Below are positions 1 through 64,000 of a stretch of 64,000 bases of DNA, piece after piece. The stretch is from Azolla caroliniana. Lineage: Eukaryota; Plantae; Polypodiophyta. Both the position numbers and the translations under genes were made by a program. Below the pieces are notes generated by a model. The model searched no databases. It saw only the letters and a program-made list of their open reading frames with translations, and was not told the origin of the DNA. The stretch is from assembly GCA_043228905.1 (NCBI GenBank), contig JBHGNT010000021.1:12710001-12774000 (forward strand), read 5' to 3'. How positions within the stretch are numbered: the first letter of the stretch is position 1; each line of letters begins with the position of its first letter.

Positions 1-1
1 G

Positions 2-544
2 CCCGTCTTCGGTTTCCAGCAAGAGGCCCACTTGCTCCCGATCCCGCTCGTCGACCGACTTGACAAACAGCAAGACCCGGCTCGTGTCCAGGATGGTTCG
101 GTCGAGCGCCGAAAGGCGCGCAAAGTTTTCCTCGAACTCCCGGAGGAGTGCCGACGCGTTTCTTCCCTTCCCCGGGGACTCCACCCATTCCATGAACCTT
201 CGCTTCGAAAGCCGGAGCGTGTCGTCCAGCCCGTATTTCTCTAGGAGCCGACCTTCGAACTCCTCCCAGGTACGGCTCTCCGCCCGCACCTCGAGCACCT
301 CCGCATGGATGCTCGGCATCGCCACTCGGGGAAATCCGGCAAGACGCCTTCCTTCCGGAATGTCCCGCATCAGCATCTCTGCACCGTAGGACGCCAAATA
401 CTTCGTGGCATCCTTCCCATCGAACCGGCCGATCGTACCGACGACCGCCTCAATAGCTCTGTCGAGGGCACCGGTGCTCTCGCGCGCGTTTACAATCCGA
501 TCCACGGCCGAAGCCATGGCCTCTGCGAGATCCGACCCCCTCAT
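2..544 (-). CDS. gag: Gag N-terminus of a tRNA-Trp-primed Ty3/gypsy element (runs off the left edge)
   Basis: ATG at 544-542 just after the PBS. Open frame MRGSDLAEAMASAVDRIV...GRFDGKDATKYLASY... to the window edge, homologous to the gag at 62448 onward. Confidence 0.75.
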   Translation of the reverse strand, partial: MRGSDLAEAMASAVDRIVNARESTGALDRAIEAVVGTIGRFDGKDATKYLASYGAEMLMRDIPEGRRLAGFPRVAMPSIHAEVLEVRAESRTWEEFEGRLLEKYGLDDTLRLSKRRFMEWVESPGKGRNASALLREFEENFARLSALDRTILDTSRVLLFVKSVDERDREQVGLLLETEDG

Positions 545-566
545 CTTCTGCTCTTCTGCCGCCTCT

Positions 567-584
567 TTCACGTCGGGTTCACCA
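567..584 (-). promoter_or_regulatory. Primer-binding site complementary to the tRNA-Trp 3' end
   Basis: Minus strand TGGTGAACCCGACGTGAA, 3 nt inside the LTR end. Complements ...TTCACGTCGGGTTCACCA of plant cytosolic tRNA-Trp (recalled, not searched). Same 18-mer at 62398-62415. Confidence 0.8.
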
Positions 585-587
585 AGA

Positions 588-1376
588 TGTCGGGATATTA
601 TGCAAGTGCGTGTGGAATCGAGGCGGGACCGCGGGGGTCTCGAACCAAAGAGCAAGCGAGGGAGGGGAAAGAGAGAGAACCGGCTACGCAGGACCGGGGT
701 ACACAGGGACACGGCCCTTCAGCACGGAGAACACGAACAGACACCGACACAGACAGATGCGAATGGCTAAATGTGTATATTAAGAAAAACGGCTAACACG
801 ACTACAACCCTCGACGGGGCACAGGTTGGTTACGACCGAACAGGCCGGCGAACAGATGCCGATGCCTGTTCACTTCGACGCTCAAAGGGGCTGTAGCTGG
901 TCGGAGGTGCTGCCGGAAGCACTCGGGCGTTCCTCGAAAACAGCGCGAGCCTCCTCGGAACCCTGCACGGAAAGCTATGGGGCTCAAGAAGGAAGGAAAC
1001 AGAGAGCGAAGCGTCCAGAAACGGTCCGGCAGCACTTCGTCCTCTCTGCGCGAGATATCCCTGCAACAGCTCTTTCCCGCTCCTTATATATGCCGACGAG
1101 CAGGCCGTCCTGTCAGCTTTATTCCCTGTCCCTTTTGGACAGGGATCCGCTCCGTTTTTCACGCATCCGCGTAGTTACGCCGCCGACTCGTACAGTTCGC
1201 GCGCGCGACCGAAAAGACTGTTCGCGCGGTCTTTGTCTCCACTTGAGTTAGGGCCCGTTCCTGCCGATTATCCTCCTAATTCGCTTCTATGTACTACTTG
1301 GAGCGTGCGCGCGTGAAGAACCGGTTCCCACGCCTTGGTGCGCCGATTCCGCCTATGGACGGTTTTCTTCACGACA
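588..1376 (-). repeat. 5' LTR (789 bp) of the Trp-primed Ty3 element
   Basis: Minus strand starts TGTCGTGAAGAAAACCGTCCATAGGCGG and ends CCCGACA next to the PBS. Same start as the LTRs at 10807, 61138 and 61773. Confidence 0.85.
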
Positions 1377-1398
1377 ACGTGAAGGGCGGCAAGGGAGC

Positions 1399-1790
1399 AT
1401 GGAGATGGAAGAAGACTTCGACTTTGAGGAGATGATGGCAAAGATCGTGATGGAAGCCGGACGGAAGATGGCGAAGCGAGATGTGGCTCAACAAGCCGTC
1501 GAAAGGGTGGTCGATCGAGTCGGCCGGTTCAATGGGAATGAGGTCCTAAAAATTTTGGGAGCCTACAAGGCCGAGATGGCGAAAGGGGGCGTAGACGAGG
1601 CGATGCGGCTAGAGTAATTTCCTCGAGTGGCGGCCGTATCGGTGCACAAGGAGGTCAAGGAGCTACGAGAAGCTCATGAGTCATGGGTGTCCTTTGAGGG
1701 AGCCCTATTGGAGGCGTACGGGTACACAAAACCGGAAGGAAGAGGTCAACATGAGTTCGATCGGTGGGTGTGCCGGCAACATGATGCGAG
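1399..1790 (+). pseudogene. gag: Degenerate gag N-terminus
   Basis: VERVVDRVGRFNGNEVLKILGAYKAEM...*FPRVAAVSVHKEV aligns with IESIVGSIGRFGGKDATSYLEAYRAEM...FPRVVTPSIHAEV at 62465 onward. In-frame stop at 1615-1617. Confidence 0.7.
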
Positions 1791-2194
1791 GCGGTCGGCC
1801 ACAACACGGCCCGCGAGCGGCGGAGAAGAGAGAACGGCGAGTGAGTACGCACTACCGCCGGAAGAGAGCTCAACGCAAAACGGTTCGGAGGAGCTCGACC
1901 TAGAGGTGCTAATACGGGAGGCATGCAGGCTTGTGAAGGCGAAAATCAGAGCCGAAGAAGGGCTTGTTATGGAGTCGGGCCGGAGGCGATCGGAGGATGC
2001 AGATGAAGAAGCCTCCCTAGACGTAGAAGACGGGGGCCTATACGGAGGCCGAAAGAGCGTACGACGGCAACATGGGAGAGGGTGCGGAGCAAGCAACCCT
2101 CTTGCCTTGCGGTGAAGGGTCGGCCATGGAGGCCGGTAACTAAGGATTCGAGACACGGCAGCCCAAAACATCAAGTGGGAAGGCGAGTGGCCGA

Positions 2195-2848
2195 AACGAC
2201 GACGAAGGGGAGGCGACAAGCATAATTGAGGCTTGCATAATCGGAGGCGGGTTAGCCGCGGACAACGACGTCCGAACAGAAGCGGCTACGGACACAACAA
2301 GCGGCGGTGCCGGGTCCTTACCCACACCGGTCCTAGAGGCTCCGGCGGCCGGCCCGAGTGCCGGCATGAGACCTAGAGCAACGGGTGGTGACGGCAGCAA
2401 GGCGGGCTACCATGACGGGGAGAACGACGACGAAGGGGAGGCGGCAAGCATAATTGAGGCTTGCATAATCGGAGGCGGGTTAGCCGCGAACAACGACGTC
2501 CGAACGGAAGCGGCTACAGACACAACGAGTGGCGGTGCCGGGTCCTTACCCACACCGGTCCTAGAGGCTCCGGCGGCCGGCCCGAGTGCCGGCATGAGAC
2601 CTAGAGCGACGGGCAGTGGTGGCGGCAAGGCGGGCTACCACAACGGCGAGAACGATGACGAAGGGGAGGCGGCAAGCATAATTGAGGCTTGCATAATCGG
2701 AGGCGGGTTAGCTGCGGACAATGACGTCCGAACGGAAGCGGCTACGGACACAACGAGCGGCGGTGCCGGGTCCTTACCCACACCGGTCCTAGAGGCTTCG
2801 GCGGCCGGCCCGAGTGCCGGCATGAGACCTAGAGCGACGGGCAGTGGC
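2195..2848 (+). repeat. 228-bp in-frame tandem repeat (3 units here, 4th unit from 8657)
   Basis: Unit starts at 2195, 2423 and 2651. Removing the insertion plus one TSD (5778 bp) moves 8657 to 2879, which equals 2651+228. Confidence 0.9.
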
Positions 2849-2985
2849 TGTCAGGAACTCTATTAAGGCAGAGAAGGAATTAGTACTAAAAGAAGGATTA
2901 GTACTATTGTTGGAGAATAGTACTAAGACAGAGAAGGATTAGTACTATGAGAGGTGTCGAACTTTGAGAGAAGGAATGAGTGAGT

Positions 2986-3021
<36 letters not shown>

Positions 3022-3311
3022 TGATGCGAAAGATATATGTATTATATGAAGGAAGATATACAACAGTAGTTAGAAGGCTTAAGACTGGCGTTGAACCGAT
3101 TTGGTTCGAACTAATGCCTTGCGCCTCCTTTTATAGTGTCTTCAGGAATACTCCTGAAGTTTCTAGAATGTTCCAGAGAAATCTGGAATATACATCAATT
3201 TCCCAATAAAACCTAAATGAAAATAATATCCTTCAAATTACAATTCATAACCTAATGGTAAAGTCTCGACCCGTGTAACAAAAGGTTATGGGTTCGAGTC
3301 TAGTTATGACA
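2849..3311 (-). repeat. 3' LTR (463 bp) of the intact chromovirus
   Basis: Direct repeat of 8159-8621, identical by eye. Adjoins the PPT (minus strand AAAGGGGGGATAG, about 3312-3324). Confidence 0.97.
3248..3302 (+). promoter_or_regulatory. tRNA-like Pol III A-box/B-box module in LTR U3 (second copy at 8558-8612)
   Basis: TAACCTAATGG at 3248, then AGGTTATG, then GGTTCGAGTC at 3291. A-to-B distance 43 nt. Confidence 0.6.
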
Positions 3312-6300
3312 CTATCCCCCCTTTAAAACGACGAGTTCCACGAGTCGTTTTGGATTGAGGACCCGGTTTCTCGGGATATCGTCGATGGAAGTCTTCTAGA
3401 AGAGCACGAGCATTGGTCACATTCTCGATCGGTTCCCAAGTACGCTCGCTGGGACTATATCCTAGCCAATCGACTAGATAGTAGAGCTTGTTGCGAACAA
3501 TCTTGGAATCGAGGATGGCAGCGACCTCATACTCAGGTCCATCTTCGAGCTCGATAGGAGGTGGTGGTTGTATAGTACGTCCTGGGATAGTGCTCTCGTG
3601 ATAGGGTTCGAGGAGAGAACTATGAAACACCGGATGTATCCGAAGTTGCGGAGGTAGCTCGAGACGAAAAGCGACATCATTAATCTTCCCGATAATACGG
3701 AAAGGACCTAATCGCCGATAATCCAACTTCTCACATGGGCGAGTAGTCTTGATGTGTCGTCGTAGCAGCCACACCCGATCTCCAATGTTAAAACTGGATG
3801 GAAGTCGATGACGATCTGCGTAGTCCTTGTGTGATTGTTGAGCTTGCTGGAGTTGAGTAGATAAATCCGCTTGTATCTTGCGTAACCGCTCCAAACGATC
3901 CTCCGCGCAAGGATTTGTGGACACTTCTGGGGTTTCAAGGACACACCACCGGGGATGATATCCCGTATAAGCGTAGAATGGCGTGACTTTAGTCGATGCG
4001 TGGATAGCGTTATTATAGGCAAATTCGGCGAACTGAAGAATATCTGCCCAGTCATTCTGATGATAGTTGAGAAAGCACCGCAGATACTGCTCCAGTGTTT
4101 GATTTGTTCGTTCGGCTTGACCGTCGGTTTGTGGGTGGTAGCCGGAGGAGAGGTTACAAGTGACCTTCAGCATTTTAAAAAGGTGCTTCCAGAATTTTGA
4201 CACAAACTGGGGTCCACGATCGCTGATGATATTATCAGGGAGTCCATGATGCCGACATACTTCCCGCATGACAATTTCGGCGGTGTCTTCACTAGATATT
4301 TCTTTAGTACAGGGTAAGAAATGAGCCATCTTCGTATATCGATCCACCACTGTGAGAATCGCACTGAATCCCTTAGAGACTGGAAGATCTGTAATGAAGT
4401 CAAGAGCAATGGATTGCCATGGCTTGCTTGGAATTGGTAATGGTTCTAATAAACCATATGGATGATGTCTTGGCATTTTCGCTCTGCAGCATGTATCGCA
4501 AGTCCGAACAAAATCTTCGACAAATTGTCGCATACGGGGCCACCAGAATGATCGTTGTACTAAATCTAATGTTTTAGTACTACCAAAATGTCCTGCTGTA
4601 TATGTGTCATGGCAATTTTGTACTACTCGAAGGCGGCAAGAACCATTAGGAACATACAAAAGTTCTTTAAAGAAGAGTAATCCATCACAGTATTTGAATT
4701 GCCGATAATCCGTACCTGGTGATTGTGATTGTGAACATGACGCTCGAGAGGGGTCAATTTGTGCTAGTATAGCTTGGGCGAAAGCGTCAGTCTTCAAGTC
4801 CTCACGTATAGTATTGGTAATGTCGGAATCCACGGGCATGTCAAAGACCTGTGCTGCTTGCAGTCGTGCTGGACCCAAGATTACTTGCTTCTGGTTATCG
4901 AAAGCTGGCTCACCGGGACGTGGTGTTAGATACGAACGCCGTGATAATGCATCTGCCTTCCCTTGGTGCTTCCCCGGACGATATGTAATTTTGAAGTCGA
5001 AGCGTGTGAGGAAGTGGGCCCACCGAGCTTGACGTCGATTCAGTACACGAGCATCTTGAAAGTAGGCAAGGTTCTTGTGGTCACTGAATACAGTGACCTG
5101 ATGAGGAGATCCCTCCAGGAAATGCCTCCATTGCATAAAAGAATCAACTATTGCTAATAGCTCTTTATCATGAATTTCGTAGTTGATTTCGGCGGCGTCA
5201 AACTTACGGGAGTGGAAAGCCACAGGATGTAGCTTCTCGTCGTTACCCTGTTGTGACAGAATGCTCCCCAATGCGAAATCCGATGCGTCAGCTTCGATAA
5301 TGAATGGTTTTTCCGGATCCACATGACCTAAAATTGGAGCTGATGTAAACGCCTTCTTAAGACTCTCGAAAGCCATGTCCGTCTCTTTAGACCAAATGAA
5401 TGATTGTCCCTTCCTGGTGAGCTGTGTGAGAGGCAGCACAATTTTTGAGTAATTTTGTATGAACTTTCGGTAAAAATTTGCAAAGCCTAGGAAGCATTGC
5501 ACATCCCGCACCGAATGCGGAGTGTGCCATTCTATCACCGTTTTGACCTTGGCTGGGTCCATAGATATGCCTTCTGAGGAGATGACATAGCCGAGAAATT
5601 CCACTTGGTTGCACCCGAAACTACATTTCTCCAACTTTGCATACAGACCATGTTCTCGAAGTCGTTTTAGTACTAATAGTACATGAGAATCATGTTCTTC
5701 TTGGGTCTTTGAATAAACCAGTAGATCATCCAAATAGATGATCAAAAAATCATCCAAGAGATCTCGAAATATATCATTCGCCATGTGCTGGAAGACTGCC
5801 GGCGCATTAGTGAGTCCGAACGGCATGACCGTATACTCGAAGTGCCCATATCTGGTGCGAAACGCGGTCTTCCATTCATCTCCTGGTCGGATCCGTACGA
5901 GGTTATAGGCTCCTCGTAAGTCGATCTTCGTGAAGAACCTGGCACCGTTGATCCGTTCTAAAAGACTTGAGATAAGGGGAAGAGCATACCTATTTCTTAC
6001 TGTGACCTTATTCAAGCCACGGTAATCTACAACGAGTCGAAGCGAGCCATCTTTTTTCTTGACGAAGAAAATGGGTGCGCCGGCTGGAGATTTCGAATGC
6101 CGAATGAAACCGTTCTCCAAATTCTCCTCTATATAGGCTCGAAGGACTTCTAGCTCGGTTGGTGACAAATTGTAGATCGGCCCCCATGGCGGCTCTTTTC
6201 CCGGTTGTAAGTCGATGGCGCAATCGTACGGCCGATGATGAGGAAGTGTGTTGGCTTGTACTTTATCGAACACATCAGCATACTGACGATACTTCTCGGG

Positions 6301-6900
6301 AAGTTGAACGGTGGACTCCTCTTTGGTGGTGTTGGAGGGTTGTACTGATATTGCGAAGAGAAACATTTCCTCCTTGCGCCCTTCCTCACGCAACTGACGT
6401 AGCGAAATGGTTGCAACCTTCTGGGTAGATCCTTGGGTTTGTCGCAACCGGATTTCCCTTGTCCTCCAATCTATGTCTGGGTTATGTAACTCGAACCATG
6501 GTAATCCTAAAACTATGGGATGTTCTGGAATACTAATAATATTAAATGATACTACACATGTTAAGTTATCTAGGACAATATTAACGGGTTCCGACTCTTC
6601 TATGATATTACCAGAAGCAATGGGACGACCATCAATGACTACTACTGAGGCTGGACATGGGAGCTTTCTGAGAGATATCTGATGAGCTCGGGCAAAATTC
6701 CTATCCATGAAGCAAGAATTAGCTCCGGAATCTAGAAGGGCTAAGGTATGTACTGGAGGGGTACTTTTAGTACTAACTGCTACTTGGGCTACGAACACAT
6801 CACTAACTTGCTTAGAGGGAATGGAACCACTAATGGGCTGCACAGATCTAGGGCTGTCCAACCAAACGGCTCCTATTTTGGCTGGACTTAGTCGTTTAAC
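3304..6900 (-). CDS. pol: Pol polyprotein: PR-RT-RNaseH-INT-chromodomain, in the -1 frame relative to gag
   Basis: LLDSGA (PR), YLDD (RT), ADASD...DALSR (RH), H-H-C-C plus DDE and GPF (INT), EYEVAAILDS...YLVDWLGY...TWEP (chromodomain). No internal stops. Confidence 0.97.
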   Translation of the reverse strand, partial: VKRLSPAKIGAVWLDSPRSVQPISGSIPSKQVSDVFVAQVAVSTKSTPPVHTLALLDSGANSCFMDRNFARAHQISLRKLPCPASVVVIDGRPIASGNIIEESEPVNIVLDNLTCVVSFNIISIPEHPIVLGLPWFELHNPDIDWRTREIRLRQTQGSTQKVATISLRQLREEGRKEEMFLFAISVQPSNTTKEESTVQLPEKYRQYADVFDKVQANTLPHHRPYDCAIDLQPGKEPPWGPIYNLSPTELEVLRAYIEENLENGFIRHSKSPAGAPIFFVKKKDGSLRLVVDYRGLNKVTVRNRYALPLISSLLERINGARFFTKIDLRGAYNLVRIRPGDEWKTAFRTRYGHFEYTVMPFGLTNAPAVFQHMANDIFRDLLDDFLIIYLDDLLVYSKTQEEHDSHVLLVLKRLREHGLYAKLEKCSFGCNQVEFLGYVISSEGISMDPAKVKTVIEWHTPHSVRDVQCFLGFANFYRKFIQNYSKIVLPLTQLTRKGQSFIWSKETDMAFESLKKAFTSAPILGHVDPEKPFIIEADASDFALGSILSQQGNDEKLHPVAFHSRKFDAAEINYEIHDKELLAIVDSFMQWRHFLEGSPHQVTVFSDHKNLAYFQDARVLNRRQARWAHFLTRFDFKITYRPGKHQGKADALSRRSYLTPRPGEPAFDNQKQVILGPARLQAAQVFDMPVDSDITNTIREDLKTDAFAQAILAQIDPSRASCSQSQSPGTDYRQFKYCDGLLFFKELLYVPNGSCRLRVVQNCHDTYTAGHFGSTKTLDLVQRSFWWPRMRQFVEDFVRTCDTCCRAKMPRHHPYGLLEPLPIPSKPWQSIALDFITDLPVSKGFSAILTVVDRYTKMAHFLPCTKEISSEDTAEIVMREVCRHHGLPDNIISDRGPQFVSKFWKHLFKMLKVTCNLSSGYHPQTDGQAERTNQTLEQYLRCFLNYHQNDWADILQFAEFAYNNAIHASTKVTPFYAYTGYHPRWCVLETPEVSTNPCAEDRLERLRKIQADLSTQLQQAQQSHKDYADRHRLPSSFNIGDRVWLLRRHIKTTRPCEKLDYRRLGPFRIIGKINDVAFRLELPPQLRIHPVFHSSLLEPYHESTIPGRTIQPPPPIELEDGPEYEVAAILDSKIVRNKLYYLVDWLGYSPSERTWEPIENVTNARALLEDFHRRYPEKPGPQSKTTRGTRRFKGGIVS
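6856..6900 (-). promoter_or_regulatory. Putative -1 ribosomal frameshift signal
   Basis: Minus strand G-UUA-AAC (6900-6894), 6-nt spacer, then an 11-bp hairpin GUCCAGCCAAA / UUUGGUUGGAC. Confidence 0.65.
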
Positions 6901-8057
6901 TCTTCTTCTAATTGGCTAAGGACATCAAATTTGTTTGCGAGATTCAGACTATTAGTACTATTAGGACTATTATGACTATGAGGACTATCAGAGATTCCTA
7001 CTGAAATAGACTCGGGTTTAGTATAGTCAGAACTAACAACGACTTGGTTTACCTGCCTTCTTGGTCTATGGGGACAGTTTATCGCGATATGCCCTGGTCC
7101 ACCGCAATAAAGGCATAATCGGTTTGTTCGGCGTCGTTGCTTTTCCTCCTCCGATAGCGGCCCACGACGACGTGTAGTGTCAATTTCCATTGGAGTTGGA
7201 GTACTTACTGGAGGCGCATTATGTGACTCCCTTTGAAAAGGTTTTGCTACCACTGAGGCATAGGTAGGCTCGGATCTTGCCCTCGGCATCTGAAATTGTC
7301 GTTCCGAACGTCGCTCGAAGAGGCGGTTGTCACATCTGACCGCTCGACTGATTGCTTCTGTTAATGATTTTGGCTCTTCAGGGAAAGTCAAGAGTAAATC
7401 CTTGACATCGTTGCGTAGACCATAGCGGAACTGCTCCATCAATGCTTGATCATCCCAGGGGATATCGGCGGCGAGTAGGCGGAAATCTGCAGCATATGCG
7501 GAGGCTGGACGGTCACCTTGGCGTAATCGCCGGATTTTGTTGATTGCAGTCCTTATGCTGTCAGTATCTCCAAAACATGCTTTAAACTCACTTATGAATT
7601 CTTCAAAATTATTTAGTACTGGAGATTCCTTTTCTAGTAGCGGAGCGAACCATGCTAATGCTGAGCCATTTAACAACGTGCCTACTAAACCCACTCGTGA
7701 TGCATCGGTGGGATATCGGGACGGATGCATTTGAATAACTAACCGTACCTGGTTAAGAAACCCTCTAAACTGCGATCGCGTTCCATCGAACTTCGTGGGA
7801 AGGCCAATCTTGGGTTCTTTATGAATCCCTTGTGCTCCGTGCCCTTGTTGTTGCATTGCTACGATGGTTGCTTCGAGTTGTTGCACGCGTAACGCAAGTT
7901 CCCCATGCTGTTGTTGCGTTTGCTGCTTTTCTAAGGAAATTTGCTGAAGATCCCCCAACAAGCGTTGATTTTCTTGTTCCAAAGCATGAAACTTCTCTTT
8001 CAAGCATTGAAATTCCGAGAAAACGGATTGATACTCTTCAGCGCTAACGGTGGCCAT
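6888..8057 (-). CDS. gag: Gag (389 aa) with coiled coil, capsid domain and CCHC zinc knuckle
   Basis: PTKFDG, LVGTLLNGSALAWF, LRQG, PTPMEID and CLYCGGPGHIAINC motifs. Confidence 0.95.
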   Translation of the reverse strand: MATVSAEEYQSVFSEFQCLKEKFHALEQENQRLLGDLQQISLEKQQTQQQHGELALRVQQLEATIVAMQQQGHGAQGIHKEPKIGLPTKFDGTRSQFRGFLNQVRLVIQMHPSRYPTDASRVGLVGTLLNGSALAWFAPLLEKESPVLNNFEEFISEFKACFGDTDSIRTAINKIRRLRQGDRPASAYAADFRLLAADIPWDDQALMEQFRYGLRNDVKDLLLTFPEEPKSLTEAISRAVRCDNRLFERRSERQFQMPRARSEPTYASVVAKPFQRESHNAPPVSTPTPMEIDTTRRRGPLSEEEKQRRRTNRLCLYCGGPGHIAINCPHRPRRQVNQVVVSSDYTKPESISVGISDSPHSHNSPNSTNSLNLANKFDVLSQLEEELND

Positions 8058-8144
8058 GGGATGAAGGAAAAGGGAAATAAGAGACTAGTAGGAAAGGAGG
8101 GAGACAGAAGGAAGAGGGAGAGAAAAGACCAGACAGGCACCCAG

Positions 8145-8156
8145 AAATCGGTTCAA
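8145..8156 (-). promoter_or_regulatory. Self-priming-type PBS (not a tRNA complement)
   Basis: Minus strand TTGAACCGATTT, 2 nt after the LTR, is the exact complement of LTR positions 8412-8401, which lie about 33 nt downstream of TATAAAA (8445-8439). Confidence 0.8.
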
Positions 8157-8158
8157 AC

Positions 8159-8295
8159 TGTCAGGAACTCTATTAAGGCAGAGAAGGAATTAGTACTAAA
8201 AGAAGGATTAGTACTATTGTTGGAGAATAGTACTAAGACAGAGAAGGATTAGTACTATGAGAGGTGTCGAACTTTGAGAGAAGGAATGAGTGAGT

Positions 8296-8331
<36 letters not shown>

Positions 8332-8621
8332 TGATGCGAAAGATATATGTATTATATGAAGGAAGATATACAACAGTAGTTAGAAGGCTTAAGACTGGCG
8401 TTGAACCGATTTGGTTCGAACTAATGCCTTGCGCCTCCTTTTATAGTGTCTTCAGGAATACTCCTGAAGTTTCTAGAATGTTCCAGAGAAATCTGGAATA
8501 TACATCAATTTCCCAATAAAACCTAAATGAAAATAATATCCTTCAAATTACAATTCATAACCTAATGGTAAAGTCTCGACCCGTGTAACAAAAGGTTATG
8601 GGTTCGAGTCTAGTTATGACA
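8159..8621 (-). repeat. 5' LTR (463 bp) of the intact chromovirus
   Basis: Direct repeat of 2849-3311. Contains a TATA box, an (AG)n tract and four TAGTACTA palindromes. Confidence 0.97.
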
Positions 8622-8626
8622 GTGGC

Positions 8627-9895
8627 GACGGCAAGGCGGGTTACCACGACGGCGAGAACGACGAGGAAGAGGTGGCGGCAAGCATAATAGAGGCTTGCGG
8701 AATCAGAGATGGGGGAGCCGCGGACAACGATGTCCGGACGGAGGCGGCTACAGCAACGACGAGCGGAGGTGCCGGGACCTTACCCACACCTATTCTAGAG
8801 ACTTCGGCGGTCGGCCCCGAGAGCCCACGTGAGGCCGGAGAGACAGAAGGTGGCGGCGGCAATGCGGACGATCGAAACGACGGCGAGGAAGGTCATAGCG
8901 GACGGAGGGGAGACCCCTCGACATCGGGGCCGGAGACTACGGTGGTTGCACTCGAATGCCAACATAAGACCGGAGAGAAGGGTGGTGGCCGTGAGGAGGC
9001 ATGGCCCGGAGCGACCACGTGTGAAGATGAGGATGAGAGGCCCGGAACAGGCATATACAAGAGGACCGACGGAGAGGTTGGGAGCGGCAAGGAGGAGAGA
9101 GTCGGGAATCGACCCGACCGGAAGATGAACCGGTCGATAATCCGACACGACTGGAAGACGAGGCGGAAAAAGATTGGAGCGGGGTCCGGTCAACCGGGCC
9201 CGAACCAAAGAAGAGCCGGCAAGGCCAGATTTGTGCGGACAAACATGTACCGGCCGGTTACGATTACGGAAGGGAGCCGACCAAACCGGAACTCGATTGG
9301 CCGAGACCGATCCGGGCGAAGGCTAAGTCGGCATTATTGGAGGTCGAGGCGTACGAGCCACAACACACGGTGGGAGCCGGTGAGCGCGAGAGCGAGGAGG
9401 CTAACCGGGCACGACAAGTACGGGTCGGTAAGAGGCCGAGAGCAAGAGGGACCCTCCCCACCTATTCTAGAGACTTCGGCGGTTGCGGATCAACATAAGA
9501 CCGAAGAGACGGCGGGTGGCGACGAGGAGTTGGGGACCGGAACAGACGAGGCTACCGGAACGGGTACCCGGTGTGTGAAGACGGACGAGCACGACCCAGA
9601 TGGCAAACCGGAGTCAGAAGAGGCTACGGCAACAAAGGACAAAGAGACCAACGCGGAGGTTGGGTTTATGGCGGATGAAGCGTGTAACACGAAGCATGCA
9701 CTACGGACGGCAAAGGGCCAAGAAGCAAGCATGCACCTGGAAGAGCGGCAACGAGTGACCCGCAACGGCGGACAGGTCGAGCCTATGGAAGGCAAGCGCG
9801 GAGCAGGAAGAGTCGACATGCCGAGGTGTTCGGCATGCGGAGACGATAAAACCAAAGGAGGAACGTACACAACACGTAAAGGGCGGAATCCGTAG
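8627..9895 (+). pseudogene. Distal part of a long low-complexity ORF of the non-autonomous element, function unknown
   Basis: In frame with 2144-2848 once the insertion is removed. No recognisable domain. Confidence 0.35.
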
Positions 9896-10806
9896 TGCGA
9901 TTGGAGAGATCGGGAGCGCACCCGGAGGACATACGAGCCTTTGCGAGGAATGCACGCGGCGAGAGATGGAGCGGTGAGGTGCTGGTATCAGCGGATGATC
10001 GGCGAGCATGGAAGGCTATGTCTTCAGAACCGGAGGTGCGTGGAGAGCAACGGGCTACGCGCCGGGAAGAGGAAGCGCGGCATCCCGGAAGGCATGCGAG
10101 GCCAAGCGGGCCAAGAGGACGAGAGTCAGGATGAAGCAATAACGGGAGTCGCGAAGGACACTGACATGATGGTCGGGATGACGATACGCTCTACGGCGAG
10201 AGAGCACAGTGAGCAAAGGAGAAACGAGGAGCGCGTAATGAGGTCGCCGAGGGACCAAAGAACGAGCGCATGTTCGGGAGACAACAAGGGCACACGGAAA
10301 GAGCCTACGGAAGGTGAGCGCGGAACGGAGGGAATCGGCACGAGGTGTTCGAGACGAAGAGAGGATCGAGCCGGAGATAGAACACAAGCGGTACGCAAGG
10401 GGCAGAATCCGGCGAGCAAACGGGGTGACCAAGGGCCTAATCGGAGGACCTACGTGGCGGACAAAGAAAGAGTGACCGGATCGGCAATGGCGTTCGGGAG
10501 GACTGACTGGGCAGGAAGGCGAACGCAGTGGATATGGCAGTTCGAATGGGATCGATGTTTCGAGGACACACGGTGGACGTGGTGGATCAGGTGGAGCCGT
10601 CGGCTCAAGGACGTGTGACGGATACGGTGGAACGGGATGCTACGACGGTTCGTGTGGAAGGGACGGGCGTGCTCGAAATGGAAAACGAAGCCGAGCAAGG
10701 CCAACGAGGACACGACGGACCTCGGTTTTATCACCATGGCCGAAAAATCTCACCTCTTCTCCCTTCTTGGCACATACTGGTGGATGTGCGGTTTGGTGGG
10801 GGCGGA

Positions 10807-11528
10807 TGTCGTGAAGATTTTCGTCCATAGGCGGAAACCGGGGTGGAATAGGAAAATCGGTGGTGTGCACCATGTGGAAATGTATACTAGGAAATGGTGC
10901 ATAGAAATAAGAGGGGAAATTCTATCCCACATTGTAAGGTCCCTCCCTCCTTGGGCTATAAAAGGAAGGGAGGGGTCACTTATGAGGGGTTGCCCATTTT
11001 GCATTAGAGGGTATACCGTTAGATTTAGGGTTAGTTACATTCCTTCTTCTTCTTCTTCTTCTTCTCCCCCCCCCTTCGTGTTCGCTTAGGGTTTGCTTCA
11101 ACTCGTCTCCTGCGCAAGACCCCGCTCGGCGCGACAAGCCCGTGAGCTCCCCGACCGGCGGCTTGGCAGCCGACGACTATTGTAACCTACCTTGGTCCGG
11201 CTCGAAGCCGGGAATGTATTCTTCCTTTTATATATATACATGTGCGTCTGTCTGTGTATATTCGCGTCTCTGTTGGTGTCAGGTGCTTCCCCTTTCCTGC
11301 GTTTCCTGTACATAAGGGCGTGAGTTGGGTCGGCCTGTGTGTGTGTGTGTGTGCGTGAGTCAGTGTCAAGCGTGCTCCCTCTCTTTCTCTCTCTCCCTTC
11401 GGTTGCTTCTGGTGTGCTTCTGGGATGCCCTGGAAACGGTGAAGTACGACTTCCTACGCTTCGTCACTCCCTAGTCCAAGACCCTCGTGGTCCCGCCTTT
11501 CTCCACGGACGCGCGTAACAATGCGACA
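10807..11528 (+). repeat. 3' LTR (722 bp) of the non-autonomous element
   Basis: TGTCGTGAAG...GCGCGTAACAATGCGACA. PPT immediately upstream, TATAAAAGG near 10957. Confidence 0.85.
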
Positions 11529-12848
11529 ACGTGAGAGTGGAAAGGGAAACCAACCGGAAGCTAAAGGCAGTTCGAGCAGATAACAGAGGCGAATACCGGG
11601 GGTAGTTCGAGGAGTATTGCCAGTCGAAGGGATTAGACTTGAATTCACCATGCCGAAGACGTCGGAATTGAACGAATTGGCTGAATGGATGAACTGGACC
11701 ATAATGGAGAGAGTCCTAAGCATGCTAGCACATGCAAAGTTATCCAAGACGTCTTGGGTTGAGGCGCTGATGACGACGACATACGTGATTAACAAATCAC
11801 CCTCAGCACCCTTGGAAGGAGACACACCACAAAGAGTATGGACCGAAGACGTGTCTTACCGGCATCTGAAGGTATTCGGTTGTCTCGCTTATGTGCATGT
11901 TGCAAAGGATAAGAGAGCAAAGTTGGATCCGAAGTCCCGGCCATGCATATTCCTTGGATATGGAGATGATGAGTTCGGCTACCGAGTGTAGGACTTGGTC
12001 GACAAGAAGGTGTTCCGAAGTCGAGACATAGTCTTCATGGAACACAAGACTATTGCCGACTGGGAGTCGGAGAAGAAGATAGCGGACTCCGGATTGACAG
12101 ACAGAGATTGGTCGAAAGACAGAAGGACTCATCCAACCGGAAGCCGGACGACACTCAAAGAACCGGTCGGAGTCGGACCAGAATCTAGACATACCGAATA
12201 AGAAGTTTTGGACACCGGAATCGGTCAAGACCCCGAATCAGATTCGGATGAAGAACAAATGGAGGAATTGATAGTTGAAGACCAAGGATGGAGATACCCC
12301 CTCAGAGAGAGAAGAGCCCCCTGGAGATTTCCGGATGCAGATCACATATTGTTGAATGATGAGGGGGATCTGGAAAGCTTCGAAGAAGCAAAGAAAGACA
12401 CCCACAACCTCAAGTGGTTGAGTGCCATGTAGGATGAGATGGATTCCCTAAATGAGAACCACACATACGAATTGACAGAGTTGCCGAAAGGAAAGAGGGC
12501 ACTCCGGAACAAGTGGGTGTACAAGCTGAAACCGGGAGATGCTGGAAATCCACTGAGGTACAAGGCTCGGATCATGGTGAAGGGTTTTCAACAGAAGAAA
12601 GGAGTGTATTTCGACAAGATGTTTGCTCCGGTAGTAAAGATGACATCCATCCAGACGATATTGAGCATAGTGGCAAGCATGGATCTCGAGGTAGAGCAAC
12701 TGGATGTCATGACGACATTGCTACATGGCGACCTCGAAGAAGAGATCTACTTGCAAGAACCAAAAGGATTTGAGAAGAAAGGGTAGGAGCACCTGGTGTG
12801 CCGGTTGAAGAAGAGCTTATATGGATTGAAGCAAGCTCCCCTCCCCGG

Positions 12849-13885
12849 TGTCGTGGCGTGGCTCGCCCAGAAGCATAGCGTTGTGTAGACAAAAGTTAAC
12901 GTGAAAGTGAGGAAGGAATCACTGGGATTATGGACAGAAGAGAGGAAAGAGTAGACTCGATGAAGTGAATAGAGATTGACAACATATGGTAAGGTAAGAT
13001 TTTTAAGAAATATGAGATATTGCAAGATAAGATATAAAATGATATTTGAGAAAATGTAGGAAATTTATAATCATTATCATGAAGAGTTACAAAATGGCTA
13101 CGAGCATCGTTGGACCTTCGATTTTCATCTCACAAAGTAACCACTCTTCTCTTCCTTGATAGTAGACCATAATCTTCCCTTCAAGAATCTTTCGACAAGG
13201 ATAAGACTCAAACCACCGCCCTTCCGTTTCAAGTTGAGGACCACAACCGCCATGCTAGTTCTCCTCTAGTTTTTGATGATCCCTCTCTCTCCCTCTTTGT
13301 CTGTTATGATCTATTATAATTCTCTCTTGATCCAATATAATTTGATTCAATCTTATTTCTTGGTATCTTTGTGACTACATCCCCTTCTCTTTTTATAGCA
13401 AAGGGATAGTCTTGCATGTGGTCCATGTGGTGCACATGCAGATAGGCTCTTGCATGTGTGCTATATGGTGCACATGTAATACATTACAATGTTTACACTA
13501 TTTAATGCAAGTTCAAATAGACATGTTATGAGTATTGGCTAAGTGGTAGTGATTGATGCTTTCAAAGTTGAGGTTGTGGGTTTGAGTCCTCTCTAGTGAA
13601 TGTAATGCAATTCTTTTTCTTTCTATAGCCGCTGTATATAATGTACTATATTATAAAATATATATAGTTTATATATCATGAATGTTGGCTAATTGCTAAC
13701 ATGTGAGGCTCATAAGGCGGAGGTTGTTAGTTCAAGTCCTCTCTTGTCCTCATAATATAGTGTTTTACTTTATTCACCTATAATGTATAATATTATATAA
13801 AACACTATCAAGATTTTTTTAATATTTTAGTTATGTATTTATCTTATTGTAGACTTTTGATGTGAAGCTTTCATACTTCACGACG
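12849..13885 (-). mobile_element. Solo LTR (1037 bp) with TGTCG...CACGAC termini
   Basis: Interrupts copia A RT at KQAP|RQ. Flanks CCGG and CCGA (4-bp TSD, one mismatch). Minus-strand TATAAAAAG near 13390. Confidence 0.8.
13535..13739 (+). promoter_or_regulatory. Two tandem tRNA-like A/B-box modules, 150-bp period
   Basis: TTGGCTAAGTGG(13535)...GGTTTGAGTCC(13579) and TTGGCTAATTGC(13685)...AGTTCAAGTCC(13729). Each is followed by a T4-T5 run. Confidence 0.6.
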
Positions 13886-14883
13886 CCGACAATCTTATAG
13901 GAAGTTTGACTCCTTCATGATTGACCAAGGGTACCACAAGACGCAAACCGACCACTGTGTGTTCGTGAAGAAATTTGACGGAGGTGACTTCCTGATACTC
14001 CTATTGTATGTAGACAACATGTTGATCGTCGGACCGGACCAAACCAAAATCGGAAATCTGAAGAAGGCTTTGAACCGAACCTTCTTAATGAAAGATTTGG
14101 GTTCGACGAGACAAATACTGGGGATGCACATAATCCAGGACTGGTTGAAGAAATTGCTATGGCTGTCACAGGAGAAGTACGTGACAAAGGTGCTTAAACG
14201 ATTCAACATGACGGATGCGACGCCGGTCGGGTCGACACTTCCGACAAACTGCAAGTTGTCCAGAAAGCAGAGCCCGAAGACAAAGGTAGAGAAGTTAGAC
14301 ATGATGCAGATACAATATGCCTCTACCCGATGGTGTGCACCTGACCAGATATCGGATATGCAGTCGGAGTGGTGAATCGTGTTGAGTGAGAAAGCTCAAC
14401 CGGATCCAGATCGGTTGAATAAGCAAGAGCCGGATCGGTCGGAGAGCCGAATCGGACTGAAACCGGTAGGCCGTTAGAGGCTTACGGATCTAGCCTAGTA
14501 CGTAGGCATAGTTTTGGGAGTCAATGTCAATCGTTCGTATGAGCATTGAAGTACTTGTCAGTACTTTTGTCAGTACTTTTGTCAGTTCTTTATGGACTTG
14601 TATAAAGTGCTCTCTGAGCACATTCTATGTACAAAGAGTGTTATTATTTATGAATTGAGTTTATGTTCTGCTCTCTCTCTCTGTGTCTCTCCCGTGTATA
14701 CTCTCAAGCTTCCATTGAACCTGTGTTTGTTCTCTGTCGCTACCCAGCTAAACCGTTTTTATCAAGCTTCCGCATGCTAACTTTAACATGGTATCAAGGC
14801 GCGAGGGTTGGGAATCCTCTGCAACCGACATACGCTTTTGAAGACAAACCGTAACACCCGGTGAAGAACAGAAGAGGATCGAG

Positions 14884-17800
14884 ATGGACAAAGGTATCAC
14901 AAATTCGCTTCCCATAGAAAAGCTTGACCGGAGTAACTATGCATCCTAGTTGTATAAAAGCCACCAATACCTAATGGGGCATGGATATTTGAGCTATGTG
15001 GAAGGAACTAACGAGGTAGCACCGGAGTTGGCACACAAGGACTTCCCGGTATGGGAACAAGGAGCGAGTAGAGTGTTGTACTGCCTCACGTCCTGTGTGC
15101 ATGATCAGATACTGGGCTACATCAACGATGCAAAAACGCCGAAGGAGGCCTAGGAAAATCTTCGGAAGATTTTCGCCGCAAGTACCGCAGCCTGTAAGTT
15201 GCAGCTCCGGCAAGAGCTGAACAACATCCGACAGAGAGATATATCGGTTACGAAGTACACCACCAAAATAAAGGAGATTTGTGACGCGCTCGGGTCCATC
15301 AATGTCACGGTGGACGAAGAAGAAATGGTTCAAATCTGCCTTGGTGGTCTAGCACAACCGTATGGGCCAATCTGAACGGCAATTTGCACCCGGGAGAAGC
15401 CATCGTCCTTCTTCGACTTACAATCAATGTTGAGGATGAAAGAAAACCACGCGAGTGGGTCGATGACCACTCAACCGGATAGCTGGATGTTTTACATGGA
15501 GGCGGATTGGCCCCTCGTGGGCGTGGAGGATGAGGGGGGTCGTCATGCAATGGAGGCGGCCGACAAGAGCAGAATCGAAGGCACCGAGATAGTGCCAACA
15601 ACAGTTCCGGACCTTCCATGAGCAGGGGGAGTCAAAACGGTGCCGGAAACTGGCAAGGGAAGGCCTACTTGGAATGTTTGTATTGTGGCAAGAAAGGCCA
15701 CAAAGAAAGCGAGTGCTGGAAGAAGCGCTCCGATTCGGACAAATCTGGATCCGGCAAGGCCGGACAGGGAAATTGGCAAAGCTCGCACTACGTAGAAGGA
15801 TCAGAAGGATCCGGAGCTGGGAAAACCGGAAAGGGACCAACATTTGTGATGAAGCACAAGGCTAACTCGATGAAGGAGACTACTTCCAAATCAGAGGAAG
15901 TATGGAATGTTGATTTTGGAGTGTCAAACCACACGACGAGCCACAAAGAGTGGTTCTTGTTTTTGGAGAAACTGGAACAACCGAGAATCGTTGAAACCGG
16001 AGACGACACCCCTCACCCGATTGTGCATGTCGGAGAGGTCCCTTTAATCCATGTTGGACAAAAGGGAAAGCTGATGAACGTACTACACGTTCTGGCAATC
16101 ACAAAGAATCTGGTGTCGGTCGGACAAATCGTCAACTAGGGAATGTAGGTGCGGTTTACGCACCTCGGGTGCTTCATTGAGGAAGAAGGCCGGATAATCG
16201 CACAAGGGCGCAGAGAAGGGAGGATGTTCATCCTCGACACTAATGACGTCGAGACCCCAATGTTTGCCAAAGAATAGAAGATTGAATCAGACATCGATCG
16301 CTGACATAAGCGGATTGGCCACGTCAACTACCAGGCTTCAAGATCTGCAATCGAAACAAGTTTTGTTTGGATTGCCGACATTTAGTGGCCGGAAGGCCCA
16401 AATATGTGAAGCCTGCCAACTCAGGAAGCAACACCGACTTCCATTCACCACCGATCGAAACCGGAGCTGTAACAAGCTAGACTTAATCCATTCGGATGTA
16501 TGGGGACTGGCACAGAACGTTAGTCTTGGCAGGAGTCGGTATTTCGTCTCCTTCATCAACAACTACAACCGACACACATGGATCTATCTAATTGAAAGGA
16601 AAAGTGAAGTCTTTGACTGTTTCCGGAATCTACAAAGCCTAGTCGAGAAGGAAACAGAAAGAAAGATCAAGTGCCTGTGGTCGGATGGTGGAAAAGAATA
16701 CATTTTCGGCCAATTCAACAGTTATCTGGAGCAAGAAGGAACAAAACAGTGTGGCCAAGAGAAAGAACTGTACGATTATTGACGCGGCAAGGGCAATGTT
16801 GGAGGAGAAAAGCATGCCCAAATTCTACTGGGTTGAGGCGGTATGGACTACCATCTACATCCAAAATCAGATCGGAGATAAGGTGTCAGCACATGAGCTA
16901 TATTTCGGGCGGAAGCCGAATTTGAGACACCTTCGGATATTCGGAAGCATAGTGAAAGGGTGATGATAGAAAGAAGAGAGAAAGAAAATATATAGATCCA
17001 AAACCACAAAGATCTATTGATAAGGAATGATCATGATGGAAGGAAGAGAGAAAGAAGATACAACTACAAATATATCTTGATAAGAACTCAACCAATACTA
17101 CATGAATTGGAAAGAAATTACCACATGAAATAGCTTCTTTCTCCACCACCTTACTCTTCTTGCTTTATATGAAGGTCCCCTCTACTAGATAACTTTCCCT
17201 TGCTTTCTTTTTTACGCTTTTTTTAGAAGTTTTCAATCTCCTATTCTTAGCTATGATAGAATGATCTTCTAATCATCATATCTCCCTCATCCTCGCTCCA
17301 AATTTAGAGATTTAAAATGCTACGGATACCTCTCTTTATAAGCTTTCGAATATATATTTGAACATGACATTTGGCTTCTAAACGAATGAGTTATGAGCAT
17401 TCGTTTCAGACAATGTTTTGGTGGCCCGCTTTGTTCTTCTTTTACTTTTCTCCATATGTCTTGCTTTTAGTTTGACTTATCCTCAAGACCTTGGTTCATG
17501 TTCTTGACCTCCGGATGTGAATTCTTGATACCTTATATTCTTGTAGTGTTCAATACCTTGAATTCTAAAAACACTTTCACATTTAGCCCTCCCCCTTGCT
17601 TCTTGGTGAACCATTTATGGTGGACCCTAAGCTACGAATAAAACCAAAGATTCTCCTTCACCTTATTCATGGCCATAGAAAAAGAAGGAGAGAATAATAA
17701 ATAAAAAACAAATGATGTGAGTAAACCCCTGCTAGTTGGTAGGAAAAACCTCACACTCCTAAACACACACCCACACAAACACCTTGACAATTGTCTTCAC

Positions 17801-20280
17801 CATCTTTCTCCTTGTCAACACAAAGGAAGAACCACAATTATTATGTCTTCGTCAACTCTCCAAACACGAGTGGGGCCATGCGATACATAACTCTTGATAG
17901 AAGTAAGCATGTCAACATATGAATAAACCTTTTAAGCGAGCGAACCTTTTGCACAAACACCTTCAAAGCTTTGAAACTTGTTGGAGTTGTCACCTTTTGA
18001 ATTACTTCAATCTTTGATTCCACATGAATTCCTTCTTGCCATACCACATTCTCCACACTACCTTGTTTTGTATGTACGACTATTTCATCTACAATCTCAT
18101 CTTGGAAAGGAAGCAAAAATTGATCTCGTTTAGTTGAATCAATCAAGGGTTTGAAATCAATCTCATTCTTCTTTGGAACCACAACAATAGGTGACACACA
18201 CTTCAAATCTTCCATATTATAAATGAAACTCTCTTGTAACAATGTTTTGAACTCTTGTATAAGATCTTCCTTTTGTTCCACACCTATTCCGGAGGATGAG
18301 GCTAGTGAACCCGGAGAGGTTCAGGTAGAAGATGAACAATTCGGTACTCTAGATGAGAGTCCGATCTCACTCTGGCTAAGTGGGCTAAATGAGTAGTTGA
18401 GTTGGAATGACTAGTCGGATGAAGAACCAGCGAGTAGTGGAGACTCTGCCATGCTCTCCCCGCGCAAGGAACCGAGGAGACGGTTCACGCGCAAAGAGAA
18501 GGGGAAGAAGAAGATGTTGGGATATGACATCGGCAGTGAAGGGTTAGATCGGAGCGAATCTGACTCCGGACAAAACGAAGTCAGATCTTCGGAAACGAAG
18601 TCGGAATCGGCCAAGAAGGGCCTCAAACTAGCTGATGAAAATTTGCGCCGGTCATCCCGCCAAAAGAACCCTATAAAACGGTACGGATATAATGAGTACA
18701 TGGCACATCATTATGCGTACATGACCAAGGTGGCGGAAGTGCGTGAGGCGGAGAGCTACGCAGAAGCAGTGAAAGATGCAAATTGGTGTGCTGCTATGGA
18801 AGAAGAAATGTGGCCATTTGATGCCAACGACACTTGGGACCCGGTCAACCCTCCTCGACATTGTAAACCGATCGGCTGCAAGTGGGTGTACAAGGTAAAG
18901 TACAATGCCGATGGTTCGGTAAACCAGTACAAGGCCCAATTAGTGGCGAAGGGATATGCAAAGACCCACAGAATCAACTACGACGAGACCTTTGCTCTGG
19001 TAGCGAAAATGACGACGGTCTATGTGGTACTGACTGTTGCTGCGGCAAGGGGTTGGAATCTTCACCAAATGGACGTGAAGAATGCGTTTCTTCAAGGTGA
19101 TCTTGAAGAACGGGTCTATATAATCCAACCCCCCGGTTTTCAATCAAAGTTGAACAAGTCGGCGGTGTGCTGACTCAAAAAGTCACTTTATGGTCTGAAG
19201 CAAGCCCCCCGAGATTGGAATGCGGAAATCATGCACTGGTTGCGTAAGATGGGTTTTGTGGCTTGAAAGTCCGACTCTTCATTGTTCATCTGAAAAAGTC
19301 TAGACGGTCCATTTTGAATCCTACTATATGTAGATGATCTAGTCATCACCGAACCCGGACTCAATGAAATTGGTCGTGTGAAGTCCCAATTGTTGGACGC
19401 TTTTGAAATGAAGGACCTGGGGGACCTTCATTATTTTCTTGGGATCGAGGTGATCTGAACCCCCAAGGGCATATTGCTCTCACAACGCCATTATGTGTTG
19501 AATATGTTGTACAAGTTCGGCATGATGGAATGCCGACCGATCTCCACACCCTTGGACCAGAACCTAAAGCTACGTCCCGACTCCAGACCATCCTCCAATG
19601 AGAAACGGTTCCGACAAATTGTCGGAAGCCTTATCTATTTTACCATCACCCGACCTGACATCAGTTATCATGTTGGAGTGATCAACTAGTTGATGCAGAA
19701 GCCGACCGTGGAGCACCTTCAGTGTGCGCATCGACTATTGCGATATGTGAGTGGCACGAAGGATCGGGGATTGTTATACCGACATGGTATAGCCGGAAAG
19801 CTAGTCGGATATAACTATGCCGACTGGGTTGGTGATGCATCGTATCGTCGATCCACCTCTGGTTACATGTTTTCTATTGGTAGCGTGACTGTTGCGTGGA
19901 GCAGCCAACAGTGGCTCTATCGAGCACTGAGGCTGAATATCGGGGAGATACTGTTGCCACCTGTGAAGCCATCTGGCTACGACAAATGCTGCATGACCTC
20001 CAGATCGAGGTGCTAAACCCGATCCTGATATCTTGTGACAACGTAAGCAGCATACAACTTGCCAAGAACCCTGTATTCCACGCTCGGACAAAGCACATAG
20101 AAGTGCATTATCACTTTGTCCATGAACGGGTTCTCAACGGTGAAGTTGAACTTCGGTATGTTCACACGGATCGGCAGGTCGCCGACATCTTCACCAAGCC
20201 ACTCAGATCCGACAAGTTGTAGCACTTTTCGGAGATGTTTGGTCTACAGCATCTCGACGTGCTGCACTTGAGGGGGAGAA
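14884..20280 (+). pseudogene. gag-pol of copia D with many stops and frameshifts
   Basis: [66 protein letters not shown]. Interrupted at 16951-18282. Confidence 0.9.
16951..18282 (-). mobile_element. Truncated Ty3 element: 3' LTR (about 16951-17581), PPT and deleted RT remnant
   Basis: (T/A)GTGAAAG...CTTTCACA termini, minus-strand PPT AAGGGGGAGGG near 17587-17597, SPIVVVPKKN...DF...LPFQDEI in ORF 17841-18281. Confidence 0.65.
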
Positions 20281-20341
20281 CGGATGGCACCGGTCAAGGA
20301 GCCGGAGAAGAAGAAAGTGTCATAGACACAATGGAATGTAG

Positions 20342-20395
20342 GATGTTGAACCCATGACCCCCTGGTCTTATTGGGCAACCTTACCAATTGAGCTA
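20342..20395 (-). promoter_or_regulatory. tRNA-like A/B-box module in LTR U3 (second copy at about 25136-25189)
   Basis: Minus strand TAGCTCAATTGGTAAG...GGGTCATG-GGTTCAACATC. A-to-B distance 43 nt. Confidence 0.6.
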
Positions 20396-20681
20396 CATCT
20401 GTCTATGCATTATTGTATTGTATAAGTTTCAACTTATTACATTCTATGTTAATCACTAGAAATTTCAAGAAACTTCTAGAGAATGCATCTTCATGCACTC
20501 TTTAGAAGTTTTCATGCACTCTCTAGATATTACCTAGCTTGCATGCATACCACCACATTCTTCTATAAATACTTCAGTGCACCTTGATTACAATCAAGGT
20601 GAACAACACCAGTTACGGAAGCATAATTTAGTTCTTTCTCTTTTGTCTACCTTCTCTCTCTCTCTTGTTCTCTTGTCTATG

Positions 20682-21127
20682 TGTTATGTACACATAACGT
20701 TGGTGAGGGTAGGTCACTAATATTTACATTAGTGAAGGGTATGTTCACTAATGTTAAAAAAGGGGCTAATGTGATTGGATAGAAGGAATGATAGGTGCAT
20801 GCACTATCATGATTTGGGCAACCAATGAATGGAGACCCTTTTAGAAAGGCACACCTATTCAAGGGGCCTAGGAAAAGGTATAAATATGAGGCTTACCTAC
20901 CCTCATAAGGATTATGTCGGAAGGCCTCCGTCTTAGACACCGATGGTGCGGGCTAGGCTTTCCTCTCGATGATCGTGTTTATCTCTTCCAAGGTACTAGT
21001 CATCCTATCCGGTGGTATGGGACGTTGGTGGTAGGTTGGCTATGTCTAGATCATAGCTCGAGGGTGGTCGGGTGGAACATCCAATCTATTTTCCTTCTTT
21101 TTCTTTACTTTGGAATATTGATTAGTA
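20682..21127. other. Unidentified insert replacing the U5, PBS and 5' gag of the chromovirus, possibly a partial LTR
   Basis: Similarity to the 3' LTR stops at 20681. The insert begins TGTTATG and has TATAAATA near 20879. gag resumes at DEQAL near 21130. Confidence 0.35.
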
Positions 21128-24100
21128 GGGATGAACAAGCTTTATGCGACCAGTTTCGTCGAGGCCTCAGAAATGATGTCAAGATTCTTCTCTTAAAATT
21201 TCCAGAGCCCACATCATTGTCCCAGGTAATCTCCCAAGCCGTTCAATGTGATAATCGTCTTTTCAAGCTTCAACAAGAGGAACGGGGGACTCGAGGCTTT
21301 CTGTCTTCCTCTTGCAATGCTCCACTCACAAGGCCATATATATCAGTTTCGCCAAGCACGCCACGGTTTCCATCTTCCAATGATACTCATACCTCGATGG
21401 AGGTCGACCCTCGTACCCCAATGGAGATCGACCATGCTCGGTTCCAACCATTAACCAATGTCCAACGGCAACATCGACATGGCAATGGCCACTGCCTCTA
21501 TTGTGATACCCCCCCCGGCTATGTCATCCGCCATTGTGCGACTCTCGTCATCAATCCCATCATGCACGTCTTGCTGAGGTTTCTCGACAACAAGAAAATG
21601 ATCATGCATGTCTTGTAGAGGTTTTTGGACAACAGGAAAACGAGCAAGTCCGGTTGTAGTAGGAGCCATGCCGTTGGACACTTCCCATCGCCCTACTTCG
21701 TTGTGCTCCTACAATTCAGTCACGCTAGTAGGAGGTTTTACTTTGCAAGTAAGTCTTTGTTTTGAGTCTATTTCAATAAAATACCATGCCTTGCTTGATT
21801 CTGGTGCATCTACTTGTTTCATTGATATCGCGTTCGACCGAACACGTAAAATCCCCACCGTCCGCACAACACAACCCATATCCGTTGAAGCTATCAACGG
21901 ACGGGTTCTCTCTTCGGGGGTGGTTACTCCGTTGGTACTTCAAGTCGGGTTCCACCAGGAGGTATTAACATTCTATCTCATTGCAACCCCTCGACATCCG
22001 ATTGTTTTAGGGCTCTCCTGGTTGGAAACACACAATCCGATGGTGGATTGGTGCAACCACTCCATCACCTTTACACAAACACCAGCGCGGGTCTCTTCCA
22101 CAAACACCGTTACTTGTGTGGGGGCTGCTTTGAGCTTGGGTGCACATTCTTCTGATTTCAACTCAATCTCCAACGTTTCCGATTCCGTTATGGTCGATTC
22201 TAGCATGGTCGTTTCCGTGCTCGTTGTTCACAAGACGTCTCTGTTCCTATCACCAATTTGCCCGCAAGATGTAGCGATTTTTTGGACGTGTTCAAAAAGC
22301 AAAATGCAGACCGGTTACCGACACATCGCCCCTATGATTGCCCAACCGAACTCCAAGATGGCACACATCCACCATTTGGGCCCATCTATGGGCTATCTAA
22401 ACCTAAACATGAGGTTCTTCACACATATCTAGATGAAAACCTCGCCAAGGGCATCATTCAACCCTCTAAATCACCGGTTGGGGCCCCAATCTTATTTGTC
22501 AAGAAGAAGGACAACTCATTATGCCTATGTGTGGATTATCAGGGCCTCAACAAAATTACAGTACGTAATCGTTATCCCTTGCCTTTAATTCCAACACTCC
22601 TTGACCGATTTCAAACCAGGCGTATCTTATCCAAAATTGACCTTCGGGGACCGTACAATCTGCAACGTATTAAGCCAGGAGACTAGAGGAAAACTACCTT
22701 CTGAACACGCTATGGACATTTCGAGTACAAGGTGATGCCTTTTGGTCTCACCAATGCCCCGACGGTCTTTCAACACATGATGAACAATTTATTTCAGGAG
22801 TATCTCGATCACTCTTGGTGATCTACCTTGACAACATTTTAGTTTTTTCTTCCAATAGAGAGGAGCACACCCGACACGTCCGACTGGTTTTATCCAAACT
22901 TCGGGAACATGGACTTTACGCCAAATGTGAGAATGTGAATTCGATCAGACCTCTATTGAATTCCTAGGCTATATGATTTCACCCTCCGGGATCACAATGG
23001 ATGCACGCAAGGTAGCGGCAATAACCGATTGGCCTGTCCCTACTCGGTTGAAAGAGGTACAATCATTTCTCGGTTTTGCAAATTTCTATCGACGATTTAT
23101 CAATGGTTTTTCCTCTTTAGTGCAACCTCTAATCATCCTTACTAGACAAGATACTCCATTTCTTTGGACCTCTATGGTGCAAAAAGCTTTTGATGCCCTC
23201 AGGACAACTTTTCTCATAGCCCCAATGTTGGTCCACCCCGACCCCACAAAGCCCTTCCAAGTTGAAACCGATGCCTCCGACTTTGCCATTGTCCGGTCTA
23301 CGACAAGGAGCTTGCAGCAATCATGTCTGCCTTCACCGAGTGGCGACCCTATTTGGCTGGGGCCCAACATCGCAACCAGGTGCTGACCGACCACAAAAAT
23401 CTAATTTACTTCACCACCAGTCATACATTGAATCGGAGGCAAGCCCAATGGTAATCTTTTCTCGCCAACTACGACTTTGAGATCTTGTTTCGACTTGGAG
23501 TTCAACATGGGAAAGTTGATGCCCTCTCTCGGTGTCCTAATTTTGCATTGTGCCCAGGAGATGACACATATTCACAACAATCCCATTATTTGTTGCGGCC
23601 CGATCAACTTCAGATTTTCGACACCTACATGTTGCATGATGATTCTTTGCTCAACGAGATTGCCACGGCAACCACGTCAGACCCATCCGCCAAAGAAATC
23701 ATGGCCCGCACCAATGACCCATCTCCGAGCATGAAAAGTTCATATCTCAACCAATTTACAACCCGGAATGGGTTAATATGTAGTAATCATATCTTGTATG
23801 TTCCGGAAGGATCACGCCGGACACGGGTACTACAAAACTGTCATGATGATCCTCTTGCCGGCCACTTTGGGGTCACGAAAACCCTGGAATTGCTATCTTG
23901 AGGGTTTTGATGGCGCCAACCTTGGAAATTTATCAAGCCATATGATGTATGTGCTCAATCCAAAATGACTCACCATCGGCCATATGGTCTTCTCCACCCG
24001 CTCCCCCTTCCAAGTCGACCATGGGTCTCTCTATCCATGGACTTTATCACCAACCTCCCTTTGGTTGGTAGCCATGACATAGTGCTAGTCATTGTCGATC

Positions 24101-25573
24101 GGTTTTTGAAGATGGCTCACTTTGTCCCATGTTCCAAAACCATTTCTGGGGAAGAGACATCTGATCTTTTTCTTAAAAATGTTGTTTGATTACATAGCTT
24201 ATCTGAGGATATCACCTCTGATTGAGGTTCTTAGTTCATTTCCCACTTTTGGCGACGACTCCTACAAACATTCGGGACTTCTGTAAACTTGTCCTCAGCA
24301 TACCATCCTCAAATTGATGGACAAATGAAATGAATCAACCAATCCTCGAACAATACATTCGGTATACCGTGAGCTACCAACAAGAGGATTGGGTGGGCTT
24401 CTTTGCAATGGCAGAATTTGCCTACAATAATAGTATCCATGCTTCAGCTAAGGTTTCCCCCTTCTTTGCAAACTATGGATTTCATCCTTGTTTCAGTATT
24501 TCCATACCTGCAACTTCGGTCAATCCATCAGAGACGCATTCCCGCGCTATACACGATGTCCATCGTGATCTCTCCTTGGAGCTCCATGTCACTAGCGACC
24601 AGTATAAAGATCAAGCGGACTGACATCGCTTGTCTGCACAAACTTTTGCAGTCGGGGACATTGTTTGGTTGTTACGTCGCCACATCGCCACCACATGTCC
24701 TTGTGCAAAATTAGACTACAAAAGACTAGACCCTTTTCGTATCACCGAGCGGATCAAACCAGTCGCCTTCCGGTTAACACTTCCTCCAACATTTAGGATT
24801 CACCATGTTTATCATGTTTCTCTCCTCGAACTCTACCATCCTTCTCGAATTCCGGGACAACAACCTACTCCACCGCCACCTATGGAATTGTCGACGGGCG
24901 AAGAATATGAGGTTGACCAAATCCTCGACTCTCGATATCGTCGTCAACAACTCCAATATTTGGTCTTATGGAAAGGTTATCCCATTTCAGACACCACATG
25001 GGAACCAATTGCACAGTTACAAAATGCTCCGGAGGCCATTCACGATTTTCATCAATGATACCCACATAAACTAGCCGTGTGTTCTGGGAGGCGGCCTTAG
25101 AGGGAGGATAATGCCATAAACATGATGGAATGTAGGGGGTTCAACCCATGACCTCATGGTCTTATTGGGCAACCTTACCGATTGAGCTACATCCATCTAT
25201 GCATTATTGTATTGTATAAGTTTCAACTTATTACATTCTATGTTAATCACTAGAACTTTCAAGAAACTTCTAGAGAATGCATCTTCATGCACTCACTAGA
25301 AGTTTCCATGCACTCTCTAGATGTTTCCTAGATTGCGTGCATACCACCACATTCTTCTATAAATACTTTGGTGCACCTTGATTACAATCAAGGTGAACAA
25401 CACTAGTTACGGAAGCATAATTTAGTTCTTGCTCTTTTGTCTACCTTCTCTCTCTCTTGTTCTCTTGTCTATGCTCTCTCTCTCTCTATATATATCTATC
25501 TTTCGCTCTCTCTTAATATTTAGCTCACCTACTTATCCCTATTCTGGTCTACCCGTCTGTAGCAGAAAGAACC

Positions 25574-28500
25574 TGTTGGGAATAGACGCTTCTATTCACC
25601 TTCTTATCTCGGCCACAACCGATTAATCGCGGATCAATGGAGCAGAAAATAGGAAACACACGTAGAAACAAAACGAAGAAACGCGAGTACACAGAGATTA
25701 ACGTGGAAAACCCTATACGGGAAAAACCACGGGAGTGCGAGACTCCAAACCAAAATATGCACAGAGAAATATACAATGGCGAGCTGCAAGGCAACGACCT
25801 TGAGCTCGCTTTCTTCACCACAGGCGGCGGTATTACACAGAGGCGTCGACCTCTTCCTCTCTCACGCTCGCTCTATCTCTCTCTCTCTCACGGCTGCTTA
25901 CACTTCACTCCTCTAGAGTGGAAAAACAGAAAAATGAGAAGCAACAGTAAAACTGTTTGCCCTAAGTCATATTTATACTTATATGACTTTGGGCTATTTA
26001 CAACTGTGGCCTCAGGGGCCCATAGCGAACATATTCACGGATATGTCCCTGCATCCGGATCGCTCTCCGGGTACATTTGTCATCCGGTACCGAAACCGGG
26101 GTCTTCGTCATCCGGATCCGAAACCGAAACCGGGCTTGTCGGCATCCATCTCAGATATCCGACCATCCCATCCGAAAGGGACCGAAATCCCAACAAACTC
26201 CCCCTTCACTTCGGCATGGGATGTCTCTCCAATCCGATCCTCTTCCGGCATGCTTCCAGCTTGTCGGGTGTGAGCACCTTGGTCAGCATATCCGACCCGT
26301 TCTCGTCCGTGTGGATCTTCGTCAGCACGAACTCCTTGTCTTCTATCCTTTCCCGGATCCAGTGATATCTTCGCTGGATGTGCTTCGTCCGGGAGTGATA
26401 GGCCGCGTTCTTCGCAAGGTGGATTGCACTCTGACTGTCGCAGTAGAGTCGGTACTCCTCCTGCCGGATACCGAGCTCTCTAATGAAGTCCTTCATCCAA
26501 ATTATTTCCTTGCCGGCTTCAACAGCTGCCATGTACTCCGCCTCCGTGGTTGACAACGCAACCGTTTTCTGCAGCCTCGACTGCCACGAAACAGCTCCCC
26601 CTGCAAACGTCATCACATACCCTGATGTGGACCGGCTGGTATCTGCATCAGCCGACATATCCGAATCGGTGAAGCCGTCGAGTTCGGGCTTACCGGAGCC
26701 GAATCGGAGGCACACGTTTGCCGTGCCCTTCAGGTATCGGAGTATCCACTTGGCCGCGTTCCAATGCTCTTTGCCGGGATTGCTCATGTACCGGCTCACC
26801 ACTCCGACTGCATATCCGATGTCCGGTCTCGTACACACCATGGCGTACATCAAGCTCCCGACAGCTGAGGCATACGGCACTTTCACCATATCCTCCTTTT
26901 CAGCCTTTGTCTTGGGACTTTGCTTGCTGGACAACTTGCAGTTTGCCGGTAGGGTTGATCCGACCGGTCTTGCTTCCGACATGTTGAACCGTTGAAGCAC
27001 CTTTGTCACGTACTTCTCTTGTGACAGCCACAACTGCTTCTTGCTCCGGTCCCGGATGATGTGCATCCCTAGTATTTGCCTCGCCGGACCCAGGTCCTTC
27101 ATTGAGAAGGTTCGGTGAAGAGCCTTCTTCAGCATCCGTATCTTGACCTGGTCCCGTCCGACGATCAACATGTCGTCCACGTACAGGAGGAGTATTAGGG
27201 AGTCTCCTCCTTCGAACTTCTTCACAAACACGCAGTGGTCGGACTGCGTTTTGAGGTACCCTTCGTCGGTCATGAAGGAGTCGAACTTCCGGTACCATTG
27301 CCGGGGAGCCTGCTTCAGTCCGTAAAGGCTCTTCTTCAACCGGCATACCAGGTGCTCCTTCCCTTTCTTCTCGAATCCTTCCGGTTGCTGCATGTAGATC
27401 TCTTCTTCGAGGTCACCGTGAAGGAATGCCGTCTTCACGTCCATCTGTTCTACCTCGAGGTCCATGCTTGCCGCTATGCTCAGCACCGTCCGGATGGAGG
27501 TCATCTTCACTACCGGGGCAAATATCTCGTCGAAGTCGACGCCCTTCTTCTGCTGAAACCCCTTCACCACGATCCTGGCTTTGTATCTCGGGGGGTTTCC
27601 GGCATCTCCCGGTTTCAGCTTGAACACCCACTTGTTTCGCAGTGCCCGCTTTCCTTTCGGCAACTCCACAAGTTCATATGTGTGGTTCTCATGCAGGGAA
27701 TCCATCTCGTCCTGCATGGCACTCAACCACCTGCGGCTCTGGGTGTCATGCTTTGCTTCTTCAAAGCTCTCCGGCTCCCCCTCGTCGGTTAGCAACACGT
27801 GCTCTGGTTCCGGAAATCTCCGGGGGGCCCTTCTCTCTCTTAGAGGGTATCTCCGTTCCGGAGCTTCGGTAACCGGTTCTTCCGATTCTTCTTCTTCATC
27901 CGAATCCATTTCGGGATCGGGGCCGGTTCCGGTATCATTTTCATCTTCTTCGGCCGGTTCTGTTTCTTCACCGTCTTCGGCCGGATCCTCGAGTGTTAAC
28001 CGGTCCCTTGCCGGTCGGGACTGCTCCTCGTAGAGTTGATCCTCACCGATCGACTTGGAGCTCTTCATCTTCTTCTCCGACTCCCAGTCGGCGAGTGTCT
28101 TGTCCTCCATGAAGATGATGTCTCGACTCCTGAATATCTTCTTGTCGACCGGGTCCCATACTCGGTAGCCGAACTCGTCGTCGCCGTAACCGAGGAATAT
28201 GCATGGCCGGGTCTTAGGATCTAGCTTTCCTCTCCGGTCCTTTGCCACATGCACGTATGCGAGACACCCGAACACCTTCAGATGCCGGTAGGACACTTCC
28301 TTACCGGTCCACACTCTCTGCGGCGTGTCTCCGTCCAAAGGAACTGAGGGTGATCTGTTTATCACATATGTCGCCGTCGACATTGCCTCAGCCCAAAACC
28401 CCTTGGGTAATTTCGCATGCGCCAGCATACTCCGGACCCGCTCCATTATGGTCCGGTTCATCCTCTCGGCCAGCCCGTTCAGTTCCGGCGTCTTCGGCAC

Positions 28501-30933
28501 AGTAAACTCGAGCCGGATTCCCTTCGAGCGACAGTACTCCTGGAACTGCCCTCGGTATTCCCCTCCGTTATCCGCTCGTATGGCTTTCAGCTTCTTGCCG
28601 GATTCCCTTTCCACTCTCGCGTGGAGTTCTTTGAAGACGGACAACACTTGGTCCTTTGTCTTCATCGGTGCCGTCCACAGTCTTCGGCTATGATCATCTA
28701 TGAATGTTACGAAGTACTGGGCTCCGCCATGTGACTTCGTTTCTACCTGACACACGTCGGTGTGCACCAACTCCAATGGTGCGCTACGTCTCGTCGGTGG
28801 CCTTGAGTGGAAGGAGGTTCGGTTCTGCTTACCGGCCAGGCAATCGGTGCACTTCTCCAGGTGCACGTGCTTCACTGGAATAAGGTTGTCTTCTGCAAGC
28901 CTCTTCATCCCCTTCTCACTCATGTGGCACAATCTCTTGTGCCACAGCTCACCGGCAGTGTCGGCTGCCACATTCAGCTCTTCCGGACATAACCGGGCAT
29001 TCATCAGGTACAGTGTGTTGACCTTCCGGGCCCGAGCCACTATCAAGCTCCCCTTGCTGAACTTCATGACACCGTTCCGGATGCTACCCGTGTAGCCTTC
29101 ATCATCTAGCCTCCCGGCCGAAATCAGGTTCAGTCGGACCTCCGGAACGTGTCGGACATTCTTCAGCAGCATTTTGCATCCGGTCGGGGTTGTCAACCAC
29201 ACGTCCCCTATGCCGGCAATCCGGCACGTACCTTCGTTTCCCATCCGAACACAGCCATGCTCACCGGCTGTGTAGGATGAGAAGTATTTCTTCTCCGGGG
29301 TCAGGTGGAACGACGCTCCGGAATCGACCACCCAGGTCATCTCTACGCCGGCAAGGTTCAGCTCCCTCTCTTCGGTAATGAGCATGATTTCTTCTTCACT
29401 TGCCGCGAGTGCCGTCGTTCCTTTCCGGTCCTGCCCTCGCCGATCCGAACCTCTCCGGTCCGTGGCTCCCCGATATGCACCGTTTCTCTCCGGTGACTTC
29501 TTCGAATCGGTGTCGTCGGCTCCGTTGTCCTTTCGGTAATGCCGACAATTCTTCCGGAAGTGCCCCGGCTTCCCACAGTGGAAGCACGTGGGCCTTCCTC
29601 TTGACTGCGACCGGGTCCCCGACTTCTCCCGTCTTTGCGGACTCCGGTTCCAGTGTCTTCCCCGTTCCGATTCGGTAAGCAGCATCTTCGGGTCGGAGGT
29701 CGGTTCCTTATCTCTCCGACGCGCTTCTTCATTCAAAATACTTGTCTTTACCGTTTGTAAGGACAAGTTATCTTCGGTGCAGGAGGTGCTGAGAGTCACC
29801 ACCAAGTTCTCCCAGCTTTCTGGCAATGTACACATCAGGATGATGGCTTGCATTGCATCCTCCAACGGGAACTTAATCGCCGCAAGCTGGTTCACGAATC
29901 CCATGAACGTGCTTACGTGTTCAACCATACTCTCGCCGTCTCGATACTTGAGGTTCACTATCTTCCTCATCAGGGAGGTCCGGTTCAACGCATTCTTCCT
30001 CTCGTAGAGGCCCGACAGCTTCTTCCACATCTCATATGCGTTGGTGTCGTTCGCCACATGTTGTAGGACGCTTACATCGACATATTGTCGGATCGTTGCT
30101 ACGGCTTTCCGGTTCAGGAGCTTCCACTCCGACTCAAGTACCCCCTTCGGTATTTCCGACCTGTCAATCGGTTCGTACAGGTCCCGAACAATCAGAAGAT
30201 CCTCCATCTTGATCTTCCAGTCGGCGTAATTCTGTGCATTCAGCACCATCATCATCGGCTGCCCGCTGCCGCCGCCTTCCATTTTCTGCAACAGTCGCTC
30301 TGATACCAGATTGTTGGGAATAGACGCTTCTATTCACCTTCTTATCTCGGCCACAACCGATTAATCGCGGATCAATGGAGCAGAAAATAGGAAACACACG
30401 TAGAAACAAAACGAAGAAACGCGAGTACACAGAGATTAACGTGGAAAACCCTATACGGGAAAAACCACGGGAGTGCGAGACTCCAAACCAAAATATGCAC
30501 AGAGAAATATACAATGGCGAGCTGCAAGGCAACGACCTTGAGCTCGCTTTCTTCACCACAGGCGGCGGTATTACACAGAGGCGTCGACCTCTTCCTCTCT
30601 CACGCTCGCTCTATCTCTCTCTCTCTCACGGCTGCTTACACTTCACTCCTCTAGAGTGGAAAAACAGAAAAATGAGAAGCAACAGTAAAACTGTTTGCCC
30701 TAAGTCATATTTATACTTATATGACTTTGGGCTATTTACAACTGTGGCCTCAGGGGCCCATAGCGAACATATTCACGGATATGTCCCTGCATCCGGATCG
30801 CTCTCCGGGTACATTTGTCATCCGGTACCGAAACCGGGGTCTTCGTCATCCGGATCCGAAACCGAAACCGGGCTTGTCGGCATCCATCTCAGATATCCGA
30901 CCATCCCATCCGAAAGGGACCGAAATCCCAACA
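25574..30933 (-). mobile_element. Intact Ty1/copia element 'F' (Tnt1/Tork-like), 5360 bp
   Basis: Two 622-bp LTRs (25574-26195 and 30312-30933) identical by eye, TSD GAACC, PBS TGGTATCAGAGC (30308-30297, tRNA-iMet), PPT at about 26198-26209. Confidence 0.97.
26206..30282 (-). CDS. gag-pol: Gag-Pol polyprotein (about 1358 aa): Gag-ZnK-PR-INT-RT-RNaseH
   Basis: CFHCGKPGHFRKNC, VVDSGAS, LWHKRLCH...CTDC, ADNGGEY, QMDVKTAFLHG, YVDD, GFTDSD, HSRTKHI in one open frame. First ATG at 30282. Confidence 0.97.
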   Translation of the reverse strand: MEGGGSGQPMMMVLNAQNYADWKIKMEDLLIVRDLYEPIDRSEIPKGVLESEWKLLNRKAVATIRQYVDVSVLQHVANDTNAYEMWKKLSGLYERKNALNRTSLMRKIVNLKYRDGESMVEHVSTFMGFVNQLAAIKFPLEDAMQAIILMCTLPESWENLVVTLSTSCTEDNLSLQTVKTSILNEEARRRDKEPTSDPKMLLTESERGRHWNRSPQRREKSGTRSQSRGRPTCFHCGKPGHFRKNCRHYRKDNGADDTDSKKSPERNGAYRGATDRRGSDRRGQDRKGTTALAASEEEIMLITEERELNLAGVEMTWVVDSGASFHLTPEKKYFSSYTAGEHGCVRMGNEGTCRIAGIGDVWLTTPTGCKMLLKNVRHVPEVRLNLISAGRLDDEGYTGSIRNGVMKFSKGSLIVARARKVNTLYLMNARLCPEELNVAADTAGELWHKRLCHMSEKGMKRLAEDNLIPVKHVHLEKCTDCLAGKQNRTSFHSRPPTRRSAPLELVHTDVCQVETKSHGGAQYFVTFIDDHSRRLWTAPMKTKDQVLSVFKELHARVERESGKKLKAIRADNGGEYRGQFQEYCRSKGIRLEFTVPKTPELNGLAERMNRTIMERVRSMLAHAKLPKGFWAEAMSTATYVINRSPSVPLDGDTPQRVWTGKEVSYRHLKVFGCLAYVHVAKDRRGKLDPKTRPCIFLGYGDDEFGYRVWDPVDKKIFRSRDIIFMEDKTLADWESEKKMKSSKSIGEDQLYEEQSRPARDRLTLEDPAEDGEETEPAEEDENDTGTGPDPEMDSDEEEESEEPVTEAPERRYPLRERRAPRRFPEPEHVLLTDEGEPESFEEAKHDTQSRRWLSAMQDEMDSLHENHTYELVELPKGKRALRNKWVFKLKPGDAGNPPRYKARIVVKGFQQKKGVDFDEIFAPVVKMTSIRTVLSIAASMDLEVEQMDVKTAFLHGDLEEEIYMQQPEGFEKKGKEHLVCRLKKSLYGLKQAPRQWYRKFDSFMTDEGYLKTQSDHCVFVKKFEGGDSLILLLYVDDMLIVGRDQVKIRMLKKALHRTFSMKDLGPARQILGMHIIRDRSKKQLWLSQEKYVTKVLQRFNMSEARPVGSTLPANCKLSSKQSPKTKAEKEDMVKVPYASAVGSLMYAMVCTRPDIGYAVGVVSRYMSNPGKEHWNAAKWILRYLKGTANVCLRFGSGKPELDGFTDSDMSADADTSRSTSGYVMTFAGGAVSWQSRLQKTVALSTTEAEYMAAVEAGKEIIWMKDFIRELGIRQEEYRLYCDSQSAIHLAKNAAYHSRTKHIQRRYHWIRERIEDKEFVLTKIHTDENGSDMLTKVLTPDKLEACRKRIGLERHPMPK

Positions 30934-31334
30934 GAACCAAGGGGGGAGATGAGCAAAAAAAGGAAGCTGAGCCGACTGAAGGAGTCGGCACATCCGAACA
31001 AGTCGGAGCAAGCGGCAGCGGTGACAGACTCAAGAAGGATTGAGCCGACCGGAAGAAGGCCAAGACCCGAACGTGGTCCGATGTGGTGAAGGGCCTAAAA
31101 ATGGAAGACGAGTTGGAGACTACCAACTCAAACAAGAGCCGGAACGAATCAGAGGCAACCGATTCAGAGAAGAGCTGGAACAAATCGGAGGAAGCCGATT
31201 CGGTTCAACAATTTGATTTAAAGGAGCCGGATCAACTAAAGGCCAAGCGGACGAGAAGGCAGCGAAAGTCGACACCGATATGGAGGAACCAATGGGTTGA
31301 CAAGCGTCGGAGTCATAGCAATGAAGGAGCTGAG

Positions 31335-32017
31335 TGTCGAGAACTCGACGTTCCTTATGTCCGACACTCGGCCACAACCGAGATTCTTTTCATACACAGA
31401 AAAACAGGTAATGAAACGCGACACAAAAGAGGAGAAATGGTGCACAGGAGGTATACGTGGAAAAACCCCAAAATAGGGAAAAACCACGGCAGCCCACAAG
31501 CTGCAAACTGTCACTATGCAGAAATATACAACAGTGAGATCACTGAGGCAACGACCTCGTGTTCTCAGATCTTCGCCACAGGCGGCGGTTACAACAGAGG
31601 CTACGACCTCGTCTCTCTCTCTCTCTCTCTGTACAGTTACGCGCTCTGATTTCTTCTTGCACCAACAAGGAAGAATAATAACAAGAATGACAACTACAAC
31701 ACTAAAAGTTTGCCCTAAGTCATATTTATACTAATATGACTTTTCGGCTATTTACAAATGTAGCCTCGATGGGCTCCATCCGACTCTCCGCAGTCGGGTA
31801 CTCCTCATCCGGTTCATACCGGGCCTACACCATCCGACTCTCCGCAGTCGGGTACTCCTCATCCGGTTCATACCGGGCCTACACCATCCGACTCTCCGAA
31901 GTCGGGTTCTCCCCATCCGGTTCATACCGTTTCGGCCTCGGCCTGTCGGTCTCGGCCGAGTTTGTTCGTCGGCACTGTTCTTCTCCCTTCCCATCCGGAG
32001 GGACCTGTTTCCCAACA
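31335..32017 (-). mobile_element. Solo LTR (683 bp) related to copia F, with about three 54-bp U3 tandem repeats (31776 to about 31930)
   Basis: TG...CA termini, perfect TSD CTGAG, shares GTTTGCCCTAAGTCATATTTATAC with the F LTR. Confidence 0.9.
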
Positions 32018-32836
32018 CTGAGATGGGCCTATTGAGCAGACAAGCCGACCAAGGAGGTCGACGTGTGTAGAACCGGACAGGCCACGGGAAGCGGAACCGG
32101 ACCGGAAGAAGAGCGCGAGCAAAGGAGGGAGGACGCCAGAAGGAGCTGGAGGAAAGGACCGGCTACTGTAGACACTGACACCATGATTTGACCTCAAGTT
32201 GAGCTTGAGGGGGAGTGTTGAGTGAGCAAGCTCAACCAGATCTGAATCGGTTGAATAAGCCAGAGCCGGATCGGTATCTGAAATGAAGAGCCGCATCGAT
32301 GTCCGGATGGTATCCGGAACTAGGAGCCGGATCGGATTGAAACCGGTAGGCCGTTAGAGGCCTACGGATCTAGCCTAGTACATAGGCATAGTTTTGGGAG
32401 TCATTGGTAGTCGCTTGTATGAGCATTGAAGTACCTGTCAGTATTTCTGTTAGTGCTTTATGGACTTGTATAAAGTTCTCTTTGAGTACATTCTATGTAC
32501 AGAGAGTGTTATTATTTTTTAATTGAGTTTATGTTCTGCTCTCTATCTTTGTCTCTCTCGTGTATGCTAAGTACTCTCAAGCGTCCATTGAACCTGTGTT
32601 TATTCTCTGTTGCTACCCGGCTAAACTGTTTTTATCAAGATTCCGCATGCTAACTTTAACAAGCTAGTTCATGAGCAATCTGGGAAGACAACACTAGAAC
32701 GCAGTCAAGTGGATACTCCGGTACTTGAAAGGCACCTCGAGTATGTGCCTCCGGTTCGGCTCAGGTAAACCTCAACGAGTGTCACTAAAGAAGAGAAGTA
32801 CTACTAGTACTAAGAGGACGGGATTGCGTAAGACTC

Positions 32837-32880
<44 letters not shown>

Positions 32881-33138
32881 AAAAGAGAGATAACGAGGAT
32901 GAGAGAGAGAGATGATGATAACAGCCAATATATTATGTGAAGGATAAGTACAAAATGGCTAAGAGGCTTAAGACTAGTGTTGAACCAATTTGGTTCAACA
33001 TAATGCCTAGTGCATTCTTTTATAGTGTTCTCAGGAGTAATCCTGAAGCTTCTAGAATGTTCCAAAGAAATCTGGAATATACATTAATTTCCTATAATAA
33101 AACTTAAATAAAAATAATATCCTACGTATTAGAATAGA

Positions 33139-33192
33139 TGGTATAATGGTCAAGAGCTCGAGCCATATAACATAAGGTCATGGGTTCGAGTC
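33139..33192 (+). promoter_or_regulatory. tRNA-like A/B-box module in LTR U3 (second copy at 42962-43015)
   Basis: TGGTATAATGG(33139)...AGGTCATG-GGTTCGAGTC(33183). A-to-B distance 44 nt. Confidence 0.7.
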
Positions 33193-36100
33193 TTGCCATA
33201 TCATGACACTATCTCTCCCTTAAGGCGACAAGTGGAACAAGTCAGCGCTGATTGCGGACCGGGTTTGTCCGGATACTTTCGATGGAACTCAGCAAGAAGA
33301 TCTTGAGCATTGGCGACATGCTCGACGGGTTCCCAAGTATGTTCACTCGGACTATAGCCGAGCCAATCGACCAAATAATAAAGTTTGTTGTGAACAAATT
33401 TGGAGTTGAGGATGGCAACAACTTCATACTCCAGGCCGGCGTTGGTGTAACACGATCGGGAAGAGTGTTTGCCTTATAAGGTTCAAGAAGAGAACTATGG
33501 AAGACCGGATGTATCCGAAGATGCGGAGGAAGATCAAGGTAGAACGTACATCATTAACCTTACCGGTAATACGGAAAGGACCGAGTCGACGATAATCCAA
33601 CTTGTCGCACGGTCGAGTAGTCTTGATGTGACGACGTAAAAGCCATACTCGATTTCTGATGGAAAAAGAGGAGGGAAGTCGATGACAATCCGCGTAAGTC
33701 TTCTGCGTCTGTTGACCATGACGAAGATGAGTAGTCTCTCCAAATGATCCCCGGCATGAGGATTGGTAGGTAGCTTCGGGGTGTCGATCACCAACCAGAG
33801 AGGATGAGAACCGGTATAAGTGTAGAATGGGGAGACTCGAGTTGAGGAGTGAACAAGATTATTATACGCAAACTCCGCAAAGTGGAGAATCTCGGCCCAA
33901 TCGTCCTGTTGATAACTCAGGAAACACTCGAGATATTGCTCTAGCGTTTGGTTTGTTCGTTCTGCCCATCGGTCTGAGGATGGTAGCCGGAGGAGAGGTT
34001 GCAAGAGACCTTGAGCATCTTGAAGAGATGCTGCCAAAATTTGGAGACGAATTGAGGTCCTCGATCACGAATGATACTGTCTGAGAGGCCATGATGCCGA
34101 AATACTTCACGCATGACAAGTGCGACGGTTTCCTCACTAGTGATGGCCTTAGTACACGGCACGAAATGTGTCATCTTCATATATCAATCGAAGATGGTTA
34201 AGATAACATCGAACCCCTTTGAGACCAGCAGATCTGTGATAAAATCAAGACAAATAGACTGCCATGGCTTACTTGGAATCGGTAAGGGTTCCAACAAGCC
34301 ATATGGATGGTGTTGTGGCATCTTTGCTCGGTAGCAAGCATCACATGTCCGAACGTAGTCATCGACAAAACGTCGCATATGGGGTCACGAAAAGGATCGT
34401 TGAACTAGATACAACGTCTTAGTGCTACCGAAATGTCCTGCCATATGGGTGTCGTGACAACTTTGGACGATTTGAAGGCGACAGGAGCAATCGGGGACAT
34501 GTACAAGCTTTTTAAAGAATAACAAACCATCATGATATTCGAATTGTCGGTAGTCCATACCTGGTTGCTGACACTGGGAACAGGATGCCCGAGAGGTATC
34601 AATGTGCGCCAGAATGTCTTGAGCAAAATTGTCCGTCTTCAAATTCGCACGTATGGTGTCGATAATCTGGGAATCCATTGGGGTGTGAAAAATCTCCGTT
34701 GTGTGCAATCATGTTGGTCCCAAGATTACTTGCTTTTGATTATCGAACGCTGGATCACTAGGACGAAGTTGGCAAAACCTAGAAAACATTGCACATCTCG
34801 TACCGACCGTGGAATTTGCCACTCTAGCACAGTTTGGACTTTAGCTGGATCCATGGAGATGCCCTTTGAGGAGATGACGTAGCCTAGAAATTCAACTTGC
34901 TTGCAATCAAAGCTACATTTTTCTAGCTTGGCATAAAGACCATTCTCGCGGAGTCGTTTTAGTACTAATAGTACATGAGAATCGTGCTCTTCCTGGGTCT
35001 TCGAATAAATCAATAGATCATCCAGATAGATGATCAAACAAATATCCAAGAGGTTTCTGAATATATCATTTGCCATGTGTTGGAAGACTGCGGGTGCATT
35101 GGTTAGACCGAACGGCATAACAATATATTCGAAATGCCCATACCGCGTGCGAAAGGCGGTCTTCCATTCATCTCCCGGTCGGATCCGCATGAGGTTATAT
35201 GCTCCTCGTAGATCGATCTTTGTAAAAAACTTGGCACCATTAACTCGCTCTAAAAGACTTGATATAAGAGGAAGTGCATACCTATTACGGATGGTGACCT
35301 TTTTTAAGCCGCGGTAATCAACGACGAGACGAAGTGAGCCATCTTTCTTCTTGACAAAGAAGATGGGTGCACCGGCTGGAGATTTCGAATGACGAATAAA
35401 CCCACTTGCCAAGTTTTCCTCTATGTAGGCTCAAAGGACTTCTAACTCTGTGGAGGACAAGTTGTAAATTGGTCCCCATGGTGGCTCTACTCCCAGTTGT
35501 AGATCAATGGGACAATCTTAGGGACGATGATGAGGAAGAGTACCGGCTTTTACCTTGTCAAATACATCGGCATAAGGATGATATTTCGCCGGAAGATGTA
35601 CTAAGGATTCCTCGTTAATAGTGCTGGAAGGATGTACTGATATTGCAAATAGGAACATTGCCTCCTTGTGTCCTTCTTCGCGTAATTGACGTAGTGAAAT
35701 GGTCGAAACTCGATGAGTAGATTCTTGGGGTTGTCGATGTCGGACTTCTCTTGTTCTCTAATCTATGTCTGGATTATGTAATTCAAACCAAGGTAATCCC
35801 AGGACAATGGGATGCTCTGGACTACTAATTATATTAAATGCTACTACACACACAAAACTACCTAGGACAACTTGAATGGGTTCTGACTCTTCTACAATAT
35901 TCCTGGAAGCAATGGGACGACCATCAATGAATACTACAGATGCAGGGCAAGGAAGTTTTCTTAAGGATATCTGAGAAGCTTGGGCAAAATTTCGATCCAT
36001 GAAACAGGAATTAGCTCCGGAATCTAGAAGTGCTAGGACATGTACTGGGGGAGCACTTTTAGTACTAACCATGACTTGGCCTAGGAACACATTGCTAACT

Positions 36101-37492
36101 TGCTTGGAGGGAATGGAACCACTAATGGGTTGTACAGATCTAGGGCTGTCCAACCAAACGGCTCCTATTTTGGCTGGACTCAATCGTTTAACTCTTCATC
36201 TAATTGACTAAGGATTTAAAATTTATTTGAGATACTTGGGCTATTAGTACTATTAATACTATCAAACAATCTATTAGTACTATTAATACTATCAGACACT
36301 CGTAAGGGAAGAATTGACTCGGGTTTAGTCCAGGCTACAATTTGATTTACTTGTTTTCTTGGCCTATGGGGACACTTGATTGCGATATGCCTTGGTCCAT
36401 TGCAATAAAGATATAATCGATTTGCATGTTGTCGTTGCTTTTCTTCTTCCGATACGGGCCGCGTCGACGCATGGTATCGATCTCCATCGGTGTCGAAGTA
36501 TTTGCTTGAGGTATGTCTCGTGCAAACGGTTTAGCCGCGACTGAGGCGTAAGTGGGCTCTAGCCTAGAGCGTGGTATCTGTAATTGACATTCCGAACGCC
36601 GTTCGAAAAGGCGGTTGTCACATCAGACCGCTCGACTGATTGCCTTCGTAAGAGACTTTGGTTCTTTGGGGAAAGTTAGAAGTAGATCTTTGACATTGTT
36701 TCGCAGGCCATAGCGAAACTGCTCCATTAGTGGCTGATCATCCCAGGGGATATCTAAAGCGAGTAGGCGGAAATCCGCCACGTAGGTAGAGGCTGGACGA
36801 TCGCCTTGACGGAATCGTTGGATCTTGTTGATCGCCGTCTTGATGTTGTCGGTGTCTCCAAAGCAGGCTTTAAACTCACTAATAAAATCTTCAAAGTTAT
36901 TAAGCAAGGGCGATTGTTTTTCTAGAAGCGGAGCGAACTATGCTAAGGCTGTGCCCTTAAGCAACGTGCCTATTAGGCCGACTCGGGATGCCTCAGTGGG
37001 GTATCGGGAAGGATGCATTTGGATGACTAATCATACCTGATTAAGGAATCCCCTAAATTGCAATTGCGATCGTGTTCCATCAAATTTCACAGGAAGTCTA
37101 ATCTTCAGCTCTTTATGAAATCCTCGGGGACATGATCCTTGTTATTGCAATGTTGCTTCGAGTTATTGCACCCGTAACGCTAACTCCCCATGTTGTTGTT
37201 GCGTTTGTTGTTTTTCTAGAGTGATTTGTTGCAGATCCCCTATCAGCCATTGGTTTTCTTGTTCCAAGGCAACAAATTTTTCTTTTAGGCACTGTAGCTC
37301 GGAGAAAACGGATTGATATTCTTGGGTGCTAACAATAGCCATAGTATAGGGAAAAGGGTAGGAGGATGAGGGAGAACGACAAGTAGGCTTGAGGAAAAAT
37401 TGGTTCAAACTGTCATGAATAGTACTAAAGCAGAGATGGAATTAGTACTAAAGAAGAGAAGTACTATTAGTACTAAGAGGATGGAACTGCGT

Positions 37493-38460
37493 TGTCGGGG
37501 TAGTTGTGGTTCGTGTGGCGAAGTCGCGGGGACTAAGGTTAAGGGGAGTTGAAGAAACTTAACTTTTAATAAGGCTTGTATGGTGATGTTAGAAAGGTTA
37601 AGAGTAGCAGGAAGAAGAGTTACAAGTAATGTGAGAGAGAGAGAGACGGGAATATATAGAAGATAGAGATAATATATGATTCAAGAAGCAAGATGACAAA
37701 ATATGATTTAAGAAGGAAGATTGAGACAAAAGTATGATTCTAGAAAGAAGATTGAGACAAAGTATGATTCAAGGAACAAGAGTATATGATATAAACATGA
37801 TGTATATTAAAAATATAATATTTTACCAACTTTACAATCCTCGATCGCAAACTGAACACATTCTCTATCGACCCTTGATTTGAACCCACGACCTCAACTT
37901 CAAAACGAGAGGTTCTCCACCCAATGAGCTAGTCTTCTTTAGTTGATTATATTTTTTTCTCACTCTCTCTTGATTCCCTTCTTGTTTTCCTTGCCCCTCT
38001 TTATATAAGTGTTGGCATGCATATGATAATGTATGGGAGCATGGCATGCATGCAATGCATGAGTTACATGTAATGCATGATCGCCATTTGGCGCACATGT
38101 ATTGCACGTGATGCATGGTAGCCATCATGCTCACTTGAGCTCCCATGTATGAAAGTAGATATGGGATAAGTATAATGATGAAAATGTATTCTAAAATAAC
38201 TAACCTACCTTAGTGGTGTATACTTTGTGTTTGGCATACAAGGTTGAGAGTTCAAGTCTCTCAATTTTACTTAATACAATATATAGCTTCATTCTTATAT
38301 CATGAAGCACATTTGTTACCAACTTTTACAAATAAATAGCCTAGCCTAGTGGTATGTACATTGTATTTCGTATATAAGGATGTGGGTTCAAGTCTCTCAA
38401 ATATTATTAAATACAACATTTAAGCTCATTTTTATATCGTGAAGCACATTCTTCACGACA
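37493..38460 (-). mobile_element. Solo LTR (968 bp) with TGTCG...CGACA termini
   Basis: Interrupts the chromovirus LTR at TGCGT|AAGAC. Flanks GCGT and ACGT (4-bp TSD, one mismatch). Minus-strand TATATAAAG near 38000. Confidence 0.85.
38206..38395 (+). promoter_or_regulatory. Two tandem tRNA-like A/B-box modules, 136-bp period
   Basis: TACCTTAGTGG(38206)...AGTTCAAGTCT(38249) and TAGCCTAGTGG(38342)...GGTTCAAGTCT(38385). Both have 43-nt spacing and are followed by T4-T5. Confidence 0.65.
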
Positions 38461-38494
38461 ACGTAAGACTCCCGAGAGAGAGAGAGAGAGAGAG

Positions 38495-38837
38495 ATAGAG
38501 AGATAGATAGATAGATGGATAGATTATATTATCGTCTTCGGAGGTCAAATATGACCTATGAGACCAAAAATATTATATTTCACGTGATACGTGTGAAAGT
38601 GAGTAGTGACTCTCGATGTTCAAGAACTTTACCAATGAATGTTGTAATCGAGAGTGCACATTGTGGTTGTGAGAGGAATTCATGCAAAGATTGGGCTCGA
38701 TCGAAGAGATGTGGAAAGCATGGTCGAATATGATCAAAGGCAGAGCATTGTATCAAAGTGTGATACTCAGACTCACGAACTTGTTTAGGGCAAAGTGTGC
38801 ATAGCTGACCACTCTCATCACTTGTACCCCAACGCCC

Positions 38838-38840
<3 letters not shown>
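38495..38840 (-). mobile_element. 5'-truncated LINE (RTEX-like C-terminal zinc-finger region) with a (CTAT)n tail
   Basis: GRW...QLCTLC...ESEYHTLIQC (38580-38840), 3' stem-loop at 38534-38564, (AG)n on both sides. Confidence 0.75.
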
Positions 38841-38898
<58 letters not shown>

Positions 38899-39332
38899 GT
38901 AAAGAGAGATAGCGAGGATGAGAGAAAGAAAGAAAGATATATTAACGTCTTCTAAGGCCAAATTTGGCCCATGAGACAATTGGTTTACAACAAAAGAGTA
39001 TTTATCTAGTCATCATAACTAAAATAAAATTAAGTAAAAAATAGAACTTAAACTAAAAGAGTTCTAGTAGTGTACAATACGTAGTATACTCGAAAGTGAC
39101 TATACACTAAGCCTAATTTTATTTCCACCCAAGCCTCTCGAAAAGAAGTGGGGGGTCAAAGGGTCTTGATGTGGGTGTGACCCGTGGTTCCAATGTAGAG
39201 AGTGCCCTAGCCATGGCTTCTAGGCGATGTAGCTCACGTTCCCTTATTTTCAATATTGCTTCCACATCACGTTGAGTTGCTTTGAAACCCGGCACCCGAG
39301 GACGTCTGGTTCTTCTCTGGTTTTCTGCCTCA

Positions 39333-40975
39333 TCAATGGAAAGGCCGAGTGGTGCAAGTGTGTCTGCATTCATTGTCTTCATTTGTTACATGTTCGTGAT
39401 CATTAGCAACATTATTGTCAACATTTTGTAACTTATTCTCTCTGTGTTGTTTTAGCTCTAGAATGTATTTGCCTAATTTCTTTATATCTAGAGTATCTAA
39501 TAGTTTGGGGAGGGTGGGAGACGAACCAAGTATGTCTTGGTATTTTGCCCTTATCTCGGCATAGGTTGGACACTTGCATGTAAAGTGGTACTCATCCTCT
39601 ATCTTTATGTGACATAACCTACATATCCTTTCCTCCCTAGGGACTCCACTAGTAAGGCCATTCTCAATCTCAAGTTGGTGAGATGATATTCTAAGTTGTC
39701 CAATGGCAACCCTTAGTGCATGTGGTAAGAATACATCTAGATATTTTGGCCGCGTGATAAAACCTAACTCAGAGAAGTGCATGAAGTGTTTCTTATAGTA
39801 CAACATTTTAGATGGGAGTGGCTCTAGTGGGGTGATCCATTTACACCGAGTGTAAATTTGCCATATTTCTTGGCGTATTACTTTATTGCGGTCCTCATGA
39901 GAGATTAAAGTGTTATCACTCATGTGCTTGTACCTAAGGGGAGGTAGGTTATTAATGTCTAGACCATTCGCAAGAAGCCAACACACCATCATGCCATACC
40001 ATGAGCTAGTATAGCCAGACTCATACAATGATCGAGAGGCCTTAAAGGCTTGATGAGATATTCTATCATGTGGTTGGCTATGTATCCTGTGAATGAAGAC
40101 TACAAGTTGAAAAAGTGCCTCTACTAACATTGGGGGTAACGTGAACTCAGCCCTAATAATGTCATGTGGTACAGTCGATTTGCTTCGGAGTTGGCGTGAT
40201 AGCATCATCACCAATGGTCTCTCTAATTGCGTCCACATGAAAGATGGTAATCCTGGAGCCCAAACCGCTGATGCATACATGAGGGAGGGGGTCACTAATG
40301 AGTCAAAGAGCCACCCTTTAGTCCGTGGCTCTTGAAAATGTGCTTGGTGGCATTGTCTCTCTAGGAGTGAGAGGGATGCATGTCCTCTCGTGAGTCTATC
40401 CTTCGCTGCCTGTGTCATTGAAAATTTACCTGAGCGGGCACTAAAAGTGACTCCGAGATAGACGTATGATCCAACCACCTCGACTATGCTATGGGAGATA
40501 GTTAGGTGACACTTAACTCTAACTTGGGCCGATGTGTGGAAGATAAGGACTTTCGTTTTCCCTAGATTCACTACCAATCCTCGTTGTACACAAAAGTCAT
40601 CTAAGGCATTAAGGTGCCTTTGTAGGTCGTGTTCGGATTCAGAGAGCAAAACTATGTCATCCGCATAGAGCAAGATACGAACCTGCGTATCCCCAAGGAC
40701 CACTCCGGTGCCTCCCTCACGAGCAATAAAATCTGTGATCTCATCAATGTAGATCCCAAAAAGCGTCAGTGATAGGGGGCAACCTTGTTTTACACCAATA
40801 GTGCTAGTGAAATGATTAGATAGGCCACCTAGGCATCGGACACACTCGAACACTTGTTCATATAGTGCGTAGATGGCCCATACCATATCATCTAGTATCC
40901 TCAAGCTTTTAAGTCTATCAAACAACCGCTCTCTAGGGACCGTGTCAAAGGCTTTGCAGAAGTCCACAAAACGGG
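39333..40975 (-). pseudogene. Non-LTR reverse transcriptase plus CCHC domain, 5'-deleted ORF2
   Basis: ORF 39333-41057 carries the RT motifs. Its N-terminal approximately 28 residues come from the ORF1 repeat. Confidence 0.85.
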
Positions 40976-40980
40976 CCTGA

Positions 40981-41886
40981 CGCATTTTCTCTTCTTCAAG
41001 GGTGGTATTAACAATATTTTCATATTTTATTTCTTTTTTAATGTTTCTTTTAACCACATCTACCCAACCCGTTTTAGCTAACTCTATGTTATTATTAACT
41101 TCCTCTTAAAATTTTTTAATTTCGTCCTTTATATCCTCTATAGAGGATATTTCACCGTCTTATCGAGATACCTCGATGTCCTTAAGTTGTTTTTTAAGGT
41201 CAGTGCGCATTTTCTCTTCTTCAAGGGTGGTATTAACAATATTTTCATATTTTATTTCTTTTTTAATGTTTCTTTTAACCACATCTACCCAACCCGTTTT
41301 AGCTAACTCTATGTTATTATTAACTTCCTCTTAAACTTTTTTAATTTCGTCCTTTATATCCTCTATAGAGGATATTTCACCGTCTTATCGAGATACCTCG
41401 ATGTCCTTAAGTTGTTTTTTAAGGTCAGTGCGCATTTTCTCTTCTTCAAGGGTGGTATTAACAATATTTTCATATTTTATTTCTTTTTTAATGTTTCTTT
41501 TAACCACATCTACCCAACCCATTTTAGCTAACTCTATGTTATTATTAACTTCCTCTTAAACTTTTTTAATTTCGTCCTTTATATCCTCTATAGAGGATAT
41601 TTCACCGTCTTATCGAGATTATACCTCGATGTCCTTAAGTTGTTTTTTAAGGTCAGTGCGCATTTTCTCTTCTTCAAGGGTGGTATTAACAATATTTTCA
41701 TATTTTATTTCTTTTTTAATGTTTCTTTTAACCACATCTACCCAACCCATTTTAGCTAACTCTATGTTATTATTAACTTCCTCTTAAACTTTTTTAATTT
41801 CGTCCTTTATATCCTCTATAGAGGATATTTCACCGTCTTATCGAGATTATACCTCGATGTCCTTAAGTTGTTTTTTAAGGTCAGTG
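40981..41886 (-). repeat. Four 225/228-bp tandem repeats of LINE ORF1 coiled-coil sequence
   Basis: Units start at 40981, 41206, 41431 and 41659 and are nearly identical. Confidence 0.95.
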
Positions 41887-43521
41887 TTTTCCACTTTAAG
41901 TTGTTCTATTTCGGCCTTGAGGGCGTCTTTTTCCTCTCTATCTTTTTTCTTGTGGGTTTTGGCGTCTTTCACCCATTTTTTCATATCCATCTCTATTTTT
42001 GTTAAACAATTAAACATATCTAAAAAGTCCTCCTTACTTATAGCCTCGTCTTGTATATCCTTATGTTCCTTAGTTCGTTTAGACATCATTGTGGTGTCAA
42101 TAAGAAAAAAAGGTAAAATAAATGGGTTTGAGACTTAGCCGAGTTTATGTGTATGTTGCAATCACATCGGCATTTTGTAGCACGCGATGAGCACACCAAA
42201 AGAACCCACCCACGAACTCGTCAAGAAAATGGCACTTCACAACGTCAAGAGAAAACGGAGAAGAAACACCCTGCGACGGCGACGGCGATGGTGACGGCGG
42301 CAACAGACGGCAGAAGACGGCTGCAGACGGTAGCAGACGGCGACGGCAGCAGACAGCGGTAGTCATCAGACGACGACAACAACAGTCGGTAGCAGACAAT
42401 GGCTGCGGACGACGGCGACGACAATAAACGGCGACAACAACGACAGAAAGAGTCGTTCCACAGAGATGAGGAAGCGAGAGAGAGAGAGCAGACGGCAGAA
42501 GACGGCAGAAGACGACAGAAGACGGCTGCAGACGGTAGCAGACGGTGACGGTAGCAGACGGTGACGGCAGCAGACAACGGTAGTCGTCAGACGACGAGAA
42601 CAACAGTTGGCAGCAAACAGCGGCTGCAGACGACAACGACGGCGACGACGACGACAATAAACAGCGACAGCAACGGCAGAAAGAGCCGTTACACAGAGAC
42701 GAGGAAGAGAGAAAGAGAGAGAGAGAGAGAGATGATGATGATAACAACCAATATATTATGTGAAGGATAAGTACAAAATGGTTAAGAGGCTTAAGGTTGG
42801 GGTTGAACCAATTTGGTTCAACATAATGCCTAGTGCCTTCTTTTATAGTGTTCTCAGGAGTAATCCTAAAGCTTCTAAAATGTTCTAGAGAAATCTAGAA
42901 TATACATTAATTTCCTATAATAAAATTTAAATGAAAATAATATCCTACGTATTACAATAGATGGTATAATGGTCAAGAGCTCAACTCATATAACATAAGG
43001 TCATGGGTTCGAGTCTTGCCATGTCATGAAAACTAGAAGGCTTTACAGATTCAGATATGTTGGCTGATGCAGATACCAATCGATTCATATCCGGATACGT
43101 CGTGACATATGCAGGGGGAGTCGTATCGTGGCAATCAAGGTTGCAGAAGTCCGTTGCACTATCAACAATGGAAGCGGAGTACATGGCAGTTGTGGAAGCC
43201 AACAAGGAAGTAAATCTAAGATGAAAGACTTCATCGAAGAGCTACGGATTCGGCAGGAGTAATATCGACTCTACTATGACAACCACAATGTCATCCACCT
43301 TGCTAAGAACGCATCCTACCATTCTCGGACCAAGCACATCCAGAGAAGATATCACTGGCTCCAGGAGAAGGTAGAAGATCAAGACTTCGCGCTGACAAAG
43401 ATCCACATGGAGGAGAACGGGTCGGATATGCTAACCAAGGTGCTATCAGCCAACAAATTGGACACGTGCCGAAGACGGATCAAACTAATGAGAAATCCCA
43501 TGCCGGAGTGAAGGGGGAGTT

Positions 43522-43737
43522 TGTTGGGAATTCGGTCCCTCTGGATGGGATCCGGAAGAGCCGGAGGGAGGAACCGGACCGATCGGAGGGTATCCGGATC
43601 CAGGGACATATCTGCTAAAATGTTTCTGGTGTGCCTATATTGGCGATATTTGTAAATAGTCTTAAAGTCATATAAGTATAAATATGACTTAGGGAAATCA
43701 CTTGATGATGTTGTTGTTGTTAGTTGTATCATTGTTG

Positions 43738-43785
<48 letters not shown>

Positions 43786-43986
43786 AAGTTGAACCAGTTT
43801 CTGTTGTAACCGCCAGTTGGCAAAGATACAGAGTTCGAGATCATTTCCTCTGAGTCTCTTGTTGTACTCTTTTCTCCTATAGTGATAGTTGGAGTCTGTG
43901 TTGCCTCTTTTGTGTAAGTGTGTGAACCTCCATTTCTGTTGTGGCCGAGTGCTATTCCGCACAGATTGTAACCTTGAATTTCGACC
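43522..43986 (+). repeat. 3' LTR of copia A
   Basis: TGTTGGGAATTCGGTCCC after the PPT. Contains TATAAATATGACTTAGGG as in the copia F LTR. Right end decayed. Confidence 0.8.
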
Positions 43987-46900
43987 AAGAACATTGTGAA
44001 ACATGTTTGGCAAAAATCAAGTATTATGAGATAAACCGACTGTTTATTTGAATAGGGTATCGCCATATGTTTGTGAAATTATTTGGAAAAAATCATATGG
44101 TAAATACCAAGATATTTGTGTGACACAATGTATGATAAAAGAATTTTGTTTGCCCAATTTCCATATTCGGGTCGTTTATTGGACAACTTCGATTCACAGT
44201 CTTAGGTTGGTCAAGTGCGAAATGTTTGCATATGAGGGCACATTTGAAGCTCCAACAAAATCATTGGTAAGTCTGGTCATATTTTTGTTTTTCATATGCA
44301 TGTATGGTTGAGTCAGTAGCAAGTCCAAGTGGGGATGCACCTAATATTGTCTTGTTTATCCTTAACCTTCTGTCAGCCTATGCTCGTAGTTTCTCTTCCT
44401 ACTCCTTGTGCTACTTGATTTCAACCTTCAATCAATGAATTTCTTTGTCGACGGCTTTCCTCTTGTTCTTTGCATTTAAGACAACGATCTCTTATCTTGA
44501 TGCAATGAAAAGATGATATTCAGAGGGATGGTAGTTATTGGGAACATTTACAATGCATGGAAAATTTTCTAAAAGAAGATTGTATAAGAGAGGATTTAAA
44601 TATTTTTTAGGAGTTTATTAATGATAAAGTGGCTAAGGTAGAAAAAGATAATAGGAGTTTTTGGTGTCATTTGCTAATTTCTTTGATGGAGAGAGTTGAG
44701 ATATCAAGCTCAACTAAGTCTAGTCGTTTTAGTCAACCATGTAACTTAGTAGTTACATAAATAGAATCTATTTTGAATGTTGACTATAAAGGATTTGTTC
44801 CTAGTATTTAAGTGGGAGATCTCTAGATTCCCCACTATCTAGTTCATTTAATGTAGGACTTACACTCTTGTACTTATATTCTCCTCACACATATGCACCC
44901 TTGCACATGAGATGTATATATACCTCATTGTGTGTATTTTTGTAACTGGATGATGTTCTTTAATATAAATGAGAGTTCTTTGTGCTACACTCATTAATCA
45001 TCCCCCATTTACTTTTGATAAGTGTAACTTACTCTCTCTCTTCCTCTCACACACATATCACATAATATTCCGCAACTTAATCACACACATGATTAAATAC
45101 TCACATAATTAGATATTAATTAACCCTTAGGTAATCTTCTAATTATTAACAAGGTATCAGAGCGCGTGGTTTATCAGATCCACTAAGCCCACCTGAATCA
45201 TAATGATTGTGTGTTCGACATGCCGACGACAAATCCGACTATCCACTACCGTAGTGCCGCTACATTGCACGAGTACGTAACCGAGGGAAGAAAAGCCAAA
45301 GGAAGGCACTACACCAACATGAATGCACAAATGGGCAGCTCGCTCCGTAGTGAAAACCTAGACCGTAGTAATTTCTCATCTTGGGAGTACAAGATGAACC
45401 AATACCTAGTCGGCCAAGGGTATTGGAACTACATCGACGATGCGCTCGAAAACAAACCCAACATCACAAACGCCAACTACCCAACATGGGAGTAAGGGGT
45501 GAGTCAGATGAAGTGTTGTTTGGTAACATTTGTCCACGATCACATGATTTGTCATATTCGTGATGCGAAGACGCCTAAGGAAGCGTGGCAAAATTTGAGA
45601 TGAATCTTCACTGCAAACAGGACCGCTCGCAAGCTTCAACTTCAACAAGAGTTGAACAACATCTGACAAAAAGACATGACTATGTCGGACTACACGAGGA
45701 AAATCAAGAATATATACGACTAACTCAACTTCATCAATATAAACATTGAAGAGGATGAGATGGTGCAAGTGTGCTTGGGTGGCCTCGCACAACGGGTTGA
45801 CTCGATAAGGATGGAAAACTTGGCGAGGGAGAACCCTCCCTCATTCTTCGACCTTCAATCCATGTTATTGGCCAAAGAGAATCATGTGGGAAGAAAGAGC
45901 AAGACATCGGAAGGGGAAATGCTCTTTTTGAATTCGGATGGTGGTCGAGGACATGGTCGAGGCGGAAGAGGTCGATTCGGCCAAGGCAGAGGAGGACGAG
46001 TAAGATGGAATCATGAAAGTAACTCAACCCTTCGGCAAGCAAACGGAAATACTCGAGGAACCTTCGGAAGAAGGGGGAGTTTTCATGCCGAACACAGTCG
46101 GCAAATCAGGCTTGTTACTTGCAATTACTATGGTAAGAACGACGGCCACCATGAAGAGGAGTGCAAGAAAAAGAGAAGCAATTCGGCTTCCACAAGTCGG
46201 GAAGTCACCAACTACGTCACTAACTCCAAATTCGAAGACTACGGAGGCATGTTCATCATGAGGCATAAGGCGAACACTATGTCGACATCTGATTCAGCCA
46301 ACACATCTCCATCAAAAGAAGTATGGTTCGTCGATTCAGGTGCCTCAAATCACATGACATCCCACAAAGAGTGGTTTAGTGACTTGCGCACACCCGATCA
46401 ACCTAGCTACGTTGAAATGGGAGATGACATCACACACACCATTCAGCATATCGACAACATCCCTCTCAGGAAGGTCAATAGCAACTACATTAAGAATATC
46501 TTGTACGTTCCCATGATACCAAAGAATTTGGTCTCGGTCGGCCAAATCGTGGAGCAAGGCATGAAAGTCCACTTCAACAACGGGGGTTATTTCATATAAA
46601 AGAATGACCAACTCATAGCCGAAGGACAGAAAGAAGGTCAAATGTTTATTCTCGATTCGGACGAGGTAAAATCGGCCATGTATGCCAAAGGTCTCAAAAC
46701 CGAGACAAACATCGAGTTGAGGCACAAGAGAATCGGCCACATCAACGTCCAACGGCTTCGAGCTATGTAGTCGAAGGGAGTAATTATTGAACTCTCGACT
46801 TTTGAGTTGAAACAAGTTGACCGAGTATGCGAAGCATGCCAACCCGACAAAGAACATTGACTCCCATTTCCAAAGGAGAGATACATAAGCAAAGGCCTCC

Positions 46901-49038
46901 TTGATGTCATCCACTCGGATGTATGGAGACCGGCCCAAACGTCGACGATCGATGGATGTTGTTACTACGTCACTCTCGATATACTTGGATCTTCCCGATG
47001 AAGAAAAAGCTCAATATCCAAATCGAAAAAGAACCTGATTGGCACATTTGATGCCTAAGATCGGATGGAGGGAAGGAGTACTTCTCCGATGAATTCATCT
47101 CCTGCCTCCAAGGTGAAGGCATTCAGAGAGAATTCTCATGCCGACACGCACCCCCAACAGAATGGAGTTGCCGAAAGGAAGAATCGACACATACTCTAGG
47201 TACCATGAGCCATGTTGCATGAGCACATGGAAAATTACTATTGGGCCAAAGTGGCATCCACGATTGTCTACATTATGAATCGATGCACAACCACTGGAGC
47301 ACATGAACTGACTCCACATGAGGTTTATGTTGGAAAGAAGTTAACCTTGTCGCATCTACGAGTATTCGGAAGTATAGCATACGTCCACATCCCTATCGAG
47401 AAACGACAGAAGCTCGAACCGAGGTTCGAAAAGTGAATGTTGTGGGATATTTGTCCGAACAAAAAGGATACTAGTGCTTTAAAGCTTCTACCTGATCGGT
47501 TCGGGTGAGTTGGGATGTTATTTTCGACGAAACAACATCTTGGTATAAGCTCGATTCGACTCCATCCAAAACGACCGAAGAAGAGTTAGAAGTCAACTCG
47601 GATGACAACATGCGGTCACTACCTATACCACTGGAAAGTCCAAGCTCAACAATTATGAGCAGCCCACAAGAGCCTCCAAGCACCGGAAGCATACCCTGAA
47701 TAGGCCCGAATATGAAGTCGATCATCCCAATGAAAGCGATTCGGATGTGTCTCGCTCTCTAGATAGTGAGTTCGGAGTGCCCATTATGCGAACCCCTAGT
47801 GTTAAGAAGGCACTAGCATCTAAGAACGATAAACTCTGATGCCCATCCCGAGAGAAGAATCCAGTTACTCGATTCAGCTGCAATGAGTATATGGCACATC
47901 ATTATGCCTTCATGAAGGAGGTAGTAGTCGAACTAGAGCCAGAAAGTTTTTTAGAAGCAGCTCGTGACCTCCAGTGGATTTATGCCATGGACGAAGAAAT
48001 GCAACCACTAGTCGAAAATGACACCTGGGATCTTGTAGCACCAACACTGCACAACAAGGCAATCGGTTGTCGATGGAATTTCAAGATCAAACACAATGTT
48101 GATGGCTCCATCAACCAATACAAAGCCCGACTTGTCTCTAAGGGATATGCTCAAACCCATGACATCGACTACAAAGAAACCTTTGCCCCGGTGGCAAAGA
48201 TGACCACAATTTGGACAACCCTAGCACTCACAATGGCAAAAGGGTGGAACCTCCACCAAATGGATGTGAAAAATGTGTTCCTCCAAGGCGAGCTGGAGGA
48301 GGTGTACATGGTACAACCACCCGACGACAAGTCAAAATCACATCCGAATGTCGTATGCCGTCTCAAGAAACCCTCTACGGACTCAAGTAAGATCCAAGGG
48401 TCTGGCATTCAAAGATAACGCAATCCCTACACCGAATCATTTTTCGAATGTCTAAGTCTGACAACTCATTGTTCATTCGGAACAACTCCAGTGGTTTGAT
48501 CTTCATCATTATATATGTTAACAACTTAGTGATCGTTGGGTAAACATCTGGCTGACATCAACAAATTCAAGATGCTCCGCTCTGGGAAGTTCGAGATGAA
48601 TGGTACGTTAGTGGAACCATGGATCAAGGAAGGAGCGACAATTCGGCTAGAAGGATACACCGAAGCTGACTAGGTTGGCAATGTATCCGATCGACGTTCA
48701 ACACCCGGATTCGTCTTCTCACTAGGAAGTGGAGCGATTTCGTGGAGTAGCAAAAAGCAACCAACTATTGCATTGCCCAGCACAGAAGCAGAATACAAGG
48801 GTGCGGCCCTAACCACCTACGATGCAATTCAGTTGGTGCGACTACTAAAGAACTTCAATGAATCGATCAACAAGTCGATGTGTATCTACTTCGACAATCC
48901 AAGTAGCATAGAACTAGCCCGAAACCCGGTCTTCCATGCTCGAACGAAACACATCGAGATCCATTATCACTACATTGAGAGCGCATCGTCGTGGGCGACA
49001 TCAACCTCCAACATGTTGGTATTGATCGATAGACGACC

Positions 49039-52000
49039 TGTTGAGAGTCGAACTCAACTTCCCTTAGTAATAGGTTTCACACTAGCTCATTAACATACCG
49101 GGCTAGTTTTGTAAATTGTAGAAAGGGCACTTGCCCTAGCTTAGTTGGTATTTAAACCAACTCTTTATAACTTTGTTACTATTGGATGTAATACATAGTT
49201 ATCTCTGTCTTAAGCTATCTCTTACTCTCTCTCTCTCTGTTTTGCCTTACGTACACACACACACACTCAATTATCTTCCGTTGCATTACACCACTTGCTC
49301 CATTTTCTTTACATGGTATCAGAGCGTGTGGTTACTTAATCATCCTCCTCATTTCTTGTGTGGTGCTACACGCCGACGAACAATAGAACCAATGTCGTGT
49401 GGTTTTTCACACACGATATAAAAACTATTTAAAATAATAATAATAATAAATAATAAAATAAGTATTTTATATTAGCTTAGTGTCTTGTTATAGAAATATG
49501 GATGTACTTAAGAGCTTCAAAACGCATTTTACTACATATAAAATAGGCAACTACATATCAAGTTATGTGAACATGAAGTTTGAGAATATAGGGAAAATAG
49601 AACTATGATTTATCCCACATAGATAGGAAACTTAAGGCCCTGGCTATATAAGCACATTGAGATCCCTTATTTTTCATTTGTGCTAAGAGCACTTTGACCA
49701 CTTTGTCTAGATCGATAAATGTGGCCAAGTTCCCAAAAACCGATTGGCAATAAAATGGAACTGGCCGGTAAGCAAACCGAAACCAGCTAGAAATCAATTC
49801 GGAACCGGCCGGTAAGCCGGAAACCAAACCGGAATCGGTCGGTAAGCAAACTAAAACCGGCTGGAAAGCAAACCGGAACCGGCCAGGCATCAAATCGAAA
49901 CCGGCTGGTCATCAAATCGAAACCGAAACCGGTTAATCATCGAACTGGAACCGGACTAGACGGACGCGGACCAGACGAATTAAATGGGCGGCTCGAGACG
50001 GACAGATGATAGGATCATGTGGCTAATTAAAGTAAAGTAAAGGAAACTAAATTAAAGGTCATGTGGACGGTCGCATGCAAGTAAAAGAAAAAGCCATGCA
50101 AGTAAAAATGGATGCAACTAAAAGTAGAGGCTATGCAACTAAAAGTGGGCATGCAAAGTAACATTGAAGGCTATGATCAACGAAGAACTGCATATAAATT
50201 CCATTTTTTTTCCTACATTGATTCTCTCTCCATTAATTTTCTTTTCCTTCTCAACTCCCTTATCTTATGGAAGCCATAACTCTCATAAACCCTAAATTCC
50301 CTACAGAAGCCATAACACTCAAAAACCCAAATCTTCCCTACGAAAGCTATAACACTCAAAAACCCTAATTTTCCCTATGGAAGCCATATCTCTCAAAAAC
50401 CCCTAATTTTTCTTTTCTATTAAACTTAGTAAACCTAAACTTCTGAATCCCAATCTTGGGACATATTGTAATTTCTTTTCCTTTGCTAATGAAAAATTAT
50501 TAAATTTCTTCTTTCCATTAATTGTTAAAAATATAAACGCACGAGGGTGATATCCTCTGGTCGGAGGCCCCGGGGTCCTGCCTCAAGTTCACGTTTCCTC
50601 GTCGTATTTCTGCGACACCGGCTCATCAATAGAGAAGAAACCACCATGAATACTCAGATGGGAAGCGCTCTTCCGACGGAGAAGCTCGACAGAACGAACT
50701 TCGCATCTTGGGAATACAAGATGCATCAATACCTTGTCGGGCAAGGTTACTGGAGGTACATTGAAGGAGCTCATGAAACGCAACCCAATCCAACACACCT
50801 CAACTATCCCGATTGGGAGTAGGCCGCAAGTCGTGTGTTGTACTGCTTGGTTCCATGAGTACATGATCATATGTTGGGATATATCAGAGAGGCAAAAATG
50901 CCGAAACAGGTGTGGGAAAACCTCAAGAAAATCTTTGCGGCAAATACGAATGCACGGAAGCTCCAACTTCGACATGAGCTAAACAATCTGCAACAGAGGG
51001 ATATTTCGATCACAAGTTACACCTTGAAGATCAAGGAACTATGTGACGCCCTCAGTTCGATCAATGTCATCATCGATGATGACGAGATGGTGCAAATATG
51101 CCTCGGTGGCGTAGCACCTCGATTTGGCTCAATTAGATTGGCCATTCTTGCGAGAGGAGGATCCTCCTTCCTTTTTTGACCTCCAATCATTATTGCTTGT
51201 TGAGGAGAATCACATGCGTCAAAGAAACAACACACAGGACGGATAGATGTTGTATTCGAATTTCGATGGAGGAAGAGGACACAGTCGCGGAAGGACAGGC
51301 TGATTCGGCCAAGGCCAACACAATCATGAGCGTAACCCCCACCAATGGCAAGCGGACAGATCCAGTCCCAGAGAGTTCGACATAAGGGGGAGTCATCACG
51401 CTAGACCAAGAAATCGTAGAAACCCAATCAAATGCAGGTACTGCGGAAAACTCGACCATTACGTAGAGGAGTGTCGAAAGAAGAAACACGAGGCATGCCG
51501 ATAGCTTACTAATTACGCTATGAATTCCGACTACGGCGACTGTGGCGGAATGTTCATAATGAAACATGAAGCACACTCGATGTCTGCACAGGCTACAACT
51601 AGCGCCTCCACCTCAAATAATGTATGGTTTCTCGATTCAGGAGCGTCAAATCACATAACGTCTCATGAAGATTGGTTTCGGGAATTACAAAAACCCGAAC
51701 GTCCCGGATATGTTGAGAAAGGCGATGACACGACTCATGCAATACATCACATCGGGAATGTCCCATTCGGAAACAACGGCAAACAAACCTACCTAAAGAA
51801 TGTACTGCATTTTCCACCATCACGAAAAACCTAGTCTCAGTCGGCCAGATTGTCGAACAAGGAATGCAAGTATGATTCAACAACGACAGGTGCTTCATCG
51901 AAACATGTGGTCAAGTCGTAGCTCACGGTCGACGAGAAGGTCGTATGTTTATCCTCGAATCAAACGAGGTAAAGTCAGCCATGTTCGCAAAGGGCCTCAA

Positions 52001-55000
52001 AGTCAAAACAAACTTAAATTTGTGGCACAAAAGAATCGGCAACATCAATCTCCAAAAACTTCAAAACATGCAATCGAAAGGAGTCGTAATTGGACTCCCG
52101 AACTTTACCGCGAAGGAGATTACGGGTGTATGTGAAGCGTGCCAGTTCGGGAAGCAACGTCGACACCCATTCCCGAAAGAGCGGAATGTGAGCAAAGGGA
52201 TCCTGGATGTCGTACATTCAGATGTATGGGGACTAGCCCAAACGAGCACACTCAGTGGATGTCGATACTATGTCACTTTCATTGACGACTTCTCCAGGAA
52301 CACCTGGATCTACCCGATGAGACAGAAGAGCGAAGTGTTTGGACACTTCCAGAGGTTCAAAGCCGAAGTCGAAAAAGCTACGGGTCGGCACGTACGCTGC
52401 CTTCGATCGGATGGAGGCAAAGAATACTTTTCGGATGAGTTTACGGCATATCTCCGAAAGGAAGTAATCCAACGAGAATTCTCATGCCATCACACACCTC
52501 AACAGAACGGCGTAGCTGAGCGTAAAAACCGACACATAGTAGAAGTCACTCATGCTATGATGAATGAGAAGAATCTGCCGAAATCTTACTGGGCAGAAGC
52601 GGTGAACACGGCCATATACCTCATCAATAGGTGCACAACCTCGGGAGTACATGACCTAACTCCTCATGAGAAGTTCTTTGGAAACAAGCCGGACTTATCT
52701 CATGTCCGCATTTTTGGCGCAATTGCTTACGTACATATTCCCAACGATACGCGACAAAAGCTCGACCTGAAGTCAGAGAAATGTATCCTTGTGAGGTACT
52801 CGCTCGAACAGAAGGGGTACAAATGATACAATCCATCTACCCGAAAAGTTCAAACAAGTCAGGATGTCGTTTTCGACGAGTCCGCATCCTGGTACGCACT
52901 AGAGTCAACTTTGACTCCAACTCCGATATACGCCGAAATAGAGGCAGAAGCCGAAGATCAAGTTACGCGCATGCTCGACGAAAGTCCAATTACTACACGA
53001 CTGAGTGGGCCGTCAAAGACGCCGAGTGATCAAAGCACATCTCAGCTGAGTCCAAAGTTGGACAAAGGGAAGGCGAAAATGCGGGAATATGAAGACCAAT
53101 TCGAACTTGAATCGACTCACTCCCTTGATAGTGAGTTCAAAGGCCTTGACATCCAGACAGACGGCGTAAAGAAAGCTTTAGAATCCGCGAACGAAAAGCT
53201 ACGTCGGTTCACTTGAGAGAAGAACCTCGTAAACCGTTATGGCTACAATGAGTACATGGCGTATTATTACGCCTTTATGATGAAGGTAGCGACAATACAT
53301 GAGCCGAAAACGCTTTCCGAAGCCGTAAAGGATCCACTATGGGTCAACGCGATGCATGAGGAAATGGAAGCGTTATGCAAAACGAGACATGGGATCTCGT
53401 TCCTCACCCACCGAACGAGAAAGCAATTGGTTGCTGATGGATTTACAAGGTGAAGCACAATGTCGACGACTCTGTAAATTGCGACAAAGCACGTCTTGTT
53501 GTGAAAGGATACGCACAAACCCACGGTGTAGACTACAAAGAGACCTTTGCCCCGGTGGCAAAGATGACCACTGTACGGATTGTAATTACCCTGGCAGGGG
53601 CGAAAGGATGGCACCTCCACTAGATGGACGTGAAAAACGCCTTCCTCCAAGGAGAATTAGAAGAGGAAGTGTATATGATTCAACCACCTGAATTTGAATC
53701 GTGTACCTATCCGCACACCGTATGTCGACTTAAGAAACCACTTTATGGTCTCAAACAAGCACCGCGTGCGTGGCACTCGAAGATTACACAGTATCTACAT
53801 CAGATCAGATTTCGAATGTCAAAATCCGATACTTCTCTGTACATCCAAAACGAGTCGGATAGCCCAATTGTCATCATCCTTTACGTGGATGATTTGGTCA
53901 TTGGAGAAAAAGATCTAGCCGAGATTAACAAGTAAAATCACTTCTTTCCGGCATATTTGAAATGAAAGACCTGCACGAGCTCCATTACTTCCTAGGCATT
54001 GAAGTAATTTGAACACCAGTCGGAATAATGATATCACAACAGCACTACATTCTCAACTTACTCTACAAGTTCGGAATGATGGAGTGTAAACCTATGTCTA
54101 TTCAGTCGGCCTAAACTCAAATATTTGGTTGGCCTGCTTAGTCAATTTATGCAAAATCCACGAAATCTTCATCTGGATTGCACTAAGCGGATACTTCGAT
54201 ATGTCAACACAACGATGGACCACGACACCATGTATAAGTCAAATACGATCATTCGACTCGAAGGGTACACAGACGCAGACTGGGCAGGATACAAAGCAGA
54301 TAGACGATCCACATTCAGATTCGTCTTCTCTCTTGGTAGTGGAGCGATCTCCTGGAACAGTAAGAAGCAGCCAATAGTCGCACTATCAAGCATGGAAGCC
54401 GAATACAGGGGCGTGGCAGTCGCTGCATGCGAAGCGGTATGGCTCAAGCGTATACTGAGGAGTTGGCGTACTCATCAAAGATCCAATTCGTCTATACTAT
54501 GACAACATGAGCAATATCTACCTCGCACGTAAGCCCGTATTCCACGCGCAGACTAAGCACATTGAAGTGCACTATCATTTCATCCGCGAGCATGTATAGA
54601 CCGGGGATATCGATTTACAACATCTCATTACACACCTACAGGTAGTCGACATTTTCACGAAAGCCCTTGGTGTCGACAAGCTCCTGCAGTTCGCGTCGAA
54701 CCTTGTCCTATCTCTTCCCGACCAGCCGAGCTTGAGGGGGAGTACAAAATAGTGACAGTGAACCGATCAATTGATCGAAGCCGAACAAGGAGTATGCAAC
54801 CAAAAAGTCGAACAATCGAAGTTCGAAGCGTTCCAAAGTATGAACCGAACAACATACGCATGATATGCAAGTACGTAATGTGCAGTTGATCGAAGCCGAC
54901 GAGATGAATCGAAGTACGAACCAAACAACCTTTCGATAGATAGAAGTTGTGTTTGAGGGGGCGTTTTGAGAGTTGAACTCAACTTCCCTTAGTAATAGGT

Positions 55001-55248
55001 TTCACACTAGCTCATGGACATACCATGCTAGTTTTGTAAATTGTAGAAAGGGCACTTGCCCTAGCTTAGTTGGTATTTAAACCAACTCTTTGTAACTTTG
55101 TTACTGTTGGATGTAATACATAGTTATCTCTATCTTAAGCTCTCTCTTACTCTCTCTCTCTCTCTCTCTCTGTTTTGCCTTACATACACACATACACTCA
55201 CTCAATAATCTTCCACTGCATTACACCACTTGCTCCATTTTCTTTACA
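49039..55248 (+). mobile_element. Decayed copia 'C' nested in the RNase H of copia B
   Basis: LTRs at 49039-49313 and 54964-55248, TSD CGACC/CGACG, PBS TGGTATCAGAGC at 49314-49325, gag-pol remnants 50646-54750. Confidence 0.9.
49393..50546. other. AT-rich segment in the copia C leader with AAACCGG and AAACCCTAA-like short repeats, possibly an old solo LTR
   Basis: Begins TGTCGTG and ends near CACGAGG. No convincing TSD. Confidence 0.3.
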
Positions 55249-56561
55249 CGACGAATATCTTTACCAAGGGTTTAGGAACCAACAATCTCCACTAATTTTC
55301 AATTGCGCTCAGCCTTTGGCCAATTAACACACCAAGCCTTTGTCAAATGCCGAAAATCAAACACCAAAAAACGAGAACTACTAACTTCACATAAGTCAGA
55401 ACTGCAAAGCCGGACAACGTCAAAAGCAAAATCAGATGTAGGATGCCTCATACTTGAGCTTGAGGGGACATGTTGAGATATCAAGCTCAACTAAGTCTAG
55501 TCATTTTAGTCAACCATGTAACTTAGTAGTTAGATAAATAGAATCTATTTTGAATGTTGACTATAAAGGAGTTGTTCCTAGTATTTAAGTGGGAGATCTC
55601 TAAATTCCCCACTATCAAGTTCATTTAATGTAGGACTTACACTCTTGTACTTATATTCTCCTCACATGTGTGCACCCTTACATTTGAGATGAATATATAC
55701 CTCATTGTGGGTATTTTTGTACCTGGATGAAGTTCTTTAATATAAGTGAGAGTTCTTTGTGCTACACTCATTAATCATCCCCCATTTACTATTGATAAGT
55801 GTAACTTCCTCTCTCTCTTCCTCACACACACATAGACACACATATCACATAATCTTTCACAACTTAATCACACACGTGGTTAAATATTCACATAATTAGA
55901 GATTAATTAACCCTTAGTTAATCTTCTAATTATTAACAGATATATTCTTTCATGATGTGGCCAAATTTCTGTTGGAAGTGGTTTGTGTAAGCCCATGGCA
56001 ATAGTGCATGCCCAAACAACGAGTTGGGTTCATCATTGCAATGTATGAAGGCATTACAGTCAAGTGGGGATATATCATTGGTGTGGCGCTCAGAGAACAA
56101 CTGCACGAGGCGTAGAATGGGAAATCTATGAAGCTGATTTTTGCACGGTGGTTGGCAGTATTATGTCCCATGCCGGTAGCTGATACAAGACATAAGACCT
56201 TGAAGAAGGAAAAGGGGCAATCATCACAAGCACGACAAAAGGAATTGGTCAGAAGAATAGTACCACAAGAACCATGGCAGGATCCAAAGCCGACACCTAA
56301 ACCCGAACCCAAAAATCGACAACAACCCGAGACGACAACCAACACCCGCCGACCAAGCCAAGCAACAAAAGCTAGTCGACCACAAGTGGAACCACGGCCA
56401 TCACCACGTCGGAAACAAAAGACTCAGTGGTCTGTACCACAACACATTTCGACAGAACAACCGCATCAGGAAGAGGGTCGGTCGACCAAGAGAAATAAAG
56501 TCGGAAACACACGATCGACTGAGCAACATACTCAAGAAGAGAGCCGACCACCAAAAATAAA

Positions 56562-59205
56562 TGTGCAAGTACGTGTAGGATGTTGGGGCGAGACCACTGG
56601 GGTCTTGGACCAAGGAGCCGATAAGAGAAAGAGAGAATATTATATGGATCGGTGTCTGGATGTCTTTGTCGGCACCCGGACTTGGGGTATCCAACCGATC
56701 CGAACCAACCACCAAATGTCGGATGATGAGCAAACGGGCTCCAACACGTGAATTACTCCAGACTTGTTGTCGGGTACCAAGCGAGAAGCGCATGTGCTCA
56801 AGACTCGGATAAACACGTGGGGTAGATGGAAATAGAATGGGGATGCAGACTCAACACAGAGAGAATAATCGAATACGATGAAAACAAAATGGATTAATCA
56901 AGGAAAGAATACAACCGGATTCGGTTGGTTACAAAGCTACGTGCTCTCGAAACACACACACACACACAGAACAATGAGCCTCTAGGCGGGAGCACACGGG
57001 CTTCCTACGCGAGTAGAGGTCTCACCTTCTCCCTGAATCAGTACAGAGCGAAAACAAAGGGAATGACAGAGCTCCAGATCTCAAACCGACAACACTTCGT
57101 TCTCCAAAATGATGGATACCTCTCTGAATCTTCTCTCTGTCCTTTTATAGCTGAAGGAGAGAGAGATTGTTCCATCAGGTTGTTAAGACAGCCGCTTTTC
57201 TCTCCCAATTTCCTCTCATCAATCCCCTTTATTCCTCTACTCATGTGACCATAAAAGTACCTATCGAATCACTCCTACCTAGTATTCATCAACACTTAAA
57301 CTAACACTATACTATTTACACATATTGGTACATCAAAACGGTTTTGTGTGCATCCGTGCACAACCTGTTCGCACACTCACTGACCTATTGTCTTCCTCGT
57401 GTCGGAGATCTCCGTTCAACTGCATTTGACTCCCTTTTCTCTTAGTGCCCGGAATCCCTCACAACATCCACCCCCACCAAACCGCACATCCTCTGGTATG
57501 TGCCAATCTAGTGAAGCAGTGGGGATTCCAGTCCGTCCCTTACTTGTCCTCTCCCGACCCATCATCGACCAGTTCCTCGTCTGACACCTCAACCTTGTCA
57601 TCTTCCTCTTCTGCTTCCGGATTCGGTTCTGGTTCATGTCGCTTCTTGAAGCCCTTGATCCGTTTTCTTGCAATTGGCATTGCAATCCTCGTTCCGTCGA
57701 GCTCGGCTAGATGGTATGTCACGTTGTCATTGGTTTTCATTACCACATAAGGCCCGAACCACAACCTGACGAACTTCTGGGTCGATCGGTGCTAATTGTC
57801 AAGGTTGTTGTCGTAGACCAACACCCAGTCGCCTTCCTCGATCTTCTTCGGCGCGTCTGGTCGAAGTGGCCCTTGTTCTTCTTCCTCGCCTCTTCCACCC
57901 TTGTCGTTGCTCATTCCACATCCTTTGGCCTTTGCTCTAGTTCCTCTTGGCTAATCTCATCTGCCTAGTCGATTTCCATCCATGACACTATCTTTTTCTC
58001 GACTGGCATAATCGGCTTTTGCCCGAACATGAGTTCAGTTGGCATGTACCCGATCACTGAATTGTGCGTAGTTCGGTCGGCCCACAACACATATGGGAGG
58101 AGCCTCGGCCAATTTCTGATTCATCCGTCAAATGCTCACACTATTGCCTTGACGATCGGTCCATGCCCTCTTTCGACCTTTTCGTTTGCCTCCCGATTGT
58201 ATGTCTTCATGAGCGAGAGCTTGACCCCTAGTCGGTCGAACAACCCTCAAATTCTTGCGCGTCCAGCTGCCCTCGGTCGGCTACTATCTTCCCGATGCAT
58301 CTGTACCGGCAAAATCACATCCTCAATTAGGAACCGGCATACCATTGTAGTTGTCTTGTTCGTCAATTCCCGTCCCTCCACCTAGTTCGTCAAGTCCTCT
58401 TGCGCAAGCACTAGGTACCGCATCTGGGCTACCCCCATCGGCATTGTCACTAAGTCCACCATCCATTTCAAGTGAATGGTCGGCGGGTAGGTTGGGTGCA
58501 GCATGTCACGGTGTCGGGTTCCGGAATGTACTTGACAACTCTCGCATGTCGTCACGAAGTGCTGCACGTTGCGATACATTCCCGACCACCAATACCTCTG
58601 TTTGGGCTTTTCGAATGTGGCCCATGTCCCCCGATGTCCAGACCATGGACTCTCGTGGAACTCCAACATTAGCACCAATTGGTCCTCTATCTGCATCACC
58701 ACTCGAAGTGGTGTGTTGTTCTGCCTCTTCGGATGCCGCCATATCTTACCGTCTCGCAAGAAGAACTTGTAGACCTTCTTCTGGATTCAATCGCCTCTTC
58801 CTATGTCCACGATATGTTCGGTGCCATCGTCCTTAGGAACCTTCCGATTAGAAGTTGCTCCCCGTCGTAATCGTTCTCATCAAACTCATTAAGGGCCGGA
58901 GTGCTCCGTCTATTCGCCGACATTCGAGCCTACTCGAAGAAGTCCACGCCGACTTCTTTGTCTTCCGACACCAAGCCGCTTTTTTCGTCGTATTATGCCC
59001 TCGATAGCATGTTGGCCATGGTGTTGTCTTTCCCAGAGATGTGCCATATCTTCGGATTCAGGGACTTGATGTACGTGATCAACCTGAGCATCACCAAGTC
59101 CGGAGTCGTGCATTTGGAAACCATACCGAGAATCAGTAGGAAATCTGTCTTGATTGTTACTTATGCCCCGATCATATAGTCTTTGTCAGCCTTTACCGTT
59201 GAAAC
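56562..59205 (-). mobile_element. 3' half of a decayed Ty3 element of the Trp-primed group: RH/INT remnants, PPT and 3' LTR (about 56562-57466)
   Basis: HESPWSGHRG...CESC, WMVDLV, WFGPYVV. The PPT context TTGGCACATAC..GGATGTGCGGTTTGGTGGGGG matches 10767-10806. No chromodomain seen. Confidence 0.8.
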
Positions 59206-61137
59206 TGTGAAAATGAATATGCGGAACCTAAGACAGAATCGGCTCGACCGGATAGCAACGAAATACAGACGGGTTTAAAGGAACCTTAAAAATACATGGG
59301 AGAGACAAAGAGAGTAGAATGGTAAAACTCTCTTTACATACAATGTGCTCAGTGAGCACTTTTATACAAGTCCTTAAAAGGACTGACAGAAGTATTGACA
59401 AGTACTTCAATGCTCATACGAGCAACTGACACTGACTCCTAAAAATATGCCTACATACTAGGCTAGATTCGTAGGCCCCTAACGGCCTACCGGTTGCAAT
59501 CCGATCCGGCTCTCCAATCCGGCTCCTGGTTCCGGATACCAATTCGTCTCTTGCTTATTCACAGGATCTAGTTGAGCTTGTCCACTCAACACTTCCCCTC
59601 AAGCTCAACTTGAGGTCGGATCGTTGTGTCGGTGTCAATGTCTACCGGTCTTTCCCTCCGGCTCCTCTTGGCGTCTTCCGCCTTGCTCGCACTCCTCAAC
59701 CCGTCTGGTTTTGCTTCCCACAAACTGTCCGGTCACGTGCACCTCGACCTTCTCGGTCGGCTGGTTTGCTCATAAGGCCCTTCTCAACTCCCTTGCTATT
59801 GTGACTTCGACGCTTCTCGACCCGTCGGTTCCTCCCTGTCGGTGTCGACTTCCTCTGCCTTCTTCTTCGTTTGGCCTCCAGTTGATTTGGCTCCTCCGAA
59901 TCGGCTGCCTCCGATTCGTTCCAGCTCTTGTCCGAATTGGATGTCTCCAATTTGTCTTTACACTTCAAGCCCTTCACCACGTCGAACCACATCCGGGTGT
60001 TGGCCTTCTCGTTCCGGTCGGCGTTGTCCTTCTTTACTCTGCCACTGTCGCCGCTTATTCCGACTTTATCGGATGAGCCGACTTCTTCAGTCGACTCGGC
60101 TCTGTTTTTCTTCTTGTCTCCCCCTACTTCGGTTGTCTCCGGCTTGGGCTCTTTGTTCCGGTGGCTCCCCTTGCGTCCGGTCTCGGCCTTGTCAACCGTC
60201 CCGTGCACTCTGACTTCTTCATTCAGGTCGAAGTTGAAATCGGTTTCCAGCTTGACTTTTCGATCGTCTTTCTCATTCCTCCCCCTCAAGTTCGGCATAT
60301 CAAGGTAGTACACACCTACTGCACCAGAAAATTGCCACAACTTGTCTAAGCCGGAGGGGTTTGGTGAAAATATCAGCCACTTGCCGATCCGTTGGAACAT
60401 ACCACTAGTTTTACTTCACTAGAGAGAACACACTCACGGACGAAATGGAAGTGCATCTCAATGTGCTTGGTCTGGCCATGAAAGATGAGGTTCTTAGCCA
60501 ACTAGATGTTGTTGAGGTTTTCACAATAGATCACCGTCGGATCGGATACCTCCAAATTCAAACCTTTAGGAGCCTCTTGAGCCATATGGCTTCACATGTC
60601 GTGACAACCGTTCCTCGGTACTCGGCCTCAGTGCTCGATAGTGCCACTATCGGTTGCTTTTTGCTACTCCAAGTGACTGCGGCGCCTCCAAGTGAAAACA
60701 CATATCTGGATGTAGACCTACGGTCGTCGGCATTTCCGGCCCAATCGGCATCCGTGTAGCCGACAAGTTGTCCAACTACACCAGTCCGTTACAGCAACCC
60801 CCTGTCCTTAGTGCCGCTAACATACCTCAATATTCGATTCGCGCACTGAAGGTGCTCCACAATTGGATGAGCCATGAATTGACTAATCAATCCGACCAGA
60901 TAGTTGAGGTCTGATCAAGTGATCGTCAGATATATAAGGCTTCCAACGATTTGTAAGAACCTTTTTGGGTCGCATGTCGCTCCAGAGTCGAGGTGAAGCT
61001 TCACATTCCGGTTCAGAGGAGTCGAGACGGAGTAGTAGTCCGTCATACCGAATTTGAAGAGCATACTCAGCACATAGTGGCGTTAACTTATTAGAACCTT
61101 CATCTCAAATGATGCCACAAGCTAGGATTTCACACGG
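59206..61137 (-). mobile_element. 3' part of decayed copia 'E', related to D: RT/RH remnant, extension, PPT and 3' LTR (59206-59591)
   Basis: [25 protein letters not shown] and TKHIE on the minus strand. LTR shares GCCTACGAATCTAGCCTAGTA with the D LTRs. Confidence 0.85.
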
Positions 61138-61772
61138 TGTCGTGAAGAAAACCGGCCATAGGCGGATTCGGACAAAAAGGCGCATGAACCGGCTCTTATA
61201 CGGATGGACGCATGAATTGATATTTTGATATTGATTCATAAATGGATCAACTGATGTAAATACTAAGTAGTGCACATTTATTAGGAGGGATTGTGGGTAT
61301 CTCTGTCAGAAGGGACAGGGAATAAAGCGATTTGACTAGGGAAAGGGCACCCCCTTTTGGGAACTATTTAAGAGAGGAGAGAAGGAAGAGGGGGGGATCG
61401 CACGTTAAGGAGGATGAAGTGTTGCAGGACCGAGAGCCGAACTCTCTCTCCTCCTCCGACCGTCATTCTCTGTGGGTGCGGGGAGTTCGACGCCTCTGCT
61501 TCGTGGGTAGCCCGTGCGCTGCCAGCAAAGGCTTTTCCTTCTGCGTTTCTCCGGTCCAGTGTGTTCCTCTGTGTGCGTGAGTAGGGTCCCTGTGTCGGGC
61601 CCATCGCCGCCTTGCCGGTTGTAACCGTCGGAGTTTGTAATCTCTTGTTATTGTAATCAAGTGTTCCGTTCTATATCTCTCCTTCTCGCTTCTGTGTGTC
61701 TGTGAATCTCTCGCTCTCTCGCTCCTCGGTCCAAGACCCCCGTGGTCCCGCCCCTTTTACACGCACGCGCGT
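61138..61772 (+). repeat. LTR of the Trp-primed group, cut about 12 bp before its end by a sister element
   Basis: Starts TGTCGTGAAGAAAACCGG and stops at CGCGCGT, where the sister LTR continues AACAACGCGACA. Confidence 0.8.
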
Positions 61773-62293
61773 TGTCGTGAAGAAAACCGGCCATAGGCGG
61801 AATCAGAGAGAAAGCGCATAAACCGGCCCTTACATGGATGGACGCGTGACTTGGTATTTTGTACACGAATCGGTGGAGATAAATACTAAGTCGCACGCAT
61901 TTATTAGGGGGGGGGGGGATTGTGCGTATCCCTGTCAGAGGGACAGGGAATAAAGAGAAGAGGACAAGAGAAAAGGGGTATCGTGCGTTGGAAAAGGAAG
62001 AGGGGTTACTGCAGAACGGAAGGAGGGAGCTCTCTCGAATCGTCGCTCTCTGCGGGTGTCGGGAGGTCGTTGCCTCTGCTTCGTGGACAGCCCGTGTGCT
62101 TCCAGCAGAGTCGCTCCCTTTCCCCTTTTGTTTCTTGGAGTCGTGTGACTGTCGTCGGTGTGCGTGAGTAGGGTCCCCGTGTCGGGTCCGTCGCCGCTTT
62201 GTCGATTGTAACTGTCGGAGTTTGTAATCTCTTGTCATTATAATTAAGTGTTATGTTCTATATCTCTCTTTCTCGCTTCTACATGTCGGTGAA

Positions 62294-62324
<31 letters not shown>

Positions 62325-64000
62325 CCTTGGTCCTCGGTCCAAGACCCCCGTGGTCCCGCCCCTTTCTACACGTACGCGCGTAACAACGCGACATATTTGG
62401 TGAACCCGACGTGAACGGGCGGCAAAGGAGTCGAAACATGAGGGGATAAGACCTAGCAGAGGCAATGGCGGTAGCCGTCGACCGGCTGGTAAGCGCTCGT
62501 GAGGGGATGGGTACCCCCGACAGAGCCATTGAATCAATCGTCGGCTCTATAGGCCGCTTCGGAGGGAAAGACGCCACAAGTTATTTGGAGGCTTACCGGG
62601 CCGAAATGATCATGAGGGATATCCCGGTGGACAGGCGGCTGTCCGGATTCCCTCGGGTCGTGACGCCGAGCATCCACGCGGAGGTGCTCGAGGTGCTGGC
62701 TGGATGCCAGACTTAGGAGGAGTTCGAGCTGCAGCTCCTCGAGAAGTACGGGTTTGACGACTCGCTTCGGTTGTCGAGGCGGAACTTCATGGCGTGGGTG
62801 GAAAGCCCTGGAAAGGGGAGGAACACGTTGGTGCTCCTCCAAGAGTTCGAAAAACGGTTTGCACGGTTGTCAACATTGGACCGGACGGTGCTCGAAATGA
62901 GTCGAGTACTACTGTTTGTCAAGTCGGTGGACGCGCTCGACAGGGAAAAGGTGGGTCCCCTATTGGAAACAGACGAAGGGCTCACGGCAAACTGGGCCGT
63001 GGTAAAATGGGTCTGAAGCTGTTTCGACAAACGATGCGATTGGAGCTACTAAAGCTCGTCGGGGTCAGGGCCGGTCCCGGGAAGGAGGCTCGAGGAGCCG
63101 GTATCGGTGCCGGCCGGTAGGAAGGAAGAGACCCGAATCTGGCTAGAGTCGGGGTCGGCATCGAAGGACGTGGTCAGAGGCCCATCCGGAGGAGCGGCTC
63201 TGGAGGAGCTGACACAAATGGTGTGCGACCTGCAGATCGCACAGGCCCGGAGAGACAGCGGCGAACAACCTCGCGACCGGAGGCCGCCGGCTGGGCAGCG
63301 GTGCATGTAGTGTGACGCGATCGGTCACATTCGGGAGGATTGTGCGGATTTCGCCGACACACTCAGGACCAACATGGTGTACCTCTGGAACAGGCGAGTG
63401 CACGCGAGCGAGACCCGGAGAGCCCTAGAACTAAATACGGGGCGCGACGAAATGAAGAGGTTGATGGAAGAGGCCGCGGCACGGCACGTTAAAGCCGTTA
63501 ACTACTCAGTGTCGGCGGGAATTCGGGTCGGGGGTGACGAGACCCGGAAGGTGAAGGACTCCGGATTCTGGCCGCTAGTGCTAGAAGGCCTCTTCGGAGT
63601 TCAGCTGAAGAAGGAAGAGGCGGACCGCGCGGAGCAGAGGGTCCAGAAGGTCACCGGTTGGGACGATCCGGTCGAAGAGAAAACAGGCTTCGTAGAAGCC
63701 GCTTGCTAGAACTACAAGGTTCTGGTGGAGGACAAATGGGCAGGAAAGGCTGGAGGGGTCGGTCCCCCATAGAGGTATGAGACCCGGTTCGGACCGAAAC
63801 CGACCGGTGCCGACAACCCAAGCGCGCCGGACGGAAAGAAGCAGGCGGGGTTTCGGTTGAGCACCGAAATCGAAAGGACCACAGACCTGCGAAAGGTCCT
63901 GGAGGAACGTATCCTCGATAGTAAAGTGGAGCTCTCGTTGCGGGAGGTGCTGGGAATCGCCAAGAGGGAGTTCCACGACTCCATCGTAGACTTGGTGAAG
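61773..64000 (+). mobile_element. 5' part of a decayed Trp-primed Ty3 element: LTR 61773-62393, PBS 62398-62415, gag pseudogene from 62448
   Basis: PBS TGGTGAACCCGACGTGAA. gag homologous to 2-544 with stops. Zinc knuckle CM*CDAIGHIREDC near 63302-63345. Confidence 0.85.

Follow-up and report, generated by a model that had tools for sequence, protein, structure and literature searches.

Candidate TFIIIC-binding tRNA-promoter modules in the LTRs of autonomous gypsy retrotransposons of the fern Azolla caroliniana

The window, a 64,000-nucleotide stretch of contig JBHGNT010000021.1 of the fern Azolla caroliniana, houses gypsy retrotransposons whose LTRs carry short modules composed of an A box and a B box. 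The carriers are chromoviruses A, B, and C and the solo LTRs D1 and D2. Bits refer to a matrix trained solely on 89 tRNA genes of this genome, and all TATA boxes and start sites are predicted from sequence.

2849..8621, minus strand: element A, an intact Tcn1-like chromovirus of 5,773 bp, TSD GTGGC
2849-3311 and 8159-8621, minus: LTRs of A, an identical pair
3304-6915, minus: intact pol of A with a chromodomain at its end (PF00385, E 2e-14)
6888-8084, minus: intact gag of A
8147..8158, minus: self-priming PBS of A, complementary to LTR positions 8401-8412, just past the TATA box
8437..8446, minus: putative TATA box of the A 5' LTR
3248..3300, plus: antisense module of the A 3' LTR, 37 bits; 11 nt separate the end of its B box from the LTR tip
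8558..8610, plus: antisense module of the A 5' LTR, 37 bits; A box 111 nt from TATA
20318..20681, plus: 5' LTR of chromovirus family B, interrupted at about 20681; putative TATA box at about 20564-20571
20343..20395, minus: antisense module of the B 5' LTR, 29 bits
25137..25189, minus: antisense module of the B 3' LTR, 31 bits; this LTR starts at 25112 and is broken by a young copia at 25574-30933
33139..33192, plus: antisense module of the 3' LTR of chromovirus C, 35 bits; LTR tip at 33208, then the PPT on the element strand
42962..43015, plus: antisense module of the C 5' LTR, 35 bits, in the displaced U3 part (42695-43029) of an interrupted LTR
12849..13885, minus: D1, a Phygy-like solo LTR within a copia RT, 4-bp TSD CCGG/CCGA
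13536..13588, plus: first antisense module of D1, 36 bits, TATA-proximal (137 nt)
13686..13738, plus: second antisense module of D1, 28 bits
13205..13257, minus: sense module of D1, 140 nt downstream of TATA, 20 bits here and at most 30 in other copies
37493..38460, minus: D2, a Phygy-like solo LTR nested in the 5' LTR of C, TSD GCGT/ACGT; putative TATA box at about 38000-38007
38206..38258, plus: first antisense module of D2, 31 bits, 198 nt from TATA
38342..38394, plus: second antisense module of D2, 36 bits, within a 136-bp tandem duplication
37877..37931, minus: sense module of D2, 39 bits, 76 nt downstream of TATA

The chromovirus carriers are classed as Tcn1-like by features, not by a tree with reference sequences; the features are a chromodomain and a self-priming PBS, both of which are described for Tcn1 (Neumann 2019, PMC6317226). 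Their named protein matches are fungal, vertebrate, algal, and plant, at 42-64%. Element A recurs in the genome: a first look yielded 2012 candidates, and 40 of the 40 matches scored are 100% identical over 301 nt. The two solo LTRs had been described as differing in their termini. Instead, the termini are similar, and both LTRs are Phygy-like, with 4-bp NCGN-type TSDs that have a CG core (one mismatch each). A full-length relative of D2, L341, confirms the orientation of both solo LTRs. L341 spans 7.5 kb and possesses a tRNA-Trp PBS, gag-pol remnants, and a PPT; its layout is short, with no extra ORF or chromodomain. These traits resemble Phygy, a short non-chromovirus with an NCGN target preference (PMC6317226), and the proposed membership again comes from features, not from a tree with reference sequences. 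In that account, Tcn1 and Phygy are reported from moss and clubmoss, not from ferns, and its treatment of them mentions no Pol III boxes.

All ten modules of the original prediction exist where they were placed, save that T8 of two falls at 13536 and 13686, a shift of one base. They score 27.7-36.9 bits, a range that can be set beside the 6-45 bits of the training tRNA genes (isotype medians 27-44, degenerate Gln copies excepted). The boxes match the tRNA-gene (type 2) Pol III promoter, with the D1 module at 13536 lacking C56. About 2 Mb of the genome was read in all; in 1.2 Mb sampled outside the window, the matrix found 72 matches versus 1 in the reversed control. A generic A/B regular expression matched the window 11 times, versus a mean of 1.06 and a maximum of 5 in 200 dinucleotide shuffles, placing the modules far above shuffled sequence. 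Those 11 matches comprise eight of the ten modules, two extra modules, and a match at 7692 that is probably due to chance. The A-to-B spacing of 43-44 nt, as in class I tRNA genes, is likewise confirmed. Specifically, in a test not conditioned on spacing (116 loci, with four tRNA-gene loci left out), 38 of 61 B-core matches with a strong A box have that box at 43-44 nt, compared with 0 of 21 once the DNA is reversed.

The modules are not tRNA genes or structured RNAs. ARAGORN reports 0 genes, there is no Rfam tRNA match, and a good cloverleaf is absent, as had been stated. T-stem pairs number 19 of 87 versus 19.1 when permuted, and spacers match tRNA isotypes weakly, singling out no one tRNA as the source (Thr, Lys, Arg, Trp, or Gln among nine compared, Met being misaligned in register). 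When chromovirus modules are compared with Phygy-like ones, in a set picked by the matrix and hence biased, identity is 0.65 in the A box, 0.78 in the B box, and 0.57 at positions 44-51, versus 0.29 in the spacer and 0.28-0.37 in the flanks. Thus, the idea that the boxes are conserved in excess of their surroundings holds between families, where boxes outlast spacers; inside families there is little or no such excess (D1 p=0.013, D2 p=0.034, B 0.42, E 0.56, A/C 0.34). When D1 subgroups are compared, the boxes stand at 0.70 versus a background of 0.66, and other U3 windows reach at least 0.88. The kept AGGT at positions 44-47 resembles the GTC extension of Dictyostelium intragenic B boxes (PMC3159450).

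Type 2 Pol III promoters have AT-rich or CAA-containing upstream DNA and a downstream T-run (PMC7544208). Upstream of the A box, the modules are AT-rich, and some chromovirus modules alone have CAA 5-9 nt before it. No fixed terminator exists: the downstream distance to the first T4 run ranges from 1 to >1,300 nt, varying with family and flank, and in chromoviruses the LTR contains no terminator for the module. The D2 sense module reaches T5 after 63 nt. An antisense Pol III RNA over the U3 tip and PPT could regulate the element or its reverse transcription, and the upstream context together with the intactness of both boxes fits such a product. The missing RNA structure, the erratic T4 runs, and the occurrence of sense modules speak against it, and we regard it as improbable; the antisense small RNA offered by the original prediction is accordingly disfavored. 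Because boxes and spacing are kept and stems and terminators are not, the constraint looks like DNA recognition, which favors a DNA-binding site over an RNA. In poly(A) reads from a diverged relative, a data type unsuited to Pol III RNAs, 78-127 reads fall on element A, on both strands, and 2-8 on the D2 LTR, with no start-site pile-up.

The modules were said to be always antisense and always in U3. The ten modules, in eight LTRs, do fit that description; the sense modules at 37931(-) and 13257(-), downstream of TATA, do not. In the sample, 45 of 48 LTR modules are antisense, their A boxes lying upstream of TATA by about 110-290 nt, and sense modules lie about 70-140 nt downstream of it. A better rule is that modules point away from the predicted TATA box, as every one examined does.

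The modules are inherited family-wide in two distantly related gypsy lineages, Tcn1-like and Phygy-like, whose RTs are ~25% identical. With chromodomain ends as anchors independent of the boxes, a module lies no more than 125 nt away in 11 of 15 cases (8 of 12 beyond the window); of the four negatives, three form a clade apart and one shows a module of 16 bits. Copia ends lack modules in 55 of 58 cases, and the remaining three matches are nested gypsy LTRs. The copia LTR at 49041-49313 has a B-like tip that scores only 8 bits and was not counted. Fifteen of 20 Trp-PBS elements have no modules, nor does the sister lineage L344. Thus, with all copia also without them, the modules are dispensable. 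Within the Trp-PBS group, it is the CpG-poor LTRs that bear modules (6 with versus 17 without, p=0.001; the families are not independent of one another). Extrapolation gives about 20,000 modules in U3 genome-wide. Of three loci from metagenome relatives with at least 56% INT identity, two bear a module at the tip of the LTR; 77 more distant loci have none near the INT end (14 with <300 nt of flank), and two matches lie at 865 and 1184 nt.

Where did the modules come from? An origin in the element's own primer tRNA is ruled out for the chromoviruses, because these self-prime. Nor are the modules ordinary, copy-specific SINE insertions: they are common to family copies and to both LTRs, and no tail follows the 69-79 nt that B shares. 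That shared stretch points to a likely source, since the B 5' LTR module and the head of a free tRNA-derived repeat with at least about 2,000 candidates share 91% identity across 69 nt, the match being limited to the tRNA-sized head. Turnover is also evident. Three members of the B clade (SH-aLRT 96, quick tree) have three different modules in the same place, an apparent replacement, and modules are duplicated in D1, D2, and L098.

Such a donor would also suit neutral relics. The notion is that tRNA-derived heads entered ancestral LTRs a few times and that only TATA-averted copies were tolerated, the other orientation sending Pol III through the promoter. The weak conservation inside families and the many successful families without modules agree with this account, as does the change C56>T, found in nearly all close copies of the D1 module at 13536. 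C56>T is expected to cripple a B box. Neutrality fits poorly with boxes and 43-44 nt spacing that survive while spacer, stems, and flanks sit at background, with repeated gain at the same position in lineages whose RTs share 25% identity, with the apparent replacement in the B clade, and with copia LTRs that have none. We consider neutral relics rather unlikely. That modules serve as landing pads for Pol III-targeting retrotransposons is very improbable: LTRs here are often broken by nested insertions, but those in the window lie in R/U5, 280-900 nt away, and the 20-80 nt interval upstream of the A box shows no build-up of LTR match ends (3 of 200 matches, in sets biased to intact LTRs).

A portable TFIIIC site appears to be the best reading of the modules. 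Tentatively, and with slightly less than even confidence, we propose that they are A/B cassettes, likely derived from tRNA-derived repeats and likely kept as putative TFIIIC DNA sites that would hold the Pol II promoter open. SINE-like heads would have been captured two to four times. TFIIIC would bind unmethylated copies, and TFIIIB would be placed on the module side facing the LTR TATA box. Together they may hold a nucleosome-poor gap and block read-in and silencing from the flank, and the outward orientation would send any Pol III away from TATA and the start site. Known biology offers parallels: tRNA genes are located in nucleosome-depleted regions (PMC11346459), and yeast TFIIIC sites halt read-through and influence neighboring Pol II starts (PMC4228148). 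A pure barrier would leave the fixed orientation unexplained, because in S. pombe the tDNA barrier works in either orientation (PMC2040200). Several points count against opening, among them the weak excess conservation inside families, the C56>T change in D1, and the dispensability of the modules. CpG methylation excludes TFIIIC (PMC11346459), and module copies exhibit CpG-type decay. Moreover, a TFIIIC site in the 3' LTR would stand in Pol II's path.

The sign of the effect could also be negative, since in yeast TFIIIC depletion de-represses adjacent Pol II transcription (PMC4228148). In that case, a TFIIIC/Pol III roadblock or tRNA-gene-mediated repression would confine expression to Pol III-off windows and lower host detection, and the sense modules would suit it, lying 70-140 nt past TATA and so in the way of Pol II. 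We judge such dampening to be quite improbable, given that family A, the youngest and very abundant, has a top-scoring module and that self-repression requires a more special selective argument.

The original prediction knew of no description of this arrangement; a close precedent exists in Helenus. Helenus/TRIMp3 elements (Kojima 2024, PMC10886601), like the carriers here, have tRNA-like sequence in both LTRs. In Helenus, only the A and B boxes are conserved, with no functional tRNA; SINE insertion into the LTR and multiple origins are proposed, and one plant family, from Selaginella, is described. Helenus elements are non-autonomous and non-coding (311-1263 bp), whereas the carriers here are gag-pol elements of 5.8-7.5 kb that possess TATA boxes. 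Furthermore, the proposed role of Helenus boxes is transcription of the element itself, whereas the mostly antisense U3 modules cannot make genomic RNA. The same paper argues that autonomous partners rely on Pol II promoters and remarks that "not a few" Repbase LTRs have tRNA-like parts, giving no description of them (PMC10886601). Cassandra and Ajax TRIMs also possess a Pol III internal promoter within both LTRs, but of 5S type, in non-autonomous elements, with sense transcription (PMC10886601). Yeast tDNA barriers and extra-TFIIIC sites similarly use A/B or extended B boxes to act on nearby chromatin and Pol II (PMC2040200, PMC4228148, PMC3159450). Those are immobile host loci, and the S. 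pombe barrier lacks the polarity of the modules (PMC2040200). No plant equivalent of a tDNA barrier turned up in passages of a barrier review (PMC9540200).

A broader and more speculative proposal, which we hold with less confidence than the preferred TFIIIC reading itself, is that fern autonomous gypsy elements repeatedly adopted tRNA-gene promoters as a regular LTR component, flanking the Pol II promoter on both sides and opening it. If so, at least ~20,000 putative TFIIIC sites would lie in heterochromatin as an anti-silencing device, the first plant case of a tDNA-type boundary. Should the sites bind TFIIIC, autonomous LTR elements would be using the Pol III machinery as a cis-regulatory part, neither as a target nor as an RNA promoter, a use that the Helenus paper does not anticipate (PMC10886601). 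Tens of thousands of extra sites could titrate TFIIIC and inflate fern tRNA and SINE annotation. With young copies that are identical, sister families that have or lack modules, and single-base B-box mutants, these LTRs constitute a natural test of plant tDNA/TFIIIC barriers.

The window is composed of nested LTR retrotransposons, and its parent assembly spans 523 Mb. The original prediction listed ten modules, each a tRNA-type A box and B box 43-44 nt apart inside an LTR, and held that they do not fold into a good cloverleaf. All ten are present in the window sequence, a generic A/B regular expression finds 11 matches in the window versus 1.06 in shuffled sequence, and no cloverleaf was found for the modules. 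On a matrix trained solely on tRNA genes of the same genome, the ten score 27.7-36.9 bits, inside the range of the training genes. The claim that modules are always antisense in U3 holds for these ten and fails for two overlooked modules, one in each of the two solo LTRs:

37931, minus strand: sense module 3' of TATA, in solo LTR D2
13257, minus strand: sense module 3' of TATA, in solo LTR D1

The modules are real, widespread, and non-random. Across 120 loci of 10 kb at even spacing, 72 matches score 20 bits or more; reversed DNA gives 1. Sorted by hand from clusters, with some copies placed by family membership, the 72 comprise 45 antisense in U3, 3 sense 3' of TATA, 9 in a free repeat, and 15 in tRNA genes. 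We extrapolate to ~20,000 U3 modules in the genome. Using anchors chosen independently of the boxes, modules occur at 11 of 15 chromodomain ends and in 5 of 20 Trp-PBS elements, where the carriers have CpG-poor LTRs; 58 copia ends have no modules of their own. Of the three closest metagenome relatives, two carry the module; the more distant ones have none near the INT end. Two copia LTRs (window 49041-49313 and 54966-55248) have an antisense B-box-like 9-mer at the extreme tip and no proper A box (8 bits), and one chromovirus family (L098:8744-8787 and 5060-5107) has spacer and B box tandemly doubled behind a single A box.

Element A, a chromovirus, is intact and very young. Its LTRs are identical, its TSD is GTGGC, and its PBS is self-priming, features that fit the Tcn1 pattern as described in PMC6317226. 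Element C is related to A (LTR identity 76-80%), and B forms its own chromovirus clade apart from A/C in a quick tree. D1 and D2, oriented by full-length relatives L341 and L342, belong to non-chromovirus families with tRNA-Trp PBS and NCGN-type TSDs; between their lineage and A, RT identity is 25-26%. Tcn1-like and Phygy-like elements, labels assigned from element features, are abundant in this fern (window 2849-8621; L341; L342); the portion of PMC6317226 available reports Tcn1 and Phygy solely from mosses and clubmosses. A 2.4-kb-period element (L191:6300-9500) has a Trp PBS and gag-like start without pol; its LTR family carries the module (2785 first-look candidates). B's 3' LTR contains a young intact copia (25574-30933; identical 622-bp LTRs, 1375-aa frame) without a module. 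Inside C's 5' LTR, beside a 225-228 bp tandem repeat, an RT-coding frame without LTR-element domains (39333-41886) is probably a LINE. Elsewhere, plastid matK (L423:991-2244), which adjoins an ndhB-like frame, is interrupted by a TGA in frame, in keeping with U-to-C editing. The closest named matches to matK are from ferns, at 49-53%, which identifies the host as a fern.

One module source may be a free ~200-bp element with two convergent tRNA-like heads, always in TC microsatellites (L117:1590-1790; L261-L290; L082, L086, L092; 2144 first-look candidates). Neither TG..CA ends nor a tail was seen, and it may be a dimeric SINE that targets TC repeats. One head and B's module share 91% identity over 69 nt, a stretch extending little beyond a tRNA-sized unit. 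Because the free head keeps 5/7 acceptor pairs and B's module 3/7, transfer from free element to LTR is the likelier direction. Families other than B show no match to it past the boxes. In a quick tree, the two nearest relatives of B each carry another module in the corresponding position, and L344, sister to all three, has none. We infer two to four captures. That LTRs keep modules as a landing pad is a very improbable reading. tRNA genes also form tandem arrays of one isotype each (Lys, Arg, Ile, Thr, Trp, His, Met; L031-L039, L048-L050, L118, L128, L180, L195) that include many degenerate copies.

Across lineages, the A box, B box, and positions 44-51 are retained, and spacer and flanks are at background level. 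The A-B distance is 43-44 nt in 38/61 cases versus 0/21 in the control. Neither T-stem pairing (19/87 versus 19 expected) nor acceptor pairing (64/203) is retained across lineages. Terminators hold no fixed position relative to modules; a functional antisense RNA is improbable. Within families, the excess conservation of boxes is weak in D1 (p=0.013) and D2 (p=0.034) and not significant in B, E (a further family), or A/C. Between D1 subgroups, boxes score 0.70 versus 0.66 for background. C56 in tRNA numbering is important for the B box, and one D1 module has lost it family-wide. These tests do not support strong constraint; their power is weak because most within-family differences postdate insertion. 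Modules as neutral relics, filtered by orientation, are an unlikely alternative but the foremost of the rivals.

The closest known system is Helenus/TRIMp3, short non-autonomous elements with tRNA-like LTRs. By the features defined in PMC10886601, the fern elements differ in being autonomous and in having boxes unable to make genomic RNA. In the largely open-access literature searched, we found no description of autonomous elements whose U3 carries A/B modules in antisense; Repbase and the PMC10886601 supplements may hold such LTRs.

Modules lie ~10 to ~500 nt from the LTR tip, with the A box ~110-290 nt from TATA; sense modules lie 70-140 nt 3' of TATA. Because antisense modules are 5' of TATA and sense ones 3', all LTR modules examined point away from TATA. 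TFIIIC recruits TFIIIB upstream, according to PMC3159450. The predicted TFIIIB side of every LTR module examined would face the core promoter. Between the module and TATA lies a block rich in CATG/TGCATG (window 13400-13500, 38010-38150; L342), common to several families; it is the best-conserved portion of Phygy-like U3s and resembles RY motifs. Repression of the element by its module is as improbable as the antisense RNA. The notion we favor, tentatively and from sequence, is that the module is a putative TFIIIC site that may open or shield the LTR's Pol II promoter, in an orientation that would keep Pol III from running through TATA.
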